Part shown: positions 1-64,000 of the stretch, one piece after another
Layout of the letters: each line of letters opens with the position of its first letter
How positions within the stretch are numbered: the stretch's first letter is position 1
Source of the DNA: a virus
Length of the DNA: 64,000 bases
Reading direction: 5' to 3' (one strand)
IMG/VR virus record: IMGVR_UViG_3300037657_000053
Coordinates: 25,024-89,023 of that record
The notes under the pieces: model-generated
What the model was told of the DNA's origin: nothing
What the model saw: only the letters and a program-made list of their open reading frames with translations
Database searches by the model: none
Program-made: the position numbers and the translations under genes

Positions 1-5
1 AAGGT

Positions 6-2156
6 TTGGGGGCGCAACAAATTGCCGATCGTCTCGCAACGGCAATGGCAAGAACGAATTTTCAAGCGACTGATTTTGCCGTCGGTCTTTCGATGGTTTC
101 GGGTACGGCCGGACTTTTCAATCAGACTCTCGATACGACTCTCGTAGGAATGGGCCTTCTGCGAAATATGAATCTGGGCGCGTCGACATCAGCAACCGCT
201 CTCCGAGAAGCGATTCGTCGACTCGGTTCGGATCAACGGGCCCAAGCCGAAGCTTCCCGATTGATCGGGATTGAAGGTATCTTTTCTGAGAACGGTCAAG
301 GTGAAATGAGAAATATCATTGATATCATGGCCGATCTTGATACCGCGATGCAAGATCTTACGGTTGTTCAGAGGCAGCAACATCTCGCTACAATTCTTGG
401 AGCGAGAGGTTTGAATTTTTTCGCCGCCGTTTCGGGTGCTGAGTTCCGTCAAACGCTAGCCGACGGAACTACTCAAATTCTTCGTGGCGTCGATGCGGCC
501 CGAGAGCTCGAGCGGCAAATGGCGAGTTCGGCAGGAATGGCAGATCGCCTCCAACGAGCAGTGAGTGAAGGTAACTATGCCGGCGTGGTTACTGTTTTGC
601 AGGGGGTTGGACAAACTCTGCTCATCGAATTCGGGCGTCCTATTGGCGAAGTTCTTGTTCCGATTCTTGTAGTTTTTCGAGACGTTCTTACTGCAATCAC
701 TCGGTTCACGAGTCAGCTTCCTAATCCGTTGAAACGGGCGGGGGCGGCGATCATGCTTCTCTCGGGTCTTCTTTTCACCGGGTCCGGAATTGCCGGGCTA
801 TTCGTCGCTGCTCTAATTCTGATCATTCCGGTTCTCGATACGATCTTGATCGCGATTGGGGTTCTTGCGGCGGCGATGCTTCCATTCATTGCCGCTGTAG
901 GAGCGACCGGAGCGGCGATTGTCGGTTTCGTTCAACTTGTTCGTTTGAACGTCGGAGGAATTGCCGACTTTTTTACTCGTATTTGGTCGAAGGTTCGTCT
1001 CATCTTCAATGGGATCACGCAACTATTTTCTCGAGGTGGATTCTCGGGAGCGGTTCGCGAAGAGATGAATGGGGCTGAGAACGGGGGAATTCGACAATTT
1101 GCGATTTCGATCTTCCGAATCGGATCTCGAATCATGCAATTCTTCCGAGCGATCCAAACCGGGTTCTCGGCAGCGGCTCGGGCCATGGGTCCGAGGGTGC
1201 AAGGGATGCTTCGATCCTTCCGAGAGCTATTTGAAGCTCTCGGCTTTGTGAGCGCGGGGGTGAGCGGTCTCGCAGATACAGATATGAACGCTTGGGCGGA
1301 AGGTGGAGCTCGAGTCGGCGCGATCCTTGCCGATGTTCTCGGCTATATTGTTGACGGGATTCGACGAACGACGATGGTAGCGACGCACATGATAAAATTT
1401 TTTGGCGAAGGGTGGGCGCAACTCGCCCCATTCTTCGAGATTCTTGGCGGTCAAATTTCCATGCTGGCGACCGAATTTCAAGCACTATTCACCGAGTTGA
1501 ATGTTCACACGGGCGACAACGCTCAAGGAATGATGAGTCTCGGAGAAGTCGCGGCTTTTGTTCTTCGAGGAATCGTCGGTTCGATCGTTTCGGTGGTAAC
1601 AGCTATGGTTTGGCTTACTCGTCAAATTGTTGCTGTTATGCGGTTCTTCACGTCGGCGGGGGCGACGATCGGGGATGGTTTTGCGATCATGTCGATTCGA
1701 GTGAGAACAGTTTTCGCGAACATGGTTGATCATATCCGGAATGCACTCGATCAAATTCTCGTCTTCATCGGACAACTCATCGGTCGCATTCCAGCCGGTT
1801 TCCGTCCCCAAGGTCTTGATGACGTCGTCCGATCGGGAATGGAGGCGGAAACGCGAATCAACCAACGGAATGAGAATATCGCCGCTCGAACGGCGGCCGG
1901 TCGCCGAGAAGAGGCGACTCGGGGAATTTCTCGAACTCGAGCTTTCGAGGCAATATCACAAGTTCAAGGCCAAGCTCGGGATCGACAAATGGAAGCGGTC
2001 GTGAGAGCACTCGAAACTGAGCGAGCTCGTGATCGAGCAGAAGCGCAACGGCCGATCGAGGTTCATATCGACGGCGAGCGAGTAGCGTCGGCGGTAGCCG
2101 GGGCGAATCGTCGAGAGGGAGCTCGGGGCTTCGTTCCGGTTCCTACCGACGGTTGA
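6..2156 (+). CDS. Tail tape measure protein, C-terminal part (5' end outside window)
   Basis: Long Ala/Gly-rich helical ORF with a TP901-type core, hydrophobic segments and C-terminal IEVHIDGERVA; lies directly upstream of tube-initiator and baseplate genes. Confidence 0.85.
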   Translation: MGAQQIADRLATAMARTNFQATDFAVGLSMVSGTAGLFNQTLDTTLVGMGLLRNMNLGASTSATALREAIRRLGSDQRAQAEASRLIGIEGIFSENGQGEMRNIIDIMADLDTAMQDLTVVQRQQHLATILGARGLNFFAAVSGAEFRQTLADGTTQILRGVDAARELERQMASSAGMADRLQRAVSEGNYAGVVTVLQGVGQTLLIEFGRPIGEVLVPILVVFRDVLTAITRFTSQLPNPLKRAGAAIMLLSGLLFTGSGIAGLFVAALILIIPVLDTILIAIGVLAAAMLPFIAAVGATGAAIVGFVQLVRLNVGGIADFFTRIWSKVRLIFNGITQLFSRGGFSGAVREEMNGAENGGIRQFAISIFRIGSRIMQFFRAIQTGFSAAARAMGPRVQGMLRSFRELFEALGFVSAGVSGLADTDMNAWAEGGARVGAILADVLGYIVDGIRRTTMVATHMIKFFGEGWAQLAPFFEILGGQISMLATEFQALFTELNVHTGDNAQGMMSLGEVAAFVLRGIVGSIVSVVTAMVWLTRQIVAVMRFFTSAGATIGDGFAIMSIRVRTVFANMVDHIRNALDQILVFIGQLIGRIPAGFRPQGLDDVVRSGMEAETRINQRNENIAARTAAGRREEATRGISRTRAFEAISQVQGQARDRQMEAVVRALETERARDRAEAQRPIEVHIDGERVASAVAGANRREGARGFVPVPTDG

Positions 2157-2167
2157 GGTGACGAGAG

Positions 2168-2770
2168 ATGAGCTTCGCGGGCGACGCGGGGGCCAGACCC
2201 CCTCAAGTGAGCTTCACTGCTCTTCGGACCGGTGAGACCTATTACATGCCTTATGTTCCCGAGACGTTCACCGAGAAGGTCGAGGCGAAGTATTCGAGCC
2301 AAACAATTCTTGGAATGAGTCACGAGAACGACCAATTCTCAAACACGACGAATCATTCCTTCGAGAAGCTCTCTTTCTATTTCAAGGGTGAGAGAGAAGA
2401 CGACACTGCTCGGATTCATGAGGGACGGAAATTTCTTCTTTCGCTCTGCTATCCTCCGGCCGGGGCGGGCTCGGTTCGGGACGGGGGCCCGACTCGGGTT
2501 CTCTTCATTTGGCCCCTTATGGTGACCATGACTTGTAAGGTCGAGTCAGTCACGATCAGTCATGAGAAGTTCAATCGGCAGGGGTTGACCACGCAATTCA
2601 GAGCAGAGATCGAGCTCAGTGAGATTAGAGATCAACGGTTGACCGCAGAAGAGGTTCGCGAAAATGGAACCCTTCGATCGCCCGACGTCGGTTCTCAGCT
2701 TCGAGATTTGCCGACTTTTCTCGATGGATCGCTAGAGTTGAGAGATCTTCCCGACGACTTCGGAGGTTGA
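2168..2770 (+). CDS. Tail tube initiator / contractile-system tube-like protein
   Basis: Position after tape measure; YVPETFTE...GPTRVLFIWP pattern typical of this family; RBS GAGGTG. Confidence 0.6.
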   Translation: MSFAGDAGARPPQVSFTALRTGETYYMPYVPETFTEKVEAKYSSQTILGMSHENDQFSNTTNHSFEKLSFYFKGEREDDTARIHEGRKFLLSLCYPPAGAGSVRDGGPTRVLFIWPLMVTMTCKVESVTISHEKFNRQGLTTQFRAEIELSEIRDQRLTAEEVRENGTLRSPDVGSQLRDLPTFLDGSLELRDLPDDFGG

Positions 2771-2771
2771 C

Positions 2772-3107
2772 ATGCCCCCTCGACAGAATAGTCGCTACAG
2801 TTTTTCTCGAGGTTACACCGACGAGAGCGGCGCCTTCGTTTTGACCGATCCGGTTCCTTTTCGCTTTCATCCTTACACCGACAACCGATTTCACACCATC
2901 ACAAGTGAAGATTCTCTCTTCACTCTCGCGGCGAAATACTTCAAGCGATTTCCCCGCCCCAATGGCTTATGGTGGATCATCGCCGACTTTCAACCTGACC
3001 CGATTCACGATCCGACTCGGCGGCTCGGGGTGGGAACGGTTCTCGTGATTCCTTCCGATCGGACCGTCCAAGAGAACATCTTCGCGTCGAAGCGTTATGA
3101 CGAATAA
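2772..3107 (+). CDS. LysM-like / tail X baseplate protein
   Basis: HTITSEDSLFTLAAKYF...LWWIIADFQ...GTVLVIP LysM-like pattern; synteny. Confidence 0.75.
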   Translation: MPPRQNSRYSFSRGYTDESGAFVLTDPVPFRFHPYTDNRFHTITSEDSLFTLAAKYFKRFPRPNGLWWIIADFQPDPIHDPTRRLGVGTVLVIPSDRTVQENIFASKRYDE

Positions 3108-3137
3108 GCTGGAAACCCGGGTTTACAAGGTGAAGTC

Positions 3138-4697
3138 ATGACCGTTCGTGACCGTTCGGCGCCCATGCTTCTCGTGCGCCTTCAAGATCAGAACAATGAA
3201 TACCGGGTCGTGACCGACTCGGTTCTCTCGTTTTCGTACACCGACGCGGAACGCAAAACCGACACGGTGAAGATCACCGTTGATAACTCGAACCTTGAAC
3301 AATTCGACGATCCGGTTTGGAGGAAGGGGGGGCGAATTCGGGTTTCGTGGGGTTATCCCGGCGCTATGGCGCCCGAGCGAACGTGTGTGATCACTTCTGT
3401 GAAGGGGTTTCGTGAGCTCTCGATCGAGGCGAACGGTGAAGACGTGACGATGAACACTATTCAACGTCAACGATCTTTCGAGTCAATGACGATCTCTCAG
3501 ATTGCCGAACAGATCGCCGACGAGTATGGTTTCGGGCCCGATGTTCGGTTCATCGACGACACAGGTGAGCGGCGTTTGATCGTCGCACAAGCGAATCTGA
3601 CAGATGCTCAATTCTTGCGGCAACGTGCGAGCGAAGAAGGTTTTGAATTTTACGTCGATTTTGACGGCTTCCACTTCCACGAGCGGCGGCTTGGGGAACC
3701 CCCGGTTCGAGTTCTTCGATACTTCATCGATCAAGGCGCGGGCGACTTTATCGGCGATCCGTCAATTGAGAACGATCTCACGGCTCGCCCGGGGCGCGTT
3801 CGAGCTCGGGGGCGCAATCCCCGAACCCGAACCGATATTGACGTTGCGGCTGATAACGCGAGCGATAACCATCGAGACACTCTCGCAGAGACGGTCGAGT
3901 TGATCGATCCCGATACAGGTGACGCTTCGACTGTCGAGCATCGCGTCGCTTCCGAGTCGACGATCAGAACACCGGCAAGCAATGACGAACGAGCGAGCCG
4001 TGGGGCTCGGGGTCGATTCAGGCGAGCTCAACAAGTAGCGGTCAAGATGACTTGTTCGATCATCGGCGATCCGACTCTTTTAGCGAAGACGATCGTCCAA
4101 GTCGAGGGAATGGGCCGTCGGCTCTCGGTGAAATACTACATAACCGAGGTGACACACGATCTCGCCCCTTCGGGCTATGAATGTAAGTTGAAGATGGTTT
4201 CGGATGGTCACGGTGGACACTCGACGGTGAGCCGGCAAGCAGAGGGGCTTTCGATGATCGGTGTTCAACAGCAACGCTCGAATCGCTCTCGAGGGGGTGG
4301 TTCCTCGGGAGACGTCGCGGGAAGGCTCTCACGGGCTCTCAGCGCGGCGAGAGCGGCGGGCGATACAGACTCCGTTCGAGCTCTTGAACGCGCTCAGAGG
4401 GCCTATCAGGGCGGCGGAAACGCCAACCGGGCGGAAGTGTCTCGAGCTCTCGATCAAGTCGCTCGGAATCCGAACGCTTCGAGCGAGGTTCGGGGCGAAG
4501 CGGCGGCGGCTCGAGGCGAACTCAATCAACGGGGAGCCGAGACGGCTTCAGGTGGGCGCCCGAATCGGAACGTGGCAAATGATCGAGAGAATGATTCTCT
4601 CGAGCCGGTCGAGGTGATTGATCCTGACTCGGGAGCTTCGATGATTCGTTATAACCAGACGCCCGGCCGGGGCTCAACTCCTCGGTCTTCGAGGTGA
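3138..4697 (+). CDS. Baseplate hub (late control D / gpD-like)
   Basis: TISQIAEQIADEYG and QANLTDAQFLRQRASEEGFEFYVD, KYYITEVTHDL motifs; synteny. Confidence 0.8.
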   Translation: MTVRDRSAPMLLVRLQDQNNEYRVVTDSVLSFSYTDAERKTDTVKITVDNSNLEQFDDPVWRKGGRIRVSWGYPGAMAPERTCVITSVKGFRELSIEANGEDVTMNTIQRQRSFESMTISQIAEQIADEYGFGPDVRFIDDTGERRLIVAQANLTDAQFLRQRASEEGFEFYVDFDGFHFHERRLGEPPVRVLRYFIDQGAGDFIGDPSIENDLTARPGRVRARGRNPRTRTDIDVAADNASDNHRDTLAETVELIDPDTGDASTVEHRVASESTIRTPASNDERASRGARGRFRRAQQVAVKMTCSIIGDPTLLAKTIVQVEGMGRRLSVKYYITEVTHDLAPSGYECKLKMVSDGHGGHSTVSRQAEGLSMIGVQQQRSNRSRGGGSSGDVAGRLSRALSAARAAGDTDSVRALERAQRAYQGGGNANRAEVSRALDQVARNPNASSEVRGEAAAARGELNQRGAETASGGRPNRNVANDRENDSLEPVEVIDPDSGASMIRYNQTPGRGSTPRSSR

Positions 4698-5251
4698 TTG
4701 TGCGACCGAACTATGACGATCCAATTCCCCCTATTCTCGGGCTCGAGATCGGTGAGGTGATCGATCGAGACGATCCAGAGGGGCTCGGTCGAGTGAGAAT
4801 CCGAATCCCCGGATTGATCGATCGCTCTAATTGGGCTTGGCCCCTCGGGGTCTCAGGTGGCGGGTCAAGAGATGAGGGCTTCTTCAATGTTCCCCCGCTT
4901 CACTCAGAAGTCGGGGTTCTCTTCAAGCAAGGGCATCCCGATCACCCCTATTACATGCCGGCGAATTGGGGAACCGGCGAGCCCCCCGAAGCGAGTAGTG
5001 AGGGCGATCCCGACGTGAAGGTGATCGCCTTGAAAGATTATGATGTGATCGTCGATACGCGCCCGGCGTCGAAGAGCTTCAAGATCGTCGACAAGTCGAG
5101 TTCTCGAGACGTGATCGAGTTCAATGGAATCACTCGAGCTCTCACTCTCAAGGCGACTTCTGGGATCACGATCGAGGCGACCGGCGAGGTTCGGATCAAC
5201 GGGTTACAAGTCATAATCAACGGAATCCCGGCCGGGCTCGGTCGGTTGTGA
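4694..5251 (+). CDS. Baseplate spike (gpV / gp5 OB-fold)
   Basis: DPEGLGRVRIRIP...WAWP...GFFNVPPLHSEVGVLFKQGHPDHPY. Confidence 0.85.
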   Translation: MIVRPNYDDPIPPILGLEIGEVIDRDDPEGLGRVRIRIPGLIDRSNWAWPLGVSGGGSRDEGFFNVPPLHSEVGVLFKQGHPDHPYYMPANWGTGEPPEASSEGDPDVKVIALKDYDVIVDTRPASKSFKIVDKSSSRDVIEFNGITRALTLKATSGITIEATGEVRINGLQVIINGIPAGLGRL

Positions 5252-5258
5252 GGCGAAT

Positions 5259-5951
5259 ATGGTTTGCGTTATGGCTACGGTGGGCGATCAGTCGGTCACG
5301 GTGAGACTTCCTGGGGGTGCGACGCTTCAACCCATGATCTCGGTTCCCTTTCCGACGAACCTTCAAATCGTGAAGAACCTCCTCTCTCAGGCTTCGTCGG
5401 CTCTCGCCCCTCTCTTACCGGTCTTCAACATAATTGACGCGATCATCGCGATCAAAGACTTCGCGAGCTCGGTTCCCGAGTTGATCGTGAATCCCCCGGC
5501 CGTTGTGGAAGCGATTACGAATCTTGTTGAGAAGGTCGCCGCTCTCGCGAGCTTGATTCCGCAACTATCGGTTCCCCTTCTCATCGTCGATCTCGTCGGT
5601 GTGGTGATCCTCGCTCTTCAAGGTCTTGTGACTGAGCTTCAAGCGATCGTCGAACAACTCGAGAGGATCGAGGCGGCTCGTCAGATTGCACAAGACGAAG
5701 GAAACGTGGCTCTTCTCGAGATGACGATTTGCGCCGATGATCTGCTCGCGTCGGTTCAGGAGAATCTCTCGAATTCCCTCGGGCCGCTCAACTCGCTCTT
5801 CTCGGTGATCAACATCTTTCTCGAGTTGATCGGTCAAGATCCGATTCCGACTCTTGACGATCTTCCCGATGATCCGAATGAGGCGATCGACACCTTGAAC
5901 GCGCTCGTCGAGACCCTCACAATCATTCGACAGGCAATCCCGATTCCGTAG
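5259..5951 (+). CDS. Hypothetical virion-associated helical protein
   Basis: 230 aa ORF with RBS, within the baseplate module. Confidence 0.55.
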   Translation: MVCVMATVGDQSVTVRLPGGATLQPMISVPFPTNLQIVKNLLSQASSALAPLLPVFNIIDAIIAIKDFASSVPELIVNPPAVVEAITNLVEKVAALASLIPQLSVPLLIVDLVGVVILALQGLVTELQAIVEQLERIEAARQIAQDEGNVALLEMTICADDLLASVQENLSNSLGPLNSLFSVINIFLELIGQDPIPTLDDLPDDPNEAIDTLNALVETLTIIRQAIPIP

Positions 5952-5995
5952 CGGGGCGGTTCCTGGTACACTCAACCGAGAGGTGAGGCGATCTC

Positions 5996-6994
5996 ATGGC
6001 TTGGACCTTCGACGTGAATAATTCTTGTCTCGTTGCCGGAGATATCGGTAAGTCTTTTCTTATTTGGAAGGACAAGGGGGTCGCGAGTTCCATTCTCGAG
6101 GTTCTCGGATCGGGCGATGGAAGAACGGCATTTGAGAATTCAGGTCAAACGGCCGGTCCGAACTATGATGTTCTTACAGGCGGGTCTTCCGTTTGGAACT
6201 CTGGAGTCGATAATGAATGGTCGAACACGAACGCTTGGCTCCGTGTTCGTGTGATCGGAACGACATTAGAGTTCATCATTCAAAGACAATCTTCATCTTC
6301 CGCTTCTTACGAATCGGCGTTCAAGATTCTTGTTTCTCCAACCGGTTTCACGAGCGGCGGGGCTTCCGCTACTGTTCGACCCACCGGAACCGATCAACAA
6401 TACCTTTTGGGTTCCGCCGTGGCTTTTGGAACTTTCGCTTCTTACAATACCGATATGCACATTCACGTTGGCTTCAATGAAACGGCCAACGCAAACGGAT
6501 TTCATTCTTTTTACCTTGCTTTGAACTATACGGCCTCGAAGCAACTCTATGCGGTTTGGCTTTTCGATTGCGTCGATCAAGCAAAGACGGGCGATGCTCA
6601 AGATTGGGTCACTTATATTTATACGGGCTCAACTCCATTGTCATATGCTTACCTGGGATATATTAGCGCGACTTACGGTCAATCATATTACGATTATGGT
6701 GGAGCTTCGGAAGCTTTTTATAGGACCGAAGCCCAGCATTTGGTCAATGGATCAAATAACGCTTTTTTTCCGAGCTATGTTGGAATTCAACCGGAAGATT
6801 CTAAAACTCGATCGTTCCCAATCGTTTGGGGATGCGTGGCTTATACTTTTTATAAGGGTGTGAGCTCGTTTATCGAGTGGAAAGGAATCGCGGCGAGAAA
6901 CTATCCCGATACGGTGGATCTGGCGTCGACGGATGCGAAGGTCTACTTTGACGATGTGCTTCTTCCTTGGGAACAGGGAACGGCTCCGTTGTAG
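5996..6994 (+). CDS. Hypothetical structural protein, lower GC than flanks
   Basis: 332 aa Ser/Tyr/Gly-rich ORF, RBS GAGGTGAGG. Confidence 0.6.
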   Translation: MAWTFDVNNSCLVAGDIGKSFLIWKDKGVASSILEVLGSGDGRTAFENSGQTAGPNYDVLTGGSSVWNSGVDNEWSNTNAWLRVRVIGTTLEFIIQRQSSSSASYESAFKILVSPTGFTSGGASATVRPTGTDQQYLLGSAVAFGTFASYNTDMHIHVGFNETANANGFHSFYLALNYTASKQLYAVWLFDCVDQAKTGDAQDWVTYIYTGSTPLSYAYLGYISATYGQSYYDYGGASEAFYRTEAQHLVNGSNNAFFPSYVGIQPEDSKTRSFPIVWGCVAYTFYKGVSSFIEWKGIAARNYPDTVDLASTDAKVYFDDVLLPWEQGTAPL

Positions 6995-7014
6995 TTGTAG
7001 GTAGAAGGTGAATC

Positions 7015-7806
7015 GTGGCCGATTACACCGATAGCGCAGAGCTTTCAATCGATCTTCCCCTTCAAGGACAGATTGATTCGTTGTATGCCGGGCGAGTTCT
7101 TGCGGCGGCGGCAGCGGCCGACATCACACCTCCGACAATCAACTCATTCACGCCTTCGGCCGGAACGATCGACCCTAGTCAATCAATTGTGATTGAAATG
7201 GGCGACGATGAAGAGCTCAACACGGGTCGAAAGGTCTTCGTTTTTGCGAGCTATCCTCTTCTCGGTCTGATCGAACTCGCTTATGACGGCTCGGCTTTCG
7301 TCGGCGATTACACCGGATCTGAGATTCAAACTTCCGCGCCCCCGGCAGAGCTCGTTGAGTTGACGATCTCGAGAACCGGGGGATGGTATGCCTCGCCCCT
7401 ACACCTCATCGTTTACGTCTTCGACGAAGCAGGGAATCAAGCGACAGATACCGAGATTTATACGGTGAGCCCCGATCCGACCGTTCTTCCCGACTCGACC
7501 GCGCCGGTCGTATTGAACTACTCACCGGCTCCGGGCTCGACGATCAGCACGGGTGATTCAATCGCCTTTGACGTGACCGACAACTCGGGAAGTTTCACGC
7601 GAATCATGGTGGTCGCGTGGTATCGTGCGACGGGCGTTCAAGAGGTGATTCACGACGGCGATGGATTTACCGGATACTTCAATTCGACGAGTTCTCGAGT
7701 GATCATCTCGGGGGGCTACCGTTACACCGTCGCACGGTTCGGTGGTTGGGAACATTCGCCAACGATTCGAGTGTTCCCCATTGATGCGGCCGGGAACGAG
7801 GCTTAG
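7015..7806 (+). CDS. Ig-like repeat virion protein
   Basis: Two repeats DxTxP...DxAGN (DITPPTI...DEAGNQ; DSTAPVV...DAAGNE). Confidence 0.65.
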   Translation: MADYTDSAELSIDLPLQGQIDSLYAGRVLAAAAAADITPPTINSFTPSAGTIDPSQSIVIEMGDDEELNTGRKVFVFASYPLLGLIELAYDGSAFVGDYTGSEIQTSAPPAELVELTISRTGGWYASPLHLIVYVFDEAGNQATDTEIYTVSPDPTVLPDSTAPVVLNYSPAPGSTISTGDSIAFDVTDNSGSFTRIMVVAWYRATGVQEVIHDGDGFTGYFNSTSSRVIISGGYRYTVARFGGWEHSPTIRVFPIDAAGNEA

Positions 7807-7808
7807 AC

Positions 7809-8327
7809 GTGCCTTCGAGCGCAACCTATACCCTAACCACTCCCGGGGCTCCCGCGCCTTCAGGGGGCGTTACCGGGGCAGGAATCGCCCCTTCCTCCGG
7901 TCCCGACTTCCTCGGCTTCGGATTGCTCGCTCCGTTCCAACGAACGGCGGCCGACTTCGCGAACGCGGGGGGAATGGAACACCTTCAATCTATGATCGGA
8001 CAGGTTCTCGGCACCATGGCGGGGTCGGACTATACGGAAGGTGAGATTCCTTGGAGATCCGACTTTGGTTCGCTGCTTCATTTACTCCGTCATCGAAACA
8101 ACGATCCGGTCACGGCAGAGCTTGCCCGAGTCTACATTGGCGAAGCTCTCGCTCGTTGGATTCCTCAGATTCGTTTGATCGACGTGCGAACCGAAAAGCG
8201 CAAGGGCCCCGAGGGCGAAGAGAACGTTCTCGAGGTGAGGATCAAGTATCGAATCGTTGGGATTCAACAAGCCGGGAACGAGGTTCTCGGTCAACCGATT
8301 TCACAATCCGTCTACCTTCCCGCATAA
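7809..8327 (+). CDS. Baseplate wedge / sheath initiator (gp25 / gpW-like)
   Basis: GEIPWRSDFGS...EALARWIPQIRL motif. Confidence 0.85.
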   Translation: MPSSATYTLTTPGAPAPSGGVTGAGIAPSSGPDFLGFGLLAPFQRTAADFANAGGMEHLQSMIGQVLGTMAGSDYTEGEIPWRSDFGSLLHLLRHRNNDPVTAELARVYIGEALARWIPQIRLIDVRTEKRKGPEGEENVLEVRIKYRIVGIQQAGNEVLGQPISQSVYLPA

Positions 8328-8415
8328 TAGAACCTCGACATTGTAAACCCGGGTTTCCGCGCGAGTGACGCCGAAGACGACTCGGGTTATAGTCGTTTGA
8401 AGGAAGGGGCTTCAA

Positions 8416-9918
8416 ATGGCCGTTCTCGGATCACAGCTTGACTATAGCGACAAGGACTTTGACGCGATCCGTGCGAGACTCTTCAACCTCGTCGCGGGTG
8501 TCTTTCCGACTTGGACGGCGCGTCAAGTGGCTTCATTCGGAACCCTCTTGATCGAGCTCTATTCCTTCGTCGGCGATGTGTTACACAAGTATCAAGACAA
8601 CCAAGCCGGCGATTCTCGTTGGTCTACTGCGACGCAACGTAAGAATTTGATCGCCATGGCGAAGCTGATCGGCTTCGAGCCGGCGACGGCGACGGCTTCA
8701 CAAGTCGATCTCGTGATCTCAATGCCAAGCGCACAAGCAACCGACGTCGATATTCCGGCCGGCTCGATCTGCCGAACGAATTCGAGATCGAATCAGGTCA
8801 AGTTCCCGACTCTTGTTGACGCGGTGATCACGGCAGGCTCGCTCTCGACAACAGTCACGGGGGAAAACTCGGAAGAGGAAGAAGACATCTTCACTTCTTC
8901 CGAGACTCCGAACTATTCGTTCGTTCTCGAGTCGGCCCCCTATCTCGATGGCTCGATCATTCTCACGGCTGGAAACGGTGTCTATTCCGAAGTTGACGAC
9001 TTCCTCGACTCGACTTCGATCGACCTTCACTTCACGATCACGGTCGATCAGAACGACAAGGCGACGGTGAGATTCGGCGATGGGAACAACGGGGCGATCC
9101 CGACCGGTACGATCACCGCGTCTTACAAGACGGGCGGGGGCGCGATCGGGGTGGTTGAATCCGGTGCGGTTTCGGTAATCGAGGGGAACTATCAAGCCGA
9201 CGACGGGACGATTGTTCAACTCTCAGTCACCAATCCGACCGCTTCGACCGAAGCAACCGACCGGAACACGATCGAGCAGATCCGACAACTCGCGCCTCTC
9301 TCGCTTCGGGTTCTCAATCGAACCGTCTCGAGGGAAGATTACGAGGTGAACGCGAAGAGGGTCGCAGGCGTGGTTCGGGCTTGTATGCTCACCTCGAACG
9401 AGAACGGGGCGATCGCTGAGAACGCGGGAATCCTCTTCATTGTTCCAACGGGCGGCGGAACCCCGACGGCGGCTCTTCTCTCGGCCGTCGAGACCATGGT
9501 AACGATCACCTATCCGAACACCCTTACATTCTCTCTTGTCGTTTCGGCGCCGTCTTACAAAGCGGTCAATGTCTATGCGAAGGTGTATCCCCGAGCCGGT
9601 CAAGATGCGGCGACCCTTCGATCTCGAATTGTGGCGAACCTCACGGACTTCTTCGCCGTTGAGAATGACGATGGAACGCCGAATGAGAGCATCGGCTTCG
9701 GTTATGACTATGCGGAAACGGGCGACACTAGCGGCGACTTCCCATGGTCAGATGTCTTCAACGTGGTCCGTGACACGATCGGAGTAAAAAAGGTCGACGC
9801 GGGGGTTGACGGCTTTCTTCTCAACGGCGAACGTGACGACGTGAGTCTTCTACTATGGGAATTCCCTCAAGTGGGTACGATCACGTTGATCAACGGTAAT
9901 ACGGGGGCCGCGCTCTAA
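8416..9918 (+). CDS. Baseplate J-like wedge protein
   Basis: DYSDKDFDAIR, FGDGNNGAIP, YKTGGG, RTVSREDYE motifs. Confidence 0.9.
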   Translation: MAVLGSQLDYSDKDFDAIRARLFNLVAGVFPTWTARQVASFGTLLIELYSFVGDVLHKYQDNQAGDSRWSTATQRKNLIAMAKLIGFEPATATASQVDLVISMPSAQATDVDIPAGSICRTNSRSNQVKFPTLVDAVITAGSLSTTVTGENSEEEEDIFTSSETPNYSFVLESAPYLDGSIILTAGNGVYSEVDDFLDSTSIDLHFTITVDQNDKATVRFGDGNNGAIPTGTITASYKTGGGAIGVVESGAVSVIEGNYQADDGTIVQLSVTNPTASTEATDRNTIEQIRQLAPLSLRVLNRTVSREDYEVNAKRVAGVVRACMLTSNENGAIAENAGILFIVPTGGGTPTAALLSAVETMVTITYPNTLTFSLVVSAPSYKAVNVYAKVYPRAGQDAATLRSRIVANLTDFFAVENDDGTPNESIGFGYDYAETGDTSGDFPWSDVFNVVRDTIGVKKVDAGVDGFLLNGERDDVSLLLWEFPQVGTITLINGNTGAAL

Positions 9919-9919
9919 C

Positions 9920-10795
9920 ATGGCATTCAATAACCTCGGTTTTGAAGATGAACATGCGACGGATACCGGGCTTCCCGATGTTTGGATCGTTGCTCTTACG
10001 AGCTCGGGAATGAGCACAGCGGCATTCGGTTCCTCGACTCCCGATCGCCTTCCCTTCGAGGCTTTCGAGAGTGAGTGGTCGACGAACGAAGACTTCCTCT
10101 TCGACTTCGCCGATCCGGTCGATCCCCTCGAGAGGGAACAAGCAGTCTATGACACGGCTGGAACTTATGAGGGGGTCGAAGACTTCGAGGAATTGTGGGA
10201 TTCAAACGAGAGCTTCCTCTTCTCGAGGGGCTCGGTTTCGGCGGCGAGTTATGATACATCGGCTCCCGAGACGGTCGAAGACTTCGAGGAAGAGTGGTCG
10301 TCAAATGAAGATTTCCTGTTTGATTGGGTTGATGTTGTAGCCGGTCTCGGGGAAGATGCGGCCGACTTCGATTCCTCAACTCCCGAGACGGTCGAAGACT
10401 TCGAGGAAGAGTGGTCGTCAAATGAGAGTTTCCATTTTGATCGAACGACCGTCTCTCTAGGAGTGGCGAGTTTTGATGGAGATACAGTCGAAGATTTCGA
10501 GGAAGTGAACGTTCCCTTCGTTGTGATCGCCGACACTGTGGCCGATACGCTCACGAAGACGGCTCACGGGTTGAGCAACGGCGAGACGGTTACTCTCTCG
10601 AACGTCGGCGGCGAGCTTCCCGGGGGCTTGAACGAGGGTTATAAATACTTCGTCGTCAACAAGACTGCGAACGATTTTCAACTCTCGGCGACGAGTGGCG
10701 GTTCGGCAATCGACCTAACGACGGTTGGGGTCGGAACCCATACCGTGACTCCCGATCCAGCGGTGTTCTGGGTTCTTCAAATGACGACGGTTTGA
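9920..10795 (+). CDS. Acidic repeat virion protein
   Basis: About five repeats of ExFEExWxxNExFxF; C-terminal HGLSNGE...YFVVNKTANDFQLSATSGGSAIDLT domain seen in phage tail proteins. Confidence 0.65.
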   Translation: MAFNNLGFEDEHATDTGLPDVWIVALTSSGMSTAAFGSSTPDRLPFEAFESEWSTNEDFLFDFADPVDPLEREQAVYDTAGTYEGVEDFEELWDSNESFLFSRGSVSAASYDTSAPETVEDFEEEWSSNEDFLFDWVDVVAGLGEDAADFDSSTPETVEDFEEEWSSNESFHFDRTTVSLGVASFDGDTVEDFEEVNVPFVVIADTVADTLTKTAHGLSNGETVTLSNVGGELPGGLNEGYKYFVVNKTANDFQLSATSGGSAIDLTTVGVGTHTVTPDPAVFWVLQMTTV

Positions 10796-10808
10796 CAGGA
10801 GCAGGACT

Positions 10809-11513
10809 TTGGCAAGCATAGATTGGACGGAATGTAACGATTCTCTCGCGATCGGCGTGATCGATCGAGGGGTGACGACCGGAATCGCCCGACCGAACGG
10901 CGGCGGGAATTTCGTTTTCGGGTTCAACTCGTTGACGACGGCCGAAGGCGCGGTTGGCTTCTTCACGAACCAAGTGAATTTTGCCCCTATGGCAAAGGGA
11001 ATGACGGTTCAAGCGGCGATCCAACGAGGGGTGAGCGGCGGGCTTACCAACTTCGCACCTTTCCTCATCGCCGGCTTGCAGGGTCCGAGCGTCAACGACA
11101 ACGCCTATCTGCTCGGGCTCGCCGACGACGATCCTCACCATATCGTCTTGAAGAAGGGCGCCCCGAGTTCAAACCTCGAAGATCTCGAGCCCGACGCGCC
11201 GAACAACGGGATTCTTCTTCGTTCGGTCTCGAGTCACTCGCCAGGCGATTGGCTTCATCTCCGACTCGACATGATCGTCAATCTCAACGGCGACGTTTTG
11301 CTTCAATGCTTCGAGAACGATCTGAGCTCGAACGCGGTCACGTCCCCGGTTTGGTCTGCGATCTCCGGCATGGAAGAATTCATTGACGACGCTCTCGCGA
11401 TCAACTCGGGAAGCGCCCCCTACACGAGCGGTCGGGGCGGCTTCGGGTTCTTCTCGAAAGACGTCACTCGCCGGGGCTATCTAGACCATGTGGCAATATA
11501 TCGCCAGCTTTGA
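10809..11513 (+). CDS. Tail/baseplate-associated beta-rich protein
   Basis: 234 aa ORF, TTG start behind GGAG, in structural module. Confidence 0.6.
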   Translation: MASIDWTECNDSLAIGVIDRGVTTGIARPNGGGNFVFGFNSLTTAEGAVGFFTNQVNFAPMAKGMTVQAAIQRGVSGGLTNFAPFLIAGLQGPSVNDNAYLLGLADDDPHHIVLKKGAPSSNLEDLEPDAPNNGILLRSVSSHSPGDWLHLRLDMIVNLNGDVLLQCFENDLSSNAVTSPVWSAISGMEEFIDDALAINSGSAPYTSGRGGFGFFSKDVTRRGYLDHVAIYRQL

Positions 11514-11553
11514 TAATTGTCTCGTGTAAACCCGGGTTTCCAAGAGGTATGTC

Positions 11554-12258
11554 ATGGCGGGCGAGCGAGAAAGCTTCATCACAAACCTTCCCGGGATCGA
11601 ACAATGTCGCGTTGACTCGATCAACTTCGAGCCTCCCGAGGGAAGCCATACTTTCGTTCTCGGGAGCGATCCGACCGGCCGCTTCGGATGGTTCAAGAAA
11701 GGCGATATCTTCGACGTCTATCAGAGCGACTCACCGACCGCCGCCGCGAAGATCCTTCGCTTCTCGGGGAAGTGGCGCGGCCCGACGCTCGCTCTTCCCG
11801 CCGTCTCGGCCGAAGTCGGGCCGCCGAATTTCTTCGTTCTTGCCGACGGCCAAACCCTCATTCTCGCGATCGATGAGGGGGCGAATCAGACGATCATCTT
11901 CGCGGCGGCGGCCTTCGCCGATATCGCGAAGGCGACTCCCTCGGAAGTGGTCGCCGCTATCAATGCCCAATTGACGGGCGCAACGGCCGCTCTCACGGGC
12001 CGGGGCGCCTTGAAGGTGTCGACCCATAGCACCGGGCGGCGGGCCCGTGTGGCGGTCGTGGGGGGCACGGCGGCGGCTCTTGTGATGGAAGAGCTCGCGT
12101 GGAAGGCGAGCCTTCGAGTCGGGGGTGATGAGCTCGCTTCACGGTTTCTTCTTCCCGGCGAGGAACAAGACCTTTCCGACATGGCGGCGAATCTGATCGA
12201 ATACATGGCGGCGGCGCCGTTCGATGTTCGCTTCCGTCTTGAGGTGATCGCGAGATGA
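11554..12258 (+). CDS. Tail-associated hypothetical protein
   Basis: ATPSEVVAAINAQLTG motif common in tail proteins; RBS GAGG. Confidence 0.6.
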   Translation: MAGERESFITNLPGIEQCRVDSINFEPPEGSHTFVLGSDPTGRFGWFKKGDIFDVYQSDSPTAAAKILRFSGKWRGPTLALPAVSAEVGPPNFFVLADGQTLILAIDEGANQTIIFAAAAFADIAKATPSEVVAAINAQLTGATAALTGRGALKVSTHSTGRRARVAVVGGTAAALVMEELAWKASLRVGGDELASRFLLPGEEQDLSDMAANLIEYMAAAPFDVRFRLEVIAR

Positions 12259-13667
12259 CAGTTTTCATCGAACTTCCCGCGCTATACGTTGACGAGGTTC
12301 TCTTCGATGAGCTCTCACTCGGCGCCGGGGCGGTCTATCTTCAAATCATCAACCGAGACCCCGAGCCCGATCAAGTCGAGGTTCTCGCCGACGCTCTCAT
12401 CTCATTCGACGTCGCCGGCTCACTTGCGAATCCTCCGACCCTTGCTTCGACGGTGATTCGGATTCAAATGACGGCGGCCGATGGAACGGTCGGGCCCCTC
12501 GTCACGGTTTACGACGGATCGGCGGGCGGCTTCCAAGCCGGTTGGAATGGTCCGTCTTCGGCCGTTTCTGCGATCGATCCGTCGACGACTCGCTTCGTGA
12601 TCGATTCTACTCTCGCGTTCGATTCTCTTGAGATGGTCGCAGTCTTTCTCTTGACCGACTCACCGGGCTATGTCGGAACCTATGAAGTTGATTGGTCCTT
12701 CCGAATCGAGGATCTCACCGCGCCCCGAGTCGTCTCGGCGCAGTCAAGAGAACCGAAGATCGTTCGACTCACCTTCGATGAACCGATCGACTCGACGACG
12801 GCTCTCGTCGCGGCGAACTACATCTTCACTCGTCTCGAGGTTCCGGCCGTCTCGGTCGTGGCTTCATCGGTTTCGTTCGTCTCGTCCTATTCCGTCGACG
12901 TTGAGCTCGATATCGAGATCAGCCCAGGGAAGAGTTACCTTGTTACGGTCGAGAACGTCGAAGATCTTCTTGAGAACGCGATCGCCGCTCCTTTCAACTC
13001 TGCCGTCTTTGAGGGATACACACCGACGAACATTCCCTTCGATCGATACTTTGAACTTTGGCATATGCTTCCGAGGAAGAATCGCGACGAAGACAACGGT
13101 GATTTGTGGAAGTTCATCGCTTGCCTTCAAGAGATGACAGATCTTCTTCTTGCAGAGATCGATGCTTGGACCGACATCATCGATCCCGACTTGGCCCCTG
13201 AGATTTTTCTCGATGCGATGCTTCAAGATCTCGGGAACCCCTTCGATTTCGATCTCGACGAGACGGGAAAGAGGAAGCTCATTCGGGTTCTCGTTTCGAT
13301 CTATCGACAGAAGGGAACCGGGATCGGGATCATCAACGTCGTTCGATTTTTCCTTGGGATCGAGATTACGATCAATGCATATTCTGACGAGGGGTGGGAT
13401 CTCGGGATCGACGAGCTCGGGGATTCCTTGATCGACGGAACGGCAATTCTAGGACCGGGTACGATATATGCCCGCTTCTCATTTGAGATCGAGAGCCCGA
13501 TCGCATTGACTGACGAGCAACGCGAACAGATCGTCTCTATCGCGAACTACATGAAACCGGGGCATACTCATCTTATCAGGATCGTCGAACCAGAGATTCC
13601 GATTGTGATCGATCATCTCGAACTCGGTCTCTCGGTTCTCGGCGACGGTGAATGGTTGCTTCACTAG
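12255..13667 (+). CDS. Baseplate wedge protein with gpI-like tail domain and Ig-like domains
   Basis: IDPDLAPEIFLDAMLQDLG...YRQKGT...YMKPGHTH. Confidence 0.8.
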   Translation: MTVFIELPALYVDEVLFDELSLGAGAVYLQIINRDPEPDQVEVLADALISFDVAGSLANPPTLASTVIRIQMTAADGTVGPLVTVYDGSAGGFQAGWNGPSSAVSAIDPSTTRFVIDSTLAFDSLEMVAVFLLTDSPGYVGTYEVDWSFRIEDLTAPRVVSAQSREPKIVRLTFDEPIDSTTALVAANYIFTRLEVPAVSVVASSVSFVSSYSVDVELDIEISPGKSYLVTVENVEDLLENAIAAPFNSAVFEGYTPTNIPFDRYFELWHMLPRKNRDEDNGDLWKFIACLQEMTDLLLAEIDAWTDIIDPDLAPEIFLDAMLQDLGNPFDFDLDETGKRKLIRVLVSIYRQKGTGIGIINVVRFFLGIEITINAYSDEGWDLGIDELGDSLIDGTAILGPGTIYARFSFEIESPIALTDEQREQIVSIANYMKPGHTHLIRIVEPEIPIVIDHLELGLSVLGDGEWLLH

Positions 13668-13679
13668 AGAGGTTCCGAC

Positions 13680-15755
13680 ATGGCTTCAAGAAGAGATTAC
13701 TATTTTCGTCAAAAGGTAACTGAAGCCGAGCTCGATGCGGGCTTCAATGGTCTTGAGCAAGCCGATTTCAATTTGGCGATCGATCATGAGCTTACGGGGA
13801 TCACGACCGGGCTCACGGTCTCCGAGGCGGCGGCTCCCGATTTGACTGTTGATGTAGCACTCGGAACGGCTTACTCCAAGCAAGGCGAGAGGATTCGAGT
13901 CTCGGGAACTCAGAATGTTGATTGTTCTCAAGATGATTCGGGGACACCGACGACCGTTGCGGTTCCAGGGAACACGAAAGTCGTCTCGGTTTTCATCGAA
14001 TTCGACCGGTCGCTTTCCGATCCGAGGATCGATGGAAACTCTCTTACCGTTTACTTTCAACGAGATGAGAGTTACAATTTTTCGGTCATTCAGGGAGCCG
14101 AAGCTCTCATAGGAACCGAGGTTCCACCTTCGCTCGATTCGGGGAAGTTGCTTCTTGCCGATATTCGTATCGAGAACGGAACGGCGCAAATCCTCAACGC
14201 GCATGCAGTCGGAGCTTACGATCAGATCGACACGACTCGCCGTGAAGATGCTTTCAAATTTACCGGCGGCGCGGTCGAAATCGTCGAAGGTTCGGCTCAT
14301 GATGCGTTCGACGCTCTTCTCACAGGCTTGAATAACCACATTGACGGGCTGGCAAACGTTCATCCTGCCGATGAGGTCTCGTTTGTCGATTCGGCCACAT
14401 GGCGCGATGGAACGACTCTCGGCGGGGCGACGGTTGTCGATGATGTGCAGGAGGCGATCGACGCGGTTGTTACGGATCTTGCTCTACAAGGTTCGGGGAA
14501 TGACGGCGGGCTGAAGGTCGGGAAGTATCAGTCGGGAACGTGGCACGACGGAACCCGACTCGCGACTGGATCGTTGAGTTCTCAGATCGACGCGATCGTC
14601 TCGGGGCTTGCGGCGATCGCTGGGAATGGTGGCGGTGATAAGGTTGGTCTTCCCGCTCGATCTTCGGGAAGTGAGACTCTCACGGCAGGTTCGATTTACG
14701 ATCAAGTCGGCGAGTTGCTCGGGAAGATTGCGGTGAATTCTGGCTTCAATCAACTTGTTCGATGTTCCAATTTCTTTCGAGGTCAACCCTTCAACGATAC
14801 ATCGGGACCATACGGAGACTATCACGCGGTTGCTTTCGACAACGAGGATCGTTGGGTCGCAGTCGGAGAACGTAGCGGGGTCGGGCTCATTTCGTCGATC
14901 GACAATCCTCTTGCAGCCGTTGCCGGCGATTGGAACGATGAGGCTCCGGACGGAACGTCGGATTATCTATTTGACGTGATCTGGGCCGAGGGTCTTTTTG
15001 TTGCTGTCGGGAGGATTTCGGCGGCCGGCGGTGCGGCGGTTGAGACGTCTCCCGATGGTGATACATGGACGGCTCGCACAGCAACGGGAATGACGACCGC
15101 CGGCGATTTGATAAGTTCGGTCGCTTACGATCCCGAGACCGAATATTTCGTTGCGGTCGGCGGAACGAAAATCATTCGATCGGCCGATGGGATCACATGG
15201 GCGGCGGCGAGTAACTATCCGGCCGTTACGAACTTTCAAATGGTTGCCTCGGATGGGAGTAAGTATCTCCTCGCGGTCGGAACAAGTCTCGGCGGGAATA
15301 ACATCGCGATCTTCTCATCCGACGGCGGCGATAATTGGTCGACTGTGTTCGCGCCGGGAACCGGGACAACCCTTTACGGAGCGGCATACGATGCGAAGTC
15401 TCGAAGGTGGTTTATCTCTGGTTCGTCGTCGAGTGAATACTTCCGAAGCAATGTCGGAGGAACGACCTTCGAGAATATCCCTTGCACGATCACTTGGGGA
15501 TTCGGACCGCAAGTGGCATGCGACGGATACGGAACGATCCTTTACGCTTCTCTTGGAGATGGAATAGCGGTCTCAATTGACGGAGGCGAAACTTTCCATT
15601 CTGTCAAAATTGGAGACGGAACATCACAAATGGTTTGTGCCGGGGTGAAGTATGTCGCGGGGGCATTCTGGCTTTTTGACAACGACGACGCCCCGTTCGC
15701 GTGGCAATCTTTGGTTTCATTTGGCCACGCTGAAGAAAATATCACTTATCCATAA
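13680..15755 (+). CDS. Tail fibre / receptor-binding protein with BNR-like propeller repeats
   Basis: Repeats SPDGDTW, SADGITW, SSDGGDNW, SIDGGETF; last gene of the tail module. Confidence 0.75.
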   Translation: MASRRDYYFRQKVTEAELDAGFNGLEQADFNLAIDHELTGITTGLTVSEAAAPDLTVDVALGTAYSKQGERIRVSGTQNVDCSQDDSGTPTTVAVPGNTKVVSVFIEFDRSLSDPRIDGNSLTVYFQRDESYNFSVIQGAEALIGTEVPPSLDSGKLLLADIRIENGTAQILNAHAVGAYDQIDTTRREDAFKFTGGAVEIVEGSAHDAFDALLTGLNNHIDGLANVHPADEVSFVDSATWRDGTTLGGATVVDDVQEAIDAVVTDLALQGSGNDGGLKVGKYQSGTWHDGTRLATGSLSSQIDAIVSGLAAIAGNGGGDKVGLPARSSGSETLTAGSIYDQVGELLGKIAVNSGFNQLVRCSNFFRGQPFNDTSGPYGDYHAVAFDNEDRWVAVGERSGVGLISSIDNPLAAVAGDWNDEAPDGTSDYLFDVIWAEGLFVAVGRISAAGGAAVETSPDGDTWTARTATGMTTAGDLISSVAYDPETEYFVAVGGTKIIRSADGITWAAASNYPAVTNFQMVASDGSKYLLAVGTSLGGNNIAIFSSDGGDNWSTVFAPGTGTTLYGAAYDAKSRRWFISGSSSSEYFRSNVGGTTFENIPCTITWGFGPQVACDGYGTILYASLGDGIAVSIDGGETFHSVKIGDGTSQMVCAGVKYVAGAFWLFDNDDAPFAWQSLVSFGHAEENITYP

Positions 15756-15784
15756 ATCAAAGTCGAGCGAGAGAACGGAGTCGA

Positions 15785-16354
15785 ATGGTGGAGCGACGTG
15801 AAGGGCGTGGTAACGGGACTGAGAGATACATGATATTCGGTCTTGAGCCCACGGGACCGAATGAAGATGAAAAAGAGAAGGGTTCGTCTGAGATCGATTG
15901 CACCGACGAAGTCAACGAAGCGAAGAGCGAGACGAAGAAGCGGTTACAGTGGCGATGGTGGTTGATTACGGTCGTGGTAGCACTCATCGGCGCGGGTTTC
16001 TATGCGTCACAGCATTTGACAGGTTCCTACGTTCGACGCGATGACTATCAACTGGCTCAGACGACACACCGCGAATCTCACAAAGAGATCACGTCGAAGA
16101 TGGTCGACTTTGAAAGAACTCTCAACGAGGTCCGGATCGAACAAGCTCAACAAACCGAACGATCGAAACTGATCGATGCGCGTCTCGAGTTGCTCATAGA
16201 AAGATCGAATCGTTCTGTACCTGTCAATTGGAGAGAAGAAGCCGATCTTCGTGAGACGATCGAACGACAAGAACGACGCCTCAAACGTCTTGAGAACGAT
16301 CCTCGATCCAAGCAATATCCTTCCGATGATCCTCTTTCCGACTTGTCTCATTAG
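15785..16354 (+). CDS. Single-TM coiled-coil membrane protein (lysis region)
   Basis: WWLITVVVALIGAGFY TM followed by coiled coil; start uncertain. Confidence 0.55.
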   Translation: MVERREGRGNGTERYMIFGLEPTGPNEDEKEKGSSEIDCTDEVNEAKSETKKRLQWRWWLITVVVALIGAGFYASQHLTGSYVRRDDYQLAQTTHRESHKEITSKMVDFERTLNEVRIEQAQQTERSKLIDARLELLIERSNRSVPVNWREEADLRETIERQERRLKRLENDPRSKQYPSDDPLSDLSH

Positions 16355-16412
16355 CTTCATTCCTCGATAATGTCTTCGGCGCGAACAATGGCGCCAGAAA
16401 GAAAGGGAACCG

Positions 16413-16799
16413 ATGGATTCGTTCATGGAAGCTCACGTCTATTCGATCGTTCACTGGCCATTCTTCGCATTTGCTTTCGTGGCGATGCTTTTCAATCAAG
16501 TCATGAAGAGCGCGATCTTCACGAAGGCAAGGGCAATCACGAAGGGTAAAGGTCAATGGTTTTTTTGGTGGGCGCGGAAGACTCTTCCGCTTCATCCGGT
16601 TCTTGTCGGTGCGCTCGTCGGTTTCATATGGAGGAATCCAGAACAAGCCGATCCGACTTGGCCATGGATTGCGCCGGTCTTCTATTTTGCTCTTGCCGGA
16701 ACGCTTTCGGTTTGGATTTACCAAATCATCAAGGGAATAGCGAAGAAGAAGGGGATCGAACTCGAACCGCTTCCCGGGTACGAGGAAACGAACCTATGA
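16413..16799 (+). CDS. Putative holin (3 TM)
   Basis: Three hydrophobic segments, basic C-terminus, position after tail fibre. Confidence 0.6.
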   Translation: MDSFMEAHVYSIVHWPFFAFAFVAMLFNQVMKSAIFTKARAITKGKGQWFFWWARKTLPLHPVLVGALVGFIWRNPEQADPTWPWIAPVFYFALAGTLSVWIYQIIKGIAKKKGIELEPLPGYEETNL

Positions 16800-17125
16800 A
16801 GTTTTTTAGGTGGCTCAAGAGGAACGCATGGGCGGTTGCGGTGGCTTTCGTTACCGCTCTCGGTGCCGGGATCTTTTGGGCATACCATCGGGGTCGGGTT
16901 CGTTCGCTCGAGGTCCAAGTTGCCGTCGAGAAGGCTCACGCGAGAGTTGCGGCTCTTGACGCCGAACGCAGTTCTCTCGAGGAACGACGAGAAGCGAACG
17001 CGGCTCGTATTGAAGCTCTCGAGGAAGAGAAGCGAGCAATCCGAGCGGAAGCCGTCGCTCTCGAGGAAGATGTGGAGGGAAAGACCGATGACGAGATCGA
17101 ACGTGCATTCGGGGCTCTGTACTGA
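16796..17125 (+). CDS. Putative inner-membrane spanin-like protein
   Basis: ATG 16796 overlaps holin stop; N-terminal TM plus coiled coil. Confidence 0.55.
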   Translation: MKFFRWLKRNAWAVAVAFVTALGAGIFWAYHRGRVRSLEVQVAVEKAHARVAALDAERSSLEERREANAARIEALEEEKRAIRAEAVALEEDVEGKTDDEIERAFGALY

Positions 17126-17126
17126 C

Positions 17127-17660
17127 ATGCCTTTTCCTGCCGCTGGAAGGCCCCTCAGAGCCCGTCTAGTTGGGGGGGCCCTATCACTCGTTCTCGTGGC
17201 TATCGGGCCTTCTAGGCCCCTTCTCGCGGAAGAGGAGGGCATCTCTGGCGACTCTCAGTGTCAAGAGCTCGAGACGGCCGCCGACGGGGCTCCCGATCCC
17301 GAGCAGATCGAGCATGATGGGATCGCCGGAATGTTCTTTCCCATGGTCACGTCTCGGTTGATCTTGTGCGAGGTGAGAGAGCTTCGTCTTCGTCGTCGAG
17401 AAGCGGGGGTTGAATCTCGGTTGATTCATGCTTGGCGTCTTCAAGTCGATTTTACCGAACGCCAACGTGATCTTGCCGTTCAAGCTCGGGATCAACTTGC
17501 CGAAGTGATCGACGTTGCGGAACGGCGAGCTCGCGAAGCCGAAGATCGTGCGGTGGCATGGTATCGGTCTCCGTTCCTATGGCTCTCGGTAGGGGTGGTT
17601 CTCACGGTGGGTCTATACTTTGCCGCTTCATACGGGATCAGATCGCTTGCCCCCGACTAA
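17127..17660 (+). CDS. Putative spanin-like protein (signal peptide, coiled coil, C-terminal TM)
   Basis: ATG 17127 right after previous stop; WYRSPFLWLSVGVVLTVG C-terminal TM. Confidence 0.5.
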   Translation: MPFPAAGRPLRARLVGGALSLVLVAIGPSRPLLAEEEGISGDSQCQELETAADGAPDPEQIEHDGIAGMFFPMVTSRLILCEVRELRLRRREAGVESRLIHAWRLQVDFTERQRDLAVQARDQLAEVIDVAERRAREAEDRAVAWYRSPFLWLSVGVVLTVGLYFAASYGIRSLAPD

Positions 17661-17825
17661 GGGGGCTCGCTCAAGTCGCCCCACCCTTCCTCGATTCTCG
17701 AAGAGAACCGACTCGATACGATTCCATCGCACGAAGACGGCGCCGCAATGACGACAACGGGCCGCTTTCGTCGTGGTCATTGCGCCGCATTCCCCGCATA
17801 TAGCGGGGCGTTTCGGTTGGGCCAT
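17628..17825 (-). CDS. Small zinc-ribbon protein
   Basis: CGECG...CRHCG; follows the MazG-like gene on the minus strand. Confidence 0.5.
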   Translation of the reverse strand: MAQPKRPAICGECGAMTTTKAARCRHCGAVFVRWNRIESVLFENRGRVGRLERAPLVGGKRSDPV

Positions 17826-17836
17826 TCATGGTCGCC

Positions 17837-18382
17837 TCACGCCTTCTCGTTGTCTTTCCCGTGACGCAAGCCACGGGCCCGGTTTTTCTCGTTTTTTACG
17901 AGGATTGCTCCGAACAGATCGATCTCGAGGAGGTCGGCGAGATCGAAGGTCTCTTTCAGGCCGAGCTCAATGTGAGAGATGAAGTCTCGCTCGTTGTTCT
18001 TGCGCCAACATTCGAGAGCTTTTGCACAGTGAGAGAAGATCGGAAGGAGCAAGCTCTCGATTTTCTGGAATGGGATCTGTCGAGTGTATGGCTTGCGACC
18101 GGTTACTCGATCGCACCAATTCTCGCCAGCGATTCCGGATAACAACGAGAGAAGTCGGATTGCGATATCTGCAATCTCTTCTTCGAGCGGGTCGTGGCCC
18201 GAGCCGTTCACAGCGTCGATCGCCTCATCGATCTCGGTGAAGATGTAGGCAACTTTCCGAACGGCGGTTTCCCAATTTGCCGGCTCGAAACCATTTGCGA
18301 GAACAATCGTTTCACATTCCGTCGCAAGTTTGTGAAGGTCGGCGGTTGATTTCTTATACATGAACGGCTCGATCAAAATCAT
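17837..18382 (-). CDS. MazG-like nucleotide pyrophosphohydrolase
   Basis: TEIDEAIDA...EEEIADIAIRL...KNEKNRAR; GTCCGATAATC motif and RBS upstream on the minus strand. Confidence 0.75.
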   Translation of the reverse strand: MILIEPFMYKKSTADLHKLATECETIVLANGFEPANWETAVRKVAYIFTEIDEAIDAVNGSGHDPLEEEIADIAIRLLSLLSGIAGENWCDRVTGRKPYTRQIPFQKIESLLLPIFSHCAKALECWRKNNERDFISHIELGLKETFDLADLLEIDLFGAILVKNEKNRARGLRHGKDNEKA

Positions 18383-18511
18383 GAGTCGATCCTTTCGTGG
18401 TTGTCCCGATTATCGGACGGTTGATCAACTTCTCGAGTGGTGGAAACCCGGGTTTACACTTGAAATGGTTTGACGATGTGACATGCCTCGCCCATGTGAT
18501 ATGATTCAAGC

Positions 18512-19228
18512 ATGAAACATTTCAAACGATTTTTCGTGTTCTATGCGTCGGCTCTCGTCGACTTGACGATCGCCTTTCCCATGGTCTTGCTCGTTCGAGC
18601 ATTCTGGGGGCGTGATCTGAGATGGGCTCGGGGGGTTCTCTCTTGTGAGCTCCGTCCCGAGTCGTGGGCTCTCGGTGGGAAGATCGATCCTTCGACGGGG
18701 CTCTTGAAGAATCGGTTCCCCCTGTGGTGGCCGGCCGGATGGTATCTTTACAACCGACGGGCGGCCGTCGCCCGTGAGGAGAAGCCGAGATCGTGGGGCG
18801 GAACCTCGATCGGACATGGTCAGATCTTCGGGCCCGGGAACCGGGGCTCGATCGAAGAACCGAGCTCTGTTGAGGTTCACGAGGATCATCACACCGCACA
18901 AGCCGAAGCCGCTCAAATGGGAGCTTGCCTTCTCGCTCATCTCTTCTTCATCGTTGCGACGGCTTGGGGCCATTGGATCGCCGGGCTCATCTTCCTCTTC
19001 GTGGTTTGGGGGCTTGGTGGCAACGTCTTGAACGCTTGCGGGGGGTGGTCGGTTGCTTGGCTCAATGGACACCCCGACGGCTTCTATCGAGGGTCGGCTC
19101 ATGAGATCGGAGCATGGGCGGTCGGTCGAATGTATGCTGAGAGCTTGAAGTCGAAGAATGATAAACAAGCTCGTCGAGTTCTTGCCATGAAGACTCTTAT
19201 TCAACCGAAGAGCGGGGGCGGTCTATGA
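18512..19228 (+). CDS. Membrane protein with zincin-like HExxH motif
   Basis: VHEDHHTAQ and downstream HEIGA; several TM segments. Confidence 0.5.
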   Translation: MKHFKRFFVFYASALVDLTIAFPMVLLVRAFWGRDLRWARGVLSCELRPESWALGGKIDPSTGLLKNRFPLWWPAGWYLYNRRAAVAREEKPRSWGGTSIGHGQIFGPGNRGSIEEPSSVEVHEDHHTAQAEAAQMGACLLAHLFFIVATAWGHWIAGLIFLFVVWGLGGNVLNACGGWSVAWLNGHPDGFYRGSAHEIGAWAVGRMYAESLKSKNDKQARRVLAMKTLIQPKSGGGL

Positions 19229-19524
19229 TGATCAAGCCCGGTTCAACTTCCGAAGACTTCGAGGAAGAGCTCGAATCTGAATTCGAGGCACCTCGAATTG
19301 GTTCGGCTTCTGAAGATCCCGAGCCCATCATCCTTTCTGATACCTCGAGGGTCGGGCGGGCTCACTATGAGGGAATGAGCGAGGTCGAAGCGGTGAAGAC
19401 CTTCCACGAAGAGAGTCTTTGCGGCTCTTGTTTCATGTCGGCAATGTGCCGGGTTGCGGTCGGCGTCGATAGCTCGCTCACCGTAGTTTCACGGTGTCTG
19501 GCCTATCTACCGCCAGAGGGTTAG
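19225..19524 (+). CDS. Hypothetical Cys-containing protein
   Basis: ATGA overlap with previous stop; CGSC...C...C. Confidence 0.5.
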   Translation: MMIKPGSTSEDFEEELESEFEAPRIGSASEDPEPIILSDTSRVGRAHYEGMSEVEAVKTFHEESLCGSCFMSAMCRVAVGVDSSLTVVSRCLAYLPPEG

Positions 19525-19531
19525 ACTCTAG

Positions 19532-19862
19532 AATCGGGCCGCCGGTCCGCTTCTTCTCGAAGGCGTCCCCCTTGCGTCTTCGGTGTGGAAGTGAAATTTC
19601 CGGCGGCCCGATTGGTCTCCCCCCTAACAACCCCCCTCTATTCTCTTTCTAAGTTATAAACAACAGATTCTTAGATCTAAGAATCTAAGAGAATAATCAA
19701 ATGTATAACTAAGAGGGTGTGACTCACGGTTGTCCTCGCTCAAAGAACCCTTCGGGTTCTTTTCGCTGCGGAAACCGAGTCACACCCTACGCGCACGCGC
19801 GCGAGGCGCGGCGGGGTGCCTCGAGACGAGAGAACACCGGAAAGTTGGAAACCCGGGTTTCC
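19532..19862. other. Candidate replication origin / structured intergenic region
   Basis: 14-bp inverted repeat 19532-19545/19600-19613, AT-rich tract with 22-bp palindrome 19665-19686, UUCG hairpin 19742-19762, CGCG run, 16-bp palindrome; just upstream of the replication genes. Confidence 0.45.
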
Positions 19863-19902
19863 AAGACGATTCGCCTTGTGAGTTCGTGTCCGATAATCAG
19901 GT

Positions 19903-21414
19903 ATGGTCAAGATGAAGCTACCTGACCCGCTCGTCGCCGTGATCGATTCACGAATATGGCTTCCGCCCGGGTTGCCCCGTCCGTTCGAGAACGCGGTGAA
20001 GAATCGGTTCACGCACAAGAACCCCGACTTCTTCCGAGCTCGGAATATGGGTTTCGCGACTTGGGGGATCGACTCGAAGATCTCGACGTGGGAGATGAGA
20101 ACCGATCGGCTAGGCGAACGACTAACGATTCCGAGGGGTGGAACGAGAGCTCTTCGGGAATTGTGTGAGTCGTTTGGGATTAGATTGAAGTGGTTGGATC
20201 GGCGGACTATCGCCCCGACCGACTTTCCCTTCTTCAAGGTTCACCCCGATCGCCCGTATGAGCTTCGGGACTATCAAGCCGAGGGGGTGGCGGTCTCCCT
20301 CGAGAAGCAGCAAGGGATCGTGAGAAGTCCGACCGGCTCGGGAAAGACGACTTCGGCTCTCGCTCTCATCTTCGAGGCGCAAGAACGAGCTCTCGTGATC
20401 ATGCGAGACCGAAACCTTCTCAAACAATGGCGAGCCGACGTGAAGAGCTCGCTCGGTCTCACGAACAAAGAGATCGGGCATATCATGAGCGGGCGTAAAT
20501 ACTTCCCCGGTCGGAAGATCGTTCTTGCGCTTCAACAGACCCTCTTCGCTCGGATCGATGAATGTCTCGAGATCTTTCGAGACGACCCCTTCGGCATCGT
20601 CGTGATCGACGAGGTTCAACTTCTCGCGGCGAAGACTTTCATCACGGTCGTTGACGCGATCCCGGCGAAGATGCGAATCGGCTTCTCGGCCGATGAGCGG
20701 CGGAAGGATGGGAAGGAATTTCTGATCTATGACTACATGGGCGAGGTGATTCACGAGACCGAGCGGAAGAAGCTCGAATCTCTTCAAGTGATCCATCCCG
20801 TGACGATTCGCGTCGTTGAGAGCGACTTTCGCGCCGATTGGTATCGCGATGCGGAAGCGAACGAGCGAGACTTCGGGAAGCTTCTCGAAGAAATGACCGA
20901 CAATCACCAGAGGAACTTCTTGATTCTCGAGACTATTCGGGGAATGTTCCTCGCTGGTGAGGTTCCCGTTCTCGTCTTCACTTCTCGGCGGGAACATGCT
21001 CACGAGCTCGCTGTAGACTACCTCACGCCGAACGGGCTCGAGACAGGGATTCTCATCGGGGGAACCGGGAAGGACGCGGAACGCTTCGAGCTCGACAAGG
21101 CGGCTCTTCTCTCAGAGAAGCTTCACGTCGGAATCGGCACCTTCCAAGCGATTGGAGTGGGCCACAATATTCCGGTTCTGAGAGCCGGCCTTTGTTCGAC
21201 GCCGGTCTCGAAGCATAACCCACAATTTTTCGGCCAAGTGAGGGGAAGGTTTTGCCGAACCTCGAAGGCTACCGGGAAAACAGAGGCTTTTTTGTATTAT
21301 ATCTGGGATCGCGAGATCTTTCCCGATCATCTCCGTTTTCTCGAACGGCACAATAGAGGGCGAGTGCAACTCTTTCGGGGCGGCGAGTGGATTTCGCTCT
21401 CTTCCGTCCGATAA
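19903..21414 (+). CDS. Superfamily 2 (DEAD/UvsW-like) helicase
   Basis: LRDYQ, SPTGSGKT, VVIDEVQ, GFSA, QVRGRFCR. Confidence 0.9.
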   Translation: MVKMKLPDPLVAVIDSRIWLPPGLPRPFENAVKNRFTHKNPDFFRARNMGFATWGIDSKISTWEMRTDRLGERLTIPRGGTRALRELCESFGIRLKWLDRRTIAPTDFPFFKVHPDRPYELRDYQAEGVAVSLEKQQGIVRSPTGSGKTTSALALIFEAQERALVIMRDRNLLKQWRADVKSSLGLTNKEIGHIMSGRKYFPGRKIVLALQQTLFARIDECLEIFRDDPFGIVVIDEVQLLAAKTFITVVDAIPAKMRIGFSADERRKDGKEFLIYDYMGEVIHETERKKLESLQVIHPVTIRVVESDFRADWYRDAEANERDFGKLLEEMTDNHQRNFLILETIRGMFLAGEVPVLVFTSRREHAHELAVDYLTPNGLETGILIGGTGKDAERFELDKAALLSEKLHVGIGTFQAIGVGHNIPVLRAGLCSTPVSKHNPQFFGQVRGRFCRTSKATGKTEAFLYYIWDREIFPDHLRFLERHNRGRVQLFRGGEWISLSSVR

Positions 21415-21441
21415 TCATGACAAGAGTCGAAACGAGGCAAC

Positions 21442-21828
21442 GTGCGACAACGTAAGGTGACAACAGGAACTCCTCTTCTTGGCTCTCAGACGGCCGGGGC
21501 GGAGCCTCGAGTTACGACAACATCTTCGGTCATGACCGGCCGTGAGATCGATTCTAGGCCCCTTCCTGACTTCGAGGTTCGGGAAGGCGATCGGCTCACC
21601 GTGCTATACAACGGAGCAAAGTTACAAGTCGCCCCGTTCTCGTTGGTTGAGCTTGATGCGGGGATCTATTCCCGAAGTCTTCAACCGGGCGACGACGCGG
21701 CCGAACAATGGGATCGCGTTCATGGCTTCCTCGAAAGGAAGTGTCTCGAGAGAGCTCGTGCGAAGCTTCAGGCTTACGCGGAAGAGCTCGCCGAAGCAAA
21801 GGCTATTGCTGCCGGTAAGCACCGATGA
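21442..21828 (+). CDS. Hypothetical protein
   Basis: ORF after a GTCCGATAATC motif, RBS GAGG. Confidence 0.55.
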   Translation: MRQRKVTTGTPLLGSQTAGAEPRVTTTSSVMTGREIDSRPLPDFEVREGDRLTVLYNGAKLQVAPFSLVELDAGIYSRSLQPGDDAAEQWDRVHGFLERKCLERARAKLQAYAEELAEAKAIAAGKHR

Positions 21829-22412
21829 TCTCGAGGAAGAAAATCAAACCGGGAACCGCGTCGGTCGTTGCGGTAGTCTTGGAAACCCGGGTTTCCAAAC
21901 CATTACAACTCGGTTTTCAACTCGACGATCTCAGAGAGAACAGGAAGAAGGCGGCGTTTGTTGATGCCTTCTTGAACCACGGGCAGGGGAAGAGACCGAC
22001 GAAGGGTAAGGTCGGGAGGGCGAAGGCGACCCCAATCGAGCTCGCCGTCGCCGAAGCGAAGAGGCGATCTCGTGAGGGCGATTGGTCGGGAGCGAAGGGG
22101 AAGGTATTTGTTGGTTTGTATGCTCTTTGCCATGAGATAGTTTATGGCGACGTTCCTCTTGAGCTCACCGAGAATCAAGAGCTCACGATCGGGGCCCGTA
22201 TGGTGAACCGAGTTCTTCACGACTTCTTCGATGATGATCCCGACGCTCTTGTCGAGTTCATAAAATGGTCGTGGGAAGCCGAGAAGAGGAAAGAGTCGTG
22301 GGCTCTTCGCAACGGGATTAGTCGTCAACGAATGAGAGTGAGACTTCAATTCTCTGCTCGCTTGGTTCAAGATTATCGGACCGAAAAACAGAGAAGTGGA
22401 CGTCGAAGGTGA
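21825..22412 (+). CDS. Hypothetical protein (possible replication accessory)
   Basis: ATGA overlap; directly upstream of DnaB; contains a 16-bp palindrome in frame. Confidence 0.55.
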   Translation: MISRKKIKPGTASVVAVVLETRVSKPLQLGFQLDDLRENRKKAAFVDAFLNHGQGKRPTKGKVGRAKATPIELAVAEAKRRSREGDWSGAKGKVFVGLYALCHEIVYGDVPLELTENQELTIGARMVNRVLHDFFDDDPDALVEFIKWSWEAEKRKESWALRNGISRQRMRVRLQFSARLVQDYRTEKQRSGRRR

Positions 22413-22451
22413 ACTCAATCGTAAGAGTAAAGAGCGGAAAAGGTTGGTCTC

Positions 22452-23867
22452 ATGTCCGATAAAGATATCAAGGCTGAGTTCATATATGATAGTGCAAATG
22501 AGATAATTGTGATCCAAGCCGCGAAGGGCGACGCGAAGAAGCGGAAAGAGCTCGTTCATCGAATCGCCGCCGACGAGTTTTTTGTTCCGAACCACGGGCC
22601 GATCTGGCGAGCTCTTCGGGCGATGAGCGATCGAAACCTTGAGCTCACTCCCGACGTCGCGCGTCAACTTATTCTCAAAGAAGGTGGAACCGAAGAAGTC
22701 GTAAGCTACTTCGACGCGATCGCGGCTCGAGAGGTTCCGAACCTCGATTTTCATCTCTCGACTCTCCAGTGGGATGCCACGAGAGCTCGGGTGCTCAAGT
22801 CGGGTGCTCCTAAGCTTCTCGCGTCGCTTCAAGACCCTCACGCTTCGCAGGGCGATGTGATGTGTTTCGCTCGTTCTCTCGCTCGTTCTCTCGAGGGCGG
22901 CGACCGTCGATTTATGCACCGGCCTCCTGAGCTTTATCGCAGCTATCGAGCCGAGCGATCGGCCCGTAGAGTGAAGCGGAACGTCTTCCCTCTTGGGCAT
23001 GAAGATTTCGATCGGAATCTCTCAGAGGGGTTCATGCCCGGGAGAACGACCGTCTCAGCGGGGCTTTCGGGGGCTGGGAAGTCGACGGTTTGGATCGCCT
23101 TTGCGGTCATGCTCGCGAAGCTCGGGCGGCGCGTTCTGTGGTGCTGTTGGGAGATGGACGCTCACTCTGTTCTCGACGTTGCGACTTCGCACATGACCGG
23201 AATTGATCTCACTGCCAATATTCAGGGTAATACGACCGATGAGGAAGAAACGAGACTTGACAAGGCGACGGCTTGGATTCTTCGTCGAATCGTTTTCATG
23301 GCGAATCCCTTCTATGCAATCGAAGAGAGCGCGAAACCGTCAAATGCTCGGAACCTTGACGTTCTTGAGGGATATATCACCGAGTCGGGTTGTGATGTGG
23401 CGATCTATGATCTTTGGGAAAGGATGCTCGCCTATTCCAAGCCTGACGACGTGACGAAGGCTCTCTATAGAATGCAAGCGATGCACCGGGAATATTCGGT
23501 TCACGGTGTGATCATTCAACAATTGCATTTGAAGGACGTCGAGAACCGAGCCGACAAGCGACCGACGAGAGCGGCGATCAAGGGTGTCGGTTCATATGTC
23601 GAGGTTGCGGATCTGATCATCGGCATTCATAGAGAAGGTCAATTCAAGAACGTTCAAGATAACACGATCGAAACCATTTGTTTGAAGCAACGTAAGGGGC
23701 GCCCAAATTGGGCGGTCAGGTGGGATTGGGATGGGCCGACTTGTTTCGTTGGTAACCCAAGAGAAGTGTCTTATGATCCAGGTCTCGAAAATTCGGCCGA
23801 GATCGGAGATATCGGGAGCATTCAAACGAAGAAGAGTCGTCAACAAGTCGGGAGAAGAGATCAATGA
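22452..23867 (+). CDS. dnaB: Replicative DNA helicase, DnaB family
   Basis: FFVPNHGPIW N-terminus, GLSGAGKST Walker A, RPTRAAIKGVGSYVEVADLI, KQRKG. Confidence 0.85.
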   Translation: MSDKDIKAEFIYDSANEIIVIQAAKGDAKKRKELVHRIAADEFFVPNHGPIWRALRAMSDRNLELTPDVARQLILKEGGTEEVVSYFDAIAAREVPNLDFHLSTLQWDATRARVLKSGAPKLLASLQDPHASQGDVMCFARSLARSLEGGDRRFMHRPPELYRSYRAERSARRVKRNVFPLGHEDFDRNLSEGFMPGRTTVSAGLSGAGKSTVWIAFAVMLAKLGRRVLWCCWEMDAHSVLDVATSHMTGIDLTANIQGNTTDEEETRLDKATAWILRRIVFMANPFYAIEESAKPSNARNLDVLEGYITESGCDVAIYDLWERMLAYSKPDDVTKALYRMQAMHREYSVHGVIIQQLHLKDVENRADKRPTRAAIKGVGSYVEVADLIIGIHREGQFKNVQDNTIETICLKQRKGRPNWAVRWDWDGPTCFVGNPREVSYDPGLENSAEIGDIGSIQTKKSRQQVGRRDQ

Positions 23868-24028
23868 GCGATTTTCAAAAGAGGATCGTGAGGAATAGTT
23901 ACAATCGGCTTGAATTGTTATTGAAAGCGGTTCGAGACAAGAATGAAAGAGCCCGCCTTCTCGAACAACTCAAAGAGGAACGAGCGATTGTCGATGCGAG
24001 CTTGAAAGTCGATGTTCCCTCAAATTGA
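23864..24028 (+). CDS. Small coiled-coil protein (54 aa, not in ORF track)
   Basis: MSDFQKRIVRNSYNRLELLL...; fills the gap between DnaB and primase with overlaps at both ends. Confidence 0.55.
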   Translation: MSDFQKRIVRNSYNRLELLLKAVRDKNERARLLEQLKEERAIVDASLKVDVPSN

Positions 24029-24995
24029 TATCGAGACTTTCCTTCGGAACCTCGGGCTCGTTGCCCGATACGTTCCTTCGGCGCGAAAGTGGATCGCGGC
24101 TTGTCCGAATCCGGCTCATCGGGGCGACACCCCGAAAGACAAATGGGAGCAATGGATATTTCGGCAAGGTGTGATCGCTTCGTGGTCGATCAACGATCGG
24201 CCGGGCGAGCGGGGGCACGGCTCGCACCATTGCCATAGCTGCAAGTTCGGCGGTGGCCCGTGGGAATTGGCGGCGATGGTTTGGGGTTGCACTCTTGAGG
24301 AAGCCGGGAAGAAGATCGGCGAGTTCTTTCGTCGCCCGATGTCTCTCGAGGTTCCTCGGGTCACGATCCGAACCTCTCAAGAGAAGAAGGTCTTCGAGCT
24401 TCCTTCGGGGGTTGTGATCCCCGGGCCCGGGGGTCGGTGGTTCGGGCCTGCTCTTCGTTATCTCGAGAGCCGGGGGATTACTCGTGAACAAGCCGACAGA
24501 TGGGGGCTTGGCTACGCGGTAAAGGGGCGACTCGTGAATCGAGTCATTTTCCCCGTTTGGACGGAAGGCGAACTCAGAACCTACTCGGCTCGGGCGATCG
24601 CCCCTGGGATGAAGCGGTATGATGCCGGGCTCGAGAAGCTCGGGGCGCAACCGAAGCGGGCTCTCTTCGGTGAGCATCTTTTCGACCGGTCGATCGGGAT
24701 CGTCACGGTTGCGGAAGGTTGCCCCTCGACTCTCGCTCTCGAACGGGCCGGGGCTCCGAATCCGGCCGGTATGCTCGGGAGCTACCTCACCCCCGACCGA
24801 GCTCGAATGTTGTCGTCCTTCCCGGCCGTTCTCATCGCGACCGATCCCGACGCGGCCGGCGAGAAGGTCGCTCAATGGATAGACGTTCTTTCGCGGCGCG
24901 CGGAGGTCCGTCGGATTTCGCTCGAGCTCGCCCCCGACGATACGCCCCCGGCAGAGCTCTATCGTAAAGTGCAATCCGTTCTTGACACTTTGTAA
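24012..24995 (+). CDS. DNA primase (zinc finger + TOPRIM)
   Basis: CPNPAH...HCHSC zinc motif, YLESRGI, RVIFPV, VAEG, DPDAAG. Confidence 0.85.
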   Translation: MFPQIDIETFLRNLGLVARYVPSARKWIAACPNPAHRGDTPKDKWEQWIFRQGVIASWSINDRPGERGHGSHHCHSCKFGGGPWELAAMVWGCTLEEAGKKIGEFFRRPMSLEVPRVTIRTSQEKKVFELPSGVVIPGPGGRWFGPALRYLESRGITREQADRWGLGYAVKGRLVNRVIFPVWTEGELRTYSARAIAPGMKRYDAGLEKLGAQPKRALFGEHLFDRSIGIVTVAEGCPSTLALERAGAPNPAGMLGSYLTPDRARMLSSFPAVLIATDPDAAGEKVAQWIDVLSRRAEVRRISLELAPDDTPPAELYRKVQSVLDTL

Positions 24996-25016
24996 GTTAC
25001 GAGAGATTCTTTTTTC

Positions 25017-25457
25017 ATGAAAACTTTAGAAGAGCGGTTTTGGTCATATGTTGCGAAGGGGAACGAAGAAGAATGTTGGGAGTGGCGAGGGGCTTTGAAA
25101 AAAAACGGATATGGTGTGTTGACTGTAAATCATCGTCAAGTGTTGGTTCATCGTCTTTCTTATGAGTTACATAACGGCGATATTGGCGATTTGTGCGTAT
25201 GTCATTCTTGCGACAATCCGAAATGTGTGAATCCGAATCATCTCTTTCTCGGCACTCATCAAGAGAATATGGACGATAAGGTTGAAAAGGGTAGGGTTTC
25301 AAGGGGCGAAGATTTGCCTCAGACGAAGCTAACCGTTGAAGATGTTCTTTTTATTCGCGAATCGGCAGAATCACTTCGGGCTCTTTCAAAGCGATTTGGA
25401 GTTTCGTATCAGGCGATCTCGCTCATACGGAATCGAAAGACGTGGAATCATGTATGA
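25017..25457 (+). CDS. HNH homing endonuclease with C-terminal HTH
   Basis: CWEW, HRLSY, CHSCDNPKCVNPNHL, GTHQENMDD; AT-richer than flanks. Confidence 0.9.
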   Translation: MKTLEERFWSYVAKGNEEECWEWRGALKKNGYGVLTVNHRQVLVHRLSYELHNGDIGDLCVCHSCDNPKCVNPNHLFLGTHQENMDDKVEKGRVSRGEDLPQTKLTVEDVLFIRESAESLRALSKRFGVSYQAISLIRNRKTWNHV

Positions 25458-25490
25458 TTTCCGCCCCATGCAACTTTTTTCAAAAAGCTC

Positions 25491-25530
25491 TTGACTCTTT
25501 GTGAGGGCACCCCGTATAACTGAATCATCG
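25491..25530 (+). promoter_or_regulatory. Sigma70-type promoter, divergent member of the early cassette family
   Basis: TTGACT-18 bp-TATAAC followed by TGAATCATC, matching the cassette tail AGAATCATC. Confidence 0.6.
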
Positions 25531-25587
25531 GGTCGGCGATCGGCTCGAAGGGTCAAACCCTCAAGGCTCGGAACGAAAGGTGAAACC

Positions 25588-27609
25588 ATGTCAACTGTCC
25601 CCGCTACTGCTGAAGATCTTCTCGCCGGTCTCAATGCCGAGCAGAGAGAAGTCGTCGAGTTTTTCACAGGGGCCGCTCTCGTCGTCGCGGTTGCGGGTTC
25701 GGGCAAGACCCGCGCTCTCGTTCATCGGATCGCTTATCTGATTAGAGAGCGCAATGTGAATCCCGGCGAGATTCTTGCGGTCACCTTCTCGAAGAAGGCG
25801 GCCGAAGAGATGAACGAGCGGCTCCGGTCGCTCGGGGTCTACGATTGCCGAGTTGGAACGTGGCATTCGTTGTGCTGGGAGATCATTCGGAAAGAATGCC
25901 CGGAGTATCAAACTGAATGGGAGCTCGACACGAAGGATCGATTCCGCGTCGTCGTCAAGACCGCTATCGGTTGGCAGGGGATGAAGTGGCAGGGTGCCGA
26001 TCTGCAAACGATTCTTTCCTTCATCGGGATTTGTAAGAGTCGGCTCGCCGAACCGGGAACCCCCGAAGCCTTCGCGATCGCTCAAGAGCTCTTCGACTCG
26101 AACCCGTGCGGGAAGAACGATCCGCACCTTCTGAGCGAAGCCTATTTCAGATCTCAAGAGGGGGCCGAGCAACGTCGGATCTTGACCTTCGACGATATGC
26201 TCGTGATCGCCTATCGCCTTCTGTGCGACGAAGATGTGAGGCTTCGTTGGTCCGGTCGCTTCAATTTCATGCTTCAAGACGAGGCGCAAGACGAGAACAT
26301 GGCTCAGGTCGCGATTGCTGAGAAGCTCGCTCGCGATCACGGGAACTATATGTGCGTTGGCGATCCGGCTCAGTCGATCTATGGGTTCCGTGGTTCCGTT
26401 CCCTCGAAGCTTCTCGCCTTCGAGATCGAATGGAACGCTCGCGTGATCCGAATGAGTAAAAATTACCGTTCGGTGGACGCGATTCTCGGCGCGGCGAATG
26501 GGGTGATCCGGGCGATGGACCCGACGACTCATCTCGGGGTCATGATGGAGGGCTGTAGGGGCGACACGACTGAGATCAACGTGATCGAGCTCGAAGATAT
26601 GGACGAAGAGGGGCGGGCGATTGTTGACGAAATGAAGGCTCGTCATGAGTCGGGCGCCGAGTGGTGCGATATGGCCGTTCTCTATCGCACGAACGCACAA
26701 TCTCGTGGTCCGGAAGAATTTCTCATTGCTAACCGCGTTCCCTATGTGGTGATCGGCGGGACGAATTTCTACAACCGGAAAGAGGTCAAAGACCTTCTTT
26801 CTTATCTTCGCGTCGCGGCCGACCGTGCGAATGAAGCCGACTTCAAGCGGTGCATCAATACTCCCTTCAGATATCTCGGGAAAGCCACCGTCGATCATTT
26901 CGTTGGGGATCGTCGTCCCCGCGAGAATTGGACGGCTTCGGTTCGCCGCGTCGCCGATTCGGGTCGTGGGATTCAGTACCGACAGAAGACGGCCGCCTAT
27001 GAGTGGGCCGGTCTCATTGACTCGATCGCTCAGTCGATGATGATCCGTGAAAAGGCGCGTCTCGACTTCGAGACCCGTCTCATTCTCGAAGACTCCGAAC
27101 CCGATGCGGTTCGCCCACGCATCCGAGATCACCTTCCCGCCGCGATTCTTGAGAGGGTGATCAAAGAGACTGACTTCGTGAAGTATCTCACTCGAGACGA
27201 GGGCGCCGAGACGGTCGAGAATAACCGCGTGAGTAACGTTCGCGAGCTCGTGCGGGCCGCCGAACGGTTCACGACGGTACATGAGCTTCTCGACTATATC
27301 GACGAGACCGTTCGGGCGGCAGAAGAGGCGTCGAAGGATCACGACGCGAACCGCGTAACGCTCTGCTCGCTTCATAGGTCGAAGGGTCTCGAGTGGAAGT
27401 CGGTTTGGATCGTCGGTGCGAACGAGAAGATTCTGCCTCACGGTCGCGCGACTGATATCGAGGAAGAGCGCCGCCTTTTTTATGTTGGCGTGACTCGCGC
27501 TATGAATGAACTTACCATCTCTCGGGTAAGAATTGCGGCATTCGGTGCGCGAGTGATCGGGCTCGAACCGTCTCGCTTCCTTGCCGAAGCCGGTCTCGAG
27601 GTGCTTTAG
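25588..27609 (+). CDS. uvrD: UvrD/PcrA SF1 helicase
   Basis: LNAEQ, AVAGSGKT, DEAQD, VGDPAQSIYGFRG, NYRS, SKGLEW, EERRLFYVGVTRA; ATG 25588 with RBS AAAGGTG. Confidence 0.95.
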   Translation: MSTVPATAEDLLAGLNAEQREVVEFFTGAALVVAVAGSGKTRALVHRIAYLIRERNVNPGEILAVTFSKKAAEEMNERLRSLGVYDCRVGTWHSLCWEIIRKECPEYQTEWELDTKDRFRVVVKTAIGWQGMKWQGADLQTILSFIGICKSRLAEPGTPEAFAIAQELFDSNPCGKNDPHLLSEAYFRSQEGAEQRRILTFDDMLVIAYRLLCDEDVRLRWSGRFNFMLQDEAQDENMAQVAIAEKLARDHGNYMCVGDPAQSIYGFRGSVPSKLLAFEIEWNARVIRMSKNYRSVDAILGAANGVIRAMDPTTHLGVMMEGCRGDTTEINVIELEDMDEEGRAIVDEMKARHESGAEWCDMAVLYRTNAQSRGPEEFLIANRVPYVVIGGTNFYNRKEVKDLLSYLRVAADRANEADFKRCINTPFRYLGKATVDHFVGDRRPRENWTASVRRVADSGRGIQYRQKTAAYEWAGLIDSIAQSMMIREKARLDFETRLILEDSEPDAVRPRIRDHLPAAILERVIKETDFVKYLTRDEGAETVENNRVSNVRELVRAAERFTTVHELLDYIDETVRAAEEASKDHDANRVTLCSLHRSKGLEWKSVWIVGANEKILPHGRATDIEEERRLFYVGVTRAMNELTISRVRIAAFGARVIGLEPSRFLAEAGLEVL

Positions 27610-28205
27610 TGGGTCGCTTTGAATCCGACCTTCTCGGGCTCCGTTCTGGTGAGCTCTCTTTCGAGATCTTCACCAGGCGGAACCGGGAACGGTTCGCGAA
27701 GTGGGCATCCTATTTCATTGACCGTTACCGTCCACATGGGCTCGATATCGACGATCTCGTTCAAGACGGGTTGATCGAGGCATGGCGAGCCGTCGACGGT
27801 TGGGAAGAAAGACTCGGAGTTTCGATTCAACGCCGAGTCGAATACAAGGTCGGTGAGCGTATGGATCGAGAGGTGAAGCGAGCTCTCGGGTGGCCGCGAC
27901 GCGACCGAGACAAGCCGGCTCAACAAGTTTTCGCTCCTATGGCGATCGAATGTGCTGTTTCGTCAGCGATAGGAGTCGAGAAGAGGATCGAGCTCGCCGC
28001 CGTCGTTTCAACGCTTTCGTGTCCTCTTGAACGCGACGTAACGATCGGGATTGGGATGGGGGCTTCGATTCGGGCGGTTGCTGCGTATCTCTATTCTGAC
28101 CCCAGAAAACGACTGTGGTACGAATTCGATTCGGGAGATCATGCCGTTCGATGCGTTCGGGCGGCCGTCAAAAAGGTAACGAAAACGTTGGAGAAAGCAC
28201 CATAG
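27609..28205 (+). CDS. Phage sigma70-family factor
   Basis: Region 2-like LDIDDLVQDGLIEAWRAVDGW; degenerate region 4-like LERDVTIG...SIRAVAAYL. Confidence 0.65.
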   Translation: MGRFESDLLGLRSGELSFEIFTRRNRERFAKWASYFIDRYRPHGLDIDDLVQDGLIEAWRAVDGWEERLGVSIQRRVEYKVGERMDREVKRALGWPRRDRDKPAQQVFAPMAIECAVSSAIGVEKRIELAAVVSTLSCPLERDVTIGIGMGASIRAVAAYLYSDPRKRLWYEFDSGDHAVRCVRAAVKKVTKTLEKAP

Positions 28206-28336
28206 GCCGATCGATCTGGTTTGGAAACCCGGGTTTCCAAGAAGAAAAAAGTTGACGGTCTCATAAAAAAGTTGAAAGCTAGTCCGATAATCATAAGGAA
28301 GCCGAAAGGGCGAAAGCCCGGGGAGAGAGAAAAAAA

Positions 28337-29677
28337 ATGCCTCTGAAGAATGAAGACGTCGAAATCAACGCCGATGCGATCATGTCGGTCGCCGGAACCC
28401 TCGAGATCGAGCTTTCGAGCAACGATCCCGACACCATCGTCGACGAGATGAGGGCGGCCTTTGCCATTCGTCTCGAGGGGATTCCAGAGGATCAATGGGT
28501 CAAGTGCGAAGTGTGCGGCGAGGTGACGGACAACGATCCTCGGATCACCTTCTGTCCCTTCTGCGGCGATGAGGGCGAAGAGGAGCTCGAGGTGGAGGGC
28601 GAGGAAGACGAGGAAGATGAGGGAGACGAAGTGATCGACGGTGCCGATTACGATGATTCCCCCGACCCCGAGGAAGCTCCGACCGTGGATCTCGACGCCG
28701 ATGATCCGATCCAGGTCGAGATTCCCGAGGCGCCCACCGAGAAGGCGTCTTCCGAGCCCGAGAAGGCCACGAGTGGTGGCAAGGGTGGCAAGGGTGGCAA
28801 GGGTGGCAAGGGTGGCAAGGGTGGCAAGGCCACGGCGAAGGGCAAGAACGAACTCCCTGCCGACAAGCCTCCGACGAAGCAGGGTGCTCCTGCGAAGAAG
28901 CGGGGTGCTCCGAAGAAGGACGCTGAGAACGAGACGGCGATCATCCCTGACGAGAAGCGGGCCGAAATGCTCGCCGAGCTCACGACCGAGAAAAAGAAGA
29001 TCGAGGAGGGGCAAAAGTCGATGCTCACCTCGGGCTATGATCTCGGCGAGAGCTTGCGACGGGTATATACGGGAGAACTCTGGAGAGCGGAGGGCCATAA
29101 GGACTGGCGGGTTTTCTGCGCGTCGATCGGGATCTCCCATACGCTCGCCTACAACCTCATGAAGATTGTCGATCAATTCTCGAGAGACGACTTCATGAAG
29201 GTCGGACAGAAGAAGCTTTCGCTCATCGCTCGAGCCGAGCCCGAGGATCAGCCGGCTCTGCTCGAAGAGGCGAAGAAGGGGAAGTCTGCTCGACAGATCG
29301 ACGCCGAGGTGAAGGCGGGCAAGGGCAAGGGCAAGGGCAAGGGCAAGGGCAAGGGCAAGGGTGAGGCGCCGAATCCGAAGGGAGTCGAGGGCGGTAGCGT
29401 CGGACGCCCGAAGATCGAGGATCAGACGATCACTCTTCTCGGCAAGGTCGGAGGCAAGGCGAAGACCTATGCTTTCCGGTCGCGGAAGGATTCTTCGGAA
29501 GTGGCCGAGTGGGCCCCCGACACCTACGTCGAGATCCCGATTTCCGAGACGGTCGTTCAATATATCGTGTTGAAGACCGACAAGACCGGAAAGCCGGTCG
29601 GGCTAACGACCGCATTCCGCAAGGTCGAGCCGGGCGAGAAGTCGACCGAGAACCCCGCCGAAGATTCCGTCGAGTAG
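28337..29677 (+). CDS. Zn-ribbon / low-complexity protein with ParB-like HTH DNA-binding region
   Basis: CEVC-CPFC, acidic tract, (GGK)6, GISHTLAYNLMKI HTH-like, LSLIARAEPEDQPALLEEAKKGKSARQIDAEVK, (GK)7. Confidence 0.6.
   Translation: MPLKNEDVEINADAIMSVAGTLEIELSSNDPDTIVDEMRAAFAIRLEGIPEDQWVKCEVCGEVTDNDPRITFCPFCGDEGEEELEVEGEEDEEDEGDEVIDGADYDDSPDPEEAPTVDLDADDPIQVEIPEAPTEKASSEPEKATSGGKGGKGGKGGKGGKGGKATAKGKNELPADKPPTKQGAPAKKRGAPKKDAENETAIIPDEKRAEMLAELTTEKKKIEEGQKSMLTSGYDLGESLRRVYTGELWRAEGHKDWRVFCASIGISHTLAYNLMKIVDQFSRDDFMKVGQKKLSLIARAEPEDQPALLEEAKKGKSARQIDAEVKAGKGKGKGKGKGKGKGEAPNPKGVEGGSVGRPKIEDQTITLLGKVGGKAKTYAFRSRKDSSEVAEWAPDTYVEIPISETVVQYIVLKTDKTGKPVGLTTAFRKVEPGEKSTENPAEDSVE
28775..28828 (+). 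repeat. Tandem repeat (GGTGGCAAG)x6
   Basis: Read directly; encodes GGK repeats. Confidence 0.95.
29318..29359 (+). repeat. Tandem repeat (GGCAAG)x7
   Basis: Read directly; encodes GK repeats. Confidence 0.95.
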
Positions 29678-29754
29678 TCTCTTCTCTTCTCTTCACTTCT
29701 CTTCTGAAATCTTCACACTTTGACCGATAATCAAAGGGAACGAAAGGTTTTCCT

Positions 29755-32442
29755 TTGACGACTAAATTCGTTTCCGCTTGGACGGAAAAAAACAAGACAT
29801 ATCTCGTTGAAAGAATCAATGAAGACACTGTGAAGATTCGAGCGGTTCCCGCTCGCTTCTCGTTCTTCGTGACAGGTCTCGACGAATATGATCGGATGGC
29901 TCTCGGGCGTGATCCGGGGGTGATCGGCGTGATCGATCAAGGTCGATACACTCGGGTCAATTGTCGAAATCATTGGACGAGGAAGGAACTTGTAGAAGTT
30001 CTCGAAGAAGCGATTGTTCGGAACGAGTCGGGGGCGAAGATTCTCGAGGCCGACGTGTCACCTCTTCGACGGCTCTTGAGCGATGTTCCGAATCTCGAGA
30101 TCGATCCCGAACCGAATGTTGTTTTCCTCGATCTTGAGACTGACTCGCGGGCGACATTTTCCGAAGCGACACGGGGCGAAGCTCGTCTTCTCTCGTTCGC
30201 GGTTTGTGACGCGGCCGGGCGGGCTTCCTCGGGCCTTCTCGCTGCCGATACTGACGAAGCCGAGCGTTCCCTTTGGGGCGAGTTTTTCGATGTTCTGAGG
30301 GGCTATGACTGCGTTCTCGCGTGGTATGGATCGGGCTTCGATTTTCTCGTGATACAGAATCGATCCGTTCGGCTTGGAGTGACTCTCAACGGCCGAGAGA
30401 TTCAATGGCACAGATGGACGTGGTTGGATCATCTTGAGCTCTTCATGAAATATAACAAGCTCGGAACGGGAGAGGAAAAGACTTCATACGCTCTCGATCA
30501 CGTCGCGCAATATCTACTTGGTGAAGGGAAGGGGAAGCTCGCCTTCGATAGCTCGAAGACATGGGAAGCTTGGGCGGCGGGCGGCGAGGAACGCGAGAGA
30601 CTTCTTCGATACAATGAGCAGGATGCCGCTCTTCTTCCGAGAATCGAAGAGAAGACCGGCTTCCTCGCTCTTCACTTGGCGGTCTGTCAGATTTGCCGAG
30701 TTTTTCCAGATACCGAATCGCTCAATGCGACTATTCAGGGCGACGGATTTCTTTTACGACTAGGGGAGGAACACGGCATTCGTTGGCCGACTAAGAAGCC
30801 GGTCGACGATGAAGCGGTTTATGAGAAATTCAAGGGCGCTTATGTAATGGAACCCGGGCGTTATGGTGCGATTCCGACCGTTCATGTTGCTGATTTCGCC
30901 GGTCTATATCCATCGATCATGCGAACGTGGAATATGAGTCTTGAGACGAAGGTGAATCTTCGGGGTGTTTATGACGACATTCCCGAAGATGTAGAACTCG
31001 AACCCCGAGTCAAATCGGGTTTGTGCCAACTCCCGAACCGGGCGACGTGGTTCAAGACGACCGAAGAGGGGATGTTCAAGATTGCTCTCGATCGATTGGT
31101 TTACAAGAGGGCCGAGTATACGGCTCTTATGAAGAAGGAAACCCCCGGCTCGAAACAACACGAGAAGTTCAAGCGTCTCTCGCAAGCTTTCAAGACGGTC
31201 GCGAATAGTTTCTATGGGATCGTCGGCTCGCCGTTCTCGAGGTTCTTCGACGTCGAGATCGCGGAAGGTGTCACTCAAACCGGGAAGTGGCTTCTTCAAA
31301 ACGTGATTCGCGAGTCACAAGCGGTCGGCTTCGATCCATTCTATGGTGACACCGATTCGGTGTTCGTTGCCGGCTGCACGCCCGAAGAGTTTCGAGCTCT
31401 CGTTGATGCTCTCAACGAGTCATGGTCGAAGCGGCTCGAACCGTGGGGGATCGGTAGTCACTTCATCGATCTCGACTTCGAGAAGACTTTCTCTCGAATT
31501 ATCATGATCACGGCGAAGCGATATGTCGGGAAGTTCCTCATGTACAAGGGCAAGGCGGCCCCCGACGACGCGCCCCCCGAGGTGAAGGGACTGGAATTCA
31601 ACCGGGGCGATTCGATCCGTCTTGCCCGGGATTTCCAACGTCAAGTGATTGATCGGTTACTTGAAAGGGACTTGCCTTCGGCGGCCGATATGCGAGATCT
31701 CGTTCTCGATTGGAAGAACCGAGTCTATCGGGGTGAGCTCTCGCTTGAAGATGTTGTGATGAGTCAATCTCTCTCGAAGTCTCTTAGAGAATACTCTGTG
31801 CAGAGCGCGCCGCCTCATGTGCGGGTTGCTCGTCTCATGGTCGAGAGAGGGGAACAGATCGGCGAAGGGGCTCGAGTTCGATTTCTCGTGATTCCCGGCG
31901 ATGGCTCAAAGCTCAATCCAATTCCGGCTTCTGATCCAGGCGCTCTCGAGAGGATCGATCGGATCTATTATTGGGGGAGGAAGGTCTATCCGCCCGTTCA
32001 ACGTGTTCTGGAGAAGGTCTATCCGAAAGAGCAGTGGGCCGAGACGACCAAAGAGAAAAGAAGCCGCGAATTTGAAGCCAAGGGTCAAGGCACTCTCTTT
32101 GATACGATAGGGAGCCATTCCACCGTGACACCACGAAGGAGGAAGAAGAGGCGAGTCGATGGGCTCGAGATCACGATTGTTGAAGGATCGCCTTTTACAG
32201 ATGGGGGCGCCGAGAAGGTTCGTCGAGAGCGTCTTCTCAAGGCGATTCACACGGCGATCGATGCGAACCCCGGTGAGGTTCCTGTGACCGTCGTTGTCGC
32301 GTTCAAGAGCTATACCGAAGGCAAGGAAGAGACGGTGAAGGTTTACATCGACACGAAGACGACGATCGCCGATACACCCGCGAGTCGGGCCGCTCTCATG
32401 AGAATTCTCTCGAAGCCCGATCGGTTCGAGTTTTTGTCATAG
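29755..32442 (+). CDS. DNA polymerase family B with 3'-5' exonuclease and C-terminal extension
   Basis: DLETD, GFDF, YNEQD exonuclease motifs; DFAGLYPS, KTVANSFYG, YGDTDS, KRY. Confidence 0.95.
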   Translation: MTTKFVSAWTEKNKTYLVERINEDTVKIRAVPARFSFFVTGLDEYDRMALGRDPGVIGVIDQGRYTRVNCRNHWTRKELVEVLEEAIVRNESGAKILEADVSPLRRLLSDVPNLEIDPEPNVVFLDLETDSRATFSEATRGEARLLSFAVCDAAGRASSGLLAADTDEAERSLWGEFFDVLRGYDCVLAWYGSGFDFLVIQNRSVRLGVTLNGREIQWHRWTWLDHLELFMKYNKLGTGEEKTSYALDHVAQYLLGEGKGKLAFDSSKTWEAWAAGGEERERLLRYNEQDAALLPRIEEKTGFLALHLAVCQICRVFPDTESLNATIQGDGFLLRLGEEHGIRWPTKKPVDDEAVYEKFKGAYVMEPGRYGAIPTVHVADFAGLYPSIMRTWNMSLETKVNLRGVYDDIPEDVELEPRVKSGLCQLPNRATWFKTTEEGMFKIALDRLVYKRAEYTALMKKETPGSKQHEKFKRLSQAFKTVANSFYGIVGSPFSRFFDVEIAEGVTQTGKWLLQNVIRESQAVGFDPFYGDTDSVFVAGCTPEEFRALVDALNESWSKRLEPWGIGSHFIDLDFEKTFSRIIMITAKRYVGKFLMYKGKAAPDDAPPEVKGLEFNRGDSIRLARDFQRQVIDRLLERDLPSAADMRDLVLDWKNRVYRGELSLEDVVMSQSLSKSLREYSVQSAPPHVRVARLMVERGEQIGEGARVRFLVIPGDGSKLNPIPASDPGALERIDRIYYWGRKVYPPVQRVLEKVYPKEQWAETTKEKRSREFEAKGQGTLFDTIGSHSTVTPRRRKKRRVDGLEITIVEGSPFTDGGAEKVRRERLLKAIHTAIDANPGEVPVTVVVAFKSYTEGKEETVKVYIDTKTTIADTPASRAALMRILSKPDRFEFLS

Positions 32443-32487
32443 AAATGTGTTCGTCCGTCCGATAATCGAGACAAGGGAGAAAAGTTC

Positions 32488-33084
32488 ATGGCAACGAGAC
32501 GCAAAATCGGTTCCGGTGAAGAGAAGGACGTGCTCGAGACGAAGCCGTTTCAGGGTTCAAGCGAGCAGGACAATAACTCGGTTTCCTACGCTGAACCGGG
32601 GATCGCTTGGGGCAATGTGATTCGAGACGTTCTCAGGATCGATAATCCGGCTTGGCTCGCGAAGCGATTGCGAGGCGAGCTTACGTTGAGCGACGAGGGG
32701 CGTTCTTCCTACGGCTCCCTTCTCGCTGCTCTCGACAGGTCGGCGAGGAATTACGACGACGCTTACATGCTCTATCGCGGGGCGAAGGTCGAGGAATCTC
32801 GATTCGCTCTCGAGCTCCGAGAGCGATTCGAGGTCATGAAGGAACACGCATCGTCTGAGTTGATGGACGAATACAAGGAGAAGAAGCGGCGGTCTCCGAC
32901 GACCGAGGACATAGAAGATCGAATGATGTCGAGTTGGCCCGATGAATACAGGCACCTCAGAACAAAGGAAGCCGAACTCCATGCGGCGGTGAGAAGTTTG
33001 GAAACGCTTGCGAAGGCGTGGTCGTCCAGGTGCGCCGATCTTCGAGCAATGGCCGATATGTTCACGGCCAGAAAGAACGGGTGA
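32488..33084 (+). CDS. Helical protein, possible recombination mediator (UvsY-like)
   Basis: Coiled-coil character, PTTEDIEDRM; lies between polymerase and SSB/RecA. Confidence 0.45.
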   Translation: MATRRKIGSGEEKDVLETKPFQGSSEQDNNSVSYAEPGIAWGNVIRDVLRIDNPAWLAKRLRGELTLSDEGRSSYGSLLAALDRSARNYDDAYMLYRGAKVEESRFALELRERFEVMKEHASSELMDEYKEKKRRSPTTEDIEDRMMSSWPDEYRHLRTKEAELHAAVRSLETLAKAWSSRCADLRAMADMFTARKNG

Positions 33085-33088
33085 AGAC

Positions 33089-34438
33089 ATGGGTCTCGGA
33101 TTGGCGAGCTTTCTCAACCACAACGAAGGGTCTGCTCGAAAATTTCTCAAGGACTGGAAGAAGAAGGGATCGATCGTGGTGTGGCTCTATACCCGAGCAG
33201 ATATCGCTTGGGCTTCGTGGAATCATTCCTTTGTAGCATATGGAACCTATAAGAACGACAAGGACGAAGAGGTCGAGTGTCTCAAGTATCCCCGCTTTGT
33301 CTCGCCCGATCCCGAGGTGGTCCATCAGAATCAATACTTCCGCAACGAGGGTGACGATTCGATGCAAATACCACCGTCGCTCGATCCATTCCTTCGCCTT
33401 CGGGAATGGCTCCGACTCGATTGCGATTTGCCTCTCGATACCGTCATCTTCCGTTGGGAGAACCCCCACCCGAAGCCCGGGAAGAGCCCGATCATCGAAT
33501 GGCAACGTGGGCACCTTGCCCGGTTGGTCGATCGTGGGCGGTACAACTTCGGTGCGTCGCTCGACACGAAACTTGAGTATTTCTTCGTCGTTGTCGACAA
33601 CGAGAAACCACAAGATGGGGCCCAGATCGTTCGGGGAACCAAGCTTCTCGGAGACGTGATGAAGAAGGAGATCGGACATCAGATCGAGAGCGATGGTGAG
33701 AAGGGCAATCCGCTGATCCATCCGTATGCGTTCAAGTGGGTCTATGACGATTCGGCCGGTTCTCCGATGGATTCATACCGCGCGTTTCGCTATAACGCGG
33801 CGGAACTCACACCGCAGATCCGCGAAGCGATCACGAGCTCCGAGTATCCCGATCCGTCGCAAGATTGCAAACCTCGGGCGGGCGACAAGGCGAAGATCCG
33901 GGCTGCCATGGAAGCTGCCGCACAAGTCGATCTCCCATGGGATCGACTCTTCGTTCCCGAGTGGGAAGACGAAGAACCCGGCGATTTCAACTATGGTGCG
34001 AATGCGGGCTCTCAGGTGGTCTCTCAGGGCTCGGGAACCTCGGGGGGTGCCACGGGGCGGCCGGCTTCTCAGACGGGCTCTCAGGGGCCGTCTCGCGAAC
34101 GGGAGAGCCATGCGGTGAGCGGCGCGCAATCTGCCCGTCGGAAGAAGGTCAACAAGCCCGAGCCCCCGCCTCCGAATGTCGAGATGATCAAGTGCGATGA
34201 CTGCGACACGATGCTTCGACCGGATCAAGCGAAGTGTCCGAATTGTGGAGCGGAATACGAGGTCGATTCTGAACCCACCGTTTCCTCCAATTCGGTGCAA
34301 CAGGAAACCCGGGTTTCCAACGGAACGACCGGAACGACCGGAACGACCGACGTCACATGCTGGTCTTGTGGTGGTCCCGTCGTGAAGGGAAGTTGCACGA
34401 ATTGCGGGCTCGAAGCAGGAGACGAAATTCCGTTCTAG
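33089..34438 (+). CDS. Putative single-stranded DNA-binding protein with zinc ribbons
   Basis: C-terminal GDEIPF SSB-type tip; four CxxC motifs; next to RecA; ATG 33089. Confidence 0.6.
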   Translation: MGLGLASFLNHNEGSARKFLKDWKKKGSIVVWLYTRADIAWASWNHSFVAYGTYKNDKDEEVECLKYPRFVSPDPEVVHQNQYFRNEGDDSMQIPPSLDPFLRLREWLRLDCDLPLDTVIFRWENPHPKPGKSPIIEWQRGHLARLVDRGRYNFGASLDTKLEYFFVVVDNEKPQDGAQIVRGTKLLGDVMKKEIGHQIESDGEKGNPLIHPYAFKWVYDDSAGSPMDSYRAFRYNAAELTPQIREAITSSEYPDPSQDCKPRAGDKAKIRAAMEAAAQVDLPWDRLFVPEWEDEEPGDFNYGANAGSQVVSQGSGTSGGATGRPASQTGSQGPSRERESHAVSGAQSARRKKVNKPEPPPPNVEMIKCDDCDTMLRPDQAKCPNCGAEYEVDSEPTVSSNSVQQETRVSNGTTGTTGTTDVTCWSCGGPVVKGSCTNCGLEAGDEIPF

Positions 34439-34541
34439 ATGCCGTTACGTCTTACTCTCCTACTTTTCTTTCTTTGATTCTTCCTTGATTCTTCCTCACA
34501 AAACACGTTCCTCTCGTCCGATAATCAATCGAGAGGTGACA

Positions 34542-35786
34542 ATGGCAACGCGACGGAAGAAAGTCGTGAAATCCGAAGAAGAGAATGGTAATCACTTCGT
34601 CGAGTCGGCGTCGTGCGATGAAGAAGGGGATGAGGCTTTCTTCGATTCCTTGACCCCGTGTAGCGAAGAGGTTCTAGATCGAATTCCGGCCGGTTGGTCA
34701 GGAGACTACATTGAAGCGGCCGGCAAACTTGAAGGTTGGGGTCAAGCTGGAGATGTTCTCGACGAGATCATTTCTGTTCGGACGGTTTTTCCCGATTTCA
34801 ATCGAGCGACTCATGTAGGCGGGATTCCCGTTCGTCGAATTCATACGGTTCACGGTCCGACTCACGGCGGGAAGACTGCGTTTGTTCTAGGGCTCGTGAA
34901 GAGTTTCGTCGACGTGGGATATCTCGGCGGCTTCGTTGATGCGGAATTCTCGCTAGGGAAGGAATTCGGCGAAGAGATCGTTTGCGACTTGCGGAAGAAG
35001 CCGAACTTTCTTGCTGTTCGTCCGGAGAACTATGAGGAGACGATCGAGAAGGTCGATACTTTCTTGGTTCGTGCTGGGAAGGTTCGAGACAAGTTTCCCG
35101 ATGCGAAATCAATTCTTGTTGTCGATTCGATCAACAAGCTAGTTCCGAAGCGAGAGCTCGACAAGTTCCTGAAGGAAGGACAGATCAACGAGAAAGGAGC
35201 GGTCGAGCTCACGAAGGGGCATCATGGGAGATATCGTGCGGCTCTCAATCAAGCGTGGCTGGATCATCTCACCCCGCTCGTTGCCCGAGCGGATTGTGCG
35301 CTCATTCTGATCGCGCAAGAACGCGACGATCAAGACACTACCGACTTCTTCAAACAAGAATTCAAGGTGAAGGGCGGCGCGGCTCTTCTCTTCGACGCTT
35401 CGCTCGTGATTCGTGTGATGAAGAGTTCGCCCGTCTTCATCAAACCGAGTGACGAGAAGAAGAACGAGAACATTTGCGGATTCGGACATCGGGTGAGGAT
35501 CTGGAAAAGCAAAGTCTCTCATATGGAGGGTCGTTATACCGATTGCATCTTTCATCTATCGAACGGGCGACTCACACCGAAGGGGCTCGACATGGCGCGC
35601 GACGCGATGATCGTCGCGATCAAGGTCGGTGTGCTCTCGCAGTCGGGGGCGTGGTATTCGTATCGTGGTCGCCGAACTCAAGGATTCAACAATATGCTTA
35701 GTCGTCTCGTCGAACGACCGGCTCTTCTGCAAGATTTGCTTGTCGATGTCAATTTCAAGATGGATCGAGAAGCGGGGAGAATCTAG
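34542..35786 (+). CDS. recA: RecA/UvsX recombinase
   Basis: GGIPVRRI, GPTHGGKT, FVDAE, VVDSI, GGAALLFDAS, QSGAWYSY; ATG 34542 with RBS GAGG. Confidence 0.9.
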   Translation: MATRRKKVVKSEEENGNHFVESASCDEEGDEAFFDSLTPCSEEVLDRIPAGWSGDYIEAAGKLEGWGQAGDVLDEIISVRTVFPDFNRATHVGGIPVRRIHTVHGPTHGGKTAFVLGLVKSFVDVGYLGGFVDAEFSLGKEFGEEIVCDLRKKPNFLAVRPENYEETIEKVDTFLVRAGKVRDKFPDAKSILVVDSINKLVPKRELDKFLKEGQINEKGAVELTKGHHGRYRAALNQAWLDHLTPLVARADCALILIAQERDDQDTTDFFKQEFKVKGGAALLFDASLVIRVMKSSPVFIKPSDEKKNENICGFGHRVRIWKSKVSHMEGRYTDCIFHLSNGRLTPKGLDMARDAMIVAIKVGVLSQSGAWYSYRGRRTQGFNNMLSRLVERPALLQDLLVDVNFKMDREAGRI

Positions 35787-35788
35787 AT

Positions 35789-36058
35789 ATGTTCAACTAT
35801 ATCAAGCCGCGACCGTGGGGGGCTCTTGACTTCCTCGGTTCCATTCTTCTCGGGTTCTTGCTCTTTGTGCTCTTCATTGCGGGGGGCTTGCGTCTTCTCA
35901 ACGTGATCAGCGAGCTCGAAGAGGGCGCGTCCGAGTTCGCCTATCAAGCGGCCGTTCTGATCGTATGGTGTCTCGTCTTCAGAGGAATCTCGAATTCCTT
36001 CGTCCGTGGATTCAGACGACGTTGGCGAGAGACTCATGAGGAAGGGTGGTTCAGATGA
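35789..36058 (+). CDS. Small 2-TM membrane protein
   Basis: Two hydrophobic helices; coupled to neighbours. Confidence 0.55.
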   Translation: MFNYIKPRPWGALDFLGSILLGFLLFVLFIAGGLRLLNVISELEEGASEFAYQAAVLIVWCLVFRGISNSFVRGFRRRWRETHEEGWFR

Positions 36059-36807
36059 CAAGGATACTTCTAACGGCCGATTGGCACATCGACGCGGTAA
36101 CGGGCGGTCTTCCTCGAGTTGATGAGATCGATCCCTTCGTAGAAGAGCTCAAGGAAGCGGTCATTCGGGAGAAAGTTTCTCATTTGATTCACATGGGAGA
36201 TTTTTTTGACCCGGGCGGTATGCTCTGCTCGTTCTATACCGAGAAGGTGATCATGATTGTGAGCGACCTTCTCGCCGTCGATCGGCTCGACACGATCACC
36301 CTTCTCGCCGGCAACCACGACGTGATCGAGAGCTCTCGAGGAACCACAACGATCAGCCCGGTTGCCGCCGCATTCTCGGGCGAGCCGAGGGTCCAAGTCT
36401 TCGAGCAACCTTCGAGGTTCGTTCTCACGACTCAACCCGATCAGATCATTCGGGGGCTCGCCCTTCCCTACGTTGCCCGTGCGGCCTATCGAGAGGAAGC
36501 CTTTCCCGAAGCCGTGAAGGGGCTCTCAGAGCTTGGAGACTACCCCCTGATAGTCGTCGGTCACATGACCGTTCCGGGGGCTGTGCTCGGGTCTGAGAGC
36601 TCGGATATGCCACGGGGACGAGAGATCGATCTTCCGGTCTTCGAGCTCTCGAAGCTTCGTCCGGTTTTCATCGCGAACGGTCACTATCATCGAGCACAAG
36701 TCACCGAATCGAACGTCGTGATTCCGGGCTCGCCTTTCCGCTTCACCTTCGGCGAAAGGAACGACAAGAAAAAGGGATTCACGATTGTCGAGATCGTTCA
36801 CAAGTAA
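36055..36807 (+). CDS. sbcD: SbcD/Mre11 nuclease, metallophosphoesterase domain only
   Basis: TADWH, GDFFD, GNHD, GHYH, PGSPFRFTFGE; ends right after KGFTIVEI. Confidence 0.85.
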   Translation: MTRILLTADWHIDAVTGGLPRVDEIDPFVEELKEAVIREKVSHLIHMGDFFDPGGMLCSFYTEKVIMIVSDLLAVDRLDTITLLAGNHDVIESSRGTTTISPVAAAFSGEPRVQVFEQPSRFVLTTQPDQIIRGLALPYVARAAYREEAFPEAVKGLSELGDYPLIVVGHMTVPGAVLGSESSDMPRGREIDLPVFELSKLRPVFIANGHYHRAQVTESNVVIPGSPFRFTFGERNDKKKGFTIVEIVHK

Positions 36808-36838
36808 ACCCGGGTTTCCAAGCTCGAAAGGGGAACAT

Positions 36839-37489
36839 ATGAACATCGTTCAACCGTCCTATGAGATCGTTGAGTGCCCCGAAGATCCGCTCAAGCGGAT
36901 CGAGAAAGCCGCTCGAACGTGCTACAAAACTGAGGATCGGATCGATGAGGGTTCGGCCGAGCGACTCGTTCGTCACCTCGTTTCGAGACGTCACTTCGCT
37001 ATGCTCGAATTCGGCGGGGTTCTTTGGGTTCGGTTTATCTCGAACCGTGGCTTCTCTCATGAGCAAGTGAGACACCGGCTCGCGAGCTATGCTCAAGAGT
37101 CAACTCGATATTGCAATTATGGGCAAGATAAGTTCGGAAGTGAGGTGAGCTTCATCGATCCTCAAACCATCGTTCCGAAGCGATGGACCGGTGAACAGAT
37201 CGAGACGTGGCTTCTCGGGTGCGATGAGTGTTTCCGCTTTGCCGAAGAGTGGTATCTCAAGATGATCGATATGGGGATTCCGGCGCAGTATGCTCGAGAG
37301 ATTCTTCCAATCGGCTTGAAGACCGAGATCAACGTTCAAGCGAACTTTGTCGAGTGGCGACATATCTTCGAGCAACGAACCTCATTAGCCGCTCATCCCC
37401 GAATGAGAGAGCTCATGATCCCTCTTCTTCGCGACGTTGCCGATCGTGTTCCAATCATCTTCGATGATCTTCTCGGGGGGCTCTCATGA
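36839..37489 (+). CDS. thyX: Flavin-dependent thymidylate synthase
   Basis: SHEQVRHRLASYAQESTRY, AREILP, AHPRMR. Confidence 0.95.
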   Translation: MNIVQPSYEIVECPEDPLKRIEKAARTCYKTEDRIDEGSAERLVRHLVSRRHFAMLEFGGVLWVRFISNRGFSHEQVRHRLASYAQESTRYCNYGQDKFGSEVSFIDPQTIVPKRWTGEQIETWLLGCDECFRFAEEWYLKMIDMGIPAQYAREILPIGLKTEINVQANFVEWRHIFEQRTSLAAHPRMRELMIPLLRDVADRVPIIFDDLLGGLS

Positions 37490-37959
37490 AGTCGCGGAAG
37501 AAGGGGAAGACGGAGCCGAAGACGGAGCCGAAGGAACAACTAGTTCCCTATGCCGAGAGGGGCGGTATGGTCGGGATCTCGAATCCGGGGGCTTTGCCGG
37601 TTCGAGTGAGCTTTCATGAGGTGAAGACTTCCGAGCTCGTTGAGATCGCCGATCTCAACGCCGCCTATCCCGAGGTGAAGGATCGATTCGTCAAGGTCTG
37701 CCCGAGACTTCGGGCGAGCAAGCGACAGACTTTCGACGGGGCGACGGTCGCGGCCGAGCTTCGTGAGCTCGGGGCCCGTTCGGTCGTTCTCGCGCCGATC
37801 ATCGCCCCTGACGCGGTGAAGGTGAAGTCGAAGGTCTCGCTCTCTCAGACCCCTCGAGAAGCCGTGAAGACATGGTGTGACGAGCAACGAATCACGGCGG
37901 AAGAGCGGGCCGCTATGGCCGATCTGATCTTCGGCTTCATGACGGAAGAGGGTTTGTGA
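37486..37959 (+). CDS. Probable separated C-terminal (capping / Rad50-binding) part of SbcD
   Basis: VSFHEV...VKDRFVKV...TPREAVKTW pattern; position immediately before the SbcC block. Confidence 0.5.
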   Translation: MKSRKKGKTEPKTEPKEQLVPYAERGGMVGISNPGALPVRVSFHEVKTSELVEIADLNAAYPEVKDRFVKVCPRLRASKRQTFDGATVAAELRELGARSVVLAPIIAPDAVKVKSKVSLSQTPREAVKTWCDEQRITAEERAAMADLIFGFMTEEGL

Positions 37960-38894
37960 TGATCAAATTGTGTAGTTATTTAGAGTTATCATTATATGAG
38001 AAATTAGAGATAACCCGTAGGGTTTTGCGGGAATATACAAAGGGAAAAAATAATATTGTTATTTCTTTTAGTGGGGGGTTAGATTCAACCGTTTTGTTAC
38101 ATTTGGTTAGATCGCTTGTCGGTAATATTCCAGCGATGTTTTTGAATTCTGGAAATGAATATCCTGAAATAAGAAAGTTTGCATTAGGTGTTGATAATGT
38201 TCAAATGGTGAAGCCAAAAGTTAGCTTTTTGCAAGTCATATCTGAGTATGGTTATCCAGTCATTTCAAAAGAAGTTTCTCAACGATTGTTTGAGTTTAGA
38301 ACGTCTCGAAGTCAGTATATGAAAGATAGACTTCTGGCAGTAGAAGGTTATGATTTCAAATATCGAAATTCTATACCGAAGAAGTATCGTCATTTGTTAT
38401 ATTCTCATTTGAAGATAAGTCATAAATGTTGCACATTTATAAAAAAACGGCCGATGAATTTAGCTATGAAAGGGGTCGATTGTAATATTCAAGGATGCAC
38501 GGCTTTAGAGTCTATGTTGAGGCAACAACGGTTTTCTAAGTATGGGTTTGAAAAAAACAAAAGGGAGATGTCCGTTCTTTGGCCGATTGCCCATTGGACA
38601 AAAGAAGATTGTTTTCAATATTTGAGAGAGAGAGAGATACCGTATTGTGAATTGTATGATTTGGGATATCAAAGAACGGGTTGTATGTTTTGTTTGTATG
38701 GTGTGCATAGAGAAGAGTATCCTAACAAGATTCAACTTATGAGTGCGACGCATCCTCAATTTCATCGTTATATGATACGCAAGTTGAATTTGTTAGAGTG
38801 GTCAGAATTATTAGGGTTTGATTGTTTTATTGAATGTAGCCGGGATCAGAAAACAGAATGTTTGAGAGAATTATTTGAGGAGAACGATCGATGA
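37956..38894 (+). CDS. PAPS-reductase-family PP-loop protein, AT-rich insertion
   Basis: SFSGGLDSTVL, KCC, PIAHWT, RTGCMFC; much lower GC than flanks. Confidence 0.85.
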   Translation: MMIKLCSYLELSLYEKLEITRRVLREYTKGKNNIVISFSGGLDSTVLLHLVRSLVGNIPAMFLNSGNEYPEIRKFALGVDNVQMVKPKVSFLQVISEYGYPVISKEVSQRLFEFRTSRSQYMKDRLLAVEGYDFKYRNSIPKKYRHLLYSHLKISHKCCTFIKKRPMNLAMKGVDCNIQGCTALESMLRQQRFSKYGFEKNKREMSVLWPIAHWTKEDCFQYLREREIPYCELYDLGYQRTGCMFCLYGVHREEYPNKIQLMSATHPQFHRYMIRKLNLLEWSELLGFDCFIECSRDQKTECLRELFEENDR

Positions 38895-40933
38895 TCATCG
38901 AACGCATTGAGATCAAGAATTGGCTCGCCTTCCGAGGTGAGCATATCCTCGATCCCGTTCCGACCGGCGCGATCTCCGTCGTCGCTCGATACGACGACAA
39001 TCCGAGGCGATCGAATTGGGCGGGGAAGACCGCTTTTCTCGAGTCGATCGAGTGGGCTCTCTTCGGTGTTCATCGGAAGCGATACGAAGACGAGGTGATC
39101 TTCACGGGCGAAGATGAGGTAAGCGTTCATCTCGTCTTCACCGACGACTTCCATGTGATCCGGTCGCGCAAACGAGGGAAGGCGACCCGTCTCGTCGTTG
39201 TTCAAGACGGTCTCGAATACGAGAAGAAGCCGGCCGAAGAGCTCGTGAAGACCCGTCTCGGCTTCGACGCTATCGACTTCCGGGCGACGGTTTGCTTCGC
39301 TCAAGGTGATACGGAAGCGATCGTTGAGAGAACTTCGGGTGAGCGGCGGAAGGTGATCGGGCAATGGCTCGAACTTGACGCATGGGCGAGGATCGGGGCT
39401 CGGGCGAGAGCTCACTTGAAGAAGCTTGCCGACTTCTATCAAGAGCGGCGCGGTTCGATCGGCGCGATCGAAGAATCTCTGATCGAAGAGGTTCACGCGA
39501 TCGTCTCGGAAGAAGAAGTTCAAGGGTGGCTCGAAGAGGGTGAGGAAGGTCCGACTCTTGCGATCCGGGGGTGGATTGATAGCGACACCCCTCAAGAGCT
39601 CTTCTTCGAGACTCGCAAGGCGAGCGACGAGATCGCTTTGAAGATTGCTCGCTCGGCTCTCGAGGGGGTCGAGACGAAGCTTCAAGGCTTTGCCGGGATC
39701 GAGTCGGCCGAGTCGGCTCACCGTCAACGAGAGCTCTTCATCGAAGAGGGGAAGCGTCTTCGCGAAGAGCTCAAGGGGGCGGGTGTCGCCGGTCTCGAGG
39801 AAGCGAACGAAGCCTTCTCTCGGGCGAGTGGTTCCGTCGAGTCGGCTCGAACCGAGGTGAGGGAAGCCGAAGAGCTCTGTCGAGGCAACTTCGACGGTGT
39901 GTGTCCGGTCACTCGGGCGGCTTGCTCGGTCGCCGATGAGGTGAGAGCGAATCGTGAAGCTGCTCAAACCCGACTCGAGACGGCCCGAGGTGAGCTCATC
40001 GAACGGCAAGCCAAGAAGGAAGAGAAGCGGCGAGAACTCAACCTTCTTGCTCAAGAGGAACGAACGCTGCAAGGGAAGCGAGAACGCTTCAAGCTCGTTG
40101 TCGCGGAAGTGAAGCGACTTGAACCTCTCTCGCGCAAATGGATTGAGAGCGACCGACCGAGCCCGGCCGAGATTCAAAAGCTCAAGGCGGATCAAGTCGA
40201 ATATCATCGGCGAGTGATCGAACTCGAATCTGCGATTCGCACGGTCGAAGACAAGGTCGGTCGGATTCACTCGGAGCGAACTCGGTTGAAGAAGATTCGC
40301 GATTCTCTCGATGGGTTGGAAAGAGACGTTCGGATCGCGAATCTCGCGGTGAAGGCGACGAGTCAAACGGGAATTCCGGCATACATCGCCGAAGCGATTC
40401 TCGTGAAGCTCGAAGAGCGGGCGAACGTTCTTCTCGCCGGCTCGGGGTTGAGCTTCGCCTTCTCGCTCGATCGCGAGACGAAGGATCTTGCCCCGACTTG
40501 CTTTGAGTGTGGTTACGTCTATCGGGGAAGGAAGGACAAGGCTTGTCCGGCTTGTCAGACTGAGCGGGGAATGAAGCGGGCTGACGAACTCGAAATTCTC
40601 GTTGAAGACGGTTCGGGAACACTCGAAGACGTGAAGACCAAATCGGGTGGTGCGAAGGTTCTCGTCGGTTCGGCGATTCGTCTCGCGGCCGGTCTGATGC
40701 TTCGAGAACTTCGCGGTTCTTCTTGCGCGTTCGCCATGGTTGACGAACCCTTCGGGGCTCTCGATGCGGAAAACCGCGCCGCTCTCGCCGGAACCTTTTC
40801 TTCAATGCTTGGGGCGGTCGGGCTTGAACAAGCCTTTGTCGTCTCACATGACACGGCTCTTCTCGACGCTCTCGCTTCTCGTGTGCTCATTTCGAGGCAT
40901 AGAGACCATTCTTCAATCGAGGTGATTTCGTGA
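38891..40933 (+). CDS. sbcC: SbcC/Rad50 ATPase
   Basis: NWAGKT Walker A, AQG Q-loop, CPVT hook region, SGGAK signature, VDEPFGALD, VSH. Confidence 0.9.
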   Translation: MIIERIEIKNWLAFRGEHILDPVPTGAISVVARYDDNPRRSNWAGKTAFLESIEWALFGVHRKRYEDEVIFTGEDEVSVHLVFTDDFHVIRSRKRGKATRLVVVQDGLEYEKKPAEELVKTRLGFDAIDFRATVCFAQGDTEAIVERTSGERRKVIGQWLELDAWARIGARARAHLKKLADFYQERRGSIGAIEESLIEEVHAIVSEEEVQGWLEEGEEGPTLAIRGWIDSDTPQELFFETRKASDEIALKIARSALEGVETKLQGFAGIESAESAHRQRELFIEEGKRLREELKGAGVAGLEEANEAFSRASGSVESARTEVREAEELCRGNFDGVCPVTRAACSVADEVRANREAAQTRLETARGELIERQAKKEEKRRELNLLAQEERTLQGKRERFKLVVAEVKRLEPLSRKWIESDRPSPAEIQKLKADQVEYHRRVIELESAIRTVEDKVGRIHSERTRLKKIRDSLDGLERDVRIANLAVKATSQTGIPAYIAEAILVKLEERANVLLAGSGLSFAFSLDRETKDLAPTCFECGYVYRGRKDKACPACQTERGMKRADELEILVEDGSGTLEDVKTKSGGAKVLVGSAIRLAAGLMLRELRGSSCAFAMVDEPFGALDAENRAALAGTFSSMLGAVGLEQAFVVSHDTALLDALASRVLISRHRDHSSIEVIS

Positions 40934-41594
40934 GTGGTTACATGCAAGGGGGCGTGACGAAGAGAAGTCCGTTAGATGATTACCCGACTCCCCGAGAGCC
41001 CGTTTATGTTTTGCGACGTTTTCTTGAGAGTCGTTTCGATTTGCATTCTGAAATTGATTTTTTTTTACGAGCCATTTGCTGGCTACGGTGCGATTGTTTC
41101 TGAGTTTCGATGTTCAAGCCAGTTTAGAGAATTTCGTTGGTTTGGATCTGAAATAAATTTGAATTATGAGAATGATCTTTTGTTAGTTTGTGATGACGTG
41201 AGAATTGCCGATTGTTTTGATATTGAATGGCCAGATTCGCACATTGTGACGAATCCGCCGTTTCGGCGATTAGATGAGCTTTGGCCGTTATGTTCTAAGC
41301 ATCGCGATCGGTTTGGAAAAAGCGTTTCTGTATTTATGCCGGTCGCGTGGTGGAATGCTGAAAAAAGGCAAGCTTATATTCGCCCCGATATAATATTGTC
41401 GTTGGGGTGGCGGCCTGTTTTTAGAAAAAAAAACCATCGGTCCGGCTCATAAGGGCTCGCAGGATTTCGTGTGGTCTATTCTTTTGGAACGGCCGAGAGA
41501 CGAGACAATTTGGATTCGTGTTGAGAAGCCGAATTTGAACGAGATTTCTCGGAGATCGAATGTTGGTCCCCCTGCCGAACTTTGGGAGATGTGA
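40930..41594 (+). pseudogene. N6-adenine DNA methyltransferase interrupted at T9 (41058-41066) and A9 (41425-41433)
   Basis: Frame 1 gives DDYPTP, frame 2 gives EPFAGYGAI...TNPPF, frame 3 gives AHKGSQDFVW; shortening each tract by one base joins them into one ORF resembling 42333-42995. Confidence 0.7.
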
Positions 41595-41595
41595 A

Positions 41596-42267
41596 GTGTT
41601 GAAGAAGAGCTCAAAGGCGCAGCAACGGCGCGACGCTCTCGCGGCTTGGTGGGATCGGTCACCGTGGCCTTGTGTCATCCTCGCCGTCGATCCCGGTAGG
41701 GCGGCCGGCGCGACGATTCTGATCTCTCGACCGAGCGGCTTTGCGATTCACCGTTGTGAACCGGTCGATACCTATTCACGAGAACTCGAAAACGTGATTG
41801 GTGAGGCGATTTCGGTTTCGGAGCGAGAGAATCTTCCTCTCTTCCTCGTTCTTGAGGATTGGGGCGCGGGTGGTAATCGCGGGATCTCACAATGGCTCGG
41901 GCTTGGGGAAGCTCGGGGTCCGTGGCGACGAGAGTTTCTGATCGAGTGTGAGAATTATTCTTTTCTTCGGAAGAAGAACGTTGCGAAAGTGAACATGACT
42001 CGTTGGCGTTCTCGAGTCGTTCCAGAGACGGGGAATCGTGACGAGAACGGGTTTCGACGCTTCGAGCCAGATGAATGGAAGGTCGCCGCTCACCGGGCGG
42101 CTTGTGAGCTCTTCCTCAACACATGGGTTCCGATTCTTGACGCGGCCGAGTCGGCTTGTATTGCTGCTTATGCCGCTAGAAGTGACGAGATCGGGAATCT
42201 ACTTCCGAAGAGGTTACTCGCTTCCTACGGTCTCACCTTCACCCCTCTTGAGCCCCTCATCAAATAG
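41596..42267 (+). CDS. RuvC-like Holliday junction resolvase
   Basis: ILAVDPG, LVLED, DAAESACIA; start uncertain (41560 or 41596). Confidence 0.6.
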   Translation: MLKKSSKAQQRRDALAAWWDRSPWPCVILAVDPGRAAGATILISRPSGFAIHRCEPVDTYSRELENVIGEAISVSERENLPLFLVLEDWGAGGNRGISQWLGLGEARGPWRREFLIECENYSFLRKKNVAKVNMTRWRSRVVPETGNRDENGFRRFEPDEWKVAAHRAACELFLNTWVPILDAAESACIAAYAARSDEIGNLLPKRLLASYGLTFTPLEPLIK

Positions 42268-42332
42268 AACTCTTGTCGCTGTCCGATAATCAAGGTGAGT
42301 GTTACTATTTCAAAACTAAGATTTGAGGAACC

Positions 42333-42995
42333 ATGAGCTCATCAACTCGCAAGAATAGAGGCGGCGCCGATAACTATCCAACGCCTCTATGGGCAGTGAG
42401 ACGTCTCTGTGAAATGCTCGAACTTTCTTCCTTCGACAACGAATGGATCGATCCGGCCGCTGGAGACGGGGCGATCATCGAAGCGGTTGATGCGTACCGC
42501 GACGATATTCATTGGACTGCTGTTGATATCAGGGACACTCGTGCAGACTTACAATCGATCGGGCTTTCGTTGAGTCAGATCGAGATCGGCGATTTTCTCG
42601 AGATGGAATTCGAGAAGCGGTTTGACGTGGCGATCTTCAATCCTCCTTTTACATTCCTTATGGAATTCATCGCGAAGTGTCGTCAGATCGCTAGGATTTC
42701 GATCGCGTTTCAAACTCTCAACCTTCTAGGCTCTGATGAACGGCACGAGTGGTTGAGCGGCGACTTTCCCGATGTGTATGTGATCCCGAATCGTGTGGCT
42801 CATAAGGGAAACGGCCGTTCCGATTCCGTCTATTCTGCCTGGTACGTTTGGGGTGAAGAGAGGAAGGACCGAGGGACCATTCGGTTGCTCGATCTCAGCA
42901 GCAAGGAAGAACGAGCAGATTGTAATGAGCGGTTGATCTGTTCGACTGACGAAAAGGCGAGAGTTCTTCGGTCACTCTTTGAGGTGATCGAATGA
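42333..42995 (+). CDS. N6-adenine DNA methyltransferase
   Basis: DNYPTP, DPAAGDGAI (motif I), FNPPF (motif IV), AWYVW. Confidence 0.85.
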   Translation: MSSSTRKNRGGADNYPTPLWAVRRLCEMLELSSFDNEWIDPAAGDGAIIEAVDAYRDDIHWTAVDIRDTRADLQSIGLSLSQIEIGDFLEMEFEKRFDVAIFNPPFTFLMEFIAKCRQIARISIAFQTLNLLGSDERHEWLSGDFPDVYVIPNRVAHKGNGRSDSVYSAWYVWGEERKDRGTIRLLDLSSKEERADCNERLICSTDEKARVLRSLFEVIE

Positions 42996-43267
42996 GAACT
43001 CACTACCTGAAAACCTGGCCCGACGTTTTCGAGGAAACGTGGACCGGTCGGAAGGTTCACGAGTGGCGGCGGGACGATCGCGATTTCGGGTTGTGGGATC
43101 GTGTGGTTCTCGAGGAATTCGAGCCGGCCGGTGAGAGGTATCTTGGGCGCACGATCGAGGCTGAGATCACATCTATTTCGAGGGCTCCCGAGTGGGGAAT
43201 TCCTGAAGGATTCGTTGTTTTCTCGCTTCGGGTGATCGCGAATAAACATAAGAGGGAACATGAGTGA
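42992..43267 (+). CDS. ASCH/PUA-like (DUF3850-type) protein
   Basis: HYLKTWP...GRKVHEWRRDDRDF...VVLEEF...GFVVFSL. Confidence 0.8.
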   Translation: MRTHYLKTWPDVFEETWTGRKVHEWRRDDRDFGLWDRVVLEEFEPAGERYLGRTIEAEITSISRAPEWGIPEGFVVFSLRVIANKHKREHE

Positions 43268-44096
43268 AGAAGTTGAAGAGGTGAGTGAATTCAGTCGTGC
43301 TGTATGGGATGAAGTGGCGCAGCGGCTTTCGCGCACGGGGTTTTCTGGTCTCGTCTTTCGGGTTGTATCGGGTCCGAACATGCCATTTGCGGTTGAAGCG
43401 GGTGGCGCGGTTCAATCGGCTCGGGCCGTTGTAAACCCGGATTTCCGAGAGAAGCTCACGAAGACGGTTCGTGATGTGATCGTTTCGCGTTCGCCCGGAT
43501 CGTTGTGTGTTCTTTCGAGGGGTCCATCTTGGCCCGCCTTTACGATCGGACTTTCGCAGGAGATCGAGTTGATGGAAGATTATGCTCCGATGATTCATCG
43601 CCCTTACATTCCGGAAGGTCTTTCCCAACGCGATACTCCCGAGCCCCCCGAGCCCCCCGAGCTCGAAGAGCTTGTGAAGGTGACGAACGATCCGCCGCCC
43701 GTCTTCCTTCCCGATCCAGGGGCCCCGTCCCGGCTCGAGACGGCCCCTGAGATGCGAGGAGAGCTCACCCCCCTACCACCGACACCCTCGAGCTTCGCGT
43801 GCGTCCACGAGCCTTCAGAGGGCTCTCTTCGCAGGATCGCCCGAGAGCTCGGCGATTTGGTGGTCGAGAAGAACCGAGCCTATGGAAACTCGGTTGCCAC
43901 GTCGGCGGTGGCGATGGCTCTTCTCTATCCCGAGGGGGTTCGACCGGATCAATTGAGGGATATGCTGACGTTGGTTCGGATCTGGGATAAGATGAAGAGG
44001 ATCGCGACGAAGAAGGACGCTTTTGGGGAAAGCCCGTTCCGCGATATCGTTGGCTATGCTCTGCTCGGAGCGGAGAACGATGAAGCGGATAAGTAG
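43260..44096 (+). CDS. Protein with C-terminal DUF1599/Nmad1-like domain
   Basis: EKNRAYGNS...RIWDKMKRI...DIVGYALL. Confidence 0.65.
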   Translation: MSEEVEEVSEFSRAVWDEVAQRLSRTGFSGLVFRVVSGPNMPFAVEAGGAVQSARAVVNPDFREKLTKTVRDVIVSRSPGSLCVLSRGPSWPAFTIGLSQEIELMEDYAPMIHRPYIPEGLSQRDTPEPPEPPELEELVKVTNDPPPVFLPDPGAPSRLETAPEMRGELTPLPPTPSSFACVHEPSEGSLRRIARELGDLVVEKNRAYGNSVATSAVAMALLYPEGVRPDQLRDMLTLVRIWDKMKRIATKKDAFGESPFRDIVGYALLGAENDEADK

Positions 44097-44124
44097 TCTC
44101 GTTCAGATCTTCGATCTCGTTTGA

Positions 44125-44526
44125 TCAGACTCCCCACGGGTTCCCCGTGGTGCTTGACCAGCTTCCGGGTCTATGGCACACAGGCCACGATGAGGGGTGG
44201 ACCACCACGACTCGAACCGTCCGATCCGGCCTGCTCAGAATCGGTTTCGAGCCTTGGCGGCCGATTGTGATCGAGTCGAGTGCGTGGAGAAGTTGACCAA
44301 ATTCTTTGAATGCTTCCTCGTTGCCGCCGCGATCGGGGTGGCACTCAAGAGCCTTTTCTCGATAAAGACGCTTCACTCGTGCCTTGAATTGCTCGAAGAT
44401 CTCGTTCGCTTCTTGGAAGGTTGAACTCGCTCGAACCCTGCTCGCCATGGTCGAGACTTCCTCTCGAGTGATATCAAGGGCGGCAAATCCTCGTGTGAGA
44501 ATTTCTCTGATTTCTTCGGGATTCAT
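44125..44526 (-). CDS. J-domain (DnaJ-like) protein
   Basis: VKRLYREKALECHPDRGGNEEAFKE with HPD motif. Confidence 0.8.
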   Translation of the reverse strand: MNPEEIREILTRGFAALDITREEVSTMASRVRASSTFQEANEIFEQFKARVKRLYREKALECHPDRGGNEEAFKEFGQLLHALDSITIGRQGSKPILSRPDRTVRVVVVHPSSWPVCHRPGSWSSTTGNPWGV

Positions 44527-44564
44527 CTTTACATTCTGTCCGATAATCGAACAGAAGGGAAGTA

Positions 44565-44831
44565 ATGAGTGAGGATCGAACCGATCTCGAACGGGCGAAG
44601 ATTTTGCTTCGGCCGCTATATCAACGTGTTGATCGGTTGCTTGACGATTTGTGGAATATTGTTTGGCAGAATCAGAATCCGAGAGCCGGTAATGAACACG
44701 GTATGACTCCGGGCGAATGGGAAGCTCTGAGAGATTCGGCTGATGCTCTTAGTGCGTTCCTCGAGAACGTGCAGCGTTTGCGGCGTTGCCCAATTAGCGA
44801 TGCGAGTAGGAAAGAACGAAAGAGGGTGTGA
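44565..44831 (+). CDS. Hypothetical protein
   Basis: After GTCCGATAATC motif and RBS. Confidence 0.55.
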   Translation: MSEDRTDLERAKILLRPLYQRVDRLLDDLWNIVWQNQNPRAGNEHGMTPGEWEALRDSADALSAFLENVQRLRRCPISDASRKERKRV

Positions 44832-45064
44832 TGCGCGAACGTCTTTGGACGGTGATTCTTGAACCTGATACCAACCGAGTTGTCGATTGTTTCGATCAGT
44901 CTGTTCGGGGGTGTGGAGGTGGCCCGAATACTTGCGGGGGGTGTCGGGAGTGCATGTTGGCTCAAACTGGCGACGATTGGATCGTTCGTTTCGATGTGAC
45001 TGACGAAGAGCTTGCAAGGCTCGGAGAGGAATCAGAGGATTATGGCAACGCGAAAGAAGAATGA
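44828..45064 (+). CDS. Small Cys-rich protein
   Basis: GCGGGPNTCGGCRECM; overlap with previous stop. Confidence 0.5.
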   Translation: MMRERLWTVILEPDTNRVVDCFDQSVRGCGGGPNTCGGCRECMLAQTGDDWIVRFDVTDEELARLGEESEDYGNAKEE

Positions 45065-45443
45065 AGAGATGAAGGATGAAGCGACGAGCAATAATGGCGA
45101 GGTGAAGACGCGCAAGCGCCCCGAACGCATGGGCCCCGACTTCTTCGATTCTCTTCTCGATTACGTCGAGAAGACGGCTCTCGCTCGGGCCGAGCTCGAA
45201 CGAGTCGGGAAGGAGCTCGAGGAAGAGAGGAAGCGGCCCGACAGGGCTCCGGGTAAGGAGGAAGCTCTCACCCTCCAAATCGTCGGCGCGGCACGTCGTC
45301 TCGATGTGGCAGTTTCGGATGGGAGGGCCCGGCTCCGGGGAACCACCTTCACGGGGATCGCGATCGAACGCTTCAAGGCTCGGCTCGAACAAGCCGAACA
45401 ATCCAGTCGGAACGGTTGGGCGCTAGTCGAAGACCGCTTCTAG
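45042..45443 (+). CDS. Hypothetical protein
   Basis: ATG 45042 with RBS GAGGA; starts MATRKK. Confidence 0.55.
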   Translation: MATRKKNEEMKDEATSNNGEVKTRKRPERMGPDFFDSLLDYVEKTALARAELERVGKELEEERKRPDRAPGKEEALTLQIVGAARRLDVAVSDGRARLRGTTFTGIAIERFKARLEQAEQSSRNGWALVEDRF

Positions 45444-45484
45444 GTAGGCGAGAGCTCATCGTCGGAACCTGAAAGGGAAGACTG

Positions 45485-45736
45485 ATGAATCGCGAGGAAA
45501 GAAAGCTTCTCAAAGAAGCCGCTCGCTTGATTGAGCGGGAGCTTCTAGAAGGAAGGAAAGTTCGCATTCCGAGCTTCGGGGCGTTCTACACCACGATACT
45601 TGAAGTGTTATCGGTTTCGCCCGATGAAATGGATAATCATGTTTGGGCGACCGCTCCCGTACATGAGAGAGTCTCGACTCGATTCCGAACATTTCGATCA
45701 TACTTCCGGCGTATGAATAACCTCGCCGTCAAATAG
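45485..45736 (+). CDS. HU/IHF-like DNA-binding protein
   Basis: LLEGRKVRIPSFGAF resembles the HU signature. Confidence 0.6.
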   Translation: MNREERKLLKEAARLIERELLEGRKVRIPSFGAFYTTILEVLSVSPDEMDNHVWATAPVHERVSTRFRTFRSYFRRMNNLAVK

Positions 45737-45816
45737 ATCTGTTAGACTCGCCGATATGCGGTTCGCCTTCGTCTTTTCATCTTGATTCGTCCAATCCATC
45801 TCTCTATACTCTTCCC

Positions 45817-46554
45817 ATGAGACGTTCCATCACGCCCGCATTCTATCAATCGCTTGTGGATACATTTCGCGAGTATCCCGGGAATGTGTACAAGGTAGCG
45901 AATGAGGTGAAGAAAGACCCGCGATCCGAGGGGACGTGCGGGTGGAAAACAGCCGATAAGGCTTGGAAAGTCGGGTGGCCGGCGCTGCAATTCAAGCCTA
46001 TCAAAGATGTTCTTCACCTCGAGGAGTTGTCCGCGCGACGACAACTTGAGAAGGAACGTCAGAAGACTGAGGAAGAGATTCTTGCTGCTCTCACGAGTGA
46101 CGAGGCGGTCATGCGCGAAAAAGCGCGCGAGGACGCGATTGTTGCTCGAGTGGCCGAAACTCGATTGGTCCGAGAAGCCCGGCAGAACGCGATCGAGTTG
46201 CTCAGTAACTCCAAGGAACTTCTTCGCGGCTTCGGCAAGTTCGCTCCTCGAGTCGTGACGTATCTTCAAAGCATGAAGATTGAGAGCGACGAAGACGTTG
46301 AACGGGCGGCTCGCGTTCTCTGGCGCATCGCCACTTCCGCCAGGTCGGCGACTGAGGCAGGAATGAAGGTTCTTCAAATGGAGCGGCTCTTGTTGGGTCA
46401 ACCTACGGAGATCATCGGCGTGAAGGATGTTTCGGACATGAGCGATACGGACGCGCTCAATGAGTTGGAAGAGGCGGCACGCGCGGCCGAACGGGTACGC
46501 GAGCGACGAAAGAGGTTCGAGGCTAAGAAGATCGAACTCGCGTCCGAATCTTGA
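45817..46554 (+). CDS. Candidate terminase small subunit
   Basis: N-terminal HTH-like region, coiled coil, ERLLLGQPTE; upstream of TerL. Confidence 0.45.
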   Translation: MRRSITPAFYQSLVDTFREYPGNVYKVANEVKKDPRSEGTCGWKTADKAWKVGWPALQFKPIKDVLHLEELSARRQLEKERQKTEEEILAALTSDEAVMREKAREDAIVARVAETRLVREARQNAIELLSNSKELLRGFGKFAPRVVTYLQSMKIESDEDVERAARVLWRIATSARSATEAGMKVLQMERLLLGQPTEIIGVKDVSDMSDTDALNELEEAARAAERVRERRKRFEAKKIELASES

Positions 46555-46612
46555 TATCGGACGCGCGAAGAAGTGAACTTGTCCGATAATCAGAACGAAG
46601 GGAGGTGAGAAG

Positions 46613-46783
46613 GTGTTTTCGATAATCGCGACATTGATACTGCACCTTCTCTCTCGCCTTCTCAAATGTTCTGGTCTGCCCGCATTGTTTGTGATTTGCG
46701 GCTTAGAGATTGCAATCCCTGAGAGACGACCAAACGTGGGCAGGTTGGATCTTATTGAGAAGGCGATAGAGCAGTTTTTTTAG
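46613..46783 (+). CDS. Small hydrophobic protein (56 aa, not in ORF track)
   Basis: GTG after GGAGGTG and a GTCCGATAATC motif; MFSIIATLILHLL... Confidence 0.4.
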   Translation: MFSIIATLILHLLSRLLKCSGLPALFVICGLEIAIPERRPNVGRLDLIEKAIEQFF

Positions 46784-46880
46784 GGAGCCCCTTTGACGGT
46801 CGATTGTTGTCGCGAAGAATCGCCGTCGTGTGTTTAGGTAGGGGTGGCGAACCGTAGGCGAGGGACGGGCGCATAACATT

Positions 46881-46951
46881 ACCGGGATAGTTCAGCGGCA
46901 GAACGGCGGACTTTGACTCCGCTCACAAGGGTTCGACTCCCTTTCCCGGTT
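46881..46951 (+). tRNA. tRNA-Gln (anticodon TTG)
   Basis: Acceptor ACCGGGA/TCCCGGT, D arm GTTC/GAAC, anticodon arm GCGGA-CTTTGAC-TCCGC, T loop GGTTCGACTCC; no encoded CCA. Confidence 0.9.
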
Positions 46952-46973
46952 TCGTTTCAGGGAAGAGGTACTG

Positions 46974-47261
46974 ATGAACATCGGCGACACTTTCGACGTT
47001 CCGCTTCATGCCCAAGTGAGCGAGACAAGTGAAAATCTGGACGGCGATTCGGTTCATAAAATCGTCGTGGTTTGCAATGGTCTAATCGTCGCGCAACTTG
47101 AGATTGTCTTTTTCGAGTCAGCGAATCCGAGTGAGGATGAAAAGAGAGATATGATTCGTCGGTCAATCGCGGCTTGTTTGGCCGGTGCGGTCAATCGAGC
47201 CGAGCAAGTGACGAAAAGGGTCTCTGATGCGTTGACGCAATCTTCAGAAGATTTCAACTAG
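46974..47261 (+). CDS. Hypothetical protein
   Basis: ATG with RBS GAGG after the tRNA. Confidence 0.55.
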   Translation: MNIGDTFDVPLHAQVSETSENLDGDSVHKIVVVCNGLIVAQLEIVFFESANPSEDEKRDMIRRSIAACLAGAVNRAEQVTKRVSDALTQSSEDFN

Positions 47262-47300
47262 TTTGGCTTGGAAACCCGGGTTTCCAAAAGGTTGGTTGGT

Positions 47301-47750
47301 ATGTACCGAGAGAGAGATTTTCCTGCGACTGATCTTACTATTGCGGCGACGATCATTCCTCACAATGTCAATGATGGGCGACATTCGGCCGAGATAGTCT
47401 TGACCGATTCTCGTTGGCCTGTTCACCTCAAGGTTCCCCGACCGGCGATCATGGTTGAACTTGAGAAGCCTTTCGATCCGATTGCCGACGAGCACAAGTT
47501 GAGGCGAGCCTTTGAGAAGACCCTTCTCGAATTCATAGCTCTCGGGGTGGTCTCGACCATAGTTCATCGTTCTCGGGGCGAGACGGTTCCTGAGAGCTCG
47601 GGAAGTCCGGTTCACGATCCAACGGGGCTTTCGTCTTCTTCCGGCGATTCGCGATCCATTCTCACCGCAATGAAGCAGGCGGGGATTGAGGTTCCGCTTG
47701 AAGAATTCTCGTCTCGTAAACAACGTCGGTCTCCCAAGTTGAAGCGATGA
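47301..47750 (+). CDS. Hypothetical protein
   Basis: ATG 47301 just after a palindrome; stop overlaps next start. Confidence 0.5.
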   Translation: MYRERDFPATDLTIAATIIPHNVNDGRHSAEIVLTDSRWPVHLKVPRPAIMVELEKPFDPIADEHKLRRAFEKTLLEFIALGVVSTIVHRSRGETVPESSGSPVHDPTGLSSSSGDSRSILTAMKQAGIEVPLEEFSSRKQRRSPKLKR

Positions 47751-48466
47751 TCAGTCGGAAGCGTTCGACGCCCGAGAACGAGGTGAAGCTTTGCGAAGAG
47801 CTCATTCTCGTTGCTTGTATGGAAGGGTTCCGCGTCTTTCCCGAGGTGAACGGATGGGATCTGATTATCGTCGATGACACGGGGGTTCAGCTTGGGATTC
47901 AGGCGAAGATGAGGCCGAACCTCGAGGTGCTCGCGCAAGCTGTGAGGCGGCGATACGAGGGGCCTAGGTATAGGGCTGTTCTCGTTCCGAGGAGTTCGCG
48001 AGCTTTTCGAGATGTCGCATACGAACTTGGGGTGTCGGTCTTCACACTCCAAATGATCCGTGCCCATGCTCGACGTTGGAATCGGATCAAGTTTCCAAAA
48101 TGCTCTGATCGTTTGTTCGTCTTTGAGAATATGAAGGAATGGTCCGACAAAACTCTGTGGTTGCCGCCTGTTCCGGGCGCGTGCCCGGCCGGGTCGCCCG
48201 CCCCCCGGCCCCTAACGCAATGGCGTGTCAAAGCGATCGAGCTTTGTTTTCTTCTTGAAGAGAGGGGCTTCCTCTCGGGTGAAGACTTCAAGGCGGCCGG
48301 GATAAACGCGGCGGGGTGGGTTGTGCGCGGTGAGTTGGTAAGAGACGGGAAGGTTGGTCGCTTCGGGCGCTACGTCGCAGGGCCCCGTCCCTTGCCTATC
48401 GTCGGTTTTGAGGCGGAAGCGATGAGAATTCGAGATCTCAAACATGATCACTCGAAAACGAGTTAG
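47747..48466 (+). CDS. Hypothetical protein, possible PD-(D/E)xK-like fold
   Basis: FPEVNGWDLIIV...GIQAKM. Confidence 0.45.
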   Translation: MISRKRSTPENEVKLCEELILVACMEGFRVFPEVNGWDLIIVDDTGVQLGIQAKMRPNLEVLAQAVRRRYEGPRYRAVLVPRSSRAFRDVAYELGVSVFTLQMIRAHARRWNRIKFPKCSDRLFVFENMKEWSDKTLWLPPVPGACPAGSPAPRPLTQWRVKAIELCFLLEERGFLSGEDFKAAGINAAGWVVRGELVRDGKVGRFGRYVAGPRPLPIVGFEAEAMRIRDLKHDHSKTS

Positions 48467-50138
48467 ACCTAGAAGAGCTTCCGTTCTCGAGGATCTCTTC
48501 AATGGGGCCGTCGAGACTTCGGAAGAAGAGCTCGAGCGTCAACGTCGACTTAACCGTCGAACGACTGCGCACGAGGTGAAGAGAGTCAGACGGGCTCGTG
48601 CTCAGATTTGTCGGGAAGACGTGAACGAGTTTTGTATCTTCATCGGGAAGGACGCGGAAACCGGCCTTCCGATCGTGCAAGAGCCGATACATGAAGAGTT
48701 TCAATTTCTCGCCGATGCTCATAAACGTCTAATCGTTATGGCATTTCCCGAGTCGGGAAAGAGTAGTCAACTCTCTGTGTTCCGTCCGTTGTGGCTTCTT
48801 GGGAACAATCCTGAGTTGCGGATAGCCGTCGTCTCGAAGACTGATAAGAACGCGACGAAAAATACGCGACTAATGAAGGAATACATCGAGAAGTCAGAAG
48901 AGATCGCCGAAGTCTTCCCCGATCTGCTACCGGGCGACAAGTGGGAAGAGGGGTTCTTTACGGTTCGGCGCCCCCGCTTCTCGAAAGATCCTTCGGTTCA
49001 AGCTCTCGGGTTGAACGGCTCGCCGACCGGCTCTCGTATCGACGTTCTCATTCTCGATGATGTGTTGGATCTCGAGAACACGTTGAGCCCGGCCGAGCGG
49101 AAGAAGACGATCCGCAGAATCCGGGGTGCCTTCATCGATCGTCTCTCGAAGAACGGGGTGATCATCTTCCTAACGAACGCATGGCATCCCGAAGACGCGG
49201 CTCATGTGTTCGAGAAGGAGGGGCAGCGTAAGGGCAAGGCGGGAGGGTGGCACCTTGCTCGGTTCCCCGTGATTGATAAGGATGGTAATTTCGCATGGCC
49301 CGAGAAGTGGGATGATGAAAGGATCGAAGACGCTCGGGATATCATGGGCCCGATCGAATTCGCCCGAGCGTTCTTGTGTCGAGCGAGAGATGAAGGGGAG
49401 TCGCCTTTCGATAAGGACGCTCTCGAAGCGGCCGTCAATCGAGCCGATGAGTTTCAAGTTGATCTCACCTATGCCGTCCGAACCGAAGATTTTCCGGGTT
49501 ACGGGATTTATCATGGCGTCGATCTCGCAGTCACGAAGAACGCGGGAAGTCACCTCACCTCGATCACATCGGTACTTCTCGACTTGTCGAGTGGAACCCG
49601 TCAACATCTGTGGACCGAATCAGGCCGATGGTCTTCGCGTGAGATTGCCGATCGGATCATCGATCACGAGCGTCGTTATGGTGGGGTCTTCATCGTTGAG
49701 AACAATGCGGCACAGCGATGGATCATTGATATTGTTTACAATCGGGTCTCAACCCTTCCCGAAGCCGAGCGAGTCTATCCGACGATCATCCCGTTCACGA
49801 CAGGCAAACAGAAGGCGCACCCTCAATTCGGGGTGGAAGGTCTCGCTGTAGAGATCGCTCGCACGGACGGTCCGGTTTGGATCTTTCCTGACTCGGGTCC
49901 GGATGAAGCGGTGAGAGAAGCGATCGAACTCCGTGGTGAGATGCTCTATTACTCTCGAGGAGCGCACACGGGAGATCGACTCATGGGTCTCTGGTTCGCG
50001 CGTGAGGGTTGTCGTAGGGGGGCTCTCGCCGGCCGGCCCGAGAGAGAAGGAACAGGCGAGCACAATCAGGCGGGCGGCTCGCTTGGATCGAAGGCTCGAG
50101 TTACGGTGATCGGAGCGGAAGAGGAAGACGACGAGTGA
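48444..50138 (+). CDS. Terminase large subunit
   Basis: FPESGKS Walker A, TGSRIDVLILDD Walker B, WHPED, WPEKW, GVDLA, VENNAAQ, HTGDRLM. Confidence 0.9.
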   Translation: MITRKRVRPRRASVLEDLFNGAVETSEEELERQRRLNRRTTAHEVKRVRRARAQICREDVNEFCIFIGKDAETGLPIVQEPIHEEFQFLADAHKRLIVMAFPESGKSSQLSVFRPLWLLGNNPELRIAVVSKTDKNATKNTRLMKEYIEKSEEIAEVFPDLLPGDKWEEGFFTVRRPRFSKDPSVQALGLNGSPTGSRIDVLILDDVLDLENTLSPAERKKTIRRIRGAFIDRLSKNGVIIFLTNAWHPEDAAHVFEKEGQRKGKAGGWHLARFPVIDKDGNFAWPEKWDDERIEDARDIMGPIEFARAFLCRARDEGESPFDKDALEAAVNRADEFQVDLTYAVRTEDFPGYGIYHGVDLAVTKNAGSHLTSITSVLLDLSSGTRQHLWTESGRWSSREIADRIIDHERRYGGVFIVENNAAQRWIIDIVYNRVSTLPEAERVYPTIIPFTTGKQKAHPQFGVEGLAVEIARTDGPVWIFPDSGPDEAVREAIELRGEMLYYSRGAHTGDRLMGLWFAREGCRRGALAGRPEREGTGEHNQAGGSLGSKARVTVIGAEEEDDE

Positions 50139-50452
50139 AGACTCGGAGGAAGGTTCGCCCGGTCGAATGTGAGGGGTTCCTCTTCACCGTTCTCGAGGGC
50201 GAGATCAAGCGAGAGGTTCAACTCATGGGATCGGGTGGCTTGCTCGGGGCGGGCTCGCTCGCCACGATTCGGGGCAACCGGTTCACGATCGAGCGGGCGA
50301 CCGAAAGGGTTCTCAGCCGAGCTCGAGAATGGTTCGAGCTCGAGGGGCGGTTGAGAGAGTGGTTGGGCGATGGTTACGATCCATCCGACCGAATCCGCGA
50401 ATTCGTTCCCGACGAGATCCTCTCGGTCCGACCGCTTCTCTTCGATTTGTAA
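50135..50452 (+). CDS. Hypothetical protein
   Basis: GTGA overlap with TerL stop; its TAA lies in a palindrome. Confidence 0.55.
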   Translation: MKTRRKVRPVECEGFLFTVLEGEIKREVQLMGSGGLLGAGSLATIRGNRFTIERATERVLSRAREWFELEGRLREWLGDGYDPSDRIREFVPDEILSVRPLLFDL

Positions 50453-50483
50453 ACCCGGGTTTACAAGCCCGACCGAGCCCCCC

Positions 50484-50548
50484 GCCCCTGAGCCCCTGAG
50501 CCCCCTGAGCCCCTGAGAGCCCCTGAGAGCCCCTGAGAGCCCCTCGAG
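50484..50548 (+). repeat. Imperfect tandem array of GCCCCTGA(GA) units
   Basis: Read directly; about 7 units in non-coding DNA. Confidence 0.85.
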
Positions 50549-50651
50549 ACTGTGACGCTCCCCTTACCTGTCCGTCGTGCTTCCCGAGCTTACAGGGGCC
50601 TTCTCGTCGAAATGCGGTACATTTCCATCTTGCCCGTCCGATAATCGGTGC

Positions 50652-51161
50652 ATGGGCGAGAAGAGTGAGAAGCGACATGCGATCTTCGGCGTTGATCCGG
50701 CGAGTGGGCCCGGCTCGTTCGTTCGAGCGACCTTCACCGGGGCGGGCGAGCTCGTTCACCTCGAGACTTGGCCTGAGCGGTGGGATGAAGAGCAGGCGAG
50801 AACTCTTCTCGAGAGGTTCAGAGAGATCGATTTCTCTCAAACCTTCATCGGGGTTCCCCCCGGTTCGTTCGGTGATCCGAGGGTGAGAGATCCTGATTGC
50901 CCTTGTGACTCATATCGGCCCGGCAAGCCGAGCGGTGATTGTTACGCCGACGGGCACTATCTTTGCCGAGAGTGTGAAGAATGCGACCCTCTTCGCTTCG
51001 AGGTAGAGGAAGATCCCAATAACCCGGTCGTCCGAGCTCGACGTTTCCTCGAGATCGACCGGCGAGCCCCTCTCGAGACCCCTCGAACCGACGAGCCTGA
51101 TACCGCTTGGTCCGAGAACCCCGACGCCGATCCTGTTTTTCTCTCGAGGATCGGTGAGTAG
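50652..51161 (+). CDS. Cys-rich hypothetical protein
   Basis: CPCDSY...CYADGHYLCRECEEC; ATG 6 nt after GATAAT. Confidence 0.55.
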   Translation: MGEKSEKRHAIFGVDPASGPGSFVRATFTGAGELVHLETWPERWDEEQARTLLERFREIDFSQTFIGVPPGSFGDPRVRDPDCPCDSYRPGKPSGDCYADGHYLCRECEECDPLRFEVEEDPNNPVVRARRFLEIDRRAPLETPRTDEPDTAWSENPDADPVFLSRIGE

Positions 51162-51163
51162 AG

Positions 51164-51490
51164 ATGAGAATTTGGTTTCCCATTCCGCCTTTGTGTTTAG
51201 ATCGTCAACGGCTTCTCGGCGAACATCGGGAATTGCATGCGATCTGGTCTATCCTTTGTCAGAATCGCGCGGGATATCGGAATCATCCCGAGGTGAAGCG
51301 TTGGATTGATCGTCTCGATCGTCTTTATGAAAGGCATGAACATTTGGTTTCAGAGATGACGAGACGGGGATACTACCATAAATCATTATTGATTCCGATA
51401 GGATATACGAGTGAGTGGCCGAATACTTGGGAGACGATCGAGATGATGCGATTGAAATTGGCGGAAAAACAAGGGGTTGAGCCGAAGTAA
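51164..51490 (+). CDS. Pyrimidine-dimer DNA glycosylase / endonuclease V family protein
   Basis: LDRQRLLGEHRELHAI...YRNHPEVKRW...EMTRRGYYH. Confidence 0.75.
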   Translation: MRIWFPIPPLCLDRQRLLGEHRELHAIWSILCQNRAGYRNHPEVKRWIDRLDRLYERHEHLVSEMTRRGYYHKSLLIPIGYTSEWPNTWETIEMMRLKLAEKQGVEPK

Positions 51491-51544
51491 ACCCGGGTTT
51501 CCAAGGGGGGCGAAAAAAAAGATCGCCCCCCTCGATCTTTTTTC

Positions 51545-51610
51545 TTGACCGAGCCCCCTTCGATAGTGCATAACAGAATCAATGGGGCGACGGAGCCCGA
51601 AAGGAAGGGA
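51545..51610 (+). promoter_or_regulatory. Early promoter cassette, copy 1
   Basis: TTGACC-18-CATAAC, GGGC-GACGGA-GCCC hairpin, purine-rich RBS. Confidence 0.8.
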
Positions 51611-51616
51611 GACGAC

Positions 51617-51862
51617 GTGGACAGGAATTATCGGATCGAGAACAAGGGAACGAGCATCACGGGCAATCGGATTTATCGCATGTACCCGAGCGATGCTCAC
51701 CCGACGCTTCGTTCTCACCTTGATATCGGAGACGTGATCCGTCGGACGGCGGGATGTTGGCAGGCGCGGCCGGCCGTACGGGGCGAGGAATGCCCCGAAT
51801 TCACGTTCCGTCATTTCACGACGCGACGCGAAGCGGTCGAGTATCTGATCTCTCGGGTTTAG
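51617..51862 (+). CDS. Small early protein
   Basis: GTG directly after cassette RBS. Confidence 0.6.
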   Translation: MDRNYRIENKGTSITGNRIYRMYPSDAHPTLRSHLDIGDVIRRTAGCWQARPAVRGEECPEFTFRHFTTRREAVEYLISRV

Positions 51863-51924
51863 TTTTTCGGGTTTGGGGGCCCGGAGAACCGGCTTGTGTG
51901 ACGTTCGACACGAAAGATAAAAAC

Positions 51925-52653
51925 ATGACTGAGATAGCGGCAAGATATCTCTCGGCAACGCCTCCATTGGAGGGTATCGAGATGGTTGGTGTGGGTGTCA
52001 GATTGACGGCGACGTCTATCTGTTCGAGGTATGCGCTCTTTGGCGTGCCGGCTAGCCGGTTCGATGTTCTTATTGAGGAAGGGCAACCTTCTTTCGGATG
52101 GGCGGTTGAGGTGGTAAGTAAGTCTGGTCGCTATGACGGTCGGACGCGCGATCGATTGACGTTCTGCCATCGGCGAGGTGGGATGCTTCTACATTCGGAA
52201 TCGGGCGTTTGCGCTTGCAGTATCGTTCGCCGTCGTCAAACAACGGTCTCGCTCGTATCCGAATTCGGCCCGGTGTGGTCGGCGACTTACGACACGTTGC
52301 GGTGGCAACTCGATCCGGCCGGGGGGTTGATTCGGATTGTCGGTTGGCATCTTACCAGATATTTCAAGATGCTCGTTGTCGATCATTCCGCGACAGATCT
52401 GGCAGGCGAGATCGAGGCGATGAATCCGAATTGGCGCGCGATGACTCTATCTCAAGTCAATCGGTTGGTCTCTCGGCATTTGTATCGTTTGGCGCGCGAT
52501 ATGGGGTGGAGAAAGCTCACATTGCGCGAGAGGCTTCGACTCGGGCTTGATGAGGCGTCGCCGCAATGGCAACGTGAGAGCGATCTTGGTGTGTTGTATA
52601 GACGCACCGGGTGCGGCGACTTCACGCACCGGTCGGCTCGGGGTGAATCATGA
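51925..52653 (+). CDS. Hypothetical protein
   Basis: Long ORF whose stop overlaps the clamp start; start uncertain. Confidence 0.5.
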   Translation: MTEIAARYLSATPPLEGIEMVGVGVRLTATSICSRYALFGVPASRFDVLIEEGQPSFGWAVEVVSKSGRYDGRTRDRLTFCHRRGGMLLHSESGVCACSIVRRRQTTVSLVSEFGPVWSATYDTLRWQLDPAGGLIRIVGWHLTRYFKMLVVDHSATDLAGEIEAMNPNWRAMTLSQVNRLVSRHLYRLARDMGWRKLTLRERLRLGLDEASPQWQRESDLGVLYRRTGCGDFTHRSARGES

Positions 52654-53939
52654 AACGCATGCGGGCAAAGACACGGATCGCGACCCTCTCGGATTTGTCG
52701 CGACCGATCGTCATTCTCTCGAGGATCGCGAATGCTCGAACCAACGACGAGCGAATCACTGTCTCGAGTCGGGGCAGTGAGCTCGTTCTTTCGGCTTCGA
52801 TCGGGAGGGAATCTTATCGGTTCGATCAAACCGGACCGGTAGCCGGGAAGGTTTGGTTTGAATACCGGGCCGATGCCGAGGGGGCGATCTCTCAAGAGCT
52901 CGGGATCGAGCCCCGTCTCTTCAAGGTCGCGGCCGGTTCGGCAAAGGGGCTCACTCTCGAGGTGAGGAACGAGCCAACCGGCGAGGGGTCGCAAGTTCGG
53001 ATCAAGACGACCCTCGAGATCACCGACGTCGATGGAGTGACGACAGAATGCCTCGCCTTGGGCTCAGATGGGGTCGAGAAGGCCCGAAGCTTCGCAGGGA
53101 ATCCTTGGGGCCGGGCGACAGTGGGCGAGCTCGTGGGGCCTTTCTCGTGGGCATGTCGGGCAATCTCGGATGACGACGGCCGGCCGCACCTTGCCGCTCT
53201 CGCTCTTATCGGCTCGCGAGTGATCGCGACCGATGGGCATAGGCTACACGTCGGGCCGCTCCCTTCGGGCCTTCATGTCGAAATCGAGTCGTTGATTCCT
53301 TCGATCGTTGCCCGAGCTCTTCTCGAGATCTTCAAGTCGAGTTCGCCGTGGGATGAAGTCGTGATCGAGGGGAACGGTGAGGGTCTCATGATCGATGTCG
53401 GGTCTCATTGGTCGATGGCGGTTCGCTTTCCGACTTTGAGCGACAACGGAACCGAAAGGGTCGTTCGCTTCCCATCCTATACCAAGGTGATTCCGAATCC
53501 GTGGGATCGGCCGGGGGGCATGGTAGTGGAGTGTGACTCGGGGCGGCTCTTGAAGGCGATGAAAAAGTCTCAAGGTGTTTTGAAGGGTAACTTCGTGAAC
53601 GGTGTGGTTATCCGTCCCGAGCCGAATCAGGTGAGGATCACGGCCGAGAACACCGACAATAATATTCGGGTCGAGATGAAGGTTCCGGCCGAGACCAGGC
53701 TCGGAAACCCGGGTTTCCTCTACTATGCGAACGTTGACTATGTGATCGACGCCTTGCTCGATTCGGGCGACGTTGAGATCTATATCGGGCCCGAAGCGTT
53801 CGAGGGAACCTATAAGACGGCCGGGGCGAACGCTTGGGTCGACGAAGAAGATAGGAAGGGGCTCGGGTATACCACCGACCCAACCGTCTTTTCTCACGGT
53901 GAGGATACCTTCGCCGTCGTTATGCCGATGAGACTTTGA
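52650..53939 (+). CDS. dnaN: DNA polymerase sliding clamp (beta subunit-like)
   Basis: ISDDDGRPHL...IATDGHRL, FPSYTKVIP, NVDYVIDAL, VVMPMRL C-terminus. Confidence 0.85.
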   Translation: MKRMRAKTRIATLSDLSRPIVILSRIANARTNDERITVSSRGSELVLSASIGRESYRFDQTGPVAGKVWFEYRADAEGAISQELGIEPRLFKVAAGSAKGLTLEVRNEPTGEGSQVRIKTTLEITDVDGVTTECLALGSDGVEKARSFAGNPWGRATVGELVGPFSWACRAISDDDGRPHLAALALIGSRVIATDGHRLHVGPLPSGLHVEIESLIPSIVARALLEIFKSSSPWDEVVIEGNGEGLMIDVGSHWSMAVRFPTLSDNGTERVVRFPSYTKVIPNPWDRPGGMVVECDSGRLLKAMKKSQGVLKGNFVNGVVIRPEPNQVRITAENTDNNIRVEMKVPAETRLGNPGFLYYANVDYVIDALLDSGDVEIYIGPEAFEGTYKTAGANAWVDEEDRKGLGYTTDPTVFSHGEDTFAVVMPMRL

Positions 53940-53976
53940 ATCGTTGACCGATAATCGTCAGGAAAGGGGAAATGCG

Positions 53977-54399
53977 ATGAAGGCGGGAATGGCTCGCAGC
54001 AAGGGGCACTCGAAGAAGGAGATTCGACGTCTCTCGTGTAGCGACTATGAACGGATCAAGGTGGTTGCTCGTCGGCTCGACATGAGTCGGCCAGAGGTCG
54101 AGAAGTTTGTTTTGAACCGCTTCGGTTGTCGATTGACCGATCTCACTCCCGAGTTAGTGAATGCTGTGATTGTTCGACTCGATCGGATCTTCATCGAACG
54201 TCAAGCGGAACAGGCTGCCCGTCTCGCTCGAGAGGAAGCGGAACAGGCTGCCCGTCTCGCTCGAGAGGAAACCGAGAAGGCCGAGAGAGCCGAGATAGAG
54301 CGGGCGCTGATCAAGCGGATACGAGACGAGCGGAAGGAAAGAGTGAACCGGTCGAAGAAGGAAAAGAAGTATCGCCGACTCCGAAAGGAATTCAAGTAA
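53977..54399 (+). CDS. Basic coiled-coil protein
   Basis: After GACCGATAATC motif; 33-bp tandem duplication encoding AEQAARLAREE. Confidence 0.55.
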   Translation: MKAGMARSKGHSKKEIRRLSCSDYERIKVVARRLDMSRPEVEKFVLNRFGCRLTDLTPELVNAVIVRLDRIFIERQAEQAARLAREEAEQAARLAREETEKAERAEIERALIKRIRDERKERVNRSKKEKKYRRLRKEFK

Positions 54400-54941
54400 T
54401 GATCCTCACCGATCACGAGCTCAGAAGATCTCTTCAGGAGGGCGACTTTACGATCGAACCGTTCCCGCCCGATGAGTGCATTCAACCCGCTTCGATAGAT
54501 CTTCACCTCGGAAGGTCGATCCTTGTCTATGTCGGAGGGAAGCTTCTTGAGATTGGCGGACCGGTTCGCCCGGGCGATCTGATCGAGGAAGAGATTCCCG
54601 CCAACGGCTACGCTCTCGAGCCAGGGGGCTTCCTTCTCGCGTCGACTCTTGAGAAGGTGCGTGTTGGAACCTCGCTCGTGATGAGAGTCGAGGGAAAGAG
54701 CTCGATTGGCCGGCTCGGTCTGCTCGTTCACGCGACGGCAGGCTTCATCGATCCCGGCTTTGTCGGACGGATCACTCTTGAGCTCTTCAATGCGAACGCG
54801 GTTCCGATCGTCCTTCGGCCGGGCGTTCGGATCTGTCAAGTGTGTCTCACTCCTCTCTTCGGAAATGTCGATCGTCCGTATGGTTCTCCCGGTCTCGGTT
54901 CTCACTATCAGGGTCAAGACGGTCCGACCGCTCCTCGTTGA
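54399..54941 (+). CDS. dcd: dCTP deaminase
   Basis: MILTD, IQPASIDLHLG, GKSSIGRLGL, AGFIDPGFVGRITLE, YQGQ. Confidence 0.95.
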   Translation: MILTDHELRRSLQEGDFTIEPFPPDECIQPASIDLHLGRSILVYVGGKLLEIGGPVRPGDLIEEEIPANGYALEPGGFLLASTLEKVRVGTSLVMRVEGKSSIGRLGLLVHATAGFIDPGFVGRITLELFNANAVPIVLRPGVRICQVCLTPLFGNVDRPYGSPGLGSHYQGQDGPTAPR

Positions 54942-54976
54942 AAACGTGAAGCCTCGTCCGATAATCGAGGAAAGGG

Positions 54977-55213
54977 GTGATTGTGGCGATCACAATGCAG
55001 AAGATCCAAGAGGTTGAAGCCGAGATCGAGCGGTTTCAAAAGATCGTTTTTCGTCTTCGAGAGCTTCGGTCGAAAGGCAGACTCTATTCTGAGTATCTTG
55101 ATGAAGATGGGCTTCCATATCTGAACGACTTCCCGGCCGAGACCGGCGCAATTCGTCGGGCGTCAATGGATCTAACCCGAGTTCTCGCAAGATTGCGAAG
55201 CTCGAAAGACTGA
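54977..55213 (+). CDS. Hypothetical protein
   Basis: After GTCCGATAATC motif; start uncertain. Confidence 0.5.
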   Translation: MIVAITMQKIQEVEAEIERFQKIVFRLRELRSKGRLYSEYLDEDGLPYLNDFPAETGAIRRASMDLTRVLARLRSSKD

Positions 55214-55227
55214 AAGGAACGGAAGAG

Positions 55228-56070
55228 ATGAACAAGCAAGGTTTGACAACCGAGCCCCCGAAAGGTCTCGCTCTTTATGTGCGAAAGATCGTGAAAAGTC
55301 GACACAAGAGCCCGGCGAAGTTTGCCAGGCTTTGTGCCGATCACGGGCTCAAGTGGATTGCTCTTGCAACCATTTGGCACGATCGGAAGGGTGGGAATCG
55401 GGAGCTCACGATCAATCCGGTCTCGGTCGTCAAGGAATACTCGCAAGCTCTCGCCGAAGCGGGCGTCAATCCCCATATCTGGGGTTATCCTTGGCACAAC
55501 CGGATCAAGCTCTTCGTCGAACAAACCGCCGCCTATCTCAACCCTTGGATCGTCGGGGTTCTACTTGATCCCGAGCTCGGGTTGAAGGATCATCTCGCCG
55601 AAGCTATCGCGCTCTTCAAGGCGATTCGAGCTCTCAACCCCTATCTTCTCGTCGGGCTCACGAGCTACGGTCTCCCGAGGGGACACCGGAACTTCCCCTT
55701 CAGCGCCTTCGCTGAAGCCGGCGAGCGGGGGAACGTCGACGTCGAGTGTGATTATGGCTCGCCGCAACTTTACGATCTGCCCGTCGGACGGATTCTCGAG
55801 GGGCTCGCTGACTATGACCGACTCGGCTTCGATCATATCGTTCCGAGCTTCGGGAATTATAAGAACGTTATGTGCGTTGACGGGAAGAAGCGAGCGATCT
55901 CGCTTCTTGCAGACGAACTCGATGCTCATCTCAATCACTTCGTCGAGAGCCCCGTTCCGATCCCCGGGGCGATCGGTTGGGCTGAGAACTTCATGAACTC
56001 CTCTCTATGGGATGTTCTCGCTCGTTGGTCGGAAGTCTTTGAACATGGCGGAACAATTCAAACTTCGTGA
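55228..56070 (+). CDS. Glycoside-hydrolase-like protein (possible endolysin)
   Basis: GLKWIAL...HIWGY...LLDPE...LTSYG...PQLY pattern suggests a TIM-barrel hydrolase. Confidence 0.45.
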   Translation: MNKQGLTTEPPKGLALYVRKIVKSRHKSPAKFARLCADHGLKWIALATIWHDRKGGNRELTINPVSVVKEYSQALAEAGVNPHIWGYPWHNRIKLFVEQTAAYLNPWIVGVLLDPELGLKDHLAEAIALFKAIRALNPYLLVGLTSYGLPRGHRNFPFSAFAEAGERGNVDVECDYGSPQLYDLPVGRILEGLADYDRLGFDHIVPSFGNYKNVMCVDGKKRAISLLADELDAHLNHFVESPVPIPGAIGWAENFMNSSLWDVLARWSEVFEHGGTIQTS

Positions 56071-56663
56071 TGAAACCACCATTCGGATCAACTAGAATTC
56101 GATCGGGTCTCTATCGAACGCCTTCGGGCGATTGGTTCGCGAGAGTCACGATTTCCGAAGGGGGTTACATGCTTCGAGACGTCGATCGGACTTTCCCGGG
56201 CGATTGGTCTCTCGAGGAAGTGATCGAGGCGAGAAGGATCATGAGAGACAATGCACGAGCCGAGCTCGATCGAGAGCCGGAATATGCCGAGATCCTCGAC
56301 TATAACGGGAAAGTGATTTGGGGAATGAAGCGCGATCGGATCGTCGAAGTGAAGGCACGGTCCCGTCGACCCTCGCTTGAATCCTTCCTCGAAGAGACGT
56401 CGACGGCTGAAGACACTCTTCGTGAGCTTTTCGAGGAAGCGACGGGCGAACTTGAGACTGCTCATCGAGAAGACGCGGAAGTTGAAGAGCTCGTTAGCAT
56501 CGCTCGTCGGCTCGTTGAAGAATTCGGGGTTGCTCTTGGCTATGTGAGGGCGGCCGGTGCGGTCGTTCACGCCGACATGGGGCACGATCTCATCGTGCGA
56601 GCTCGTGCCGCTCTCGAGCCTTTCGGTTCTTTGTCAATTGAATCCCCCAAAAAAAGTTCTTGA
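56067..56663 (+). CDS. Hypothetical protein
   Basis: Overlap with previous stop; 198 aa. Confidence 0.5.
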   Translation: MMKPPFGSTRIRSGLYRTPSGDWFARVTISEGGYMLRDVDRTFPGDWSLEEVIEARRIMRDNARAELDREPEYAEILDYNGKVIWGMKRDRIVEVKARSRRPSLESFLEETSTAEDTLRELFEEATGELETAHREDAEVEELVSIARRLVEEFGVALGYVRAAGAVVHADMGHDLIVRARAALEPFGSLSIESPKKSS

Positions 56664-56714
56664 TTCCGATCGATGGCTCGTGTATCACCGATATGAACAT
56701 TTCGGGGTGTAGGT

Positions 56715-57290
56715 TTGACGCGATCTCGCAGGTGTTCAGTTTGCGGCGAAGAAGGTCATGATCGCCGTTCGTGCTCGAAACCTATCCCTATCGACATTCC
56801 CGAGCGGAAACCATTCGATCCTTGGCTACATTTTGAATGGGAAGAGCATCACGAAGCGATGAAGCTTGTTCGTGATAATCCCGATGGGATGACTCTCGAA
56901 GAGATTGGGGAGATTCTCGGGGTGACTCGGGAGCGCGTTCGGCAGATCGAATTGGTCGCTCTCGAGAAGCTCCGACGGGGACGAGAAGCCGGGGCGGGCG
57001 ATTCCGTCGAGATGAAGGGGCGACTTGCGACATATGGGTTTGCGCTTGTGGAATGTGAATCGTGCGCCGGCTTTTTTTTACGAGACGGTGCGACAACGCT
57101 TTGCCCCGATTGCGAACCCGATCCGATCCCTCCTGACATGCCTTGCATATCGTTCGGTGGGATTATTGCTAGGAGGGTTGTTAGTTCTCGCGATGCCGAT
57201 TCGACCGGCCGATTCAAAGCTGTCGAGATAGCCCGCGAAGCGGTTCTCGGGGGTTTCTTCGATTGCTTTGAAGATAGCGATGATGAATGA
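56715..57290 (+). CDS. Zinc knuckle + sigma70 region 4 + zinc finger protein
   Basis: CSVCGEEGHDRRSC; MTLEEIGEILGVTRERVRQIELVALEKLR; CESC...CPDC. Confidence 0.8.
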   Translation: MTRSRRCSVCGEEGHDRRSCSKPIPIDIPERKPFDPWLHFEWEEHHEAMKLVRDNPDGMTLEEIGEILGVTRERVRQIELVALEKLRRGREAGAGDSVEMKGRLATYGFALVECESCAGFFLRDGATTLCPDCEPDPIPPDMPCISFGGIIARRVVSSRDADSTGRFKAVEIAREAVLGGFFDCFEDSDDE

Positions 57291-57481
57291 AGGTGAGGGT
57301 AAGCTTCGAGCTCGATATCGATCAGAAGCGAAGGATGCGTGATCTTGCCGAGAAGCTTGGGCTCTCTATTTCCGAAGTGTTACGATTGGCGATCGGTGAG
57401 TATCTCGCGGCGAATCGTATCGCGCTCCGTTCAAGCGATGTTTGCGATCGACAAATTCCGATTCCGGGTTGTGAAGGGTGA
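57287..57481 (+). CDS. Ribbon-helix-helix (CopG-like) DNA-binding protein
   Basis: VRVSFEL...LAEKLGLSISEVLRLAIGEYL. Confidence 0.8.
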   Translation: MKVRVSFELDIDQKRRMRDLAEKLGLSISEVLRLAIGEYLAANRIALRSSDVCDRQIPIPGCEG

Positions 57482-57550
57482 AGGTCTGACTCGAGACTGA
57501 TGTCGATCGTCTCTTTGAGGGGAATCGGAGCAAATCGAAAAAAAAAGTTC

Positions 57551-57620
57551 TTGACCTTCCTCTCTCGATAGTGCATAACGAAATCGAGGGCAACGTAGCC
57601 CGAGCAAAGAGAGTCGGAGG
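57551..57620 (+). promoter_or_regulatory. Early promoter cassette, copy 2
   Basis: TTGACC-17-CATAAC, GGGC-AACGTA-GCCC hairpin. Confidence 0.8.
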
Positions 57621-57627
57621 CTTCCCG

Positions 57628-58182
57628 ATGAAATTTTCCCGAGAGACGTTTCTTGTTGAGCAATGGATTGCCGAAGCTTGCGAGCTAGGGGAAGCTCCCG
57701 AGTTGATCGAGCGGATCGAGCTCGAATGGTCGAGGCGTCTCGTTCTCACGCTCGGAAAAGCGAATCGGCTAAATTGGACGATCAAACTTGCCGAAAAGGC
57801 TTGGTTTCTCATTTCGCTCGACGAACGAAGAGAGACAGTCTTTCACGAGGTAGCGCATTTGATAGCCCTACACGAAGGGGGCCTGAAGGCGTGGGATCAC
57901 GGGCCGACTTGGCGCCGAATAATGGCCAAGATCGGATATCCCCGGGCGAATGCGTGTCACGATTTGATCGAACAACTCTCGACGATCCGACGGAAGAATG
58001 TTCGTGTGATCGCTCGTTGTCAGTGTGATTCGGCCGGCGAAGTGTTCGGAGTTCGGCGAGCCGATGGAACGCATCTCATCACGCGGTCAATGGAGGCGAA
58101 GATCAAGGCGAACCCGTCGATCTGCCGTTGTCGGTTCTGTCGATGTGCGATCGTTCCGACCGGTGAGATCGTTCGCGTGTAA
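57628..58182 (+). CDS. SprT-like zinc metalloprotease
   Basis: ETVFHEVAHL...HGPTWRRIM, C-terminal Cys cluster; ATG 57628 with GGAGG. Confidence 0.85.
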   Translation: MKFSRETFLVEQWIAEACELGEAPELIERIELEWSRRLVLTLGKANRLNWTIKLAEKAWFLISLDERRETVFHEVAHLIALHEGGLKAWDHGPTWRRIMAKIGYPRANACHDLIEQLSTIRRKNVRVIARCQCDSAGEVFGVRRADGTHLITRSMEAKIKANPSICRCRFCRCAIVPTGEIVRV

Positions 58183-58203
58183 ACCCGGGTTTCCAAGCCC
58201 CTC

Positions 58204-58752
58204 ATGAAATGCGAAAGGCGAGACGAGATGAGTCGGAAGCGTTGTCCCCGTTGTGGGGCAGAACGAGTAATCGAGGATCGGCGTCCGAATGGCTTCACTG
58301 AGTGTCGGGGGTGCGAGCTTCGGCTCCCCTCGTTCGCTTGGAAGCAACTCTTGAAGAGGCTTGGAAGTGCAGGTATGGGCAAGGTGTTCGCTCTTGATCC
58401 CGGTCCCCTCTCTCAAGAGGAAGCAGCGATCAAGGCACAACGGACCGAAGAGCTATGGTCGAGGCTCAAGAGGGTTCTTCCTGGGGGATCGAGCGGCTTC
58501 TTCGGGAAGAGCGATGAAATCGACTTGACGGCAGAAGAGACGGTTCGAGAGGTGAAGCTCATCATTTCAAATTTCATCGGCGAGCTCGAAGCGAGGGGCG
58601 AGATTCCGCCCGGTCTCATCGTCTCGGGGATCGTTCCGAATCCCGATCGGCCCGGTCATTTGTCGGTTCATTTTGGGCTTGCTGGAGACTGTAAGCGAGA
58701 GGATCGGGAAGTTCTGCTCGGTTACCTCACCGGTCGGCTCTCATTCATTTGA
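58204..58752 (+). CDS. Zinc-ribbon hypothetical protein
   Basis: CPRCG...CRGC; start may be 58228. Confidence 0.55.
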   Translation: MKCERRDEMSRKRCPRCGAERVIEDRRPNGFTECRGCELRLPSFAWKQLLKRLGSAGMGKVFALDPGPLSQEEAAIKAQRTEELWSRLKRVLPGGSSGFFGKSDEIDLTAEETVREVKLIISNFIGELEARGEIPPGLIVSGIVPNPDRPGHLSVHFGLAGDCKREDREVLLGYLTGRLSFI

Positions 58753-58822
58753 TCGAGCTTCGAGAAGAAACCGCTTGACAATCCGATCAACGGTCCGCAT
58801 ATCGTAATAGAGGCGGTACGTC

Positions 58823-59029
58823 ATGATGGAACGCACGGCACGAAAGGTGAGAGCTCTCGCAGAAGAGCTCTGTCGTGAACTCGGATTGCCCCTTGATCGG
58901 GCGGGGCGGATTGTCGCCTTGTTCGTCGAAGAGGTGAAGGAAGGGCAAGCTCTGCCCCTTGACGGCGATCTTTTCCCGACCATGGGATCGGGCTACTTCA
59001 AGCCCCGACTCTCCCTGGACGAATTCTAA
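58823..59029 (+). CDS. Small hypothetical protein
   Basis: Preceded by TTGACA at 58775 and RBS GAGG. Confidence 0.5.
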   Translation: MMERTARKVRALAEELCRELGLPLDRAGRIVALFVEEVKEGQALPLDGDLFPTMGSGYFKPRLSLDEF

Positions 59030-59079
59030 AACGACAATCCCGACTCCTTGACTGATAATCGAGGTGAAAGGGAGTTGTC

Positions 59080-59520
59080 ATGAAAACCTGTTTCATCGCT
59101 ATCGCGTCGATCTTCTTCTTTTTCTTCTTCGGGGGTTGCTATCTCTCAACGGAGCTATGCGAACCTGTGGAAGGAATCGCGTCGGTTCAATATCTCGGGA
59201 GGACGTGCCCCGAGCCGATTCATGATCTGATTCCCCGAGAATCTTTTCGAGAGGTTCGGGATTTGTGGGAAGGTCGGGCTCTCATCGGGTGCGAGCTTGC
59301 CGGGCCCCCCGAAGTGATCGGCCGAACGTCCGGCTTCCGTCTTGAGTTTCGAGAGGCTTTCCCCGAACGCCCGTGCTATGAAGGTGAGGGTCGAGGAATC
59401 GATCATAATTGTGCCCGAGTCTTCGATCGGTACTTCGAGCTCTTCTTTGTCGACGAAGAGACCGGTCGCGACTTTTGCTCGGAAAGGTGGGGAATCACTT
59501 ACGATTATCGGATCGAGTGA
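59080..59520 (+). CDS. Putative lipoprotein
   Basis: MKTCFIAIASIFFFFFFGGC signal/lipobox-like N-terminus. Confidence 0.55.
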   Translation: MKTCFIAIASIFFFFFFGGCYLSTELCEPVEGIASVQYLGRTCPEPIHDLIPRESFREVRDLWEGRALIGCELAGPPEVIGRTSGFRLEFREAFPERPCYEGEGRGIDHNCARVFDRYFELFFVDEETGRDFCSERWGITYDYRIE

Positions 59521-59560
59521 TCGGCCAGAAAAAAAAGATCGATCCTCCTTCACTTTTTTC

Positions 59561-59628
59561 TTGACCTTCCTGCCTCGATAGCGCATAACAGAATCATCAG
59601 GGCAACGGAGCCCAAGAGGAAAGAGAGA
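59561..59628 (+). promoter_or_regulatory. Early promoter cassette, copy 3
   Basis: TTGACC-17-CATAAC AGAATCATCA GGGCAACGGAGCCC AAGAGGAAAGAGAGA. Confidence 0.85.
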
Positions 59629-59632
59629 CAAC

Positions 59633-59875
59633 ATGAATACCGCCGCCGCCAACGGAACCCTTATCACCGCCACCTTCTTCCACAACGGAATCTCTTACCG
59701 TGTGTCTTCCTTCAAGGGTGGTTCCCTCGAGATTTACTCCACCAATGGCTATTCCGACGCTCCCGGTCTCGAGCGTTTCCTCGGGTATGCCCGAGATGTC
59801 AATCTCGACCTTGCCGAGAAGGCGTTCGATGCCTTCCGCAAGGTTCCCGGGCAGCGGGCTCTCTTCCCCTACTGA
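59633..59875 (+). CDS. Small early protein
   Basis: ATG after cassette; ends QRALFPY. Confidence 0.65.
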   Translation: MNTAAANGTLITATFFHNGISYRVSSFKGGSLEIYSTNGYSDAPGLERFLGYARDVNLDLAEKAFDAFRKVPGQRALFPY

Positions 59876-59955
59876 GGGGATCATCATTGGGGGGCCCGGC
59901 CCCTCTCGCCCCCTTCTCACAAGGAAGGGGGCTTTCGAGGTGAGGAGACGAGAAG

Positions 59956-60138
59956 ATGAAGATTCGAGCTATCGACGTGAGGTGTCCTGAGTGTGGCAGG
60001 CGAGCCGGCCTTCCCTGTAAGGGATCGAGGATTCCCGGGGCGAACACCTTCGGGGGTGGTTGGGGCGGCCCGGTCGATCTCGCCAGAGTGCATAAGGCGA
60101 GAGTCGAGCGGGCTCGTGATCTTCGTCATTCCGCTTGA
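59956..60138 (+). CDS. Small zinc-finger protein
   Basis: CPECG...PC...HKAR; RBS GAGGAG. Confidence 0.55.
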   Translation: MKIRAIDVRCPECGRRAGLPCKGSRIPGANTFGGGWGGPVDLARVHKARVERARDLRHSA

Positions 60139-60147
60139 TTTTTTCTC

Positions 60148-60211
60148 TTGACCTTCCCTCTTCGATAGCGCATAACAGAATCATCAGGGCAACGGAGCCC
60201 GGAAAGAGAGA
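60148..60211 (+). promoter_or_regulatory. Early promoter cassette, copy 4
   Basis: Same -35/-10/hairpin/RBS sequence. Confidence 0.85.
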
Positions 60212-60215
60212 CAAC

Positions 60216-60569
60216 ATGAGCGCGAGCACTCAGAGCCATTCCCTTCTCACCCTCGCCGTCAACGCGATCGCCGCCGTCGCCGCTCGTCAAGATCGTATTT
60301 CGTGCTGGAACGCGGGCGAAGCGACGATGAAGGAAGCGTTTGATGAAGCTCGGGTGAAGTATGGTTTCGTCCACGGGGAATTCGTCGCCGTCGTTCGTGA
60401 GGGGCGAGAGCTCGGGGTGATCGTTGCCGGTTCCTTTCATGACACGGTTCGGATCGTGTCGTGTTGCCGTTGTGACGAACCGGCTTCCTATGCGAGCAAT
60501 CGTGAACTTGGTAAGGTGATTTGTAGCGTATGCCGAGAGATCGAGCTTGATCATCCCGATCTCGGGTGA
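60216..60569 (+). CDS. Small early protein with CxxC pairs
   Basis: ATG 60216 after cassette; CCRC...CSVC. Confidence 0.6.
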   Translation: MSASTQSHSLLTLAVNAIAAVAARQDRISCWNAGEATMKEAFDEARVKYGFVHGEFVAVVREGRELGVIVAGSFHDTVRIVSCCRCDEPASYASNRELGKVICSVCREIELDHPDLG

Positions 60570-60656
60570 TCTCGTCTCGCCCGGGGGGATTTGGAAACCC
60601 GGGTTTCCAAAAAAAAATGTTCTTTCGTCCGATAATCGAAGCGAAGGGAGAGTGAA

Positions 60657-60992
60657 ATGAACATTGGACCGACGACGATCGAGAAGGATACGTTTCGAGG
60701 AATGGTGAGGTATCGGGTTGTGAAGATGGTCAAGGGCCGAGATGATTTTCTCGGGTTCGTGAGGCGCGCCATCAACAGCGCAACTCGTTGGCAATGGATC
60801 GAGGGGTTCGGTCCGATCGTCTCGTCGATGAACTACACGTCTCGGGCGAAGGCGGTTGAAGCTCTCGTGGCTCATCTCGAGAGCAAGCCGGAGAAATCGA
60901 TCCCGAAGAAGCTCGAGACGATCGGTCGCGGTAGGCTTTTCGGAAAGGCTCGGTCGAACCATCGGAATCGGCGCGTTCACGAGCGTCGCTAA
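60657..60992 (+). CDS. Hypothetical basic protein
   Basis: After GTCCGATAATC and RBS GGGAG. Confidence 0.55.
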   Translation: MNIGPTTIEKDTFRGMVRYRVVKMVKGRDDFLGFVRRAINSATRWQWIEGFGPIVSSMNYTSRAKAVEALVAHLESKPEKSIPKKLETIGRGRLFGKARSNHRNRRVHERR

Positions 60993-61033
60993 CATCCCCC
61001 CGAAAAAAAAACGTCACACCAATCTCTTTTTTC

Positions 61034-61098
61034 TTGACCTTCCTCTCTCGATAGCGCATAACAGAATCATCAGGGCAACGGAGCCCGAGGGAAAGGAT
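61034..61098 (+). promoter_or_regulatory. Early promoter cassette, copy 5
   Basis: Same -35/-10/hairpin. Confidence 0.85.
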
Positions 61099-61103
61099 CG
61101 GAC

Positions 61104-61355
61104 ATGACTTACTTGATCGATAGCATGAATCAACCGAACGACTTTCAGAGGAAACGAGCGGTTCGACATTTGACTCCCGGGTGTTCTCTGTTCGTCGTTC
61201 GGCGGATCACTCGAGATGGAGATGAGGCGATCTCTTCTGAGTGGTATCTCATCGGAGCCGAGAACGACGCGGACGCTATCAATTGTGCAAAAGCCGAAAC
61301 GGCTCGTTGGTACTTTGGCGATTGGGCGCACGAATACAAGATCGAGAACGAGTAG
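61104..61355 (+). CDS. Small early protein
   Basis: ATG after cassette. Confidence 0.6.
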   Translation: MTYLIDSMNQPNDFQRKRAVRHLTPGCSLFVVRRITRDGDEAISSEWYLIGAENDADAINCAKAETARWYFGDWAHEYKIENE

Positions 61356-61368
61356 AAAGGGAAGGAAG

Positions 61369-61773
61369 ATGGACCGAGCGATCGAAGATCTCATCGGGAA
61401 GGAACTCATTCACGCGGGGCGGCCGGCTCGGGTGAACGGGATCAATAGATCGGAAGCTGGTGAATACTACATGATCGAAGAATGTTATGAGAATGGCGAT
61501 TCTGTCGTTGTACATCTTTTCGCTGTTCCTGCTATGACGATCAATCTTATCTTTTCGGGGAACCCTCCATTCGATTGGCACATTCCGATTCCGAACCTCG
61601 AGACCTTTCCTCGCCTCGAACCGGGAACGAAGGTTCGAGCGATCTTCAATAAGATCCTTCGTGATGGGGTGATCCTCAAGAGTTTTGACGATGCTCGGGG
61701 TTATTGGGTCAGTTTCGCCGGAACGAGCGTTCCGATCCCGGTCTCGAAGAAGCGTTTGTTTCTTTCTTCTTAG
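61369..61773 (+). CDS. Hypothetical protein
   Basis: ATG 61369 with purine-rich RBS. Confidence 0.55.
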   Translation: MDRAIEDLIGKELIHAGRPARVNGINRSEAGEYYMIEECYENGDSVVVHLFAVPAMTINLIFSGNPPFDWHIPIPNLETFPRLEPGTKVRAIFNKILRDGVILKSFDDARGYWVSFAGTSVPIPVSKKRLFLSS

Positions 61774-61818
61774 TTTTTTTTTTCTGAAAAAAAAAGCTCG
61801 CCCCCTCGAAAAAAGTTC

Positions 61819-61886
61819 TTGACCTTCCTCTCTCGATAGCGCATAACAGAATCATCAGGGCAACGGAGCCCGAGAGGAAAGAGAGA
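61819..61886 (+). promoter_or_regulatory. Early promoter cassette, copy 6
   Basis: Same -35/-10/hairpin/RBS. Confidence 0.85.
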
Positions 61887-61890
61887 TACC

Positions 61891-62298
61891 ATGAACAAGA
61901 CGACGGCATATCGGACCCTCAGTGATCGCGGATTCGGCTTCGTGGCGAACGTGGTTTCGTCGCGTGAGAATGGCGGGCGCCGGCTGGTCAAGCTCGCGAT
62001 CCTCGCTCTCGCCGGTCACTCGGTGAGCTTCGCTCAATTCTCAACGTCGGTCCTTCTGATCGACGGTTCCGAAGTTCGTTGGTCGGCTCTCGACGCGGCT
62101 CGGATCTCGAAGGGGACGGTCATTTGGGCCGAGAATCCCGAGCTCTCGGAATCTGAGAAGCGGATCGAGGGAGCCCGGGTGATCGTCGCTTCGGGTGTGT
62201 GTCCGTCTTGCGGTGGAAAGATCGTTCGGAATCTCGCCTTGACTGGTTGGTATGTCTGTGAGGTGAAGGGTTGCTCGTTCCAAACCTTCACCGAGTGA
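61891..62298 (+). CDS. Small early protein with C-terminal zinc ribbon
   Basis: CPSCGG...CEVKGC. Confidence 0.65.
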   Translation: MNKTTAYRTLSDRGFGFVANVVSSRENGGRRLVKLAILALAGHSVSFAQFSTSVLLIDGSEVRWSALDAARISKGTVIWAENPELSESEKRIEGARVIVASGVCPSCGGKIVRNLALTGWYVCEVKGCSFQTFTE

Positions 62299-62558
62299 GG
62301 GGCGGGCCCCCCGCTCCCGAGCCCCCCGAGCTCTCGCCCTGGGGGCTTCGTTGTTCTGAGCTCTCAGGGGCTCTCAGAGAGGCGGAAGGTCTCGAGGGGC
62401 TCTCGGTCAGGTTGCCTCTCTCAGGAGCTCTCAGGGGCCGTCTCGAGCCCGCGCGCCCCTCTTCTCGAGGAACCGCTCCGAGCCCCCCGAGAAGAGAGCT
62501 CGTAAATCCGAGTTTCTATGGTTCGAGAAAAAAAGATCGAGCTCCTCGAAAAAAGTTC

Positions 62559-62624
62559 TTGACCCTTCCCTCTCGATAGTGCATAACAGAATCAAGGGCG
62601 ACGGAGCCCGGGAGGAAAGAGAGA
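62559..62624 (+). promoter_or_regulatory. Early promoter cassette, copy 7
   Basis: TTGACC-17-CATAAC, GGGC-GACGGA-GCCC. Confidence 0.85.
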
Positions 62625-62628
62625 CACC

Positions 62629-63054
62629 ATGAAGACCGCTAGCGAAATTTCGACCCTCATCAAAGCCGCTCTTCTCGCCGTTATCCGAGCCGGTGAGCTT
62701 CCGAAGATGAAGCTCTCGGTTCGCCTTTCTCAATCGAACGTTCACGCGAGCGTTCGTGTTGTGCTCACCCCCGACTTCCCGATCATGAACGTCGATCACC
62801 TCTCGGGCGTTCCCGGTTCGCTCATTCTCAATGAGCGAGCTCGTGAGATCATCGCCGCCGTGAAGGTAATCGTCGATCCGATCACCGATCCCGATATTCA
62901 CGTTTTCGTCGACTTCAACGACAATAACAAGGAAGCCGAACGGGCCGCCTTCCGAGCTCGTCGTGAAGCCGAGCTCAAGTCGCTCGAAGAGGATCGCGTC
63001 GTTATGCTCACGAATATCGAGAAGCTCGCCGTCGCCTTCGGTCCGGTCGAATGA
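62629..63054 (+). CDS. Small early protein
   Basis: ATG after cassette. Confidence 0.65.
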   Translation: MKTASEISTLIKAALLAVIRAGELPKMKLSVRLSQSNVHASVRVVLTPDFPIMNVDHLSGVPGSLILNERAREIIAAVKVIVDPITDPDIHVFVDFNDNNKEAERAAFRARREAELKSLEEDRVVMLTNIEKLAVAFGPVE

Positions 63055-63138
63055 TCCCGAGCTACCTTCGGGTTATCAAGTAATTACGGCCTTTTCGAGG
63101 GGCTCGAGAAAAAAGATCGAGCCCCTCGAAAAAAGTTC

Positions 63139-63211
63139 TTGACCTTCCTGCCTCGATAGCGCATAACAGAATCATCAGGGCAACGGAGCCCAAGAGGAAA
63201 GAGAGAGAGAG
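63139..63211 (+). promoter_or_regulatory. Early promoter cassette, copy 8
   Basis: Same -35/-10/hairpin/RBS. Confidence 0.85.
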
Positions 63212-63214
63212 AAC

Positions 63215-63379
63215 ATGATCACGATTACCACCGAGACCTTCACGATCGAGAACACTGAGACCGGCGAGATCGAGACTGCTCAGATGTTCGATATCACGAA
63301 CGCGACCCTCGAAGAGCTTACTGCCCTTCTCGAGAATGCGGCGGCGGTGGCCGAGATTCTCGAGGGGTTCGGGGCGTAA
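63215..63379 (+). CDS. Small acidic early protein (54 aa, not in ORF track)
   Basis: MITITTETFTIENTETGEIETAQMFD... directly after cassette; no Lys or Arg. Confidence 0.65.
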   Translation: MITITTETFTIENTETGEIETAQMFDITNATLEELTALLENAAAVAEILEGFGA

Positions 63380-63426
63380 AGGCGAGGATCGACGGGGCCC
63401 CTCAATACCGGGGGGCCCCGGGAAAG

Positions 63427-63879
63427 GTGGCAATCGTGGGAATTCAATTCACGGCTCTCGACACAAACACCCTTCGTGAAACTCCCGTCGGGCCCCTTCC
63501 GACTCGGATCGAGCTTCCCGAAGAATGGGAGTTCTTCGGGTTCAACATGGGAACCGCGTTCATGTTCTTCGGCCTTTTCACGGCCGCTCTCACTTGCAAG
63601 GGGCGACCGGTTCCGTCGACCTTCTCGGATCGACAGTATGGAACGATCACTCTCATCGAAGCTCGCCGGGCGATCATGGCGGCCCGAGCTCGATTCTTTT
63701 CGGTCGCCCCTGCTATCGTCGACGGCTCTCTTGAGAGCTTCGACTTCTCGGGCGAACGAATCCAAGTGATCGACGGGGGCGGATTCGATCTTGAGATCCT
63801 CCGAGAGAAGCTCGAGAGGTTTGCTCAATTTGTCGAGATCGCCGCTCAGAACGGTGCTAATACGATCCAATGGAGCTAA
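63427..63879 (+). CDS. Hypothetical protein
   Basis: GTG start with GGAAAGG; follows a GC hairpin at 63394-63419. Confidence 0.55.
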   Translation: MAIVGIQFTALDTNTLRETPVGPLPTRIELPEEWEFFGFNMGTAFMFFGLFTAALTCKGRPVPSTFSDRQYGTITLIEARRAIMAARARFFSVAPAIVDGSLESFDFSGERIQVIDGGGFDLEILREKLERFAQFVEIAAQNGANTIQWS

Positions 63880-64000
63880 CCGCCCCGAGAGATCGGGCCC
63901 GCCTTGAGTCGTTCTAGACCCCTTCCTGCCCCCCCCCCCCCCTCGAGAGGGGGGGGCTCGGTCGTTGGGGAACCCCGGGTTGCAAGGGCCCAGAAAAAAG

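Follow-up and report, generated by a model that had tools for sequence, protein, structure and literature searches.

Short dyad-symmetric repeats dispersed over a whole phage genome have been described for Cluster O mycobacteriophages (Corndog and its relatives), where the function of the 17-bp repeats is left unexplained and a dimeric DNA-binding protein is predicted by the authors (PMC4351075). As described there, tens of invariant copies occur across a lytic-looking genome, mostly in short intergenic gaps, with some intragenic and most away from promoters, and five close relatives share one motif with 7-bp arms and a variable 3-bp spacer (PMC4351075). Noc proteins have many dispersed sites. 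In the account given for ParB-parS as well as Noc-NBS, two DNA-binding domains bind a 16-bp palindrome with two-fold symmetry, and ParB-family specificity can be reprogrammed via four residues (PMC7383237). KorB of the IncP plasmid RK2 is reported to combine a ParB-family domain with a many-copy 16-bp palindromic operator (OB) on a mobile genome; the operators are placed upstream of promoters, at distances of 4-10 bp or of 45 to >1000 bp, and genome-wide silencing from near or far, a CTP-binding N-terminal domain, a sliding clamp, a KorA partner and a partition role are described (PMC11790492). Stoperators of Cluster A mycobacteriophages are described as many genome-wide repressor sites that halt elongation, asymmetric and bound by the monomeric immunity repressor of temperate phages (PMC9283540, PMC6550527). 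PeSL cassettes of T4-type phages are reported as repeated intergenic regulatory sequences of myoviruses with T4-like replication; they are longer composites of promoter and stem-loop and are proposed mediators of modular shuffling (PMC2839356, PMC4122927).

The window analysed in this study is a 64-kb stretch that takes up bases 25024-89023 of a viral contig 89,023 bp long, the phage being labelled G000. A pattern search of the window for G[GT]AAACCCGGGTTT[AC]C revealed 15 exact matches from 3111 to 60608 (Table 1) and none in any of 100 dinucleotide-preserving shuffles, confirming the 15 copies listed in the initial annotation and its claim that the chance expectation is far below one. At up to two mismatches the 12-bp core matched 18 times against an expected 2.6 (sd 1.5, largest 6), these being the 15 exact copies and the three degenerate ones annotated initially, the third of which, given there as about 63968, starts at 63969. 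The full contig contains 21 core copies and no match to the backwards-read pattern. T precedes the 16-mer in 17/21 copies and A follows in 19/21, in agreement with the flanks annotated initially, and the element is therefore an 18-20 bp palindrome.

Table 1. Palindrome copies and genes for candidate DNA-binding proteins in the window.
Feature	Position	Strand	Context or evidence
GGAAACCCGGGTTTAC copy	3111..3126		stop of ORF 2772-3107 3 nt before, ATG 3138 11 nt after
GTAAACCCGGGTTTCC copy	8343..8358		intergenic, beyond ORF 7809-8327
GTAAACCCGGGTTTCC copy	11526..11541		stop 12 nt before, next ATG 12 nt after
GGAAACCCGGGTTTAC copy	18442..18457		within 162-nt gap preceding ORF 18512-19228
Palindrome copy	19847..19862		helicase gene (19903-21414) 40 nt downstream; then GTCCGATAATC promoter-like motif
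Palindrome copy	21881..21896		encodes ETRVS; non-conserved N-terminal extension of clade-wide 195-aa protein (21825-22412)
Palindrome copy	28223..28238		junction of sigma-like and ParB/Noc-fold genes; then promoter-like motifs
Palindrome copy	34303..34318		encodes ETRVS; non-conserved C-terminal linker of 476-aa zinc-ribbon protein (33008-34438)
Palindrome copy	36804..36819		own TAA is stop of SbcD-like gene (36046-36807)
Palindrome copy	47270..47285		8 nt past stop of ORF 46974-47261
GTAAACCCGGGTTTAC copy	50449..50464		own TAA is stop of ORF 50135-50452
Palindrome copy	51487..51502		own TAA is stop of Pyr_excise gene (51164-51490); then G/C hairpin with T run and early promoter-like cassette
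Palindrome copy	53703..53718		encodes GNPGF in clamp-like ORF 52650-53939
Palindrome copy	58179..58194		own TAA is stop of SprT-like gene (57571-58182)
Palindrome copy	60593..60608		within 87-nt gap; then A run and GTCCGATAATC motif
Degenerate copy GTAAACCCGGATTTCC	43431..43446		one core mismatch
Degenerate copy	62502..62517		two core mismatches
Degenerate copy	63969..63984		two core mismatches; neighbourhood similar to first 80 bases of contig
Candidate reader, 446-aa protein	28337..29677	+	fold comparison, structure model
Sigma-like gene	27609..28205	+	Pfam Sigma70_r2, E 3.6e-7
DNA-binding candidate, 191-aa, Sigma70_r4 helix-turn-helix	56715..57290	+	Pfam
DNA-binding candidate, 64-aa ribbon-helix-helix protein	57287..57481	+	Pfam

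Among the published cases, the Cluster O repeats are the closest. Unlike them, the present repeat is a contiguous, perfect palindrome, and each of the relatives, whose proteins are 30-65% identical, carries a different one; Cluster O and G000 have no sequence or gene relationship. The phage palindrome and the Noc site, in the form cited by the initial annotation, have the centre CCCGGG in common. The phage site is neither parS nor the Noc site; its half-site A/T tract runs the opposite way to theirs. In contrast to stoperators, the G000 sites are palindromes, and scans of G000 and its relative G001 gave no integrase and no immunity repressor. The palindrome is also distinct from, and far shorter than, PeSL cassettes; PeSL-like promoter and stem-loop cassettes form a separate repeat family in the early region of G000.

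Placement was analysed against an intentionally permissive ORF list that takes in 92.3% of the contig. Fourteen of the 21 copies fall outside ORF bodies (binomial p = 1.7e-11), and three of the seven scored as inside probably lie in over-extended or spurious ORFs. Most copies are intergenic and lie nearer to the stop codon upstream than to the following start codon. For junction sites of five phages the median distance is 7-21 nt upstream versus 28-254 nt downstream, and the upstream stop is nearer in 39 of 50 untied sites (sign test p = 9e-5). The ends of four ORFs (36807, 50452, 51490 and 58182) indicate that the TAA within the GTAA of four copies is the stop of the upstream gene; this proposal, like the three intragenic peptides (Table 1), had been made in the initial annotation and agrees with the ORF list.

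The identical 16-mer occurs in multiple copies in five further contigs of a viral collection. Protein identity to G000 is only 25-45% for the four compared, and all four examined (G005 was left out) belong to the same phage clade. Among 32 contigs of this uncultured myovirus clade, picked via two marker proteins, 28 contain a dyad of 16-30 bp in repeated copies, which is as a rule a perfect palindrome and mostly differs in sequence from phage to phage; none of six distant controls has one. No repeated palindrome was found in the 12-21 kb of L243, L245 and L246, though the candidate reader protein is present in them. Motif identity is out of step with the replication-gene phylogeny. The nearest relatives of G000 are L229 and L230 (43-56% identity), yet the palindromes of all three are unrelated, and the G000 core is common to the more distant G001-G003. 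Mapping over related phages, as proposed initially, revealed palindromes at partly the same gene junctions, and the motif is therefore not simply a host repeat; the initial annotation had reserved that interpretation for a REP-like repeat lacking positional conservation.

Each of the 15 motifs from the first 15 phages is a perfect palindrome of even length, the central 4-6 bp included. Symmetry through the centre argues against a hairpin, whose loop would not require it. Half-site variants in G000 are mirror images (G or T at position 2; C or A at position 15), and their combinations (9, 7, 4 and 1 of 21 copies; Fisher p = 0.61) indicate that they assort independently, without compensation. 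The same independent pattern was found in G004 (p = 0.29). RNA folds of 24 nt at the 21 G000 sites have a mean of -5.3 kcal/mol, with extremes of -0.7 and -10.4 and nine folds weaker than -3 kcal/mol, and in 50-nt windows the sites are no stabler than random positions (-11.5, sd 3.0, versus -11.9, sd 4.2). The symmetric centre, independent half-site variants and weak hairpins speak for double-stranded DNA that a symmetric dimer reads, and our analysis supports the conclusion that the sites behave as double-stranded, two-fold symmetric recognition sites and not as RNA hairpins or ordinary promoter parts.

The explanation we prefer, at a probability of about 0.42, is that the palindromes are putative double-stranded sites read by a symmetric dimer, most likely of the 446-aa protein encoded at 28337-29677. 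This protein consists of N-terminal helices and a zinc ribbon (C57, C60, C73, C76), a disordered linker, a ParB/Noc-type DNA-binding domain (residues ~207-331, pLDDT >90 in the predicted model) and a C-terminal beta domain (~370-437). In VIA-align comparisons the DNA-binding domain matched Spo0J (1vz0_B; Z 11.6, rmsd 2.8, 112 aligned), Spo0J on parS (4umk_C; Z 11.4) and the site-bound DNA-binding domain of Noc (6y93_B; Z 11.4, 110 aligned out of a 116-residue chain). ParB or Noc structures filled all of the ten best rows (Z 9.5-11.6), and the unrelated row that came after them had Z 4.9; superposition on 4umk, 6s6h and 6y93 gave Z 10.2-11.4, and Foldseek placed ParB-parS 6s6h at first rank (E 0.047). 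A homodimer of residues 200-446 was predicted with a score of 0.68, against 0.00 for the best of three controls, with at least 58% of contacts agreeing between runs and a partner pLDDT of at least 65; the score mark was reached by 20/30 proteins solved as one-chain pairs and by 1/23 solved as single chains.

The ParB/Noc-fold protein is present in 12/12 first-set and 12/13 second-set loci reaching the region. L244, the sole locus without the domain, likewise lacks a sigma-like gene and a repeated palindrome, and in relatives holding the candidate reader the sigma-like gene lies directly upstream of it. The protein has no detectable sequence similarity to ParB and Noc (sequence searches did not find ParB) and, by Pfam, lacks their CTPase domain; protein scans of G000 and G001 gave no ParA-like partner. 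Pfam found no ParB N-terminal domain, and the model, unlike KorB, has helices and a zinc ribbon there; the initial idea of loading sites therefore has no basis in ParB-manner loading or spreading. No alignment column of the protein is common to the four identical-core phages and to at most one of the other eight; the putative recognition helices of these four differ (HTLAYN, PTNAYQ, RTYAER and PNQAFD), and no residue of the domain follows the motif from phage to phage. The protein is one of three named in the initial annotation for binding tests, and its fold and predicted homodimer support that choice. No relatives of the 191-aa and 64-aa candidates (Table 1) were found in other phages. The sites, their symmetry and placement, their lineage-specific character across the clade, the fold of the protein and its predicted homodimer are results of the analysis; that the 446-aa protein binds the palindromes, and what the binding would do, is inferred.

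Other signs point to copying or structure, and they keep self-propagating elements and RNA hairpins as rivals. Self-propagating or recombination-homogenised palindromes are the somewhat unlikely first of these: a dyad would be copied to permissive places or overwritten by gene conversion through the phage's own T4-like recombination and replication machinery, and may merely mark a recombination or module boundary without a dedicated reader. Within one genome, the copies match one another fully over 16-30 bp but have different flanks. One internal asymmetry is fixed in 8/8 L261 copies (P = 0.004 if half-sites were independent) and in 5/5 L255 copies, which points to copying from one master sequence, and the half-sites of L257 and L258, joined as a hybrid, give exactly the L261 motif. 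Where copies fall inside genes, they occupy insertions or linkers that are lineage-specific (ETRVS is encoded in two proteins of G000 and in the PolB linker of both G001 and G003), and the decoupling of motif and replication-gene phylogeny is also as expected. In G004 the perfect dyad is lengthened by 6-12 further bp in 6/13 sites with site-specific bases, as against 5% of mismatched-partner controls; a fixed-length binding site would not predict such arms, which count against the reader. The fixed asymmetry in L261 and L255, the decoupling from the phylogeny and the presence of the protein in L243, L245 and L246, where no repeated palindrome was found, count against it as well. Repeated promoter/terminator cassettes are described as mediating shuffling in T4-type phages (PMC2839356, PMC4122927). 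Against copying, no transposase or REP-associated transposase family was found by Pfam among 51 G000 and 94 G001 proteins, and the trait persists across the clade at only 30-55% core-protein identity, with the distant controls lacking it. Different sequences also occupy the same junctions (upstream of the helicase gene, between the helicase and 195-aa protein genes, and in the PolB linkers of G001, G003 and L232). Furthermore, 20-24 bp is a short tract for homologous gene conversion.

Intercistronic RNA hairpins, acting as terminators without a U tract, processing sites or stabilisers of upstream 3' ends, are improbable. The bias towards upstream stops agrees with them, as do several G003 sites that start 0-2 nt past a stop codon and have promoter-like TTGACA motifs after them, and the site-specific complementary bases of the G004 arms. 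Consensus hairpins across phages span a narrow range (-7.7 to -15.4 kcal/mol), with longer palindromes at lower G+C (r = -0.73, n = 15, phages not independent). However, the centres are perfectly symmetric, variants give uncompensated mismatches and the G000 folds are no stabler than background. No T run was seen 3' of the G000 sites, though ordinary G/C hairpins with T runs are present elsewhere in this genome, one directly after copy 51487. Asymmetric variants occur in both orientations within co-directional gene blocks (2 versus 6 in L261; 2 versus 3 in L255), which also speaks for the preferred DNA-level reading, and the six L261 copies of one orientation would give a C-A mismatch in the sense RNA. 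Structure alone would not need an identical sequence in every copy.

Host-factor sites, or host REP-type repeats acquired or mimicked by the phage, are quite improbable; phages of one host lineage would then share a palindrome regardless of ancestry. At up to one mismatch the 16-mer core occurs 27, 90, 77, 33 and 130 times in five Chloroflexi genomes of ~5 Mb each (backwards-pattern control, 0). There it belongs to an abundant REP/BIME-like family of short palindromic repeats after genes, one family sharing the core GGAAACC(C)GGGTTTCC. Decoupling from phage phylogeny fits this explanation, as does the finding that no phage protein is unusually conserved among core-sharing phages. Unlike the phage copies, which are single and perfect with conserved flanks specific to each phage, the host elements are imperfect and at least 30 nt long; they form long hairpins in tandem clusters, together with a second hairpin. 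Only a minority of the host repeats have the exact palindrome (in G010, 4 exact versus 130 at up to one mismatch), and the 16-mer is present in only 5/401 sampled genomes of the phylum. The four viral carriers examined are all of one clade, and a 20-kb G003 stretch gave no spacer-like or prophage-like match to the five genomes.

Cleavage or nicking sites of a phage nuclease, seeding recombination-dependent replication or clamp loading for example, are very improbable. In their favour, 12-20 bp are strictly invariant, the centres resemble restriction sites (CCCGGG, CTCGAG, ATCGAT, CACGTG and GTCGAC), and the genes include HNH endonucleases and a T4-like recombination set; against them, an SbcCD-like pair is the only nuclease family common to the clade and none of the inspected contig ends lies on a site.

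In the preferred reading, a symmetric dimer of a sequence-specific protein would recognise each palindrome as double-stranded DNA, and the sites would mark gene and transcription-unit boundaries over the whole phage genome. The likeliest reader would be the clade-wide 446-aa protein, with its zinc ribbon, ParB/Noc-type domain and putatively dimerising C-terminal domain, encoded directly after the phage sigma-like gene. By analogy with KorB and its operators on RK2, or Noc and its chromosomal sites, one protein would act on many identical palindromic sites. Such a system may serve as a genome-wide roadblock, insulator or organiser and not as a classical promoter operator, and a stoperator-like stop of elongation is a possible mode of action for sites at gene ends.

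The initial annotation had listed 15 copies of the palindrome G[GT]AAACCCGGGTTT[AC]C in the window, and all of them were recovered at the same positions, compared with none in 100 dinucleotide-preserving shuffles. When up to two mismatches were allowed in the 12-bp core, the three degenerate copies it had named were the only additions (18 matches against 2.6 expected), and the reading frames and the four TAA stops that it had assigned to the element agree with the ORF list. The description as parS/NBS-like holds for a dispersed, palindromic site of 16 bp; the sequence itself matches neither the parS nor the NBS consensus, and the core has its A/T tracts inverted relative to both (the two strings quoted for parS and NBS occur in the available portion of PMC7383237). 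Across the full contig of the phage under study (G000; 89,023 bp, estimated completeness 83%) the core occurs 21 times and the pattern written backwards never. Since 17 of these 21 copies have a T before the 16-mer and 19 have an A after it, the element is really a palindrome of 18-20 bp. Fourteen copies lie outside ORF bodies (p = 1.7e-11, with an ORF list covering 92.3% of the contig), and the intragenic copies fall within insertions or linkers absent from orthologues. The only variable positions are 2 (G/T) and its mirror 15 (C/A). Half-site combinations (9, 7, 4 and 1 copies) fit independent half-sites (p = 0.61), and base pairing is therefore not preserved; half-sites of the related contig G004 are likewise independent (p = 0.29).

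PHROG and Pfam scans identified G000 as a myovirus with portal, sheath, tube and baseplate genes, a T4-like replication and recombination set (family B polymerase, two helicases, DnaB, primase, UvsX-like, SbcCD-like and clamp-like proteins) and nucleotide-modification genes, nearly all genes being on the plus strand. Megablast of 12 kb of the window against the phage collection gave no match to cultured relatives, and the best protein-level matches in cultured phages for PolB and terminase have 23-30% identity. The sequencing runs listed comprise one of groundwater metagenome DNA, possibly the source, and none of RNA. Several short palindromes are depleted in G000 (GGATCC, 0 against 31.5 expected; TTAA, 1 against 60.3; GTAC, 44 against 95.6; Markov estimate), which looks like restriction-site avoidance. 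The window contains a sole tRNA, tRNA-Gln with anticodon TTG. A cassette repeated in the early region consists of a T-run hairpin followed by AAAAAAGTTCTTGACC, a 17-nt spacer, CATAAC and the conserved leader AGAATCATCAGGGCAACGGAGCCC, and resembles the PeSL promoter-terminator cassettes of T4-type phages as far as these are described in the available text. The promoter-like motif T(T)G(A/T)CCGATAATC is present in about 10 copies in the replication module, a few bases 5' of ribosome-binding sites, and is possibly recognised by the phage-encoded sigma-like factor. Short tandem repeats similar to CCCCTGAG directly follow, on the 3' side, the palindrome at 50449. Diverged copies of one module of about 60 nt (a G-rich hairpin and then, in order, the palindrome or a degenerate form of it and an A run) are found at the two ends of the contig, which probably breaks inside a repeated early region.

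Positions of features in G000 and its relatives (window positions unless another sequence is named)
Feature	Position	Strand	Evidence
Sigma-like protein	27609-28205	+	Sigma70_r2
Candidate reader, 446 aa	28337-29677	+	Predicted fold
Separate Sigma70_r4 protein, 191-aa HTH	56715-57290	+	Pfam
Ribbon-helix-helix protein, 64 aa	57287-57481	+	PHROG/Pfam scans
tRNA-Gln	46881-46951		
Short tandem repeats	50453-50576		
Early-region cassette	51491-51581, 57482-57570, 59521-59699, 60993-61215, 61774-61890, 62580-62628, 63055-63214; G000 bases 1367-1457		
T(T)G(A/T)CCGATAATC motif	~19880, 28290, 29730, 32640, 42285, 46590, 53945, 54960, 59055, 60635		
Module of about 60 nt at contig ends	G000 bases 1-80; window 63940-64000		
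Large proteins with intein signatures, G001	L071:2343-5351, L072:7284-10274		Intein_splicing with LAGLIDADG, Hint
1417-aa PolB ORF, G003	15695-19945		
Palindrome copies next to T-arm-like sequence, L261	13881, 16130		

Search of the viral collection revealed the exact 16-mer GGAAACCCGGGTTTCC in 66 stretches, concentrated in five contigs besides G000, with 18 core copies in G001, 18 in G002, 16 in G003, three in G004 and seven in G005; the variant GGAATCCCGGGATTCC is the main form in G004. G001-G004 have a G+C content of 63-69%, compared with 55.5% in G000, and the four nucleotide comparisons with G000 gave no similarity beyond one 166-nt HSP. The replication module is nevertheless syntenic between G000 and these four contigs at 25-45% protein identity. 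Helicase, a 195-aa protein, DnaB, primase, the sigma-like protein, the 446-aa protein, PolB, a thymidylate-synthase-like protein and terminase are common to all five whole contigs. Palindromic flanks are conserved per phage (TT..AA in G000, GATT..AATC in G001, GTT..AAC in G002, G..C in G003 and AAT..ATT in G004). Two large proteins of G001, one of them the terminase homologue, bear intein signatures, and the PolB ORF of G003 is probably also interrupted by an intein.

The markers used to collect the relatives were the 195-aa clade-specific protein (alignment A1) and, next, DnaB (A5); alignments of the ParB-fold protein (A3, A4) contained no conserved stretch, and DnaB was taken instead. The clade sample comprised 32 distinct contigs including G000, 27 of them read over 12-21 kb, and six loci with only distant DnaB relatives served as controls. 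In the first set a multi-copy perfect palindrome was present in the stretch read of all 15 phages, and each of the ten newly found phages has a different one (for example GAGTCTCCCCGGGGAGACTC in L229, GTTGTAACCTCGAGGTTACAAC in L230, GTTTAGACAGATCGATCTGTCTAAAC in L232, GACGGAAACACGTGTTTCCGTC in L237 and AAATCCAATTGGATCGATCCAATTGGATTT in L235). Among the 17 contigs of the second set, a dyad family was found with at least three copies in 10 (one of these, L253, as a 7-bp arm count only) and with two copies in three, and none was detected in the 12-21 kb read of L243, L244, L245 and L246. None of the six controls contained a repeated dyad. L244 differs in G+C content (38%, against 47-71% in other clade members), and the 21 kb read of it lack the sigma-like gene, the ParB-fold domain and a repeated palindrome.

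Comparison of the palindromes with the replication genes revealed that motif identity is decoupled from phylogeny. L229 and L230, which are closest to G000 (43-56% identity across helicase, DnaB and primase), have palindromes unrelated to each other's and to that of G000. Palindromes also differ between L233 and L237, at 57-65% identity, whereas the G000 core is common to the more distant G001-G003. Judged by their sequences, several motifs look like stepwise derivatives of each other, the candidate series being AACCC-GGGTT (G000-G003, L240, L234), ATCCC (G004) and AACAC (L237). The positions of the sites are partly conserved across phages despite these differing sequences. Eleven of 15 phages have a site in the 750 nt upstream of the helicase gene (five have one within 150 nt), several phages have one at the junction of the helicase and 195-aa genes, and the linker before the PolB C-terminal extension holds a site in G001 and G003 (both read as ETRVS) and in L232, where another motif is read as RQIDLS.

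Analysis of the five whole contigs revealed 51 sites at co-directional gene junctions. Tight stop-to-start junctions hold many sites. The upstream stop is nearer than the next possible start for 39 of the 50 untied sites (p = 9e-5), with median distances of 7-21 nt to the stop and 28-254 nt to the downstream start; because the longest ORFs were used, the downstream distances are, if anything, underestimated. Promoter-like motifs are found 3' of some sites, namely the early cassette and the GTCCGATAATC motif in G000 and TTGACA-like hexamers in G003. The palindrome is not part of a promoter, given that in G002 just 8 of the 27 promoter-like GGCATGATG motifs are preceded by a palindrome in the 60 nt upstream, at a distance varying from 7 to 40 nt. 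Four sites in G003 precede the hexamers by 11, 20, 21 and 32 nt; a hint of helical phasing in these spacings was dropped, given n = 4 and no echo in G000 or G002. Both strands of G002 carry 27 copies of GCGGCATGATGGGG with an ATG 3-6 nt downstream, a candidate promoter class for leaderless genes, and similar CATGA[TC] motifs are present in G003, G004, L233 and L239.

The form in which the sites are read was assessed from their symmetry and folding. In the first set, symmetry is unbroken at the centre of all 15 motifs. Folded as RNA, the 24-nt hairpins of G000 have a mean of -5.3 kcal/mol, 9 of 21 being weaker than -3, and the 50 nt around the sites fold no better than random windows. G000 sites are followed by no T run, though ordinary hairpin and T-run terminators occur elsewhere in the genome; a simple terminator scan gave 26 against 24.3 in shuffles (sd 5.7), and promoter counts were likewise no higher. 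Perfect centres, uncompensated variants, weak hairpins and the lack of a T run favour double-stranded DNA read by a symmetric dimer. We put at roughly 40% the probability that the palindromes are sequence-specific double-stranded sites for a dimeric protein, with the ParB/Noc-fold protein as the best candidate and a KorB-like or Noc-like multi-site action at gene boundaries.

This candidate reader has no Pfam family in G000, and sequence searches detected no ParB-type domain in it; an atlas look-up gave weak leads to DUF3102 and HTH_ParB clusters, and four of the 12 family members matched DUF3102 (best E 0.002). The AlphaFold model, built on a 12-row alignment, has a domain at residues 200-330 with pLDDT above 90, and the top Foldseek match of the protein is the ParB DNA-binding domain on parS (E 0.047). 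Comparison of residues 207-331 by VIA-align gave Z 11.6 to 1vz0_B (rmsd 2.8, 112 aligned), 11.4 to 4umk_C and 11.4 to 6y93_B, a structure of the Noc domain bound to its site (110 of 116 residues aligned); these top three matches span rmsd 2.6-2.8 and 110-116 aligned residues, and ten ParB/Noc rows at Z 9.5-11.6 are followed by an unrelated one at Z 4.9. By its predicted fold, the protein thus appears to have a ParB-type helix-turn-helix DNA-binding domain. The model places two helices and a four-cysteine zinc ribbon at the N-terminus, followed by a disordered linker, and a small beta domain at the C-terminus; the CTP-binding N-terminal family of ParB is absent by Pfam from the G000 protein (E ≤0.01) and its G001 orthologue (E ≤0.001). 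Prediction of a homodimer of residues 200-446 scored 0.68, against 0.00 for the best of three controls, with contact agreement of at least 58% and partner pLDDT of at least 65; of the proteins solved as one-chain pairs, 20 of 30 attain the score mark of this test, compared with 1 of 23 solved as single chains. These predictions support a homodimer, short of showing one.

The candidate reader gene lies 3' of the sigma-like gene wherever both were found, and the candidate with its DNA-binding domain is present in 24 of 25 loci reaching the region, the exception being L244. A palindrome separates the two genes in G000. The order of a sigma-like gene and a gene for a zinc-ribbon/helix protein (27609-29677) is also the layout typical of sigma/anti-sigma pairs. 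Three phages carry the candidate reader with no palindrome detected in the stretch read. Among 12 sequences, no alignment column distinguishes the four core-sharing phages, whose putative recognition helices differ. Four residues are enough to switch specificity in the ParB/Noc family according to the available part of PMC7383237, and the covariation test is therefore weak; it still gives no support. Other reader candidates fare worse. In 11 phages of the first 15, small Fis-type HTH_8 proteins are encoded after primase; they were rejected owing to their absence from G000 (six-frame search, E ≤100), L244, L255 and L260. The 195-aa clade-wide protein was also set aside, its confident model (pLDDT 81.5) having an uninformative best fold match of Z 5.3, and relatives of the G000 RHH and Sigma70_r4 proteins were not found among the other phages.

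Self-propagation or homogenization of palindromes, with no dedicated reader, is unlikely though far from negligible. Copying is suggested by G004, where 6 of 13 sites extend the dyad by 6-12 pairs that differ per site (5% in mismatched-partner controls) and perfect dyads reach 28-40 bp. It is suggested also by L261, in which all eight copies are the same asymmetric hybrid of L257 and L258 half-sites, and by L255, in which all five copies share one asymmetric centre; such fixed asymmetry indicates that the copies descend from one master sequence. REP-type spread is disfavoured by the lack of transposase families in Pfam scans of 51 G000 and 94 G001 proteins. Two of the L261 copies are directly 5' of the tRNA T-arm-like sequence GGTTCGATTCC and may lie inside or beside tRNA genes. 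The readings are not mutually exclusive, and a reader that also drives the spread of its own sites would fit most of the data.

That the palindromes function as RNA hairpins is distinctly unlikely. Palindrome length rises as G+C content falls (r = -0.73, n = 15, phages not independent), which together with the extended arms of G004 is in line with RNA structure; the weak folds, missing T runs and uncompensated variants of G000 are not, and the asymmetric variants of L261 and L255 occur in both orientations, which is evidence against a role in the sense-strand RNA.

A host factor or host repeat as the origin of the sites is improbable. In a host scan of one genome per species the 16-mer was, among the matches listed, mostly single and repeated in a few Chloroflexi assemblies, five of which have 27-130 occurrences with at most one mismatch, and further hosts may carry the motif; it was present in 5 of 401 sampled genomes of the phylum. 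In one of the five, G010, few of the copies are the exact palindrome, with 4 exact matches compared with 130 when one mismatch is allowed. The host 16-mer is the tip of longer imperfect hairpins in REP/BIME-like tandem clusters, and in G010 (L212-L226) two long hairpins, one tipped by GGGAAACCGGGTTTCC, alternate in tandem with periods of about 69 and 122 bp. Spacer-like matches for 20 kb of G003 were not found in the five assemblies, which gave only short matches of 69-88% identity. The likeness may come from shared hosts or chance, and the Chloroflexi repeats do not explain the clade-wide trait. Recognition of the sites by a nuclease seems very improbable.

Searching the literature in full text, either with the core string or for phage-genome dyad repeats, turned up no description of the motif. 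The closest published description, in the accessible text of PMC4351075, is the 17-bp dyad repeat of Cluster O mycobacteriophages, with 34 copies in Corndog, a predicted dimeric binder and unknown function; G000 fits this descriptive class without known mechanism, with 21 copies of which at least 14 are outside ORF bodies. The closest mechanisms, as far as the excerpts of both sources go, are those of KorB acting at its operators (PMC11790492) and of ParB or Noc acting at their sites (PMC7383237). KorB-OB regulators are characterised by numerous identical palindromic operators, near or far from promoters, on a single mobile genome; G000 has many identical sites, and the relation of the sites to promoters is mixed. 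ParA-type ATPases were not found in PHROG/Pfam scans of G000 and G001 ORFs, G000 being an estimated 83% complete and many ORFs matchless, and the same scans of the two contigs found no integrase or repressor family. Stoperators are asymmetric, oriented by the direction of transcription and recognised by the immunity repressor of a temperate phage, unlike the palindromic G000 sites and the asymmetric variants of relatives, which occur in both orientations; stoperators and PeSL cassettes, as described in the sources at hand, differ from the palindrome in symmetry and size. Intrinsic terminators combine a stable G/C-rich hairpin with a U tract, which the G000 sites do not, and REP/BIME elements with Y1 transposase are imperfect and clustered, unlike the single, perfect phage copies.

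A broader proposal, which we regard as rather doubtful, is a 'private palindrome' system. Each lineage of an uncultured myovirus clade with T4-like replisomes would keep about 20 copies of its own perfect palindrome of 16-30 bp at conserved gene boundaries. The putative reader would be a fast-evolving protein, co-encoded with the phage sigma-like factor, with a predicted ParB/Noc-type DNA-binding domain and a zinc ribbon in place of the CTPase domain. Reader and palindromes would act together as a genome-wide insulator or silencer, and, since relatives use different codes, would additionally label a phage's own DNA among co-infecting kin.

To our knowledge, dispersed invariant dyad repeats in lytic phages have been described, in Cluster O mycobacteriophages, and never explained. 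Here they are a trait of a whole uncultured clade, in which the sequence changes from lineage to lineage while some positions are retained, and a specific candidate reader with a ParB/Noc fold is available for testing. If the link between reader and sites is true, the system would be a phage counterpart of KorB-type long-range regulation without a CTP switch, and the clade would supply over 20 natural protein-site pairs in which to follow the turnover of DNA-binding specificity; if the link fails, the clade would be a clean case of short palindromes spreading and homogenizing inside viral genomes.

Follow-up and report, generated by a model that had tools for sequence, protein, structure and literature searches.

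A modular phage protein with a predicted ParB-type DNA-binding domain, and a genome-wide palindrome array as its putative target

The locus and the anatomy of its protein

The window analysed here is a 64,000-nt stretch of DNA, positions 25,024 to 89,023 of IMG/VR record IMGVR_UViG_3300037657_000053; the source contig (89,023 bp, estimated completeness 83%) derives from an uncultured tailed phage, by its look a myovirus and lytic in appearance. The gene of interest encodes a protein from a large phage family (1113 clusters) that is unnamed in Pfam (Table 1). The ORFs scanned include no lysogeny genes, and searches of the contig find no tyrosine integrase and no ParA-type ATPase, the best AAA_31 match scoring 16.3 bits (cut-off 27) and falling within a DnaB-like helicase; these absences are not final, because about 83% of the genome is represented. 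A tblastn search of 50,697 GenBank phage records with the protein returns zero matches, and the same records yield for PolB just two remote Salmonella Pol II-like matches, with no cultured relative in the collection. A narrow literature search found neither the protein family nor the palindrome array described.

Table 1 Features of the window (positions count from its first nucleotide)
Feature	Position	Strand	Remarks
Palindrome copy, 1 mismatch	3111..3126	.	Fills the 30-nt gap before a tail-protein gene; 11 nt to ATG
Palindrome copy, 1 mismatch	8343..8358	.	From pattern search
Palindrome copy, 1 mismatch	11526..11541	.	12 nt to ATG
Palindrome copy, 1 mismatch	18442..18457	.	Divergent intergenic region
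Palindrome copy, perfect	19847..19862	.	Upstream of GTCCGATAATC motif and helicase gene
Palindrome copy, perfect	21881..21896	.	From pattern search
20-bp perfect palindrome TTGGAAACCCGGGTTTCCAA	28221..28240	.	16-bp core GGAAACCCGGGTTTCC at 28223-28238; 1 of 23 genome copies; ends 99 nt ahead of ATG at 28337
GTCCGATAATC motif, promoter-like extended -10	28282..28292	+	Early/middle gene class; from motif search
GGGC-GAAA-GCCC hairpin	28308..28319	+	Presumed 5' leader; just 5' of RBS GGGGAGAGAG
CDS	28337..29677	+	446 aa; modular putative DNA-binding protein
N-terminal module, residues 1-80	28337..28576	+	Two helices (SAP/HeH-like) and Cys4 Zn ribbon; pLDDT 92-97
Acidic disordered tract, residues 81-146	28577..28774	+	From predicted model and composition
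(GGK)6 and Lys/Pro/Ala-rich basic disordered linker, residues 147-204	28775..28948	+	From predicted model and composition
Predicted ParB/Spo0J/Noc-type HTH domain, residues 205-333	28949..29335	+	From AF2 model and Foldseek
(GK)7-containing basic linker, residues 334-359	29336..29413	+	Low pLDDT
Conserved C-terminal four-stranded beta domain, residues 360-436	29414..29644	+	ITLLxKVGGK...
Family-B DNA polymerase (PolB)	29755..32442	+	Family gene directly upstream
Palindrome copy, perfect	34303..34318	.	Probably within 3' part of ORF 33008-34438
Palindrome copy, 1 mismatch	36804..36819	.	GTAA gives TAA stop of ORF 36046-36807
Palindrome copy, 2 mismatches	43431..43446	.	Probably within coding region
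Palindrome copy, perfect	47270..47285	.	15 nt to ATG
Palindrome copy, 2 mismatches	50449..50464	.	Includes TAA stop of ORF 50135-50452
Palindrome copy, 1 mismatch	51487..51502	.	Includes TAA stop of ORF 51164-51490
Palindrome copy, perfect	53703..53718	.	Probably within ORF 52650-53939
Palindrome copy, 1 mismatch	58179..58194	.	Includes TAA stop of ORF 57571-58182; 9 nt to next ATG
Palindrome copy, perfect	60593..60608	.	22 nt upstream of GTCCGATAATC motif

Every feature that the initial annotation had named from the sequence (Zn ribbon, acidic tract, (GGK)6, (GK)7, palindrome, hairpin) is present where it was placed. The four cysteines of the Zn ribbon, C57, C60, C73 and C76 (CxxC...CPFC; CPFCGDEG), are invariant in an alignment of 100 sequences, and a family profile run against PDB sequences finds the Ku70 SAP domain 1jjr (E 4.2e-6) and a rubrerythrin ribbon (E 0.014); despite the match to 1jjr, the Pfam SAP model does not match the window protein, and in the ESM Atlas the N-terminal module gives generic Zn-ribbon leads alone, all under 0.9. 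The charged disordered blocks are real: 30 of the 70 residues from 81 to 150 are D or E, the (GGK)6 run spans residues 147-164, pLDDT is below 50 over most of residues 88-198, and the (GK)7 run (residues 328-341) starts ahead of the linker boundary. Some relatives carry linkers of histone-H1-like or AT-hook type. The C-terminal beta domain, which matches zero solved folds, is a putative dimerisation element, and we find no short stand-alone versions of residues 205-446.

We find that the central domain is a ParB/Spo0J/Noc-type helix-turn-helix (HTH) DNA-binding domain as judged from predicted structure, an assignment that the modelling supports. The AF2 model, built on the 100-sequence alignment, has a pLDDT of ~86-97 over residues 201-330, with a dip to 78 at 221-230, and each of the 10 top-ranked PDB structures in Foldseek is a DNA-binding domain from ParB, Spo0J or Noc (probability 0.97-1.00), several of them solved on parS or NBS DNA; sequence identity to these chains is 7-17%, and Foldseek gives zero matches at E<=0.001. 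The ParB-like helix pattern that had first been picked out by eye, LSLIARAEPEDQ...SARQIDAEVK, falls inside the aligned range 207-331, with S267-V278 (SHTLAYNLMKIV) as presumed recognition helix. The proposal of a ParB-type domain at residues ~200-330 thus holds for fold and not for sequence, where the family profile finds no PDB ParB chain at E<=10 and a phmmer search of PDB sequences with the core gives no match of note. Pfam HTH_ParB (PF17762) matches neither the protein nor the whole contig (E<=10) nor five relatives (E<=1), in genome searches whose controls matched in 14/14 genomes. A CTPase domain had been judged absent, and that judgement is borne out by zero GxxRxxA motifs in the 446 residues and zero ParB_N matches at E<=10, on the genome as on the protein, with the helical and Zn-ribbon module of residues 1-80 standing in place of the ParB CTP-binding domain. 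By sequence, then, the protein is outside Pfam HTH_ParB and ParB_N. Its structure leads in the ESM Atlas include HTH_ParB and DUF3102 clusters; DUF3102 (PF11300) itself does not match the window protein, reaches one of 129 relatives below the cut-off (20.5 vs 24.4 bits) and otherwise surfaces solely as ESM Atlas and BFVD leads. A PHROG of unknown function, phrog_1733, matches residues 219-314 (E 4.5e-6).

A palindrome array along the phage genome

The palindrome upstream of the gene had been taken as a feature of the gene's own promoter; it belongs instead to a genome-wide array of 23 copies. The window holds 17 matches when <=3 mismatches are allowed (0.47 expected; 0/100 shuffles reach 17), and the whole contig 23 sites at <=2 mismatches, with the core AAACCCGGGTTT occurring 21 times. 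The sites follow one another at a fairly regular interval of ~4 kb along the chromosome, with a coefficient of variation (CV) of spacing of 0.47, compared with 0.94 for random placement, and none of 5000 simulations was equally even; the palindromes of relative G001 have a CV of 0.60 (P 0.01). On a crude ORF map, in which 7.5% of the DNA is non-coding, 12 of the 23 copies fall outside the ORFs (P 2e-8), and by eye ~17/23 lie at gene boundaries. A single copy ahead of this gene is unremarkable, because 23 sites over ~100 boundaries amount to about one gene in five. A palindrome occurs <=300 bp upstream of the gene in just 3 of 17 other palindrome-bearing loci, so the autoregulation proposed earlier is no conserved trait.

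Of 16 window sites at <=2 mismatches, 8 carry a G/T difference at position 2 of one arm that the other arm leaves uncompensated, and in 17/17 multi-copy loci the inverted repeats are perfect through the centre, in a search that allowed <=5 free central bases. The self-complementary centres and the uncompensated G/T suggest that the symmetry fits two-fold recognition of duplex DNA better than a mere hairpin. We rejected a reading of the palindromes as intrinsic terminators, because no T run follows them, and as promoters with a fixed -10, because nothing is conserved past 20-22 bp in the 21 G001 copies or in those of G000. On the 3' side of the copy at 51487..51502 lie a G+C hairpin accompanied by a T run and, resembling a promoter, TTGACC-N17-CATAAC.

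Ahead of the gene itself, the GTCCGATAATC motif is a putative promoter by virtue of its position 10-45 nt ahead of RBS/ATG. Genome-wide, CCGATAATC occurs 13 times on the plus and 3 times on the minus strand, all in window 18-61 kb. The GGGC-GAAA-GCCC stem is part of the minimum free energy fold of 28299-28345.

Co-occurrence of the HTH domain with palindromes

Relatives of the locus were gathered with an alignment of nine PolB sequences as query, giving 55 PolB-anchored loci; PolB as a lone query gave no matches against viral contigs, and a search for related loci with a 21-sequence alignment added nothing to five loci already known. Of the 28 loci with the ParB-like domain, at least 27 have the family ORF directly upstream of PolB; in 27 it ends no more than ~0.4 kb away, and in the remaining one the gap is 1.3 kb. 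We find at least two identical perfect 16-bp palindromes in 17/28 loci with the HTH domain versus 0/27 without it (Fisher 4e-7, a value that takes the 55 loci as independent and ignores kinship), and repeated palindromes in 0/55 shuffled loci. Within 22 kb, 11 of the 28 HTH loci show no repeat; when five such contigs were searched whole, four were positive (G006, G007, G008 and G010) and G009 was ambiguous. Among whole HTH-bearing contigs, 8/9 have a private dyad motif in 9-23 copies: 23 in this phage and 9-21 in seven relatives. G006 has as its motif a 17-mer, odd and asymmetric at the centre, which is found 12 times in one orientation and 7 in the other.

One close relative, G002, has structural and replication proteins 40-70% identical to those of this phage, but its ortholog consists of the N-terminal module alone, and a repeated palindrome is absent. 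Frequent 12-mers of G002 were considered as a replacement motif and rejected, being pentapeptide-repeat coding sequence. The co-occurrence is built on few independent contrasts, since G002 is the sole close relative among the domain-negative loci, the others being distant (L079 and L085), cut off upstream (L063, L074 and L081) or remote A+T-rich phages (21 loci). A sigma-like neighbour (present in 5 loci) and a UvrD-like helicase (missing in several palindrome loci) track the palindromes worse. A homolog is also encoded near an integrase in the chromosome of a Polyangiales MAG, where a 14-bp palindrome occurs three times within 2.2 kb. Myxococcota are a tentative lead for the host.

The further the HTH domains diverge, the further the sites do (r 0.27, P 0.0008), and PolB divergence is a slightly poorer guide to the sites; the partial correlation of site with HTH given PolB is 0.16 (P 0.05) and the reverse 0.06 (P 0.26). 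No covariation of the recognition helix with the site is detected (r 0.06, P 0.24; partial -0.03, P 0.62), and different helices accompany the same palindrome core in G000 and L068 (identical 16-mer) and in L032 and L040 (identical 18-mer). The initial annotation had put this protein first among candidate binders for the palindromes; the linked occurrence of domain and array, with the array-less G002, speaks indirectly for that choice, and the recognition helix does not. Comparative sequence evidence suggests that the protein probably docks onto the 20-bp palindrome array as its putative binder.

Possible roles and known systems

We put forward, as a proposition that we hold in even balance with doubt, that the protein is a modular, sequence-specific binder of its own palindrome and a putative genome-marking or organising factor or replisome tether. 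The organiser or tether reading is suggested by the retention of the gene directly upstream of PolB, together with the presence of the N-terminal module alone in the palindrome-less relative, and gene order by itself suggests the link to replication. The central ParB-type HTH would have lost its CTPase clamp domain or never had one, and most likely two copies of the protein, one per half-site, would sit on each 18-20-bp palindrome. Binding at ~23 marks would fix the SAP-like/Zn-ribbon module and the acidic and basic disordered blocks there, on what would be the phage's replicating DNA. The analysis establishes the domain anatomy, the likeness of fold, the array, the synteny and the co-occurrence; we infer palindrome binding, its dimeric form and its effect, and would prefer an organiser or tether to a partition protein or a single-promoter repressor.

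A somewhat unlikely alternative keeps the same binding for another purpose, with the protein resembling KorB: as a roadblock or a global regulator it would time or insulate transcription at operon or gene boundaries. KorB with its many OB operators on plasmid RK2, and the repressors that bind stoperators in Cluster A mycobacteriophages (PMC4351075), offer the parallel. Most sites lie at gene boundaries, several of them 9-20 nt ahead of a start codon, but a 20-bp palindrome would land in short intergenic gaps under any role, so proximity to a start codon carries little information; some sites lie inside coding regions, and both the structural (late) and the replication (early) halves of the genome carry them. 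A palindrome position in or just past the PolB C-terminal linker is kept in 13 relatives and absent in this phage. Four sites, this gene's included, have a GTCCGATAATC motif 22-47 nt downstream, and two precede a unit of hairpin/T-run and TTGACC-N17-CATAAC promoter-like element, whereas most have no adjoining promoter-like element, the distances to the -10-like motif vary, and promoter control would not predict even spacing. Stoperators, which serve prophage silencing, are asymmetric and oriented with transcription, whereas the sites here are symmetric and the asymmetric motif of G006 occurs in both orientations.

It is quite unlikely, in our estimate, that the palindromes are targets of another phage or host factor, or RNA or single-stranded DNA hairpins (processing, stability or replication signals), with the protein serving the replisome as a DNA-binding accessory that is general or aimed at other targets. 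The lack of covariation at the recognition helix and the pairing of one palindrome with different helices point that way, and the basic H1-like linkers of relatives would bind DNA non-specifically. The palindromes can also form 6-9-bp stems, many of which would be transcribed between cistrons, but the self-complementary centre found in 17/17 phage-specific motifs is needless for a hairpin loop and the G/T difference between arms goes uncompensated. The window does encode other DNA binders, but one of them, a Sigma70_r4 protein (56715-57290), is kept (58% identity) in the palindrome-less G002, and for the other, a ribbon-helix-helix protein (57287-57481), we find no homolog in any of four relatives. 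In tblastn of all G000 ORFs, those present in G001, G003 and G005 but not G002 are a minor head protein, a UvrD-like helicase and, of the protein itself, the HTH part only.

A further reading, very improbable, makes the protein the centromere binder in the partition system of a plasmid-like prophage, the palindromes being centromeres dispersed along the genome such as phage N15 carries. The ParB-type domain, the parS-like size of the palindromes and the family member near an integrase in a bacterial chromosome accord with it, but ParA-type ATPase, tyrosine integrase and CTPase domain were not found in this ~83% complete contig, nor lysogeny genes among its scanned ORFs, and at least 20 sites per genome far exceed what partition needs.

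The organiser or tether reading can be extended, in a form we regard as improbable, to a self-marking system of the viral chromosome: a CTP-independent offshoot of the ParB fold and regularly spaced, phage-private palindromes, some 20 anchor sites per genome, would let the SAP/Zn-ribbon head and the opposed acidic and basic blocks gather phage DNA and replisome into a private replication body. Were this true, the system would be widespread in uncultured phages (more than 1000 protein clusters), and by analogy it could account for orphan dyad-repeat arrays like the Cluster O ones (PMC4351075). If the organiser reading fails, the protein would still be a new kind of global phage regulator. Comparative evidence here ties dyad arrays to one large, Pfam-unnamed family that adjoins a DNA polymerase and whose core appears to be a ParB-type DNA-binding domain lacking the CTP switch. 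This yields a protein-site pair open to direct test, both partners of which occur in many natural variants, and raises the questions of how a virus might mark or organise its own DNA and how specificity changes in ParB-type domains.

With chromosomal ParB/Spo0J and Noc (PDB 6t1f, 1vz0, 4umk and 6y93) the protein shares, in the predicted model, the HTH fold; unlike them it lacks the CTPase/Srx-like domain, GxxRxxA, a Pfam HTH_ParB match and ParA, and has instead a SAP-like/Zn-ribbon N-terminus and a C-terminal beta domain of unmatched fold. The fold match to KorB of plasmid RK2 (PDB 1r71 and 8qa8) is weaker than that to chromosomal ParB. KorB acts on the OB operators of the plasmid, keeps the CTPase clamp and has KorA as a partner, whereas the protein here has no CTPase domain and resides in a lytic-looking myovirus. 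Corndog gp90 was considered as a relative and rejected, since it has a ParB_N domain only and an hhalign probability of 0.2 against the family profile. Cluster A stoperators, as PMC4351075 describes them, likewise comprise a short site in tens of copies in short intergenic gaps, bound by one phage protein; the binder here is putative, the sites are symmetric, and no lysogeny genes are seen in the phage. The array also resembles that of the Cluster O mycobacteriophages (Corndog), not obviously temperate, for which PMC4351075 describes more than 30 copies of one invariant 17-bp dyad motif, many intergenic and some genic, of unknown binder and function, and predicts a dimeric DNA-binding protein. 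Both are cases of one phage-specific dyad motif in tens of copies genome-wide, of the form 7-N3-7 in Cluster O, as that source gives it, and here mostly perfect palindromes.

A modular protein with a ParB-type DNA-binding core

The phage record is a single contig of 89,023 bp (55.5% G+C, rated 83% complete), of which the window spans bases 25024–89023, and, judged by its genes, is a myovirus, with portal, sheath, tube, baseplate and tape-measure genes recognised by PHROG matches. The structural genes are followed on the same strand by a replication block that encodes helicases, a DnaB-like helicase, a primase, an HNH nuclease, a UvrD-like helicase, a sigma-like gene, the 446-aa ORF, a family-B DNA polymerase (PolB), a UvsX-like recombinase, ThyX and an SbcC-like gene. 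Searches of GenBank phage records with the protein and PolB (tblastn) found no cultured relative. The palindrome ahead of the ORF, GTCCGATAATC, the hairpin and the modules of the protein are all present as the initial annotation described them (Table).

Pfam yields only sub-threshold Zn-ribbon matches to the protein, and PHROGs a match of residues 219–314 to phrog_1733 (unknown function). An AlphaFold2 model built from 100 sequences is confident at residues 1–80, ~201–333 and ~371–430, with block means of pLDDT of 86–97 and a dip to 78 at 221–230; the intervening parts are disordered. Foldseek against the PDB ranks DNA-binding domains of ParB, Spo0J or Noc in all ten top places (probability 0.97–1.00; E-values 0.05–0.26, none ≤0.001), and leads from the ESM Atlas agree. 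Pfam HTH_ParB and ParB_N are silent on the protein, the contig and five relatives, and the family profile matches no ParB chain among PDB sequences. The ParB-like core proposed earlier is thus upheld as a predicted fold and not as sequence-level membership, and we therefore file the protein by fold rather than as a ParB. The proposed lack of a CTPase domain, and with it of a CTP switch, agrees with the absence of GxxRxxA and the silence of ParB_N.

Homologs turned up in five viral contigs, four of which were read whole. A profile of four relatives (44–48% identity, word search) draws in 1113 representative clusters with a cut-off of E≤1e-3; tightening this to 1e-10 leaves 511, and to 1e-30, 72. 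Most members are 300–450 aa long and share the same layout. Among 129 of 150 listed relatives scanned with Pfam, no domain family exceeds the cut-off, one AT-hook excepted; a weak DUF3102 match and a sub-threshold histone-H1-like match occur in one relative each. The sequence comparisons therefore describe a large family that has not been named.

Coordinates of features (window positions; L001, locus covering the genome start; L026, locus of the relative G002; L109, Polyangiales chromosome locus)
Feature	Position	Remark
446-aa CDS	28337–29677	Cys4 ribbon, acidic tract, (GGK)6, helical core, (GK)7, conserved C-terminal block
Palindrome copy GGAAACCCGGGTTTCC	28223–28238	99 nt before ATG of 446-aa ORF
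-10-like motif GTCCGATAATC	28282–28292	upstream of 446-aa ORF
Hairpin GGGC-GAAA-GCCC	28308–28319	upstream of 446-aa ORF
Promoter-like (G)TCCGATAATC, examples	19889–19899, 29722–29732, 32457–32467, 34516–34526	
GTAAAC-variant palindromes	36804, 50449, 51487, 58179	TAA stop of upstream gene inside palindrome
Composite unit	51487–51620; L001:41–170	present twice, second copy at genome start
Short tandem repeat (GGAACGACC)x3	34319–34346	immediately after palindrome copy
Short tandem repeat, CCCCTGAG(AG)-type run	50465–50545	immediately after palindrome copy
Sigma70 region 2-only gene	27609–28205	
Sigma70 region 4-only gene	56715–57290	
64-aa ribbon-helix-helix gene	57287–57481	after Sigma70 region 4 gene
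C14...G8 inverted run, then (degenerate) palindrome copy	63890–64000; L001:1–60	both contig ends
parS-like 16-mer TGTTTCACGTGGAACA	L026:~3710–3725	one copy, canonical
332-aa family member	L109:9983–10981	
14-bp palindrome GCGCCCCGGGGCGC	L109:10988–13132	three copies within 2.2 kb, just downstream of homolog
PolB-linker palindromes	L058, L059, L064, L065, L067–L070, L078, L080, L082, L084, L086	loci of relatives

A regularly spaced palindrome array

The palindrome first read as a feature of the gene's own promoter does lie there, as one member of a genome-wide array of 23 sites at ≤2 mismatches (21 counting the 12-bp core). The window holds 17 matches at ≤3 mismatches against 0.47 expected, a number reached in none of 100 shuffles; with its flanks the unit reads TTG(G/T)AAACCCGGGTTT(C/A)CAA. 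Sites occur in the structural and replication halves alike and are evenly spaced, with a CV of 0.47 versus 0.94 for random placement (0 of 5000 simulations equally even); spacing in the relative G001 has a CV of 0.60 (P 0.01), and two further relatives show a trend that is not significant. A crude ORF map covers all but 7.5% of the genome, and twelve of the 23 sites fall in the uncovered part (P 2e-8). By inspection ~17 lie at gene boundaries, several 9–20 nt ahead of a start codon, and ~5 apparently within coding sequence. At the GTAAAC variants, the gene end, palindrome and next RBS are squeezed into 25–40 nt. The palindromes lack a T run after them, and nothing else conserved recurs at constant spacing from them; we therefore reject both intrinsic terminators and composite promoters.

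The composite unit comprises, in order, a palindrome, a G+C hairpin with A/T runs, a sigma-70-like TTGACC-N17-CATAAC and a leader starting AGAATCA..GGGC(A/G)ACGGAGCCCGAA. At the contig ends, the element could be a terminal repeat, though imperfect, or could mark where the assembly broke at repeated sequence.

Separate from the palindrome, GTCCGATAATC is a -10-like element of early/middle genes. The plus strand has 13 copies of CCGATAATC and the minus strand three, all between 18 and 61 kb in the window, and (G)TCCGATAATC recurs over 18409–60640, 10–45 nt ahead of the RBS/ATG of genes for replication and nucleotide metabolism. (G)TCCGATAATC has no copy in the structural half and probably marks an early/middle promoter class, one with no obvious -35. 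The two small Sigma70-matching genes may encode a phage sigma factor that is split or made of two parts.

Synteny with PolB and co-occurrence of domain and array

With PolB as the anchor, 55 loci were collected and searched with domain HMMs. The HTH domain is found in 28, always in the ORF immediately upstream of PolB (one gap of 1.3 kb). The pairing of gene and palindrome proposed as a check in the initial annotation is borne out: 17/28 loci with the domain carry two or more copies of an identical, perfect 16-bp palindrome within ~22 kb, versus 0/27 without (Fisher 4e-7, uncorrected for relatedness; 0/55 in shuffles). The domain-less loci include only one close relative, G002, along with three cut off upstream of PolB and 21 from remote A+T-rich phages. 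Palindrome cores vary by phage (CCCGGG, ATCGAT, CACGTG, GCGC and others). Five HTH-positive contigs without such palindromes at locus scale were examined over their full length: nine copies plus two of a variant occur in G007, 12 copies in G008, nine copies of a 12-mer in G010 and a near-palindromic 17-mer at 17 places in G006; G009 (58% complete, A+T-rich) is ambiguous. A sigma-like neighbour is detectable in only five PolB loci, and the UvrD-like helicase is absent from several that have palindromes.

Each of three contigs with a full-length homolog carries its own array: TGTTCACCCGGGTGAACA 21 times, all perfect (G001), TGTGGCCCCGGGGCCACA at 13 sites, six perfect (G003), and TTGTAACCTCGAGGTTACAA at 14 sites (G005). 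G002, whose structural and replication proteins are 40–70% identical to those of this phage, has an ortholog at the same position before PolB that consists only of the N-terminal module and an acidic tail; the contig shows neither a ParB HTH nor any repeated palindrome, its frequent 12-mers being pentapeptide-repeat coding sequence. Other features of G002 are numerous pentapeptide-repeat genes and a promoter-like motif, TTACA(C/A)TATAGG, that recurs.

Most palindromes of nearer relatives read TGT-N11/12-ACA with variable inner bases (G001, G003, G005–G008, and a GT variant in this phage). parS shares the TGT...ACA pattern, and the G001 half-site TGTTCAC is similar to a parS half-site. Thirteen relatives carry their own palindrome in or just after the C-terminal linker of PolB, following a GQG-LF-like motif ~2.1–3.4 kb after the PolB start and in some within coding sequence; this phage has none there. 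A palindrome lies ≤300 bp upstream of the family gene in just 3/17 other loci, so that autoregulation, suggested earlier, is not a conserved trait. One family member occurs outside the PolB context, without PolB, on a 9-Mb Polyangiales MAG chromosome, where a tyrosine integrase lies close by and the surrounding stretch has 60% G+C; this gives Myxococcota as a host lead.

Candidate roles and known parallels

We give about even credence to the family protein acting as an organiser or tether. Two copies would bind one palindrome through the HTH, so that ~20 occupied sites would bear SAP/Zn-ribbon heads and charged disordered blocks. The HTH and beta domain might then serve as an address label and the head as the effector part, perhaps contacting the replisome, a reading suggested by retention of the head alone beside PolB in the palindrome-less relative.

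Less likely is a KorB-like role at these same palindromes, as a regulator or roadblock.

It is unlikely that the palindromes belong to another binder or form hairpins, a reading favoured by the lack of covariation between site and presumed recognition helix: across 23 phages, half-site and helix distances are uncorrelated (r 0.06, P 0.24; partial -0.03, P 0.62), and quite different helices accompany an identical 16-mer (this phage and L068) and an identical 18-mer (L032 and L040). Site distance tracks divergence across the full HTH domain (r 0.27, P 0.0008) slightly better than it tracks PolB distance (r 0.22, P 0.014), with a partial correlation of 0.16 (P 0.05) for site and HTH given PolB and 0.06 (P 0.26) for the reverse; as support for the binder claim this is weak at best. 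Against hairpins, all 17 loci with a motif have palindromes perfect through the centre, although the search placed no constraint on up to five central bases; this favours duplex recognition, since a hairpin loop needs no such symmetry. At 8/16 window sites of this phage with ≤2 mismatches, the two arms disagree at position 2 (G/T) and the difference is not compensated. Symmetric centres and uncompensated G/T together favour a two-fold symmetric protein that would recognise duplex DNA; the G006 17-mer, odd-centred and slightly asymmetric, is the exception to perfect symmetry. A partition system is highly improbable, as neither ParA nor integrase was found in the 83%-complete contig.

Among known systems, the nearest folds to the core are chromosomal ParB/Spo0J/Noc, followed by KorB. 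The ParB-like gp90 of the Cluster O phage Corndog was considered and rejected as unrelated to the family. KorB has many OB operators and so offers a system-level parallel to a protein with dispersed palindromes. The other nearest parallel comes from Cluster O mycobacteriophages, whose 17-bp dyad repeats are unexplained; the authors who described them predict a dimeric binder and doubt a promoter role (PMC4351075).

What the first reader, a model, noticed from the sequence alone, without database searches (positions are those of the whole stretch)
32086..32442. Family-B polymerase fused to a clamp motif and a DnaE-like tau-binding C-terminal domain
Seen: after the PolB thumb come QGTLF, a basic linker RRRKKRR and about 95 aa GLEITI...LLKAIHTAIDANPGEVPVTVVV...VKVYIDTKTTIADTPASRAALMRILSKPDRFEF. 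Known: QxxLF is the beta-clamp binding consensus; from memory the E. coli DnaE C-terminus reads GLAISL...[23 protein letters not shown]...[35 protein letters not shown] and binds the tau subunit of the clamp loader. The two align well by eye. The window encodes a beta clamp, DnaB and primase but no recognisable clamp loader. Inference: a hybrid replisome in which phage PolB docks on the host DnaX complex in place of Pol III alpha.
Basis: partly seen in the sequence, partly recalled or inferred. Interest (0 to 1): 0.8.

Follow-up and report, generated by a model that had tools for sequence, protein, structure and literature searches.

The report
Phage PolB carrying DnaE's tail domain

Summary
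The ORF at 29755-32442 is an 895-aa family-B polymerase. After its thumb come QGTLF (778-782), RRRKKRR (794-800) and a 93-aa C-terminal domain (803-895).

The same tail occurs on 15 other metagenomic PolB sequences. A clamp-binding-type motif sits at the same place in 14 of the 15 that cover the region.

The "DnaE-like" claim holds, though not by simple sequence search. Pfam, PHROGs, PDB sequence search and BLASTP against E. coli DnaE were all negative or insignificant.
- An AlphaFold2 model (pLDDT 90.5) matches only Pol III alpha C-terminal domains. Z is 7.8 for Taq residues 1128-1200 and 5.4 for E. coli 1081-1155; the next chain among 48,161 scores 4.3.
- A profile built only from the phage domains hits DnaE C-termini in bacterial genomes: 17 of 24 matches in Patescibacteria.
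- hhalign against unselected DnaE tails gives P 7e-8.

The phage encodes a divergent beta clamp (52650-53939), a DnaB-like helicase and a primase. No clamp loader was found in the 89-kb record, which is about 83% complete.

Docking on host tau is a reasonable inference and was not tested; the host is unknown. The scan noted this same stretch once more in an overlapping window of the same genome, not on other DNA.

The parts
29755..32442 (+). Family-B DNA polymerase gene (895 aa, TTG start)
   Evidence: PF00136 E 7.7e-51 and phrog_262 E 7.2e-56. The start agrees with the N-terminus of the 73%-identical relative P0003.
30121..30651 (+). 3'-5' exonuclease (RNase H-like) domain, residues 123-299
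   Evidence: PF13482 E 1.9e-11.
30745..32016 (+). Polymerase palm/fingers/thumb, residues 331-754, with the YGDTDS motif
   Evidence: PF00136 match covers residues 331-754. The motif is read directly.
32086..32100 (+). Beta-clamp-binding-type motif QGTLF (residues 778-782)
   Evidence: Read. An equivalent motif sits at the same place in 14 of 15 relatives.
32134..32154 (+). Basic linker RRRKKRR (residues 794-800)
   Evidence: Read. A basic run of variable length is present in all aligned relatives.
32161..32439 (+). C-terminal domain related to the Pol III alpha (DnaE) tau-binding domain; beta-alpha-beta-beta-alpha-beta fold with an (I/L)(D/E)AxPG(D/E)xPV motif
   Evidence: AF2 pLDDT 90.5. VIA-align Z 7.8 against Taq alpha 1128-1200 and Z 5.4 against E. 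coli alpha 1081-1155. ESM Atlas structural neighbours are DnaE C-terminal pieces. The profile hits DnaE C-termini in genomes. hhalign P 7.3e-8.
52650..53939 (+). Phage-encoded divergent beta sliding clamp (429 aa)
   Evidence: phrog_947 'DNA polymerase processivity factor' E 1.3e-12. 20 of the 21 PDB sequences matched at E<=1 are beta clamps, best E 3e-5. The Atlas model gives TM 0.76/0.86 over 354 residues to a beta-clamp cluster.
22452..23867 (+). DnaB-like replicative helicase
   Evidence: PF03796 E 1.8e-17; phrog_19 E 1.7e-27.
24012..24995 (+). DnaG-type primase
   Evidence: phrog_47 E 3.9e-26. The Pfam Toprim_4 and DNAG_N matches are weak and below their cut-offs.

Best explanation
The gene encodes the replicative family-B polymerase of a contractile-tailed phage. 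Behind its thumb it carries a three-part tail.
1. A beta-clamp-binding motif (QGTLF).
2. A short, very basic linker, probably a non-specific DNA contact.
3. A 93-aa domain that is a true, ancient homologue of the C-terminal domain of bacterial Pol III alpha (DnaE1). [quoted passage not shown]

Shown here: the anatomy, its conservation in 16 PolB sequences, the homology to the DnaE domain, the presence of a phage beta clamp, helicase and primase, and that no clamp loader was found.

Inferred: the motif binds the phage's own clamp and/or the host clamp. The C-terminal domain tethers the phage polymerase to the host clamp loader through tau. The host complex would then load clamps for the phage polymerase and couple it to the fork, as it does for Pol III alpha.

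I put the homology at about 0.9 and the tau-docking mechanism at about 0.45. The confidence given below is for the whole statement.
For: Anatomy.

Family: searches with the tail found 15 further sequences. Every one long enough to show it carries PolB domains. Domain identity to the window's copy is 28-67%.

Clamp motif: at a fixed position in 14 of 15 sequences. The variants (QGTLF, QRTLF, QxxLDF, QLRLDL, SDLPLF) resemble the known penta- and hexapeptide forms. QLDLF and QLSLPL are quoted as clamp-binding motifs in PMC4703070 (passage read).

Fold:
- The AF2 model from 14 sequences has pLDDT 90.5 and pTM 0.79.
- Foldseek's top 5 hits are all Taq Pol III alpha, probability 0.97-0.99.
- VIA-align on 998 chains puts five alpha chains on top. 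Z is 7.8, 7.6 and 7.5 (rmsd 2.2-2.4 A over 71 residues, Taq 1128-1200) and 5.4 and 5.0 (E. coli 1081-1155). The next chain scores 3.8.
- In the search independent of Foldseek, 1 of 48,161 chains reaches Z 5: 2hpi_A at 7.8. The next scores 4.3.
- E. coli residues 1079-1160 are the tau-binding domain (PMC4703070, passage read).
- The ESM Atlas's own model gives 10 structural rows with TM 0.63-0.70. Seven of them carry Pol III alpha families.

Sequence:
- The phage-only profile A4 matched 24 places at E<=1 in 201 Patescibacteria genomes. Of these, 17 lie 4-49 residues before the stop of a frame that BLASTs to E. coli DnaE at 1e-86 to 1e-109. The best per-genome E is 4.5e-5.
- In Bacillota, 9 of the 30 best places are DnaE C-termini.
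- hhalign of A4 against 29 DnaE tails chosen only by their HhH domain gives probability 94.6%, P 7.3e-8 over 57 columns. Without the 4 genomes that A4 had hit it gives 93.1%, P 3.2e-7. The reversed-sequence control gives P 0.06.

Inventory: a phage clamp is present. No clamp-loader family was found (PF13177, PF00004, PF12169, PF12170). In the Walker-A scan, only DnaB, UvrD, RecA and TerL among the annotated genes have the motif. The 3 other hits are a neck protein and two short minus-strand ORFs.

Function of the DnaE domain: it binds tau (PMC3919608, PMC3384344 and PMC4703070, passages read).
Against: - No binding was tested, and the host is unknown.
- Tau's polymerase-binding part shares no sequence or structural homology between E. 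coli and Thermus and binds opposite sides of the tail (PMC4703070). Homology of the domain therefore does not fix the partner.
- In B. subtilis DnaE3 the domain's role differs, and retention at the fork depends on the SSB tail (PMC3919608).
- Pfam's own model of the domain, PF20914, does not match. Nor does the A4 profile find alpha chains among PDB sequences.
- Similarity to E. coli DnaE itself is not significant.
- The record is only about 83% complete. Pfam six-frame searches missed the divergent clamp, so a divergent loader could also be missed or lie in the missing part.
- A number of viral families with sliding-clamp homologues lack clamp-loader subunits altogether (PMC3201878, passage read), so a loader link may not be needed.
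- Z 7.8 is in the range that the tool warns can reflect a common arrangement.
Confidence: 0.45

Rival explanations
1. The domain is a DnaE-type docking module, but its partner is phage-encoded rather than host tau. Candidates are the phage DnaB-like helicase, the primase, an unrecognised connector, or the acidic ...DEIPF tail of the 476-aa protein encoded two genes downstream. The replisome would then be largely phage-made.
For: The phage brings its own clamp, helicase, primase, RecA, UvrD and SbcCD. This argues for autonomy. The ORF at 33008-34438 ends in DEIPF, like the tip of bacterial SSB, which I recall as ...DDDIPF. In B. subtilis, DnaE3 retention depends on the SSB C-terminal tail (PMC3919608, passage read). 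The family has a conserved loop (DGGAE..RR) that DnaE domains lack, which is compatible with a changed partner.
Against: No tau-like or connector protein was recognised. No evidence links the DnaE C-terminal domain itself to SSB tails. A clamp still needs a loader, and none was found.
Confidence: 0.3
2. The domain has no external partner. With the basic linker it acts within the polymerase-clamp-DNA complex, as a second clamp or DNA contact that raises processivity. The tail of Pol III alpha touches the clamp in this way in the DNA-bound state.
For: In E. coli the alpha tail swings onto the clamp when DNA is bound (PMC4703070, passage read). The very basic linker next to the domain is conserved in the family.
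Against: In E. coli the clamp contact is made by the OB domain, not by the tau-binding domain (PMC4703070). The phage protein has no OB domain.
Confidence: 0.15
3. The resemblance to the DnaE domain is convergent or a chance match of a common beta-alpha-beta-beta-alpha-beta fold. The extension would then be an unrelated phage-specific domain.
For: The fold class is common. Z is under 8. PF20914 and PDB sequence searches do not match. Identity in structural alignments is only 10-16%.
Against: Other ferredoxin-like chains score only Z 3-4.3. A profile built from phage sequences alone lands on DnaE C-termini in 17 of 24 and 9 of 30 places in two phyla. hhalign against unselected DnaE tails gives P 7.3e-8, against 0.06 for the reversed control. 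The (I/L)xxHPGxxPV motif is shared.
Confidence: 0.05

Closest known systems
C-terminal (tau-binding) domain of bacterial Pol III alpha / DnaE1 (E. coli residues 1079-1160; Taq about 1128-1200; Pfam PF20914)
   Same: It has the same beta-alpha-beta-beta-alpha-beta fold (Z 7.8 and 5.4) and shares the helix-strand motif ..(I/L)xxHPGxxPV... It also occupies the same place, at the extreme C-terminus of a replicative polymerase and downstream of that polymerase's clamp-binding motif. In E. coli the order is motif 920-924, OB domain, then tau-binding domain (PMC3384344, PMC4703070).
   Different: It is attached to a family-B enzyme, not a family-C one. A basic linker replaces the OB domain. It is about 20 residues longer, with a family-specific DGGAE..RR loop and a longer hairpin. 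It does not match PF20914. Tau binding is untested.
E. coli DNA polymerase II and other bacterial PolB groups with a beta-clamp-binding motif
   Same: They are family-B polymerases with active exonuclease and polymerase sites and a beta-clamp motif (PMC12926913, passage read). I recall that Pol II works with the host clamp and clamp loader.
   Different: No added DnaE-type domain is described for them: the PolB survey PMC7544198 has no occurrence of 'DnaE', 'tau' or 'PolIII' in its main text. The phage enzyme is less than 30% identical to the Pol II-type sequences hit.
T4/RB69 gp43 with gp45 clamp and gp44/62 loader
   Same: It is a phage family-B replicase that binds its clamp through a short C-terminal motif (PMC3201878, passage read).
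   Different: T4 brings a PCNA-like trimeric clamp and its own loader. This phage has a bacterial-type beta clamp, no loader found, and a folded domain behind the motif.
Phage SPP1 hybrid replisome
   Same: It mixes phage and host replisome parts and requires the host clamp loader tau-delta-delta' (PMC3561973, abstract and passage read).
   Different: SPP1 supplies the helicase and uses host polymerases and the host clamp. Here the phage supplies polymerase, clamp, helicase and primase, and only the loader would be borrowed.

Membership tests
Family B DNA polymerase (PF00136) | Match to the family model above its curated cut-off | tested here: met
   173.7 bits against a cut-off of 23, E 7.7e-51, residues 331-754.
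Family B DNA polymerase (PF00136) | N-terminal DnaQ/RNase H-like 3'-5' exonuclease domain and the catalytic YGDTDS motif | tested here: met
   PF13482 E 1.9e-11 over residues 123-299. FYGDTDSVFV is read.
Pol III alpha (DnaE1) C-terminal tau-binding domain | Fold superposable on solved alpha C-terminal domains | tested here: met
   Z 7.8/7.6/7.5 against Taq (rmsd 2.2-2.4 A, 71 residues) and 5.4/5.0 against E. coli residues 1081-1155. It is the only chain of 48,161 with Z>=5. The Atlas model agrees.
Pol III alpha (DnaE1) C-terminal tau-binding domain | Profile-level sequence similarity to DnaE C-terminal domains | tested here: met
   17 of 24 places (Patescibacteria) and 9 of 30 places (Bacillota) hit by the phage-only profile are DnaE C-termini. 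hhalign gives P 7.3e-8 and 3.2e-7 against unselected tails.
Pol III alpha (DnaE1) C-terminal tau-binding domain | Match to Pfam PF20914 (DNA_pol_IIIA_C) | tested here: not met
   No Pfam family at E<=1 for the last 128 residues. The model is narrow: it rings in only 1 of 14 control genomes, E. coli. I therefore file the domain as a homologue of the DnaE domain, not as a member of PF20914 as now modelled.
Pol III alpha (DnaE1) C-terminal tau-binding domain | Part of a C-family polymerase, following its OB domain | tested here: not met
   It follows a PolB thumb, a clamp motif and a basic linker. No OB or PolIII-alpha family was found in the protein.
Pol III alpha (DnaE1) C-terminal tau-binding domain | [quoted passage not shown] | not testable with these tools
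   The host and its tau are unknown. Tau's binding region is not conserved between model species (PMC4703070).
Bacterial beta-clamp-binding motif (QL[SD]LF / QLxLxL; consensus recalled) | Sequence fits the consensus and is conserved in position among relatives | tested here: met
   QGTLF in the window. 14 of 15 relatives have a fitting motif 40-51 residues after the YYW anchor.
Bacterial beta-clamp-binding motif (QL[SD]LF / QLxLxL; consensus recalled) | Binds the hydrophobic pocket of a beta clamp | not testable with these tools
   This needs a binding assay or a co-structure.
Bacterial-type beta sliding clamp (DnaN), for the ORF at 52650-53939 | Sequence and fold similarity to solved beta clamps over the three-domain protein | tested here: met
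   20 beta-clamp sequences in the PDB match at E 3e-5 to 0.11. TM 0.76/0.86 over 354 residues. phrog_947 E 1.3e-12.
Bacterial-type beta sliding clamp (DnaN), for the ORF at 52650-53939 | Match to Pfam PF00712, PF02767 or PF02768 | tested here: not met
   No match in six-frame searches of the whole record. It is a divergent homologue, not a typical DnaN.

The most novel reading that the evidence does not exclude
A clade of phages has captured the tau-binding tail of the bacterial C-family replicase and grafted it onto an unrelated B-family polymerase. The phage enzyme would then take Pol III alpha's seat on the host clamp loader. Host DnaX complex, phage clamp, phage helicase-primase and phage PolB would form a natural chimeric replisome. 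This would be a polymerase-family swap on a bacterial holoenzyme scaffold, and possibly a way to displace the host polymerase from tau during infection.
Probability: 0.4. Interest if true: 0.85.

Novelty: new variant of a known kind. Interest (0 to 1): 0.68.

Why it matters
The replicative polymerases of bacteria (family C) and of archaea, eukaryotes and many viruses (family B) are unrelated. Their accessory contacts are usually treated as family-specific.

Here a family-B enzyme carries the accessory-binding tail of the family-C enzyme, in the same order (clamp motif, then docking domain). This shows that the docking module is portable. It gives a concrete, testable model of how a phage polymerase could use a host clamp loader or compete with Pol III alpha for tau.

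The work also adds to what is known of the DnaE domain, which the literature calls poorly conserved and hard to detect (PMC3919608). It has a recognisable (I/L)xxHPGxxPV signature shared across phyla and with these phages.

I found no description of this architecture:
- 0 papers hold 'tau-binding domain' together with 'phage' and 'DNA polymerase'.
- The PolB survey PMC7544198 has no occurrence of DnaE, tau or PolIII in its main text.
- I saw no such architecture in the matched passages of the viral replicase survey PMC3201878 or the 2026 bacterial polymerase survey PMC12926913.

Supplements were closed and could hold such a note.

Tried and rejected
**Searches with the tail alone that gave nothing**
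- Pfam at E<=1 and PHROGs at E<=0.1.
- phmmer against PDB sequences gave only four chance CcdB rows at E 0.64-1.2.
- tblastn against 50,697 GenBank phage records at E<=1 gave nothing.
- The whole PolB against the same phage records gave 604 records. All are under 60% identity, and none of the 25 listed rows reaches past query residue 767.

**Direct comparison with E. coli DnaE**
- BLASTP gave E 5.3 and 13.
- hhalign of the 5- and 14-sequence alignments against the single E. coli tail gave P 0.048 and 0.072.
- hhalign against 43 distinct enterobacterial tails gave P 0.085. The 120 listed DnaE hits were 88-100% identical, too alike to make a useful profile.
- An HMM of A4 against PDB sequences gave 10 rows at E<=10, none of them Pol III alpha.

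**Structure**
- The first structure job, with 5 sequences, gave pLDDT 60.4. Its Foldseek list had no match at E<=0.001, with 2hpi only at rank 21. I discarded that model.
- With the good model, Foldseek's TM by query was only 0.33-0.44 and no row reached E<=0.001. The match became clear only with VIA-align.

**Looking for relatives with context**
- IMG/VR: 125 pattern hits, 0 confirmed.
- GTDB genomes: 146 pattern hits, 0 confirmed.
- JGI metagenomes: 234 pattern hits, 1 confirmed, L004.
The 79.7-kb and 94.7-kb contigs of P0010 and P0016 could therefore not be read for clamp-loader genes.

**Rows dropped**
- P0005 (4120 aa, 19 stretches) and P0007 (952 aa, 14 stretches), as repetitive chance matches.
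- P0018, near-identical to P0017 in the tail, was left out of alignment A4. P0140 was found after A4 was built.
- L074, cut by its contig end, was left out of the unselected DnaE set. L065, L078 and L079, whose tails look unlike the domain, were kept in it.

**Host identification**
- The phage UvrD as a probe gave 4 loci at 31-42% identity in unrelated taxa. No host can be inferred from them.
- Only Patescibacteria and Bacillota could be sampled with the profile, because only those handles were reachable. Which phylum's DnaE tail is closest to the phage domain is therefore unknown.

**Complex prediction**
- Phage clamp plus the 128-residue PolB tail: no answer. The score was 0.22 against a mark of 0.32, and the controls were not run. 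This is no evidence for or against binding.
- I did not send tau: a stand-in from another species would be uninformative, because tau's binding region is not conserved.

**Clamp and loader searches**
- Pfam six-frame searches for the beta clamp were false negatives, as searches show. The negative searches for clamp loader, SSB and tau domains are therefore weak.
- PF00004's one hit (E 0.013, 11.8 bits) lies in the SF2 helicase frame.

**Paper not held**
- PMC3652607 (Liu et al. 2013) was not held. The residues of Taq alpha that touch tau could not be mapped.
Full report
**What is there.** The window is part of an 89,023-bp virus record, about 83% complete by CheckV, with the window at 25024-89023. 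The record is a contractile-tailed phage. Outside the window it encodes portal, head protease, adaptor, neck and tail sheath proteins. Inside the window it encodes tail and baseplate proteins and the large terminase.

The ORF at 29755-32442 on the + strand encodes 895 residues. Pfam finds the family-B polymerase domain at residues 331-754 (E 7.7e-51) and an RNase H-like exonuclease domain at 123-299. PHROGs finds 'DNA polymerase' at E 7.2e-56. Neither Pfam (E<=1) nor PHROGs (E<=0.1) recognises the last 128 residues.

**The tail defines a small family.**
- A word-indexed search with residues 760-895 found one relative, P0003. It is 73% identical overall and 65% in the tail.
- An exhaustive phmmer search of 1.84 billion representatives with the last 102 residues found 5 proteins at E<=0.001. 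Three are real: P0004, P0006 and P0008, which are fragments. Two are long repetitive proteins that I dropped.
- A profile search among longer proteins gave 13 proteins at E<=0.1, all with PolB domains.
Its PolB has the same tail.
- No relative was found in IMG/VR, in one genome each of 185,579 species, or in 50,697 GenBank phage records.

Across the 14-sequence alignment A4, the domain is 28-67% identical to the window's copy. G19, P41, G42 and V46 are invariant, and the run AIEAHPGDxPV is nearly invariant.

**The clamp motif.** One QxxLF in a protein of this size is not beyond chance. My own rough estimate is about 0.1 expected; no call computed this. However, 14 of the 15 family sequences that cover the region have a motif of the known types 40-51 residues after a conserved YYW. 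The variants are QGTLF, QRTLF, QETLDF, QTRLDF, QARLDF, QLRLDL, SDLPLF, SDLPIF and DDLPLF. Only 5 other matches to the same pattern occur elsewhere in these proteins. P0015 has none. This variation fits the penta- and hexapeptide forms of the bacterial beta-clamp motif. The consensus is recalled; QLDLF and QLSLPL are quoted as clamp-binding motifs in PMC4703070 (passage read).

**Is the domain DnaE-like? Negative sequence tests.**
- BLASTP of the two tails is not significant, at E 5.3 and 13.
- hhalign of the family against the single E. coli tail gives P 0.05-0.07 over 20-25 columns.
- hhalign against a profile of 43 enterobacterial tails gives P 0.085.
- The A4 HMM finds no Pol III alpha among PDB sequences at E<=10.
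- Pfam's model of the domain, PF20914, covers E. coli residues 1100-1151 but does not match the phage protein. That model rings in only 1 of 14 control genomes.

Each of these weak alignments nevertheless picks the same register, LLxxLRxxLExHxxGxxPV.

**Is the domain DnaE-like? Fold.** With 5 sequences AlphaFold2 gave a poor model, pLDDT 60.4. With 14 sequences it gave pLDDT 90.5 and pTM 0.79. The topology is strand 5-12, helix 20-39, strands 44-56 and 59-73, helix 77-86, strand 92-96.
- Foldseek's five best PDB chains are all Thermus aquaticus Pol III alpha (E 1.6e-3 to 8.2e-3, probability 0.97-0.99), although TM by query is only 0.33-0.38.
- VIA-align on Foldseek's best 998 chains puts five alpha chains on top. 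These are 2hpi at Z 7.8, 4iqj_A at 7.6 and 3e0d_A at 7.5 (rmsd 2.2-2.4 A, 71 residues, chain range 1128-1200), then E. coli 5fku_A at 5.4 and 5fkv_A at 5.0 (range 1081-1155). The next entry scores 3.8.
- In the search that does not lean on Foldseek, one of 48,161 representative chains reaches Z 5. It is 2hpi_A at 7.8. The next is 4.3, and E. coli 5fku_A is fourth at 3.9.
[quoted passage not shown] PMC3384344 (passage read) places the tau site at 1120-1160 and the clamp site at 920-924.
- The ESM Atlas's own model of this protein, restricted to residues 799-895, has ten nearest structural rows with TM 0.63-0.70. Seven of them carry Pol III alpha families (PF20914, PF14579, PF17657, PF01336, PF07733). 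By language-model features, 5 of 30 hits belong to a cluster set that carries PF20914.

**Is the domain DnaE-like? Positive sequence tests.** The UvrD probe had given me handles in two phyla.
- The A4 profile is built only from phage PolB tails. Searched against four genomes, it gave one match (E 0.137). That match lies in the last 50 residues of a Saccharibacteria DnaE, whose tail reads ...LKRFIRDNPGDIPVKIVI....
- Against 201 Patescibacteria genomes it gave 24 matches at a per-genome E<=1. Seventeen lie 4-49 residues before the stop of frames that BLAST to E. coli DnaE at 1e-86 to 1e-109. Seven lie elsewhere. The six best (E 4.5e-5 to 1.8e-3) are all DnaE.
- Against 201 Bacillota genomes there were 46 matches in 41 genomes. 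Of the 30 best, which were fetched, 9 are DnaE C-termini, 9-43 residues from the stop.
- For a test free of selection by A4, I took the 30 Patescibacteria DnaE loci with the best HhH-domain (PF14579) scores out of 41 genomes and used the last 95 residues of the 29 that reach a stop. hhalign gives probability 94.6%, P 7.3e-8 over 57 columns. Without the 4 genomes that A4 had hit it gives 93.1%, P 3.2e-7 over 59 columns. With the A4 sequences reversed it gives P 0.06.
- The set selected by A4 gives 97.1%, P 5.7e-11, but that set is biased.

The shared core is the end of helix 1 and strand 2, (I/L)xxHPG(D/E/N)xPV. I conclude that the domain is a true but distant homologue of the DnaE C-terminal domain. 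This fits the statement in PMC3919608 (passages read) that the domain is poorly conserved and often escapes detection.

**The rest of the replisome.** The window encodes:
- an SF2 helicase (19903-21414);
- a DnaB-like helicase (22452-23867);
- a primase (24012-24995);
- an HNH endonuclease (25017-25457);
- UvrD (25501-27609);
- a sigma-70 region-2 protein (27609-28205);
- RecA (34485-35786);
- SbcD- and SbcC-like proteins (36046-36807 and 38891-40933);
- ThyX (36785-37489);
- a PAPS-reductase-like protein (37956-38894);
- a dCTP deaminase (54126-54941).

The 429-aa ORF at 52650-53939 matches phrog_947 'DNA polymerase processivity factor' at E 1.3e-12. It also matches 20 beta-clamp sequences of the PDB at E 3e-5 to 0.11. 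Its Atlas model aligns over 354 residues with a beta-clamp cluster at TM 0.76/0.86.

No clamp loader was found. PF13177, PF12169 and PF12170 gave nothing. PF00004 gave only an 11.8-bit hit in the SF2 helicase. A Walker-A scan of all ORFs of 80 aa or more gave 7 hits. Four are DnaB, UvrD, RecA and TerL. One is a neck protein and two are short minus-strand ORFs. No OB-type SSB was found. These negatives are weakened by the false negative for the clamp and by the missing 17% or so of the genome.

**How it most likely works.** In Pol III alpha the order is clamp motif, DNA-binding OB domain, tau-binding domain. The phage PolB has clamp motif, basic linker, then a homologue of the tau-binding domain. 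The phage makes a bacterial-type clamp, which normally needs a loader, and no loader was found. The simplest reading is that the motif holds the polymerase on a beta clamp and the C-terminal domain ties it to the host clamp loader through tau, giving a chimeric replisome.

What is shown is the anatomy, the homology and the inventory. What is inferred is every binding step. Points against the inference:
- Tau's polymerase-binding regions in E. coli and Thermus share no homology and bind opposite faces of the tail (PMC4703070).
- In B. subtilis DnaE3 the domain's role differs (PMC3919608).
- A number of viral families with sliding-clamp homologues lack clamp-loader subunits (PMC3201878, passage read).
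- The phage family has its own conserved loop, DGGAE..RR, between strand 1 and helix 1 that DnaE lacks.

The main rival is therefore a phage-encoded partner. One candidate is the 476-aa protein encoded at 33008-34438, which ends in ...DEIPF. That resembles the SSB tip as I recall it.

**Known or new.** Hybrid phage-host replisomes are known. SPP1 needs host polymerases, clamp and tau-delta-delta' (PMC3561973, abstract and passage read). Bacterial PolB groups with beta-clamp motifs are also known (PMC12926913, passage read). I found no report of a family-B polymerase carrying the DnaE C-terminal domain:
- 0 papers hold 'tau-binding domain' with 'phage' and 'DNA polymerase'.
- The PolB survey PMC7544198 has no occurrence of 'DnaE', 'tau' or 'PolIII' in its main text.
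- The viral replicase survey PMC3201878 reports no such domain in the passages matched.

Supplements were closed, and subscription journals are not covered. I rate this a new variant of a known kind: a new domain architecture built from two known parts.

**Limits.**
- Both structural lines rest on predicted models.
- The genome sampling covers two phyla only.
- E-values of the genome search are per genome.
- The host is unknown.
- The one complex job gave no answer (see Tried and rejected).

Noticed in passing
window 33008-34438 (+): A 476-aa protein encoded two genes downstream of PolB has C-terminal zinc ribbons and ends in ...GDEIPF, which resembles the acidic tip of bacterial SSB (recalled as ...DDDIPF). 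It has no PHROG match, and its only Pfam hits are the zinc ribbons. It could be a novel phage SSB or a hub-binding protein.
   Followed up: partly
window 52650-53939 (+): The phage beta clamp is so divergent that six-frame searches with PF00712, PF02767 and PF02768 all missed it. PHROGs, phmmer against the PDB and the Atlas structure search found it. It is 429 aa, about 60 residues longer than typical DnaN.
   Followed up: yes
P0006, P0010-P0019 (alignment): Most family members have a CxxC...CPxC zinc-ribbon insertion of about 30-40 residues in the thumb. The window's PolB, P0003 and P0004 lack it.
   Followed up: no
window 32200-32240 (PolB residues about 816-829): The loop DGGAEKVRR between strand 1 and helix 1 is conserved in the phage family (G19 invariant, R25 nearly so). 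It has no counterpart in the DnaE tails aligned, so it may be a family-specific binding surface.
   Followed up: no
L009-L025, L029, L034-L058 (DnaE tails of Patescibacteria and Bacillota): DnaE C-terminal domains of two phyla share the signature L..(I/L)(K/R)..(I/L)...HPG..PV. PF20914, which rings only in E. coli among 14 control genomes, does not capture it. A broader model of this domain could be built.
   Followed up: partly
window 25017-25457 (+): An HNH endonuclease gene (phrog_59, E 4.5e-37) sits between the primase and uvrD genes.
   Followed up: no
window 36785-38894 and 54126-54941 (+): ThyX, a PAPS-reductase/PP-loop-like protein and a dCTP deaminase homologue are present. This nucleotide-metabolism set may point to modified bases in the phage DNA.
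   Followed up: no
P0018 (1287 aa): One relative has the same tail as P0017 (896 aa) but is about 390 residues longer at the N-terminus. This may be a fusion or a gene-calling artefact.
   Followed up: no
window 46881-46951 (+): A tRNA-Gln (anticodon TTG) gene lies just upstream of the terminase region.
   Followed up: no
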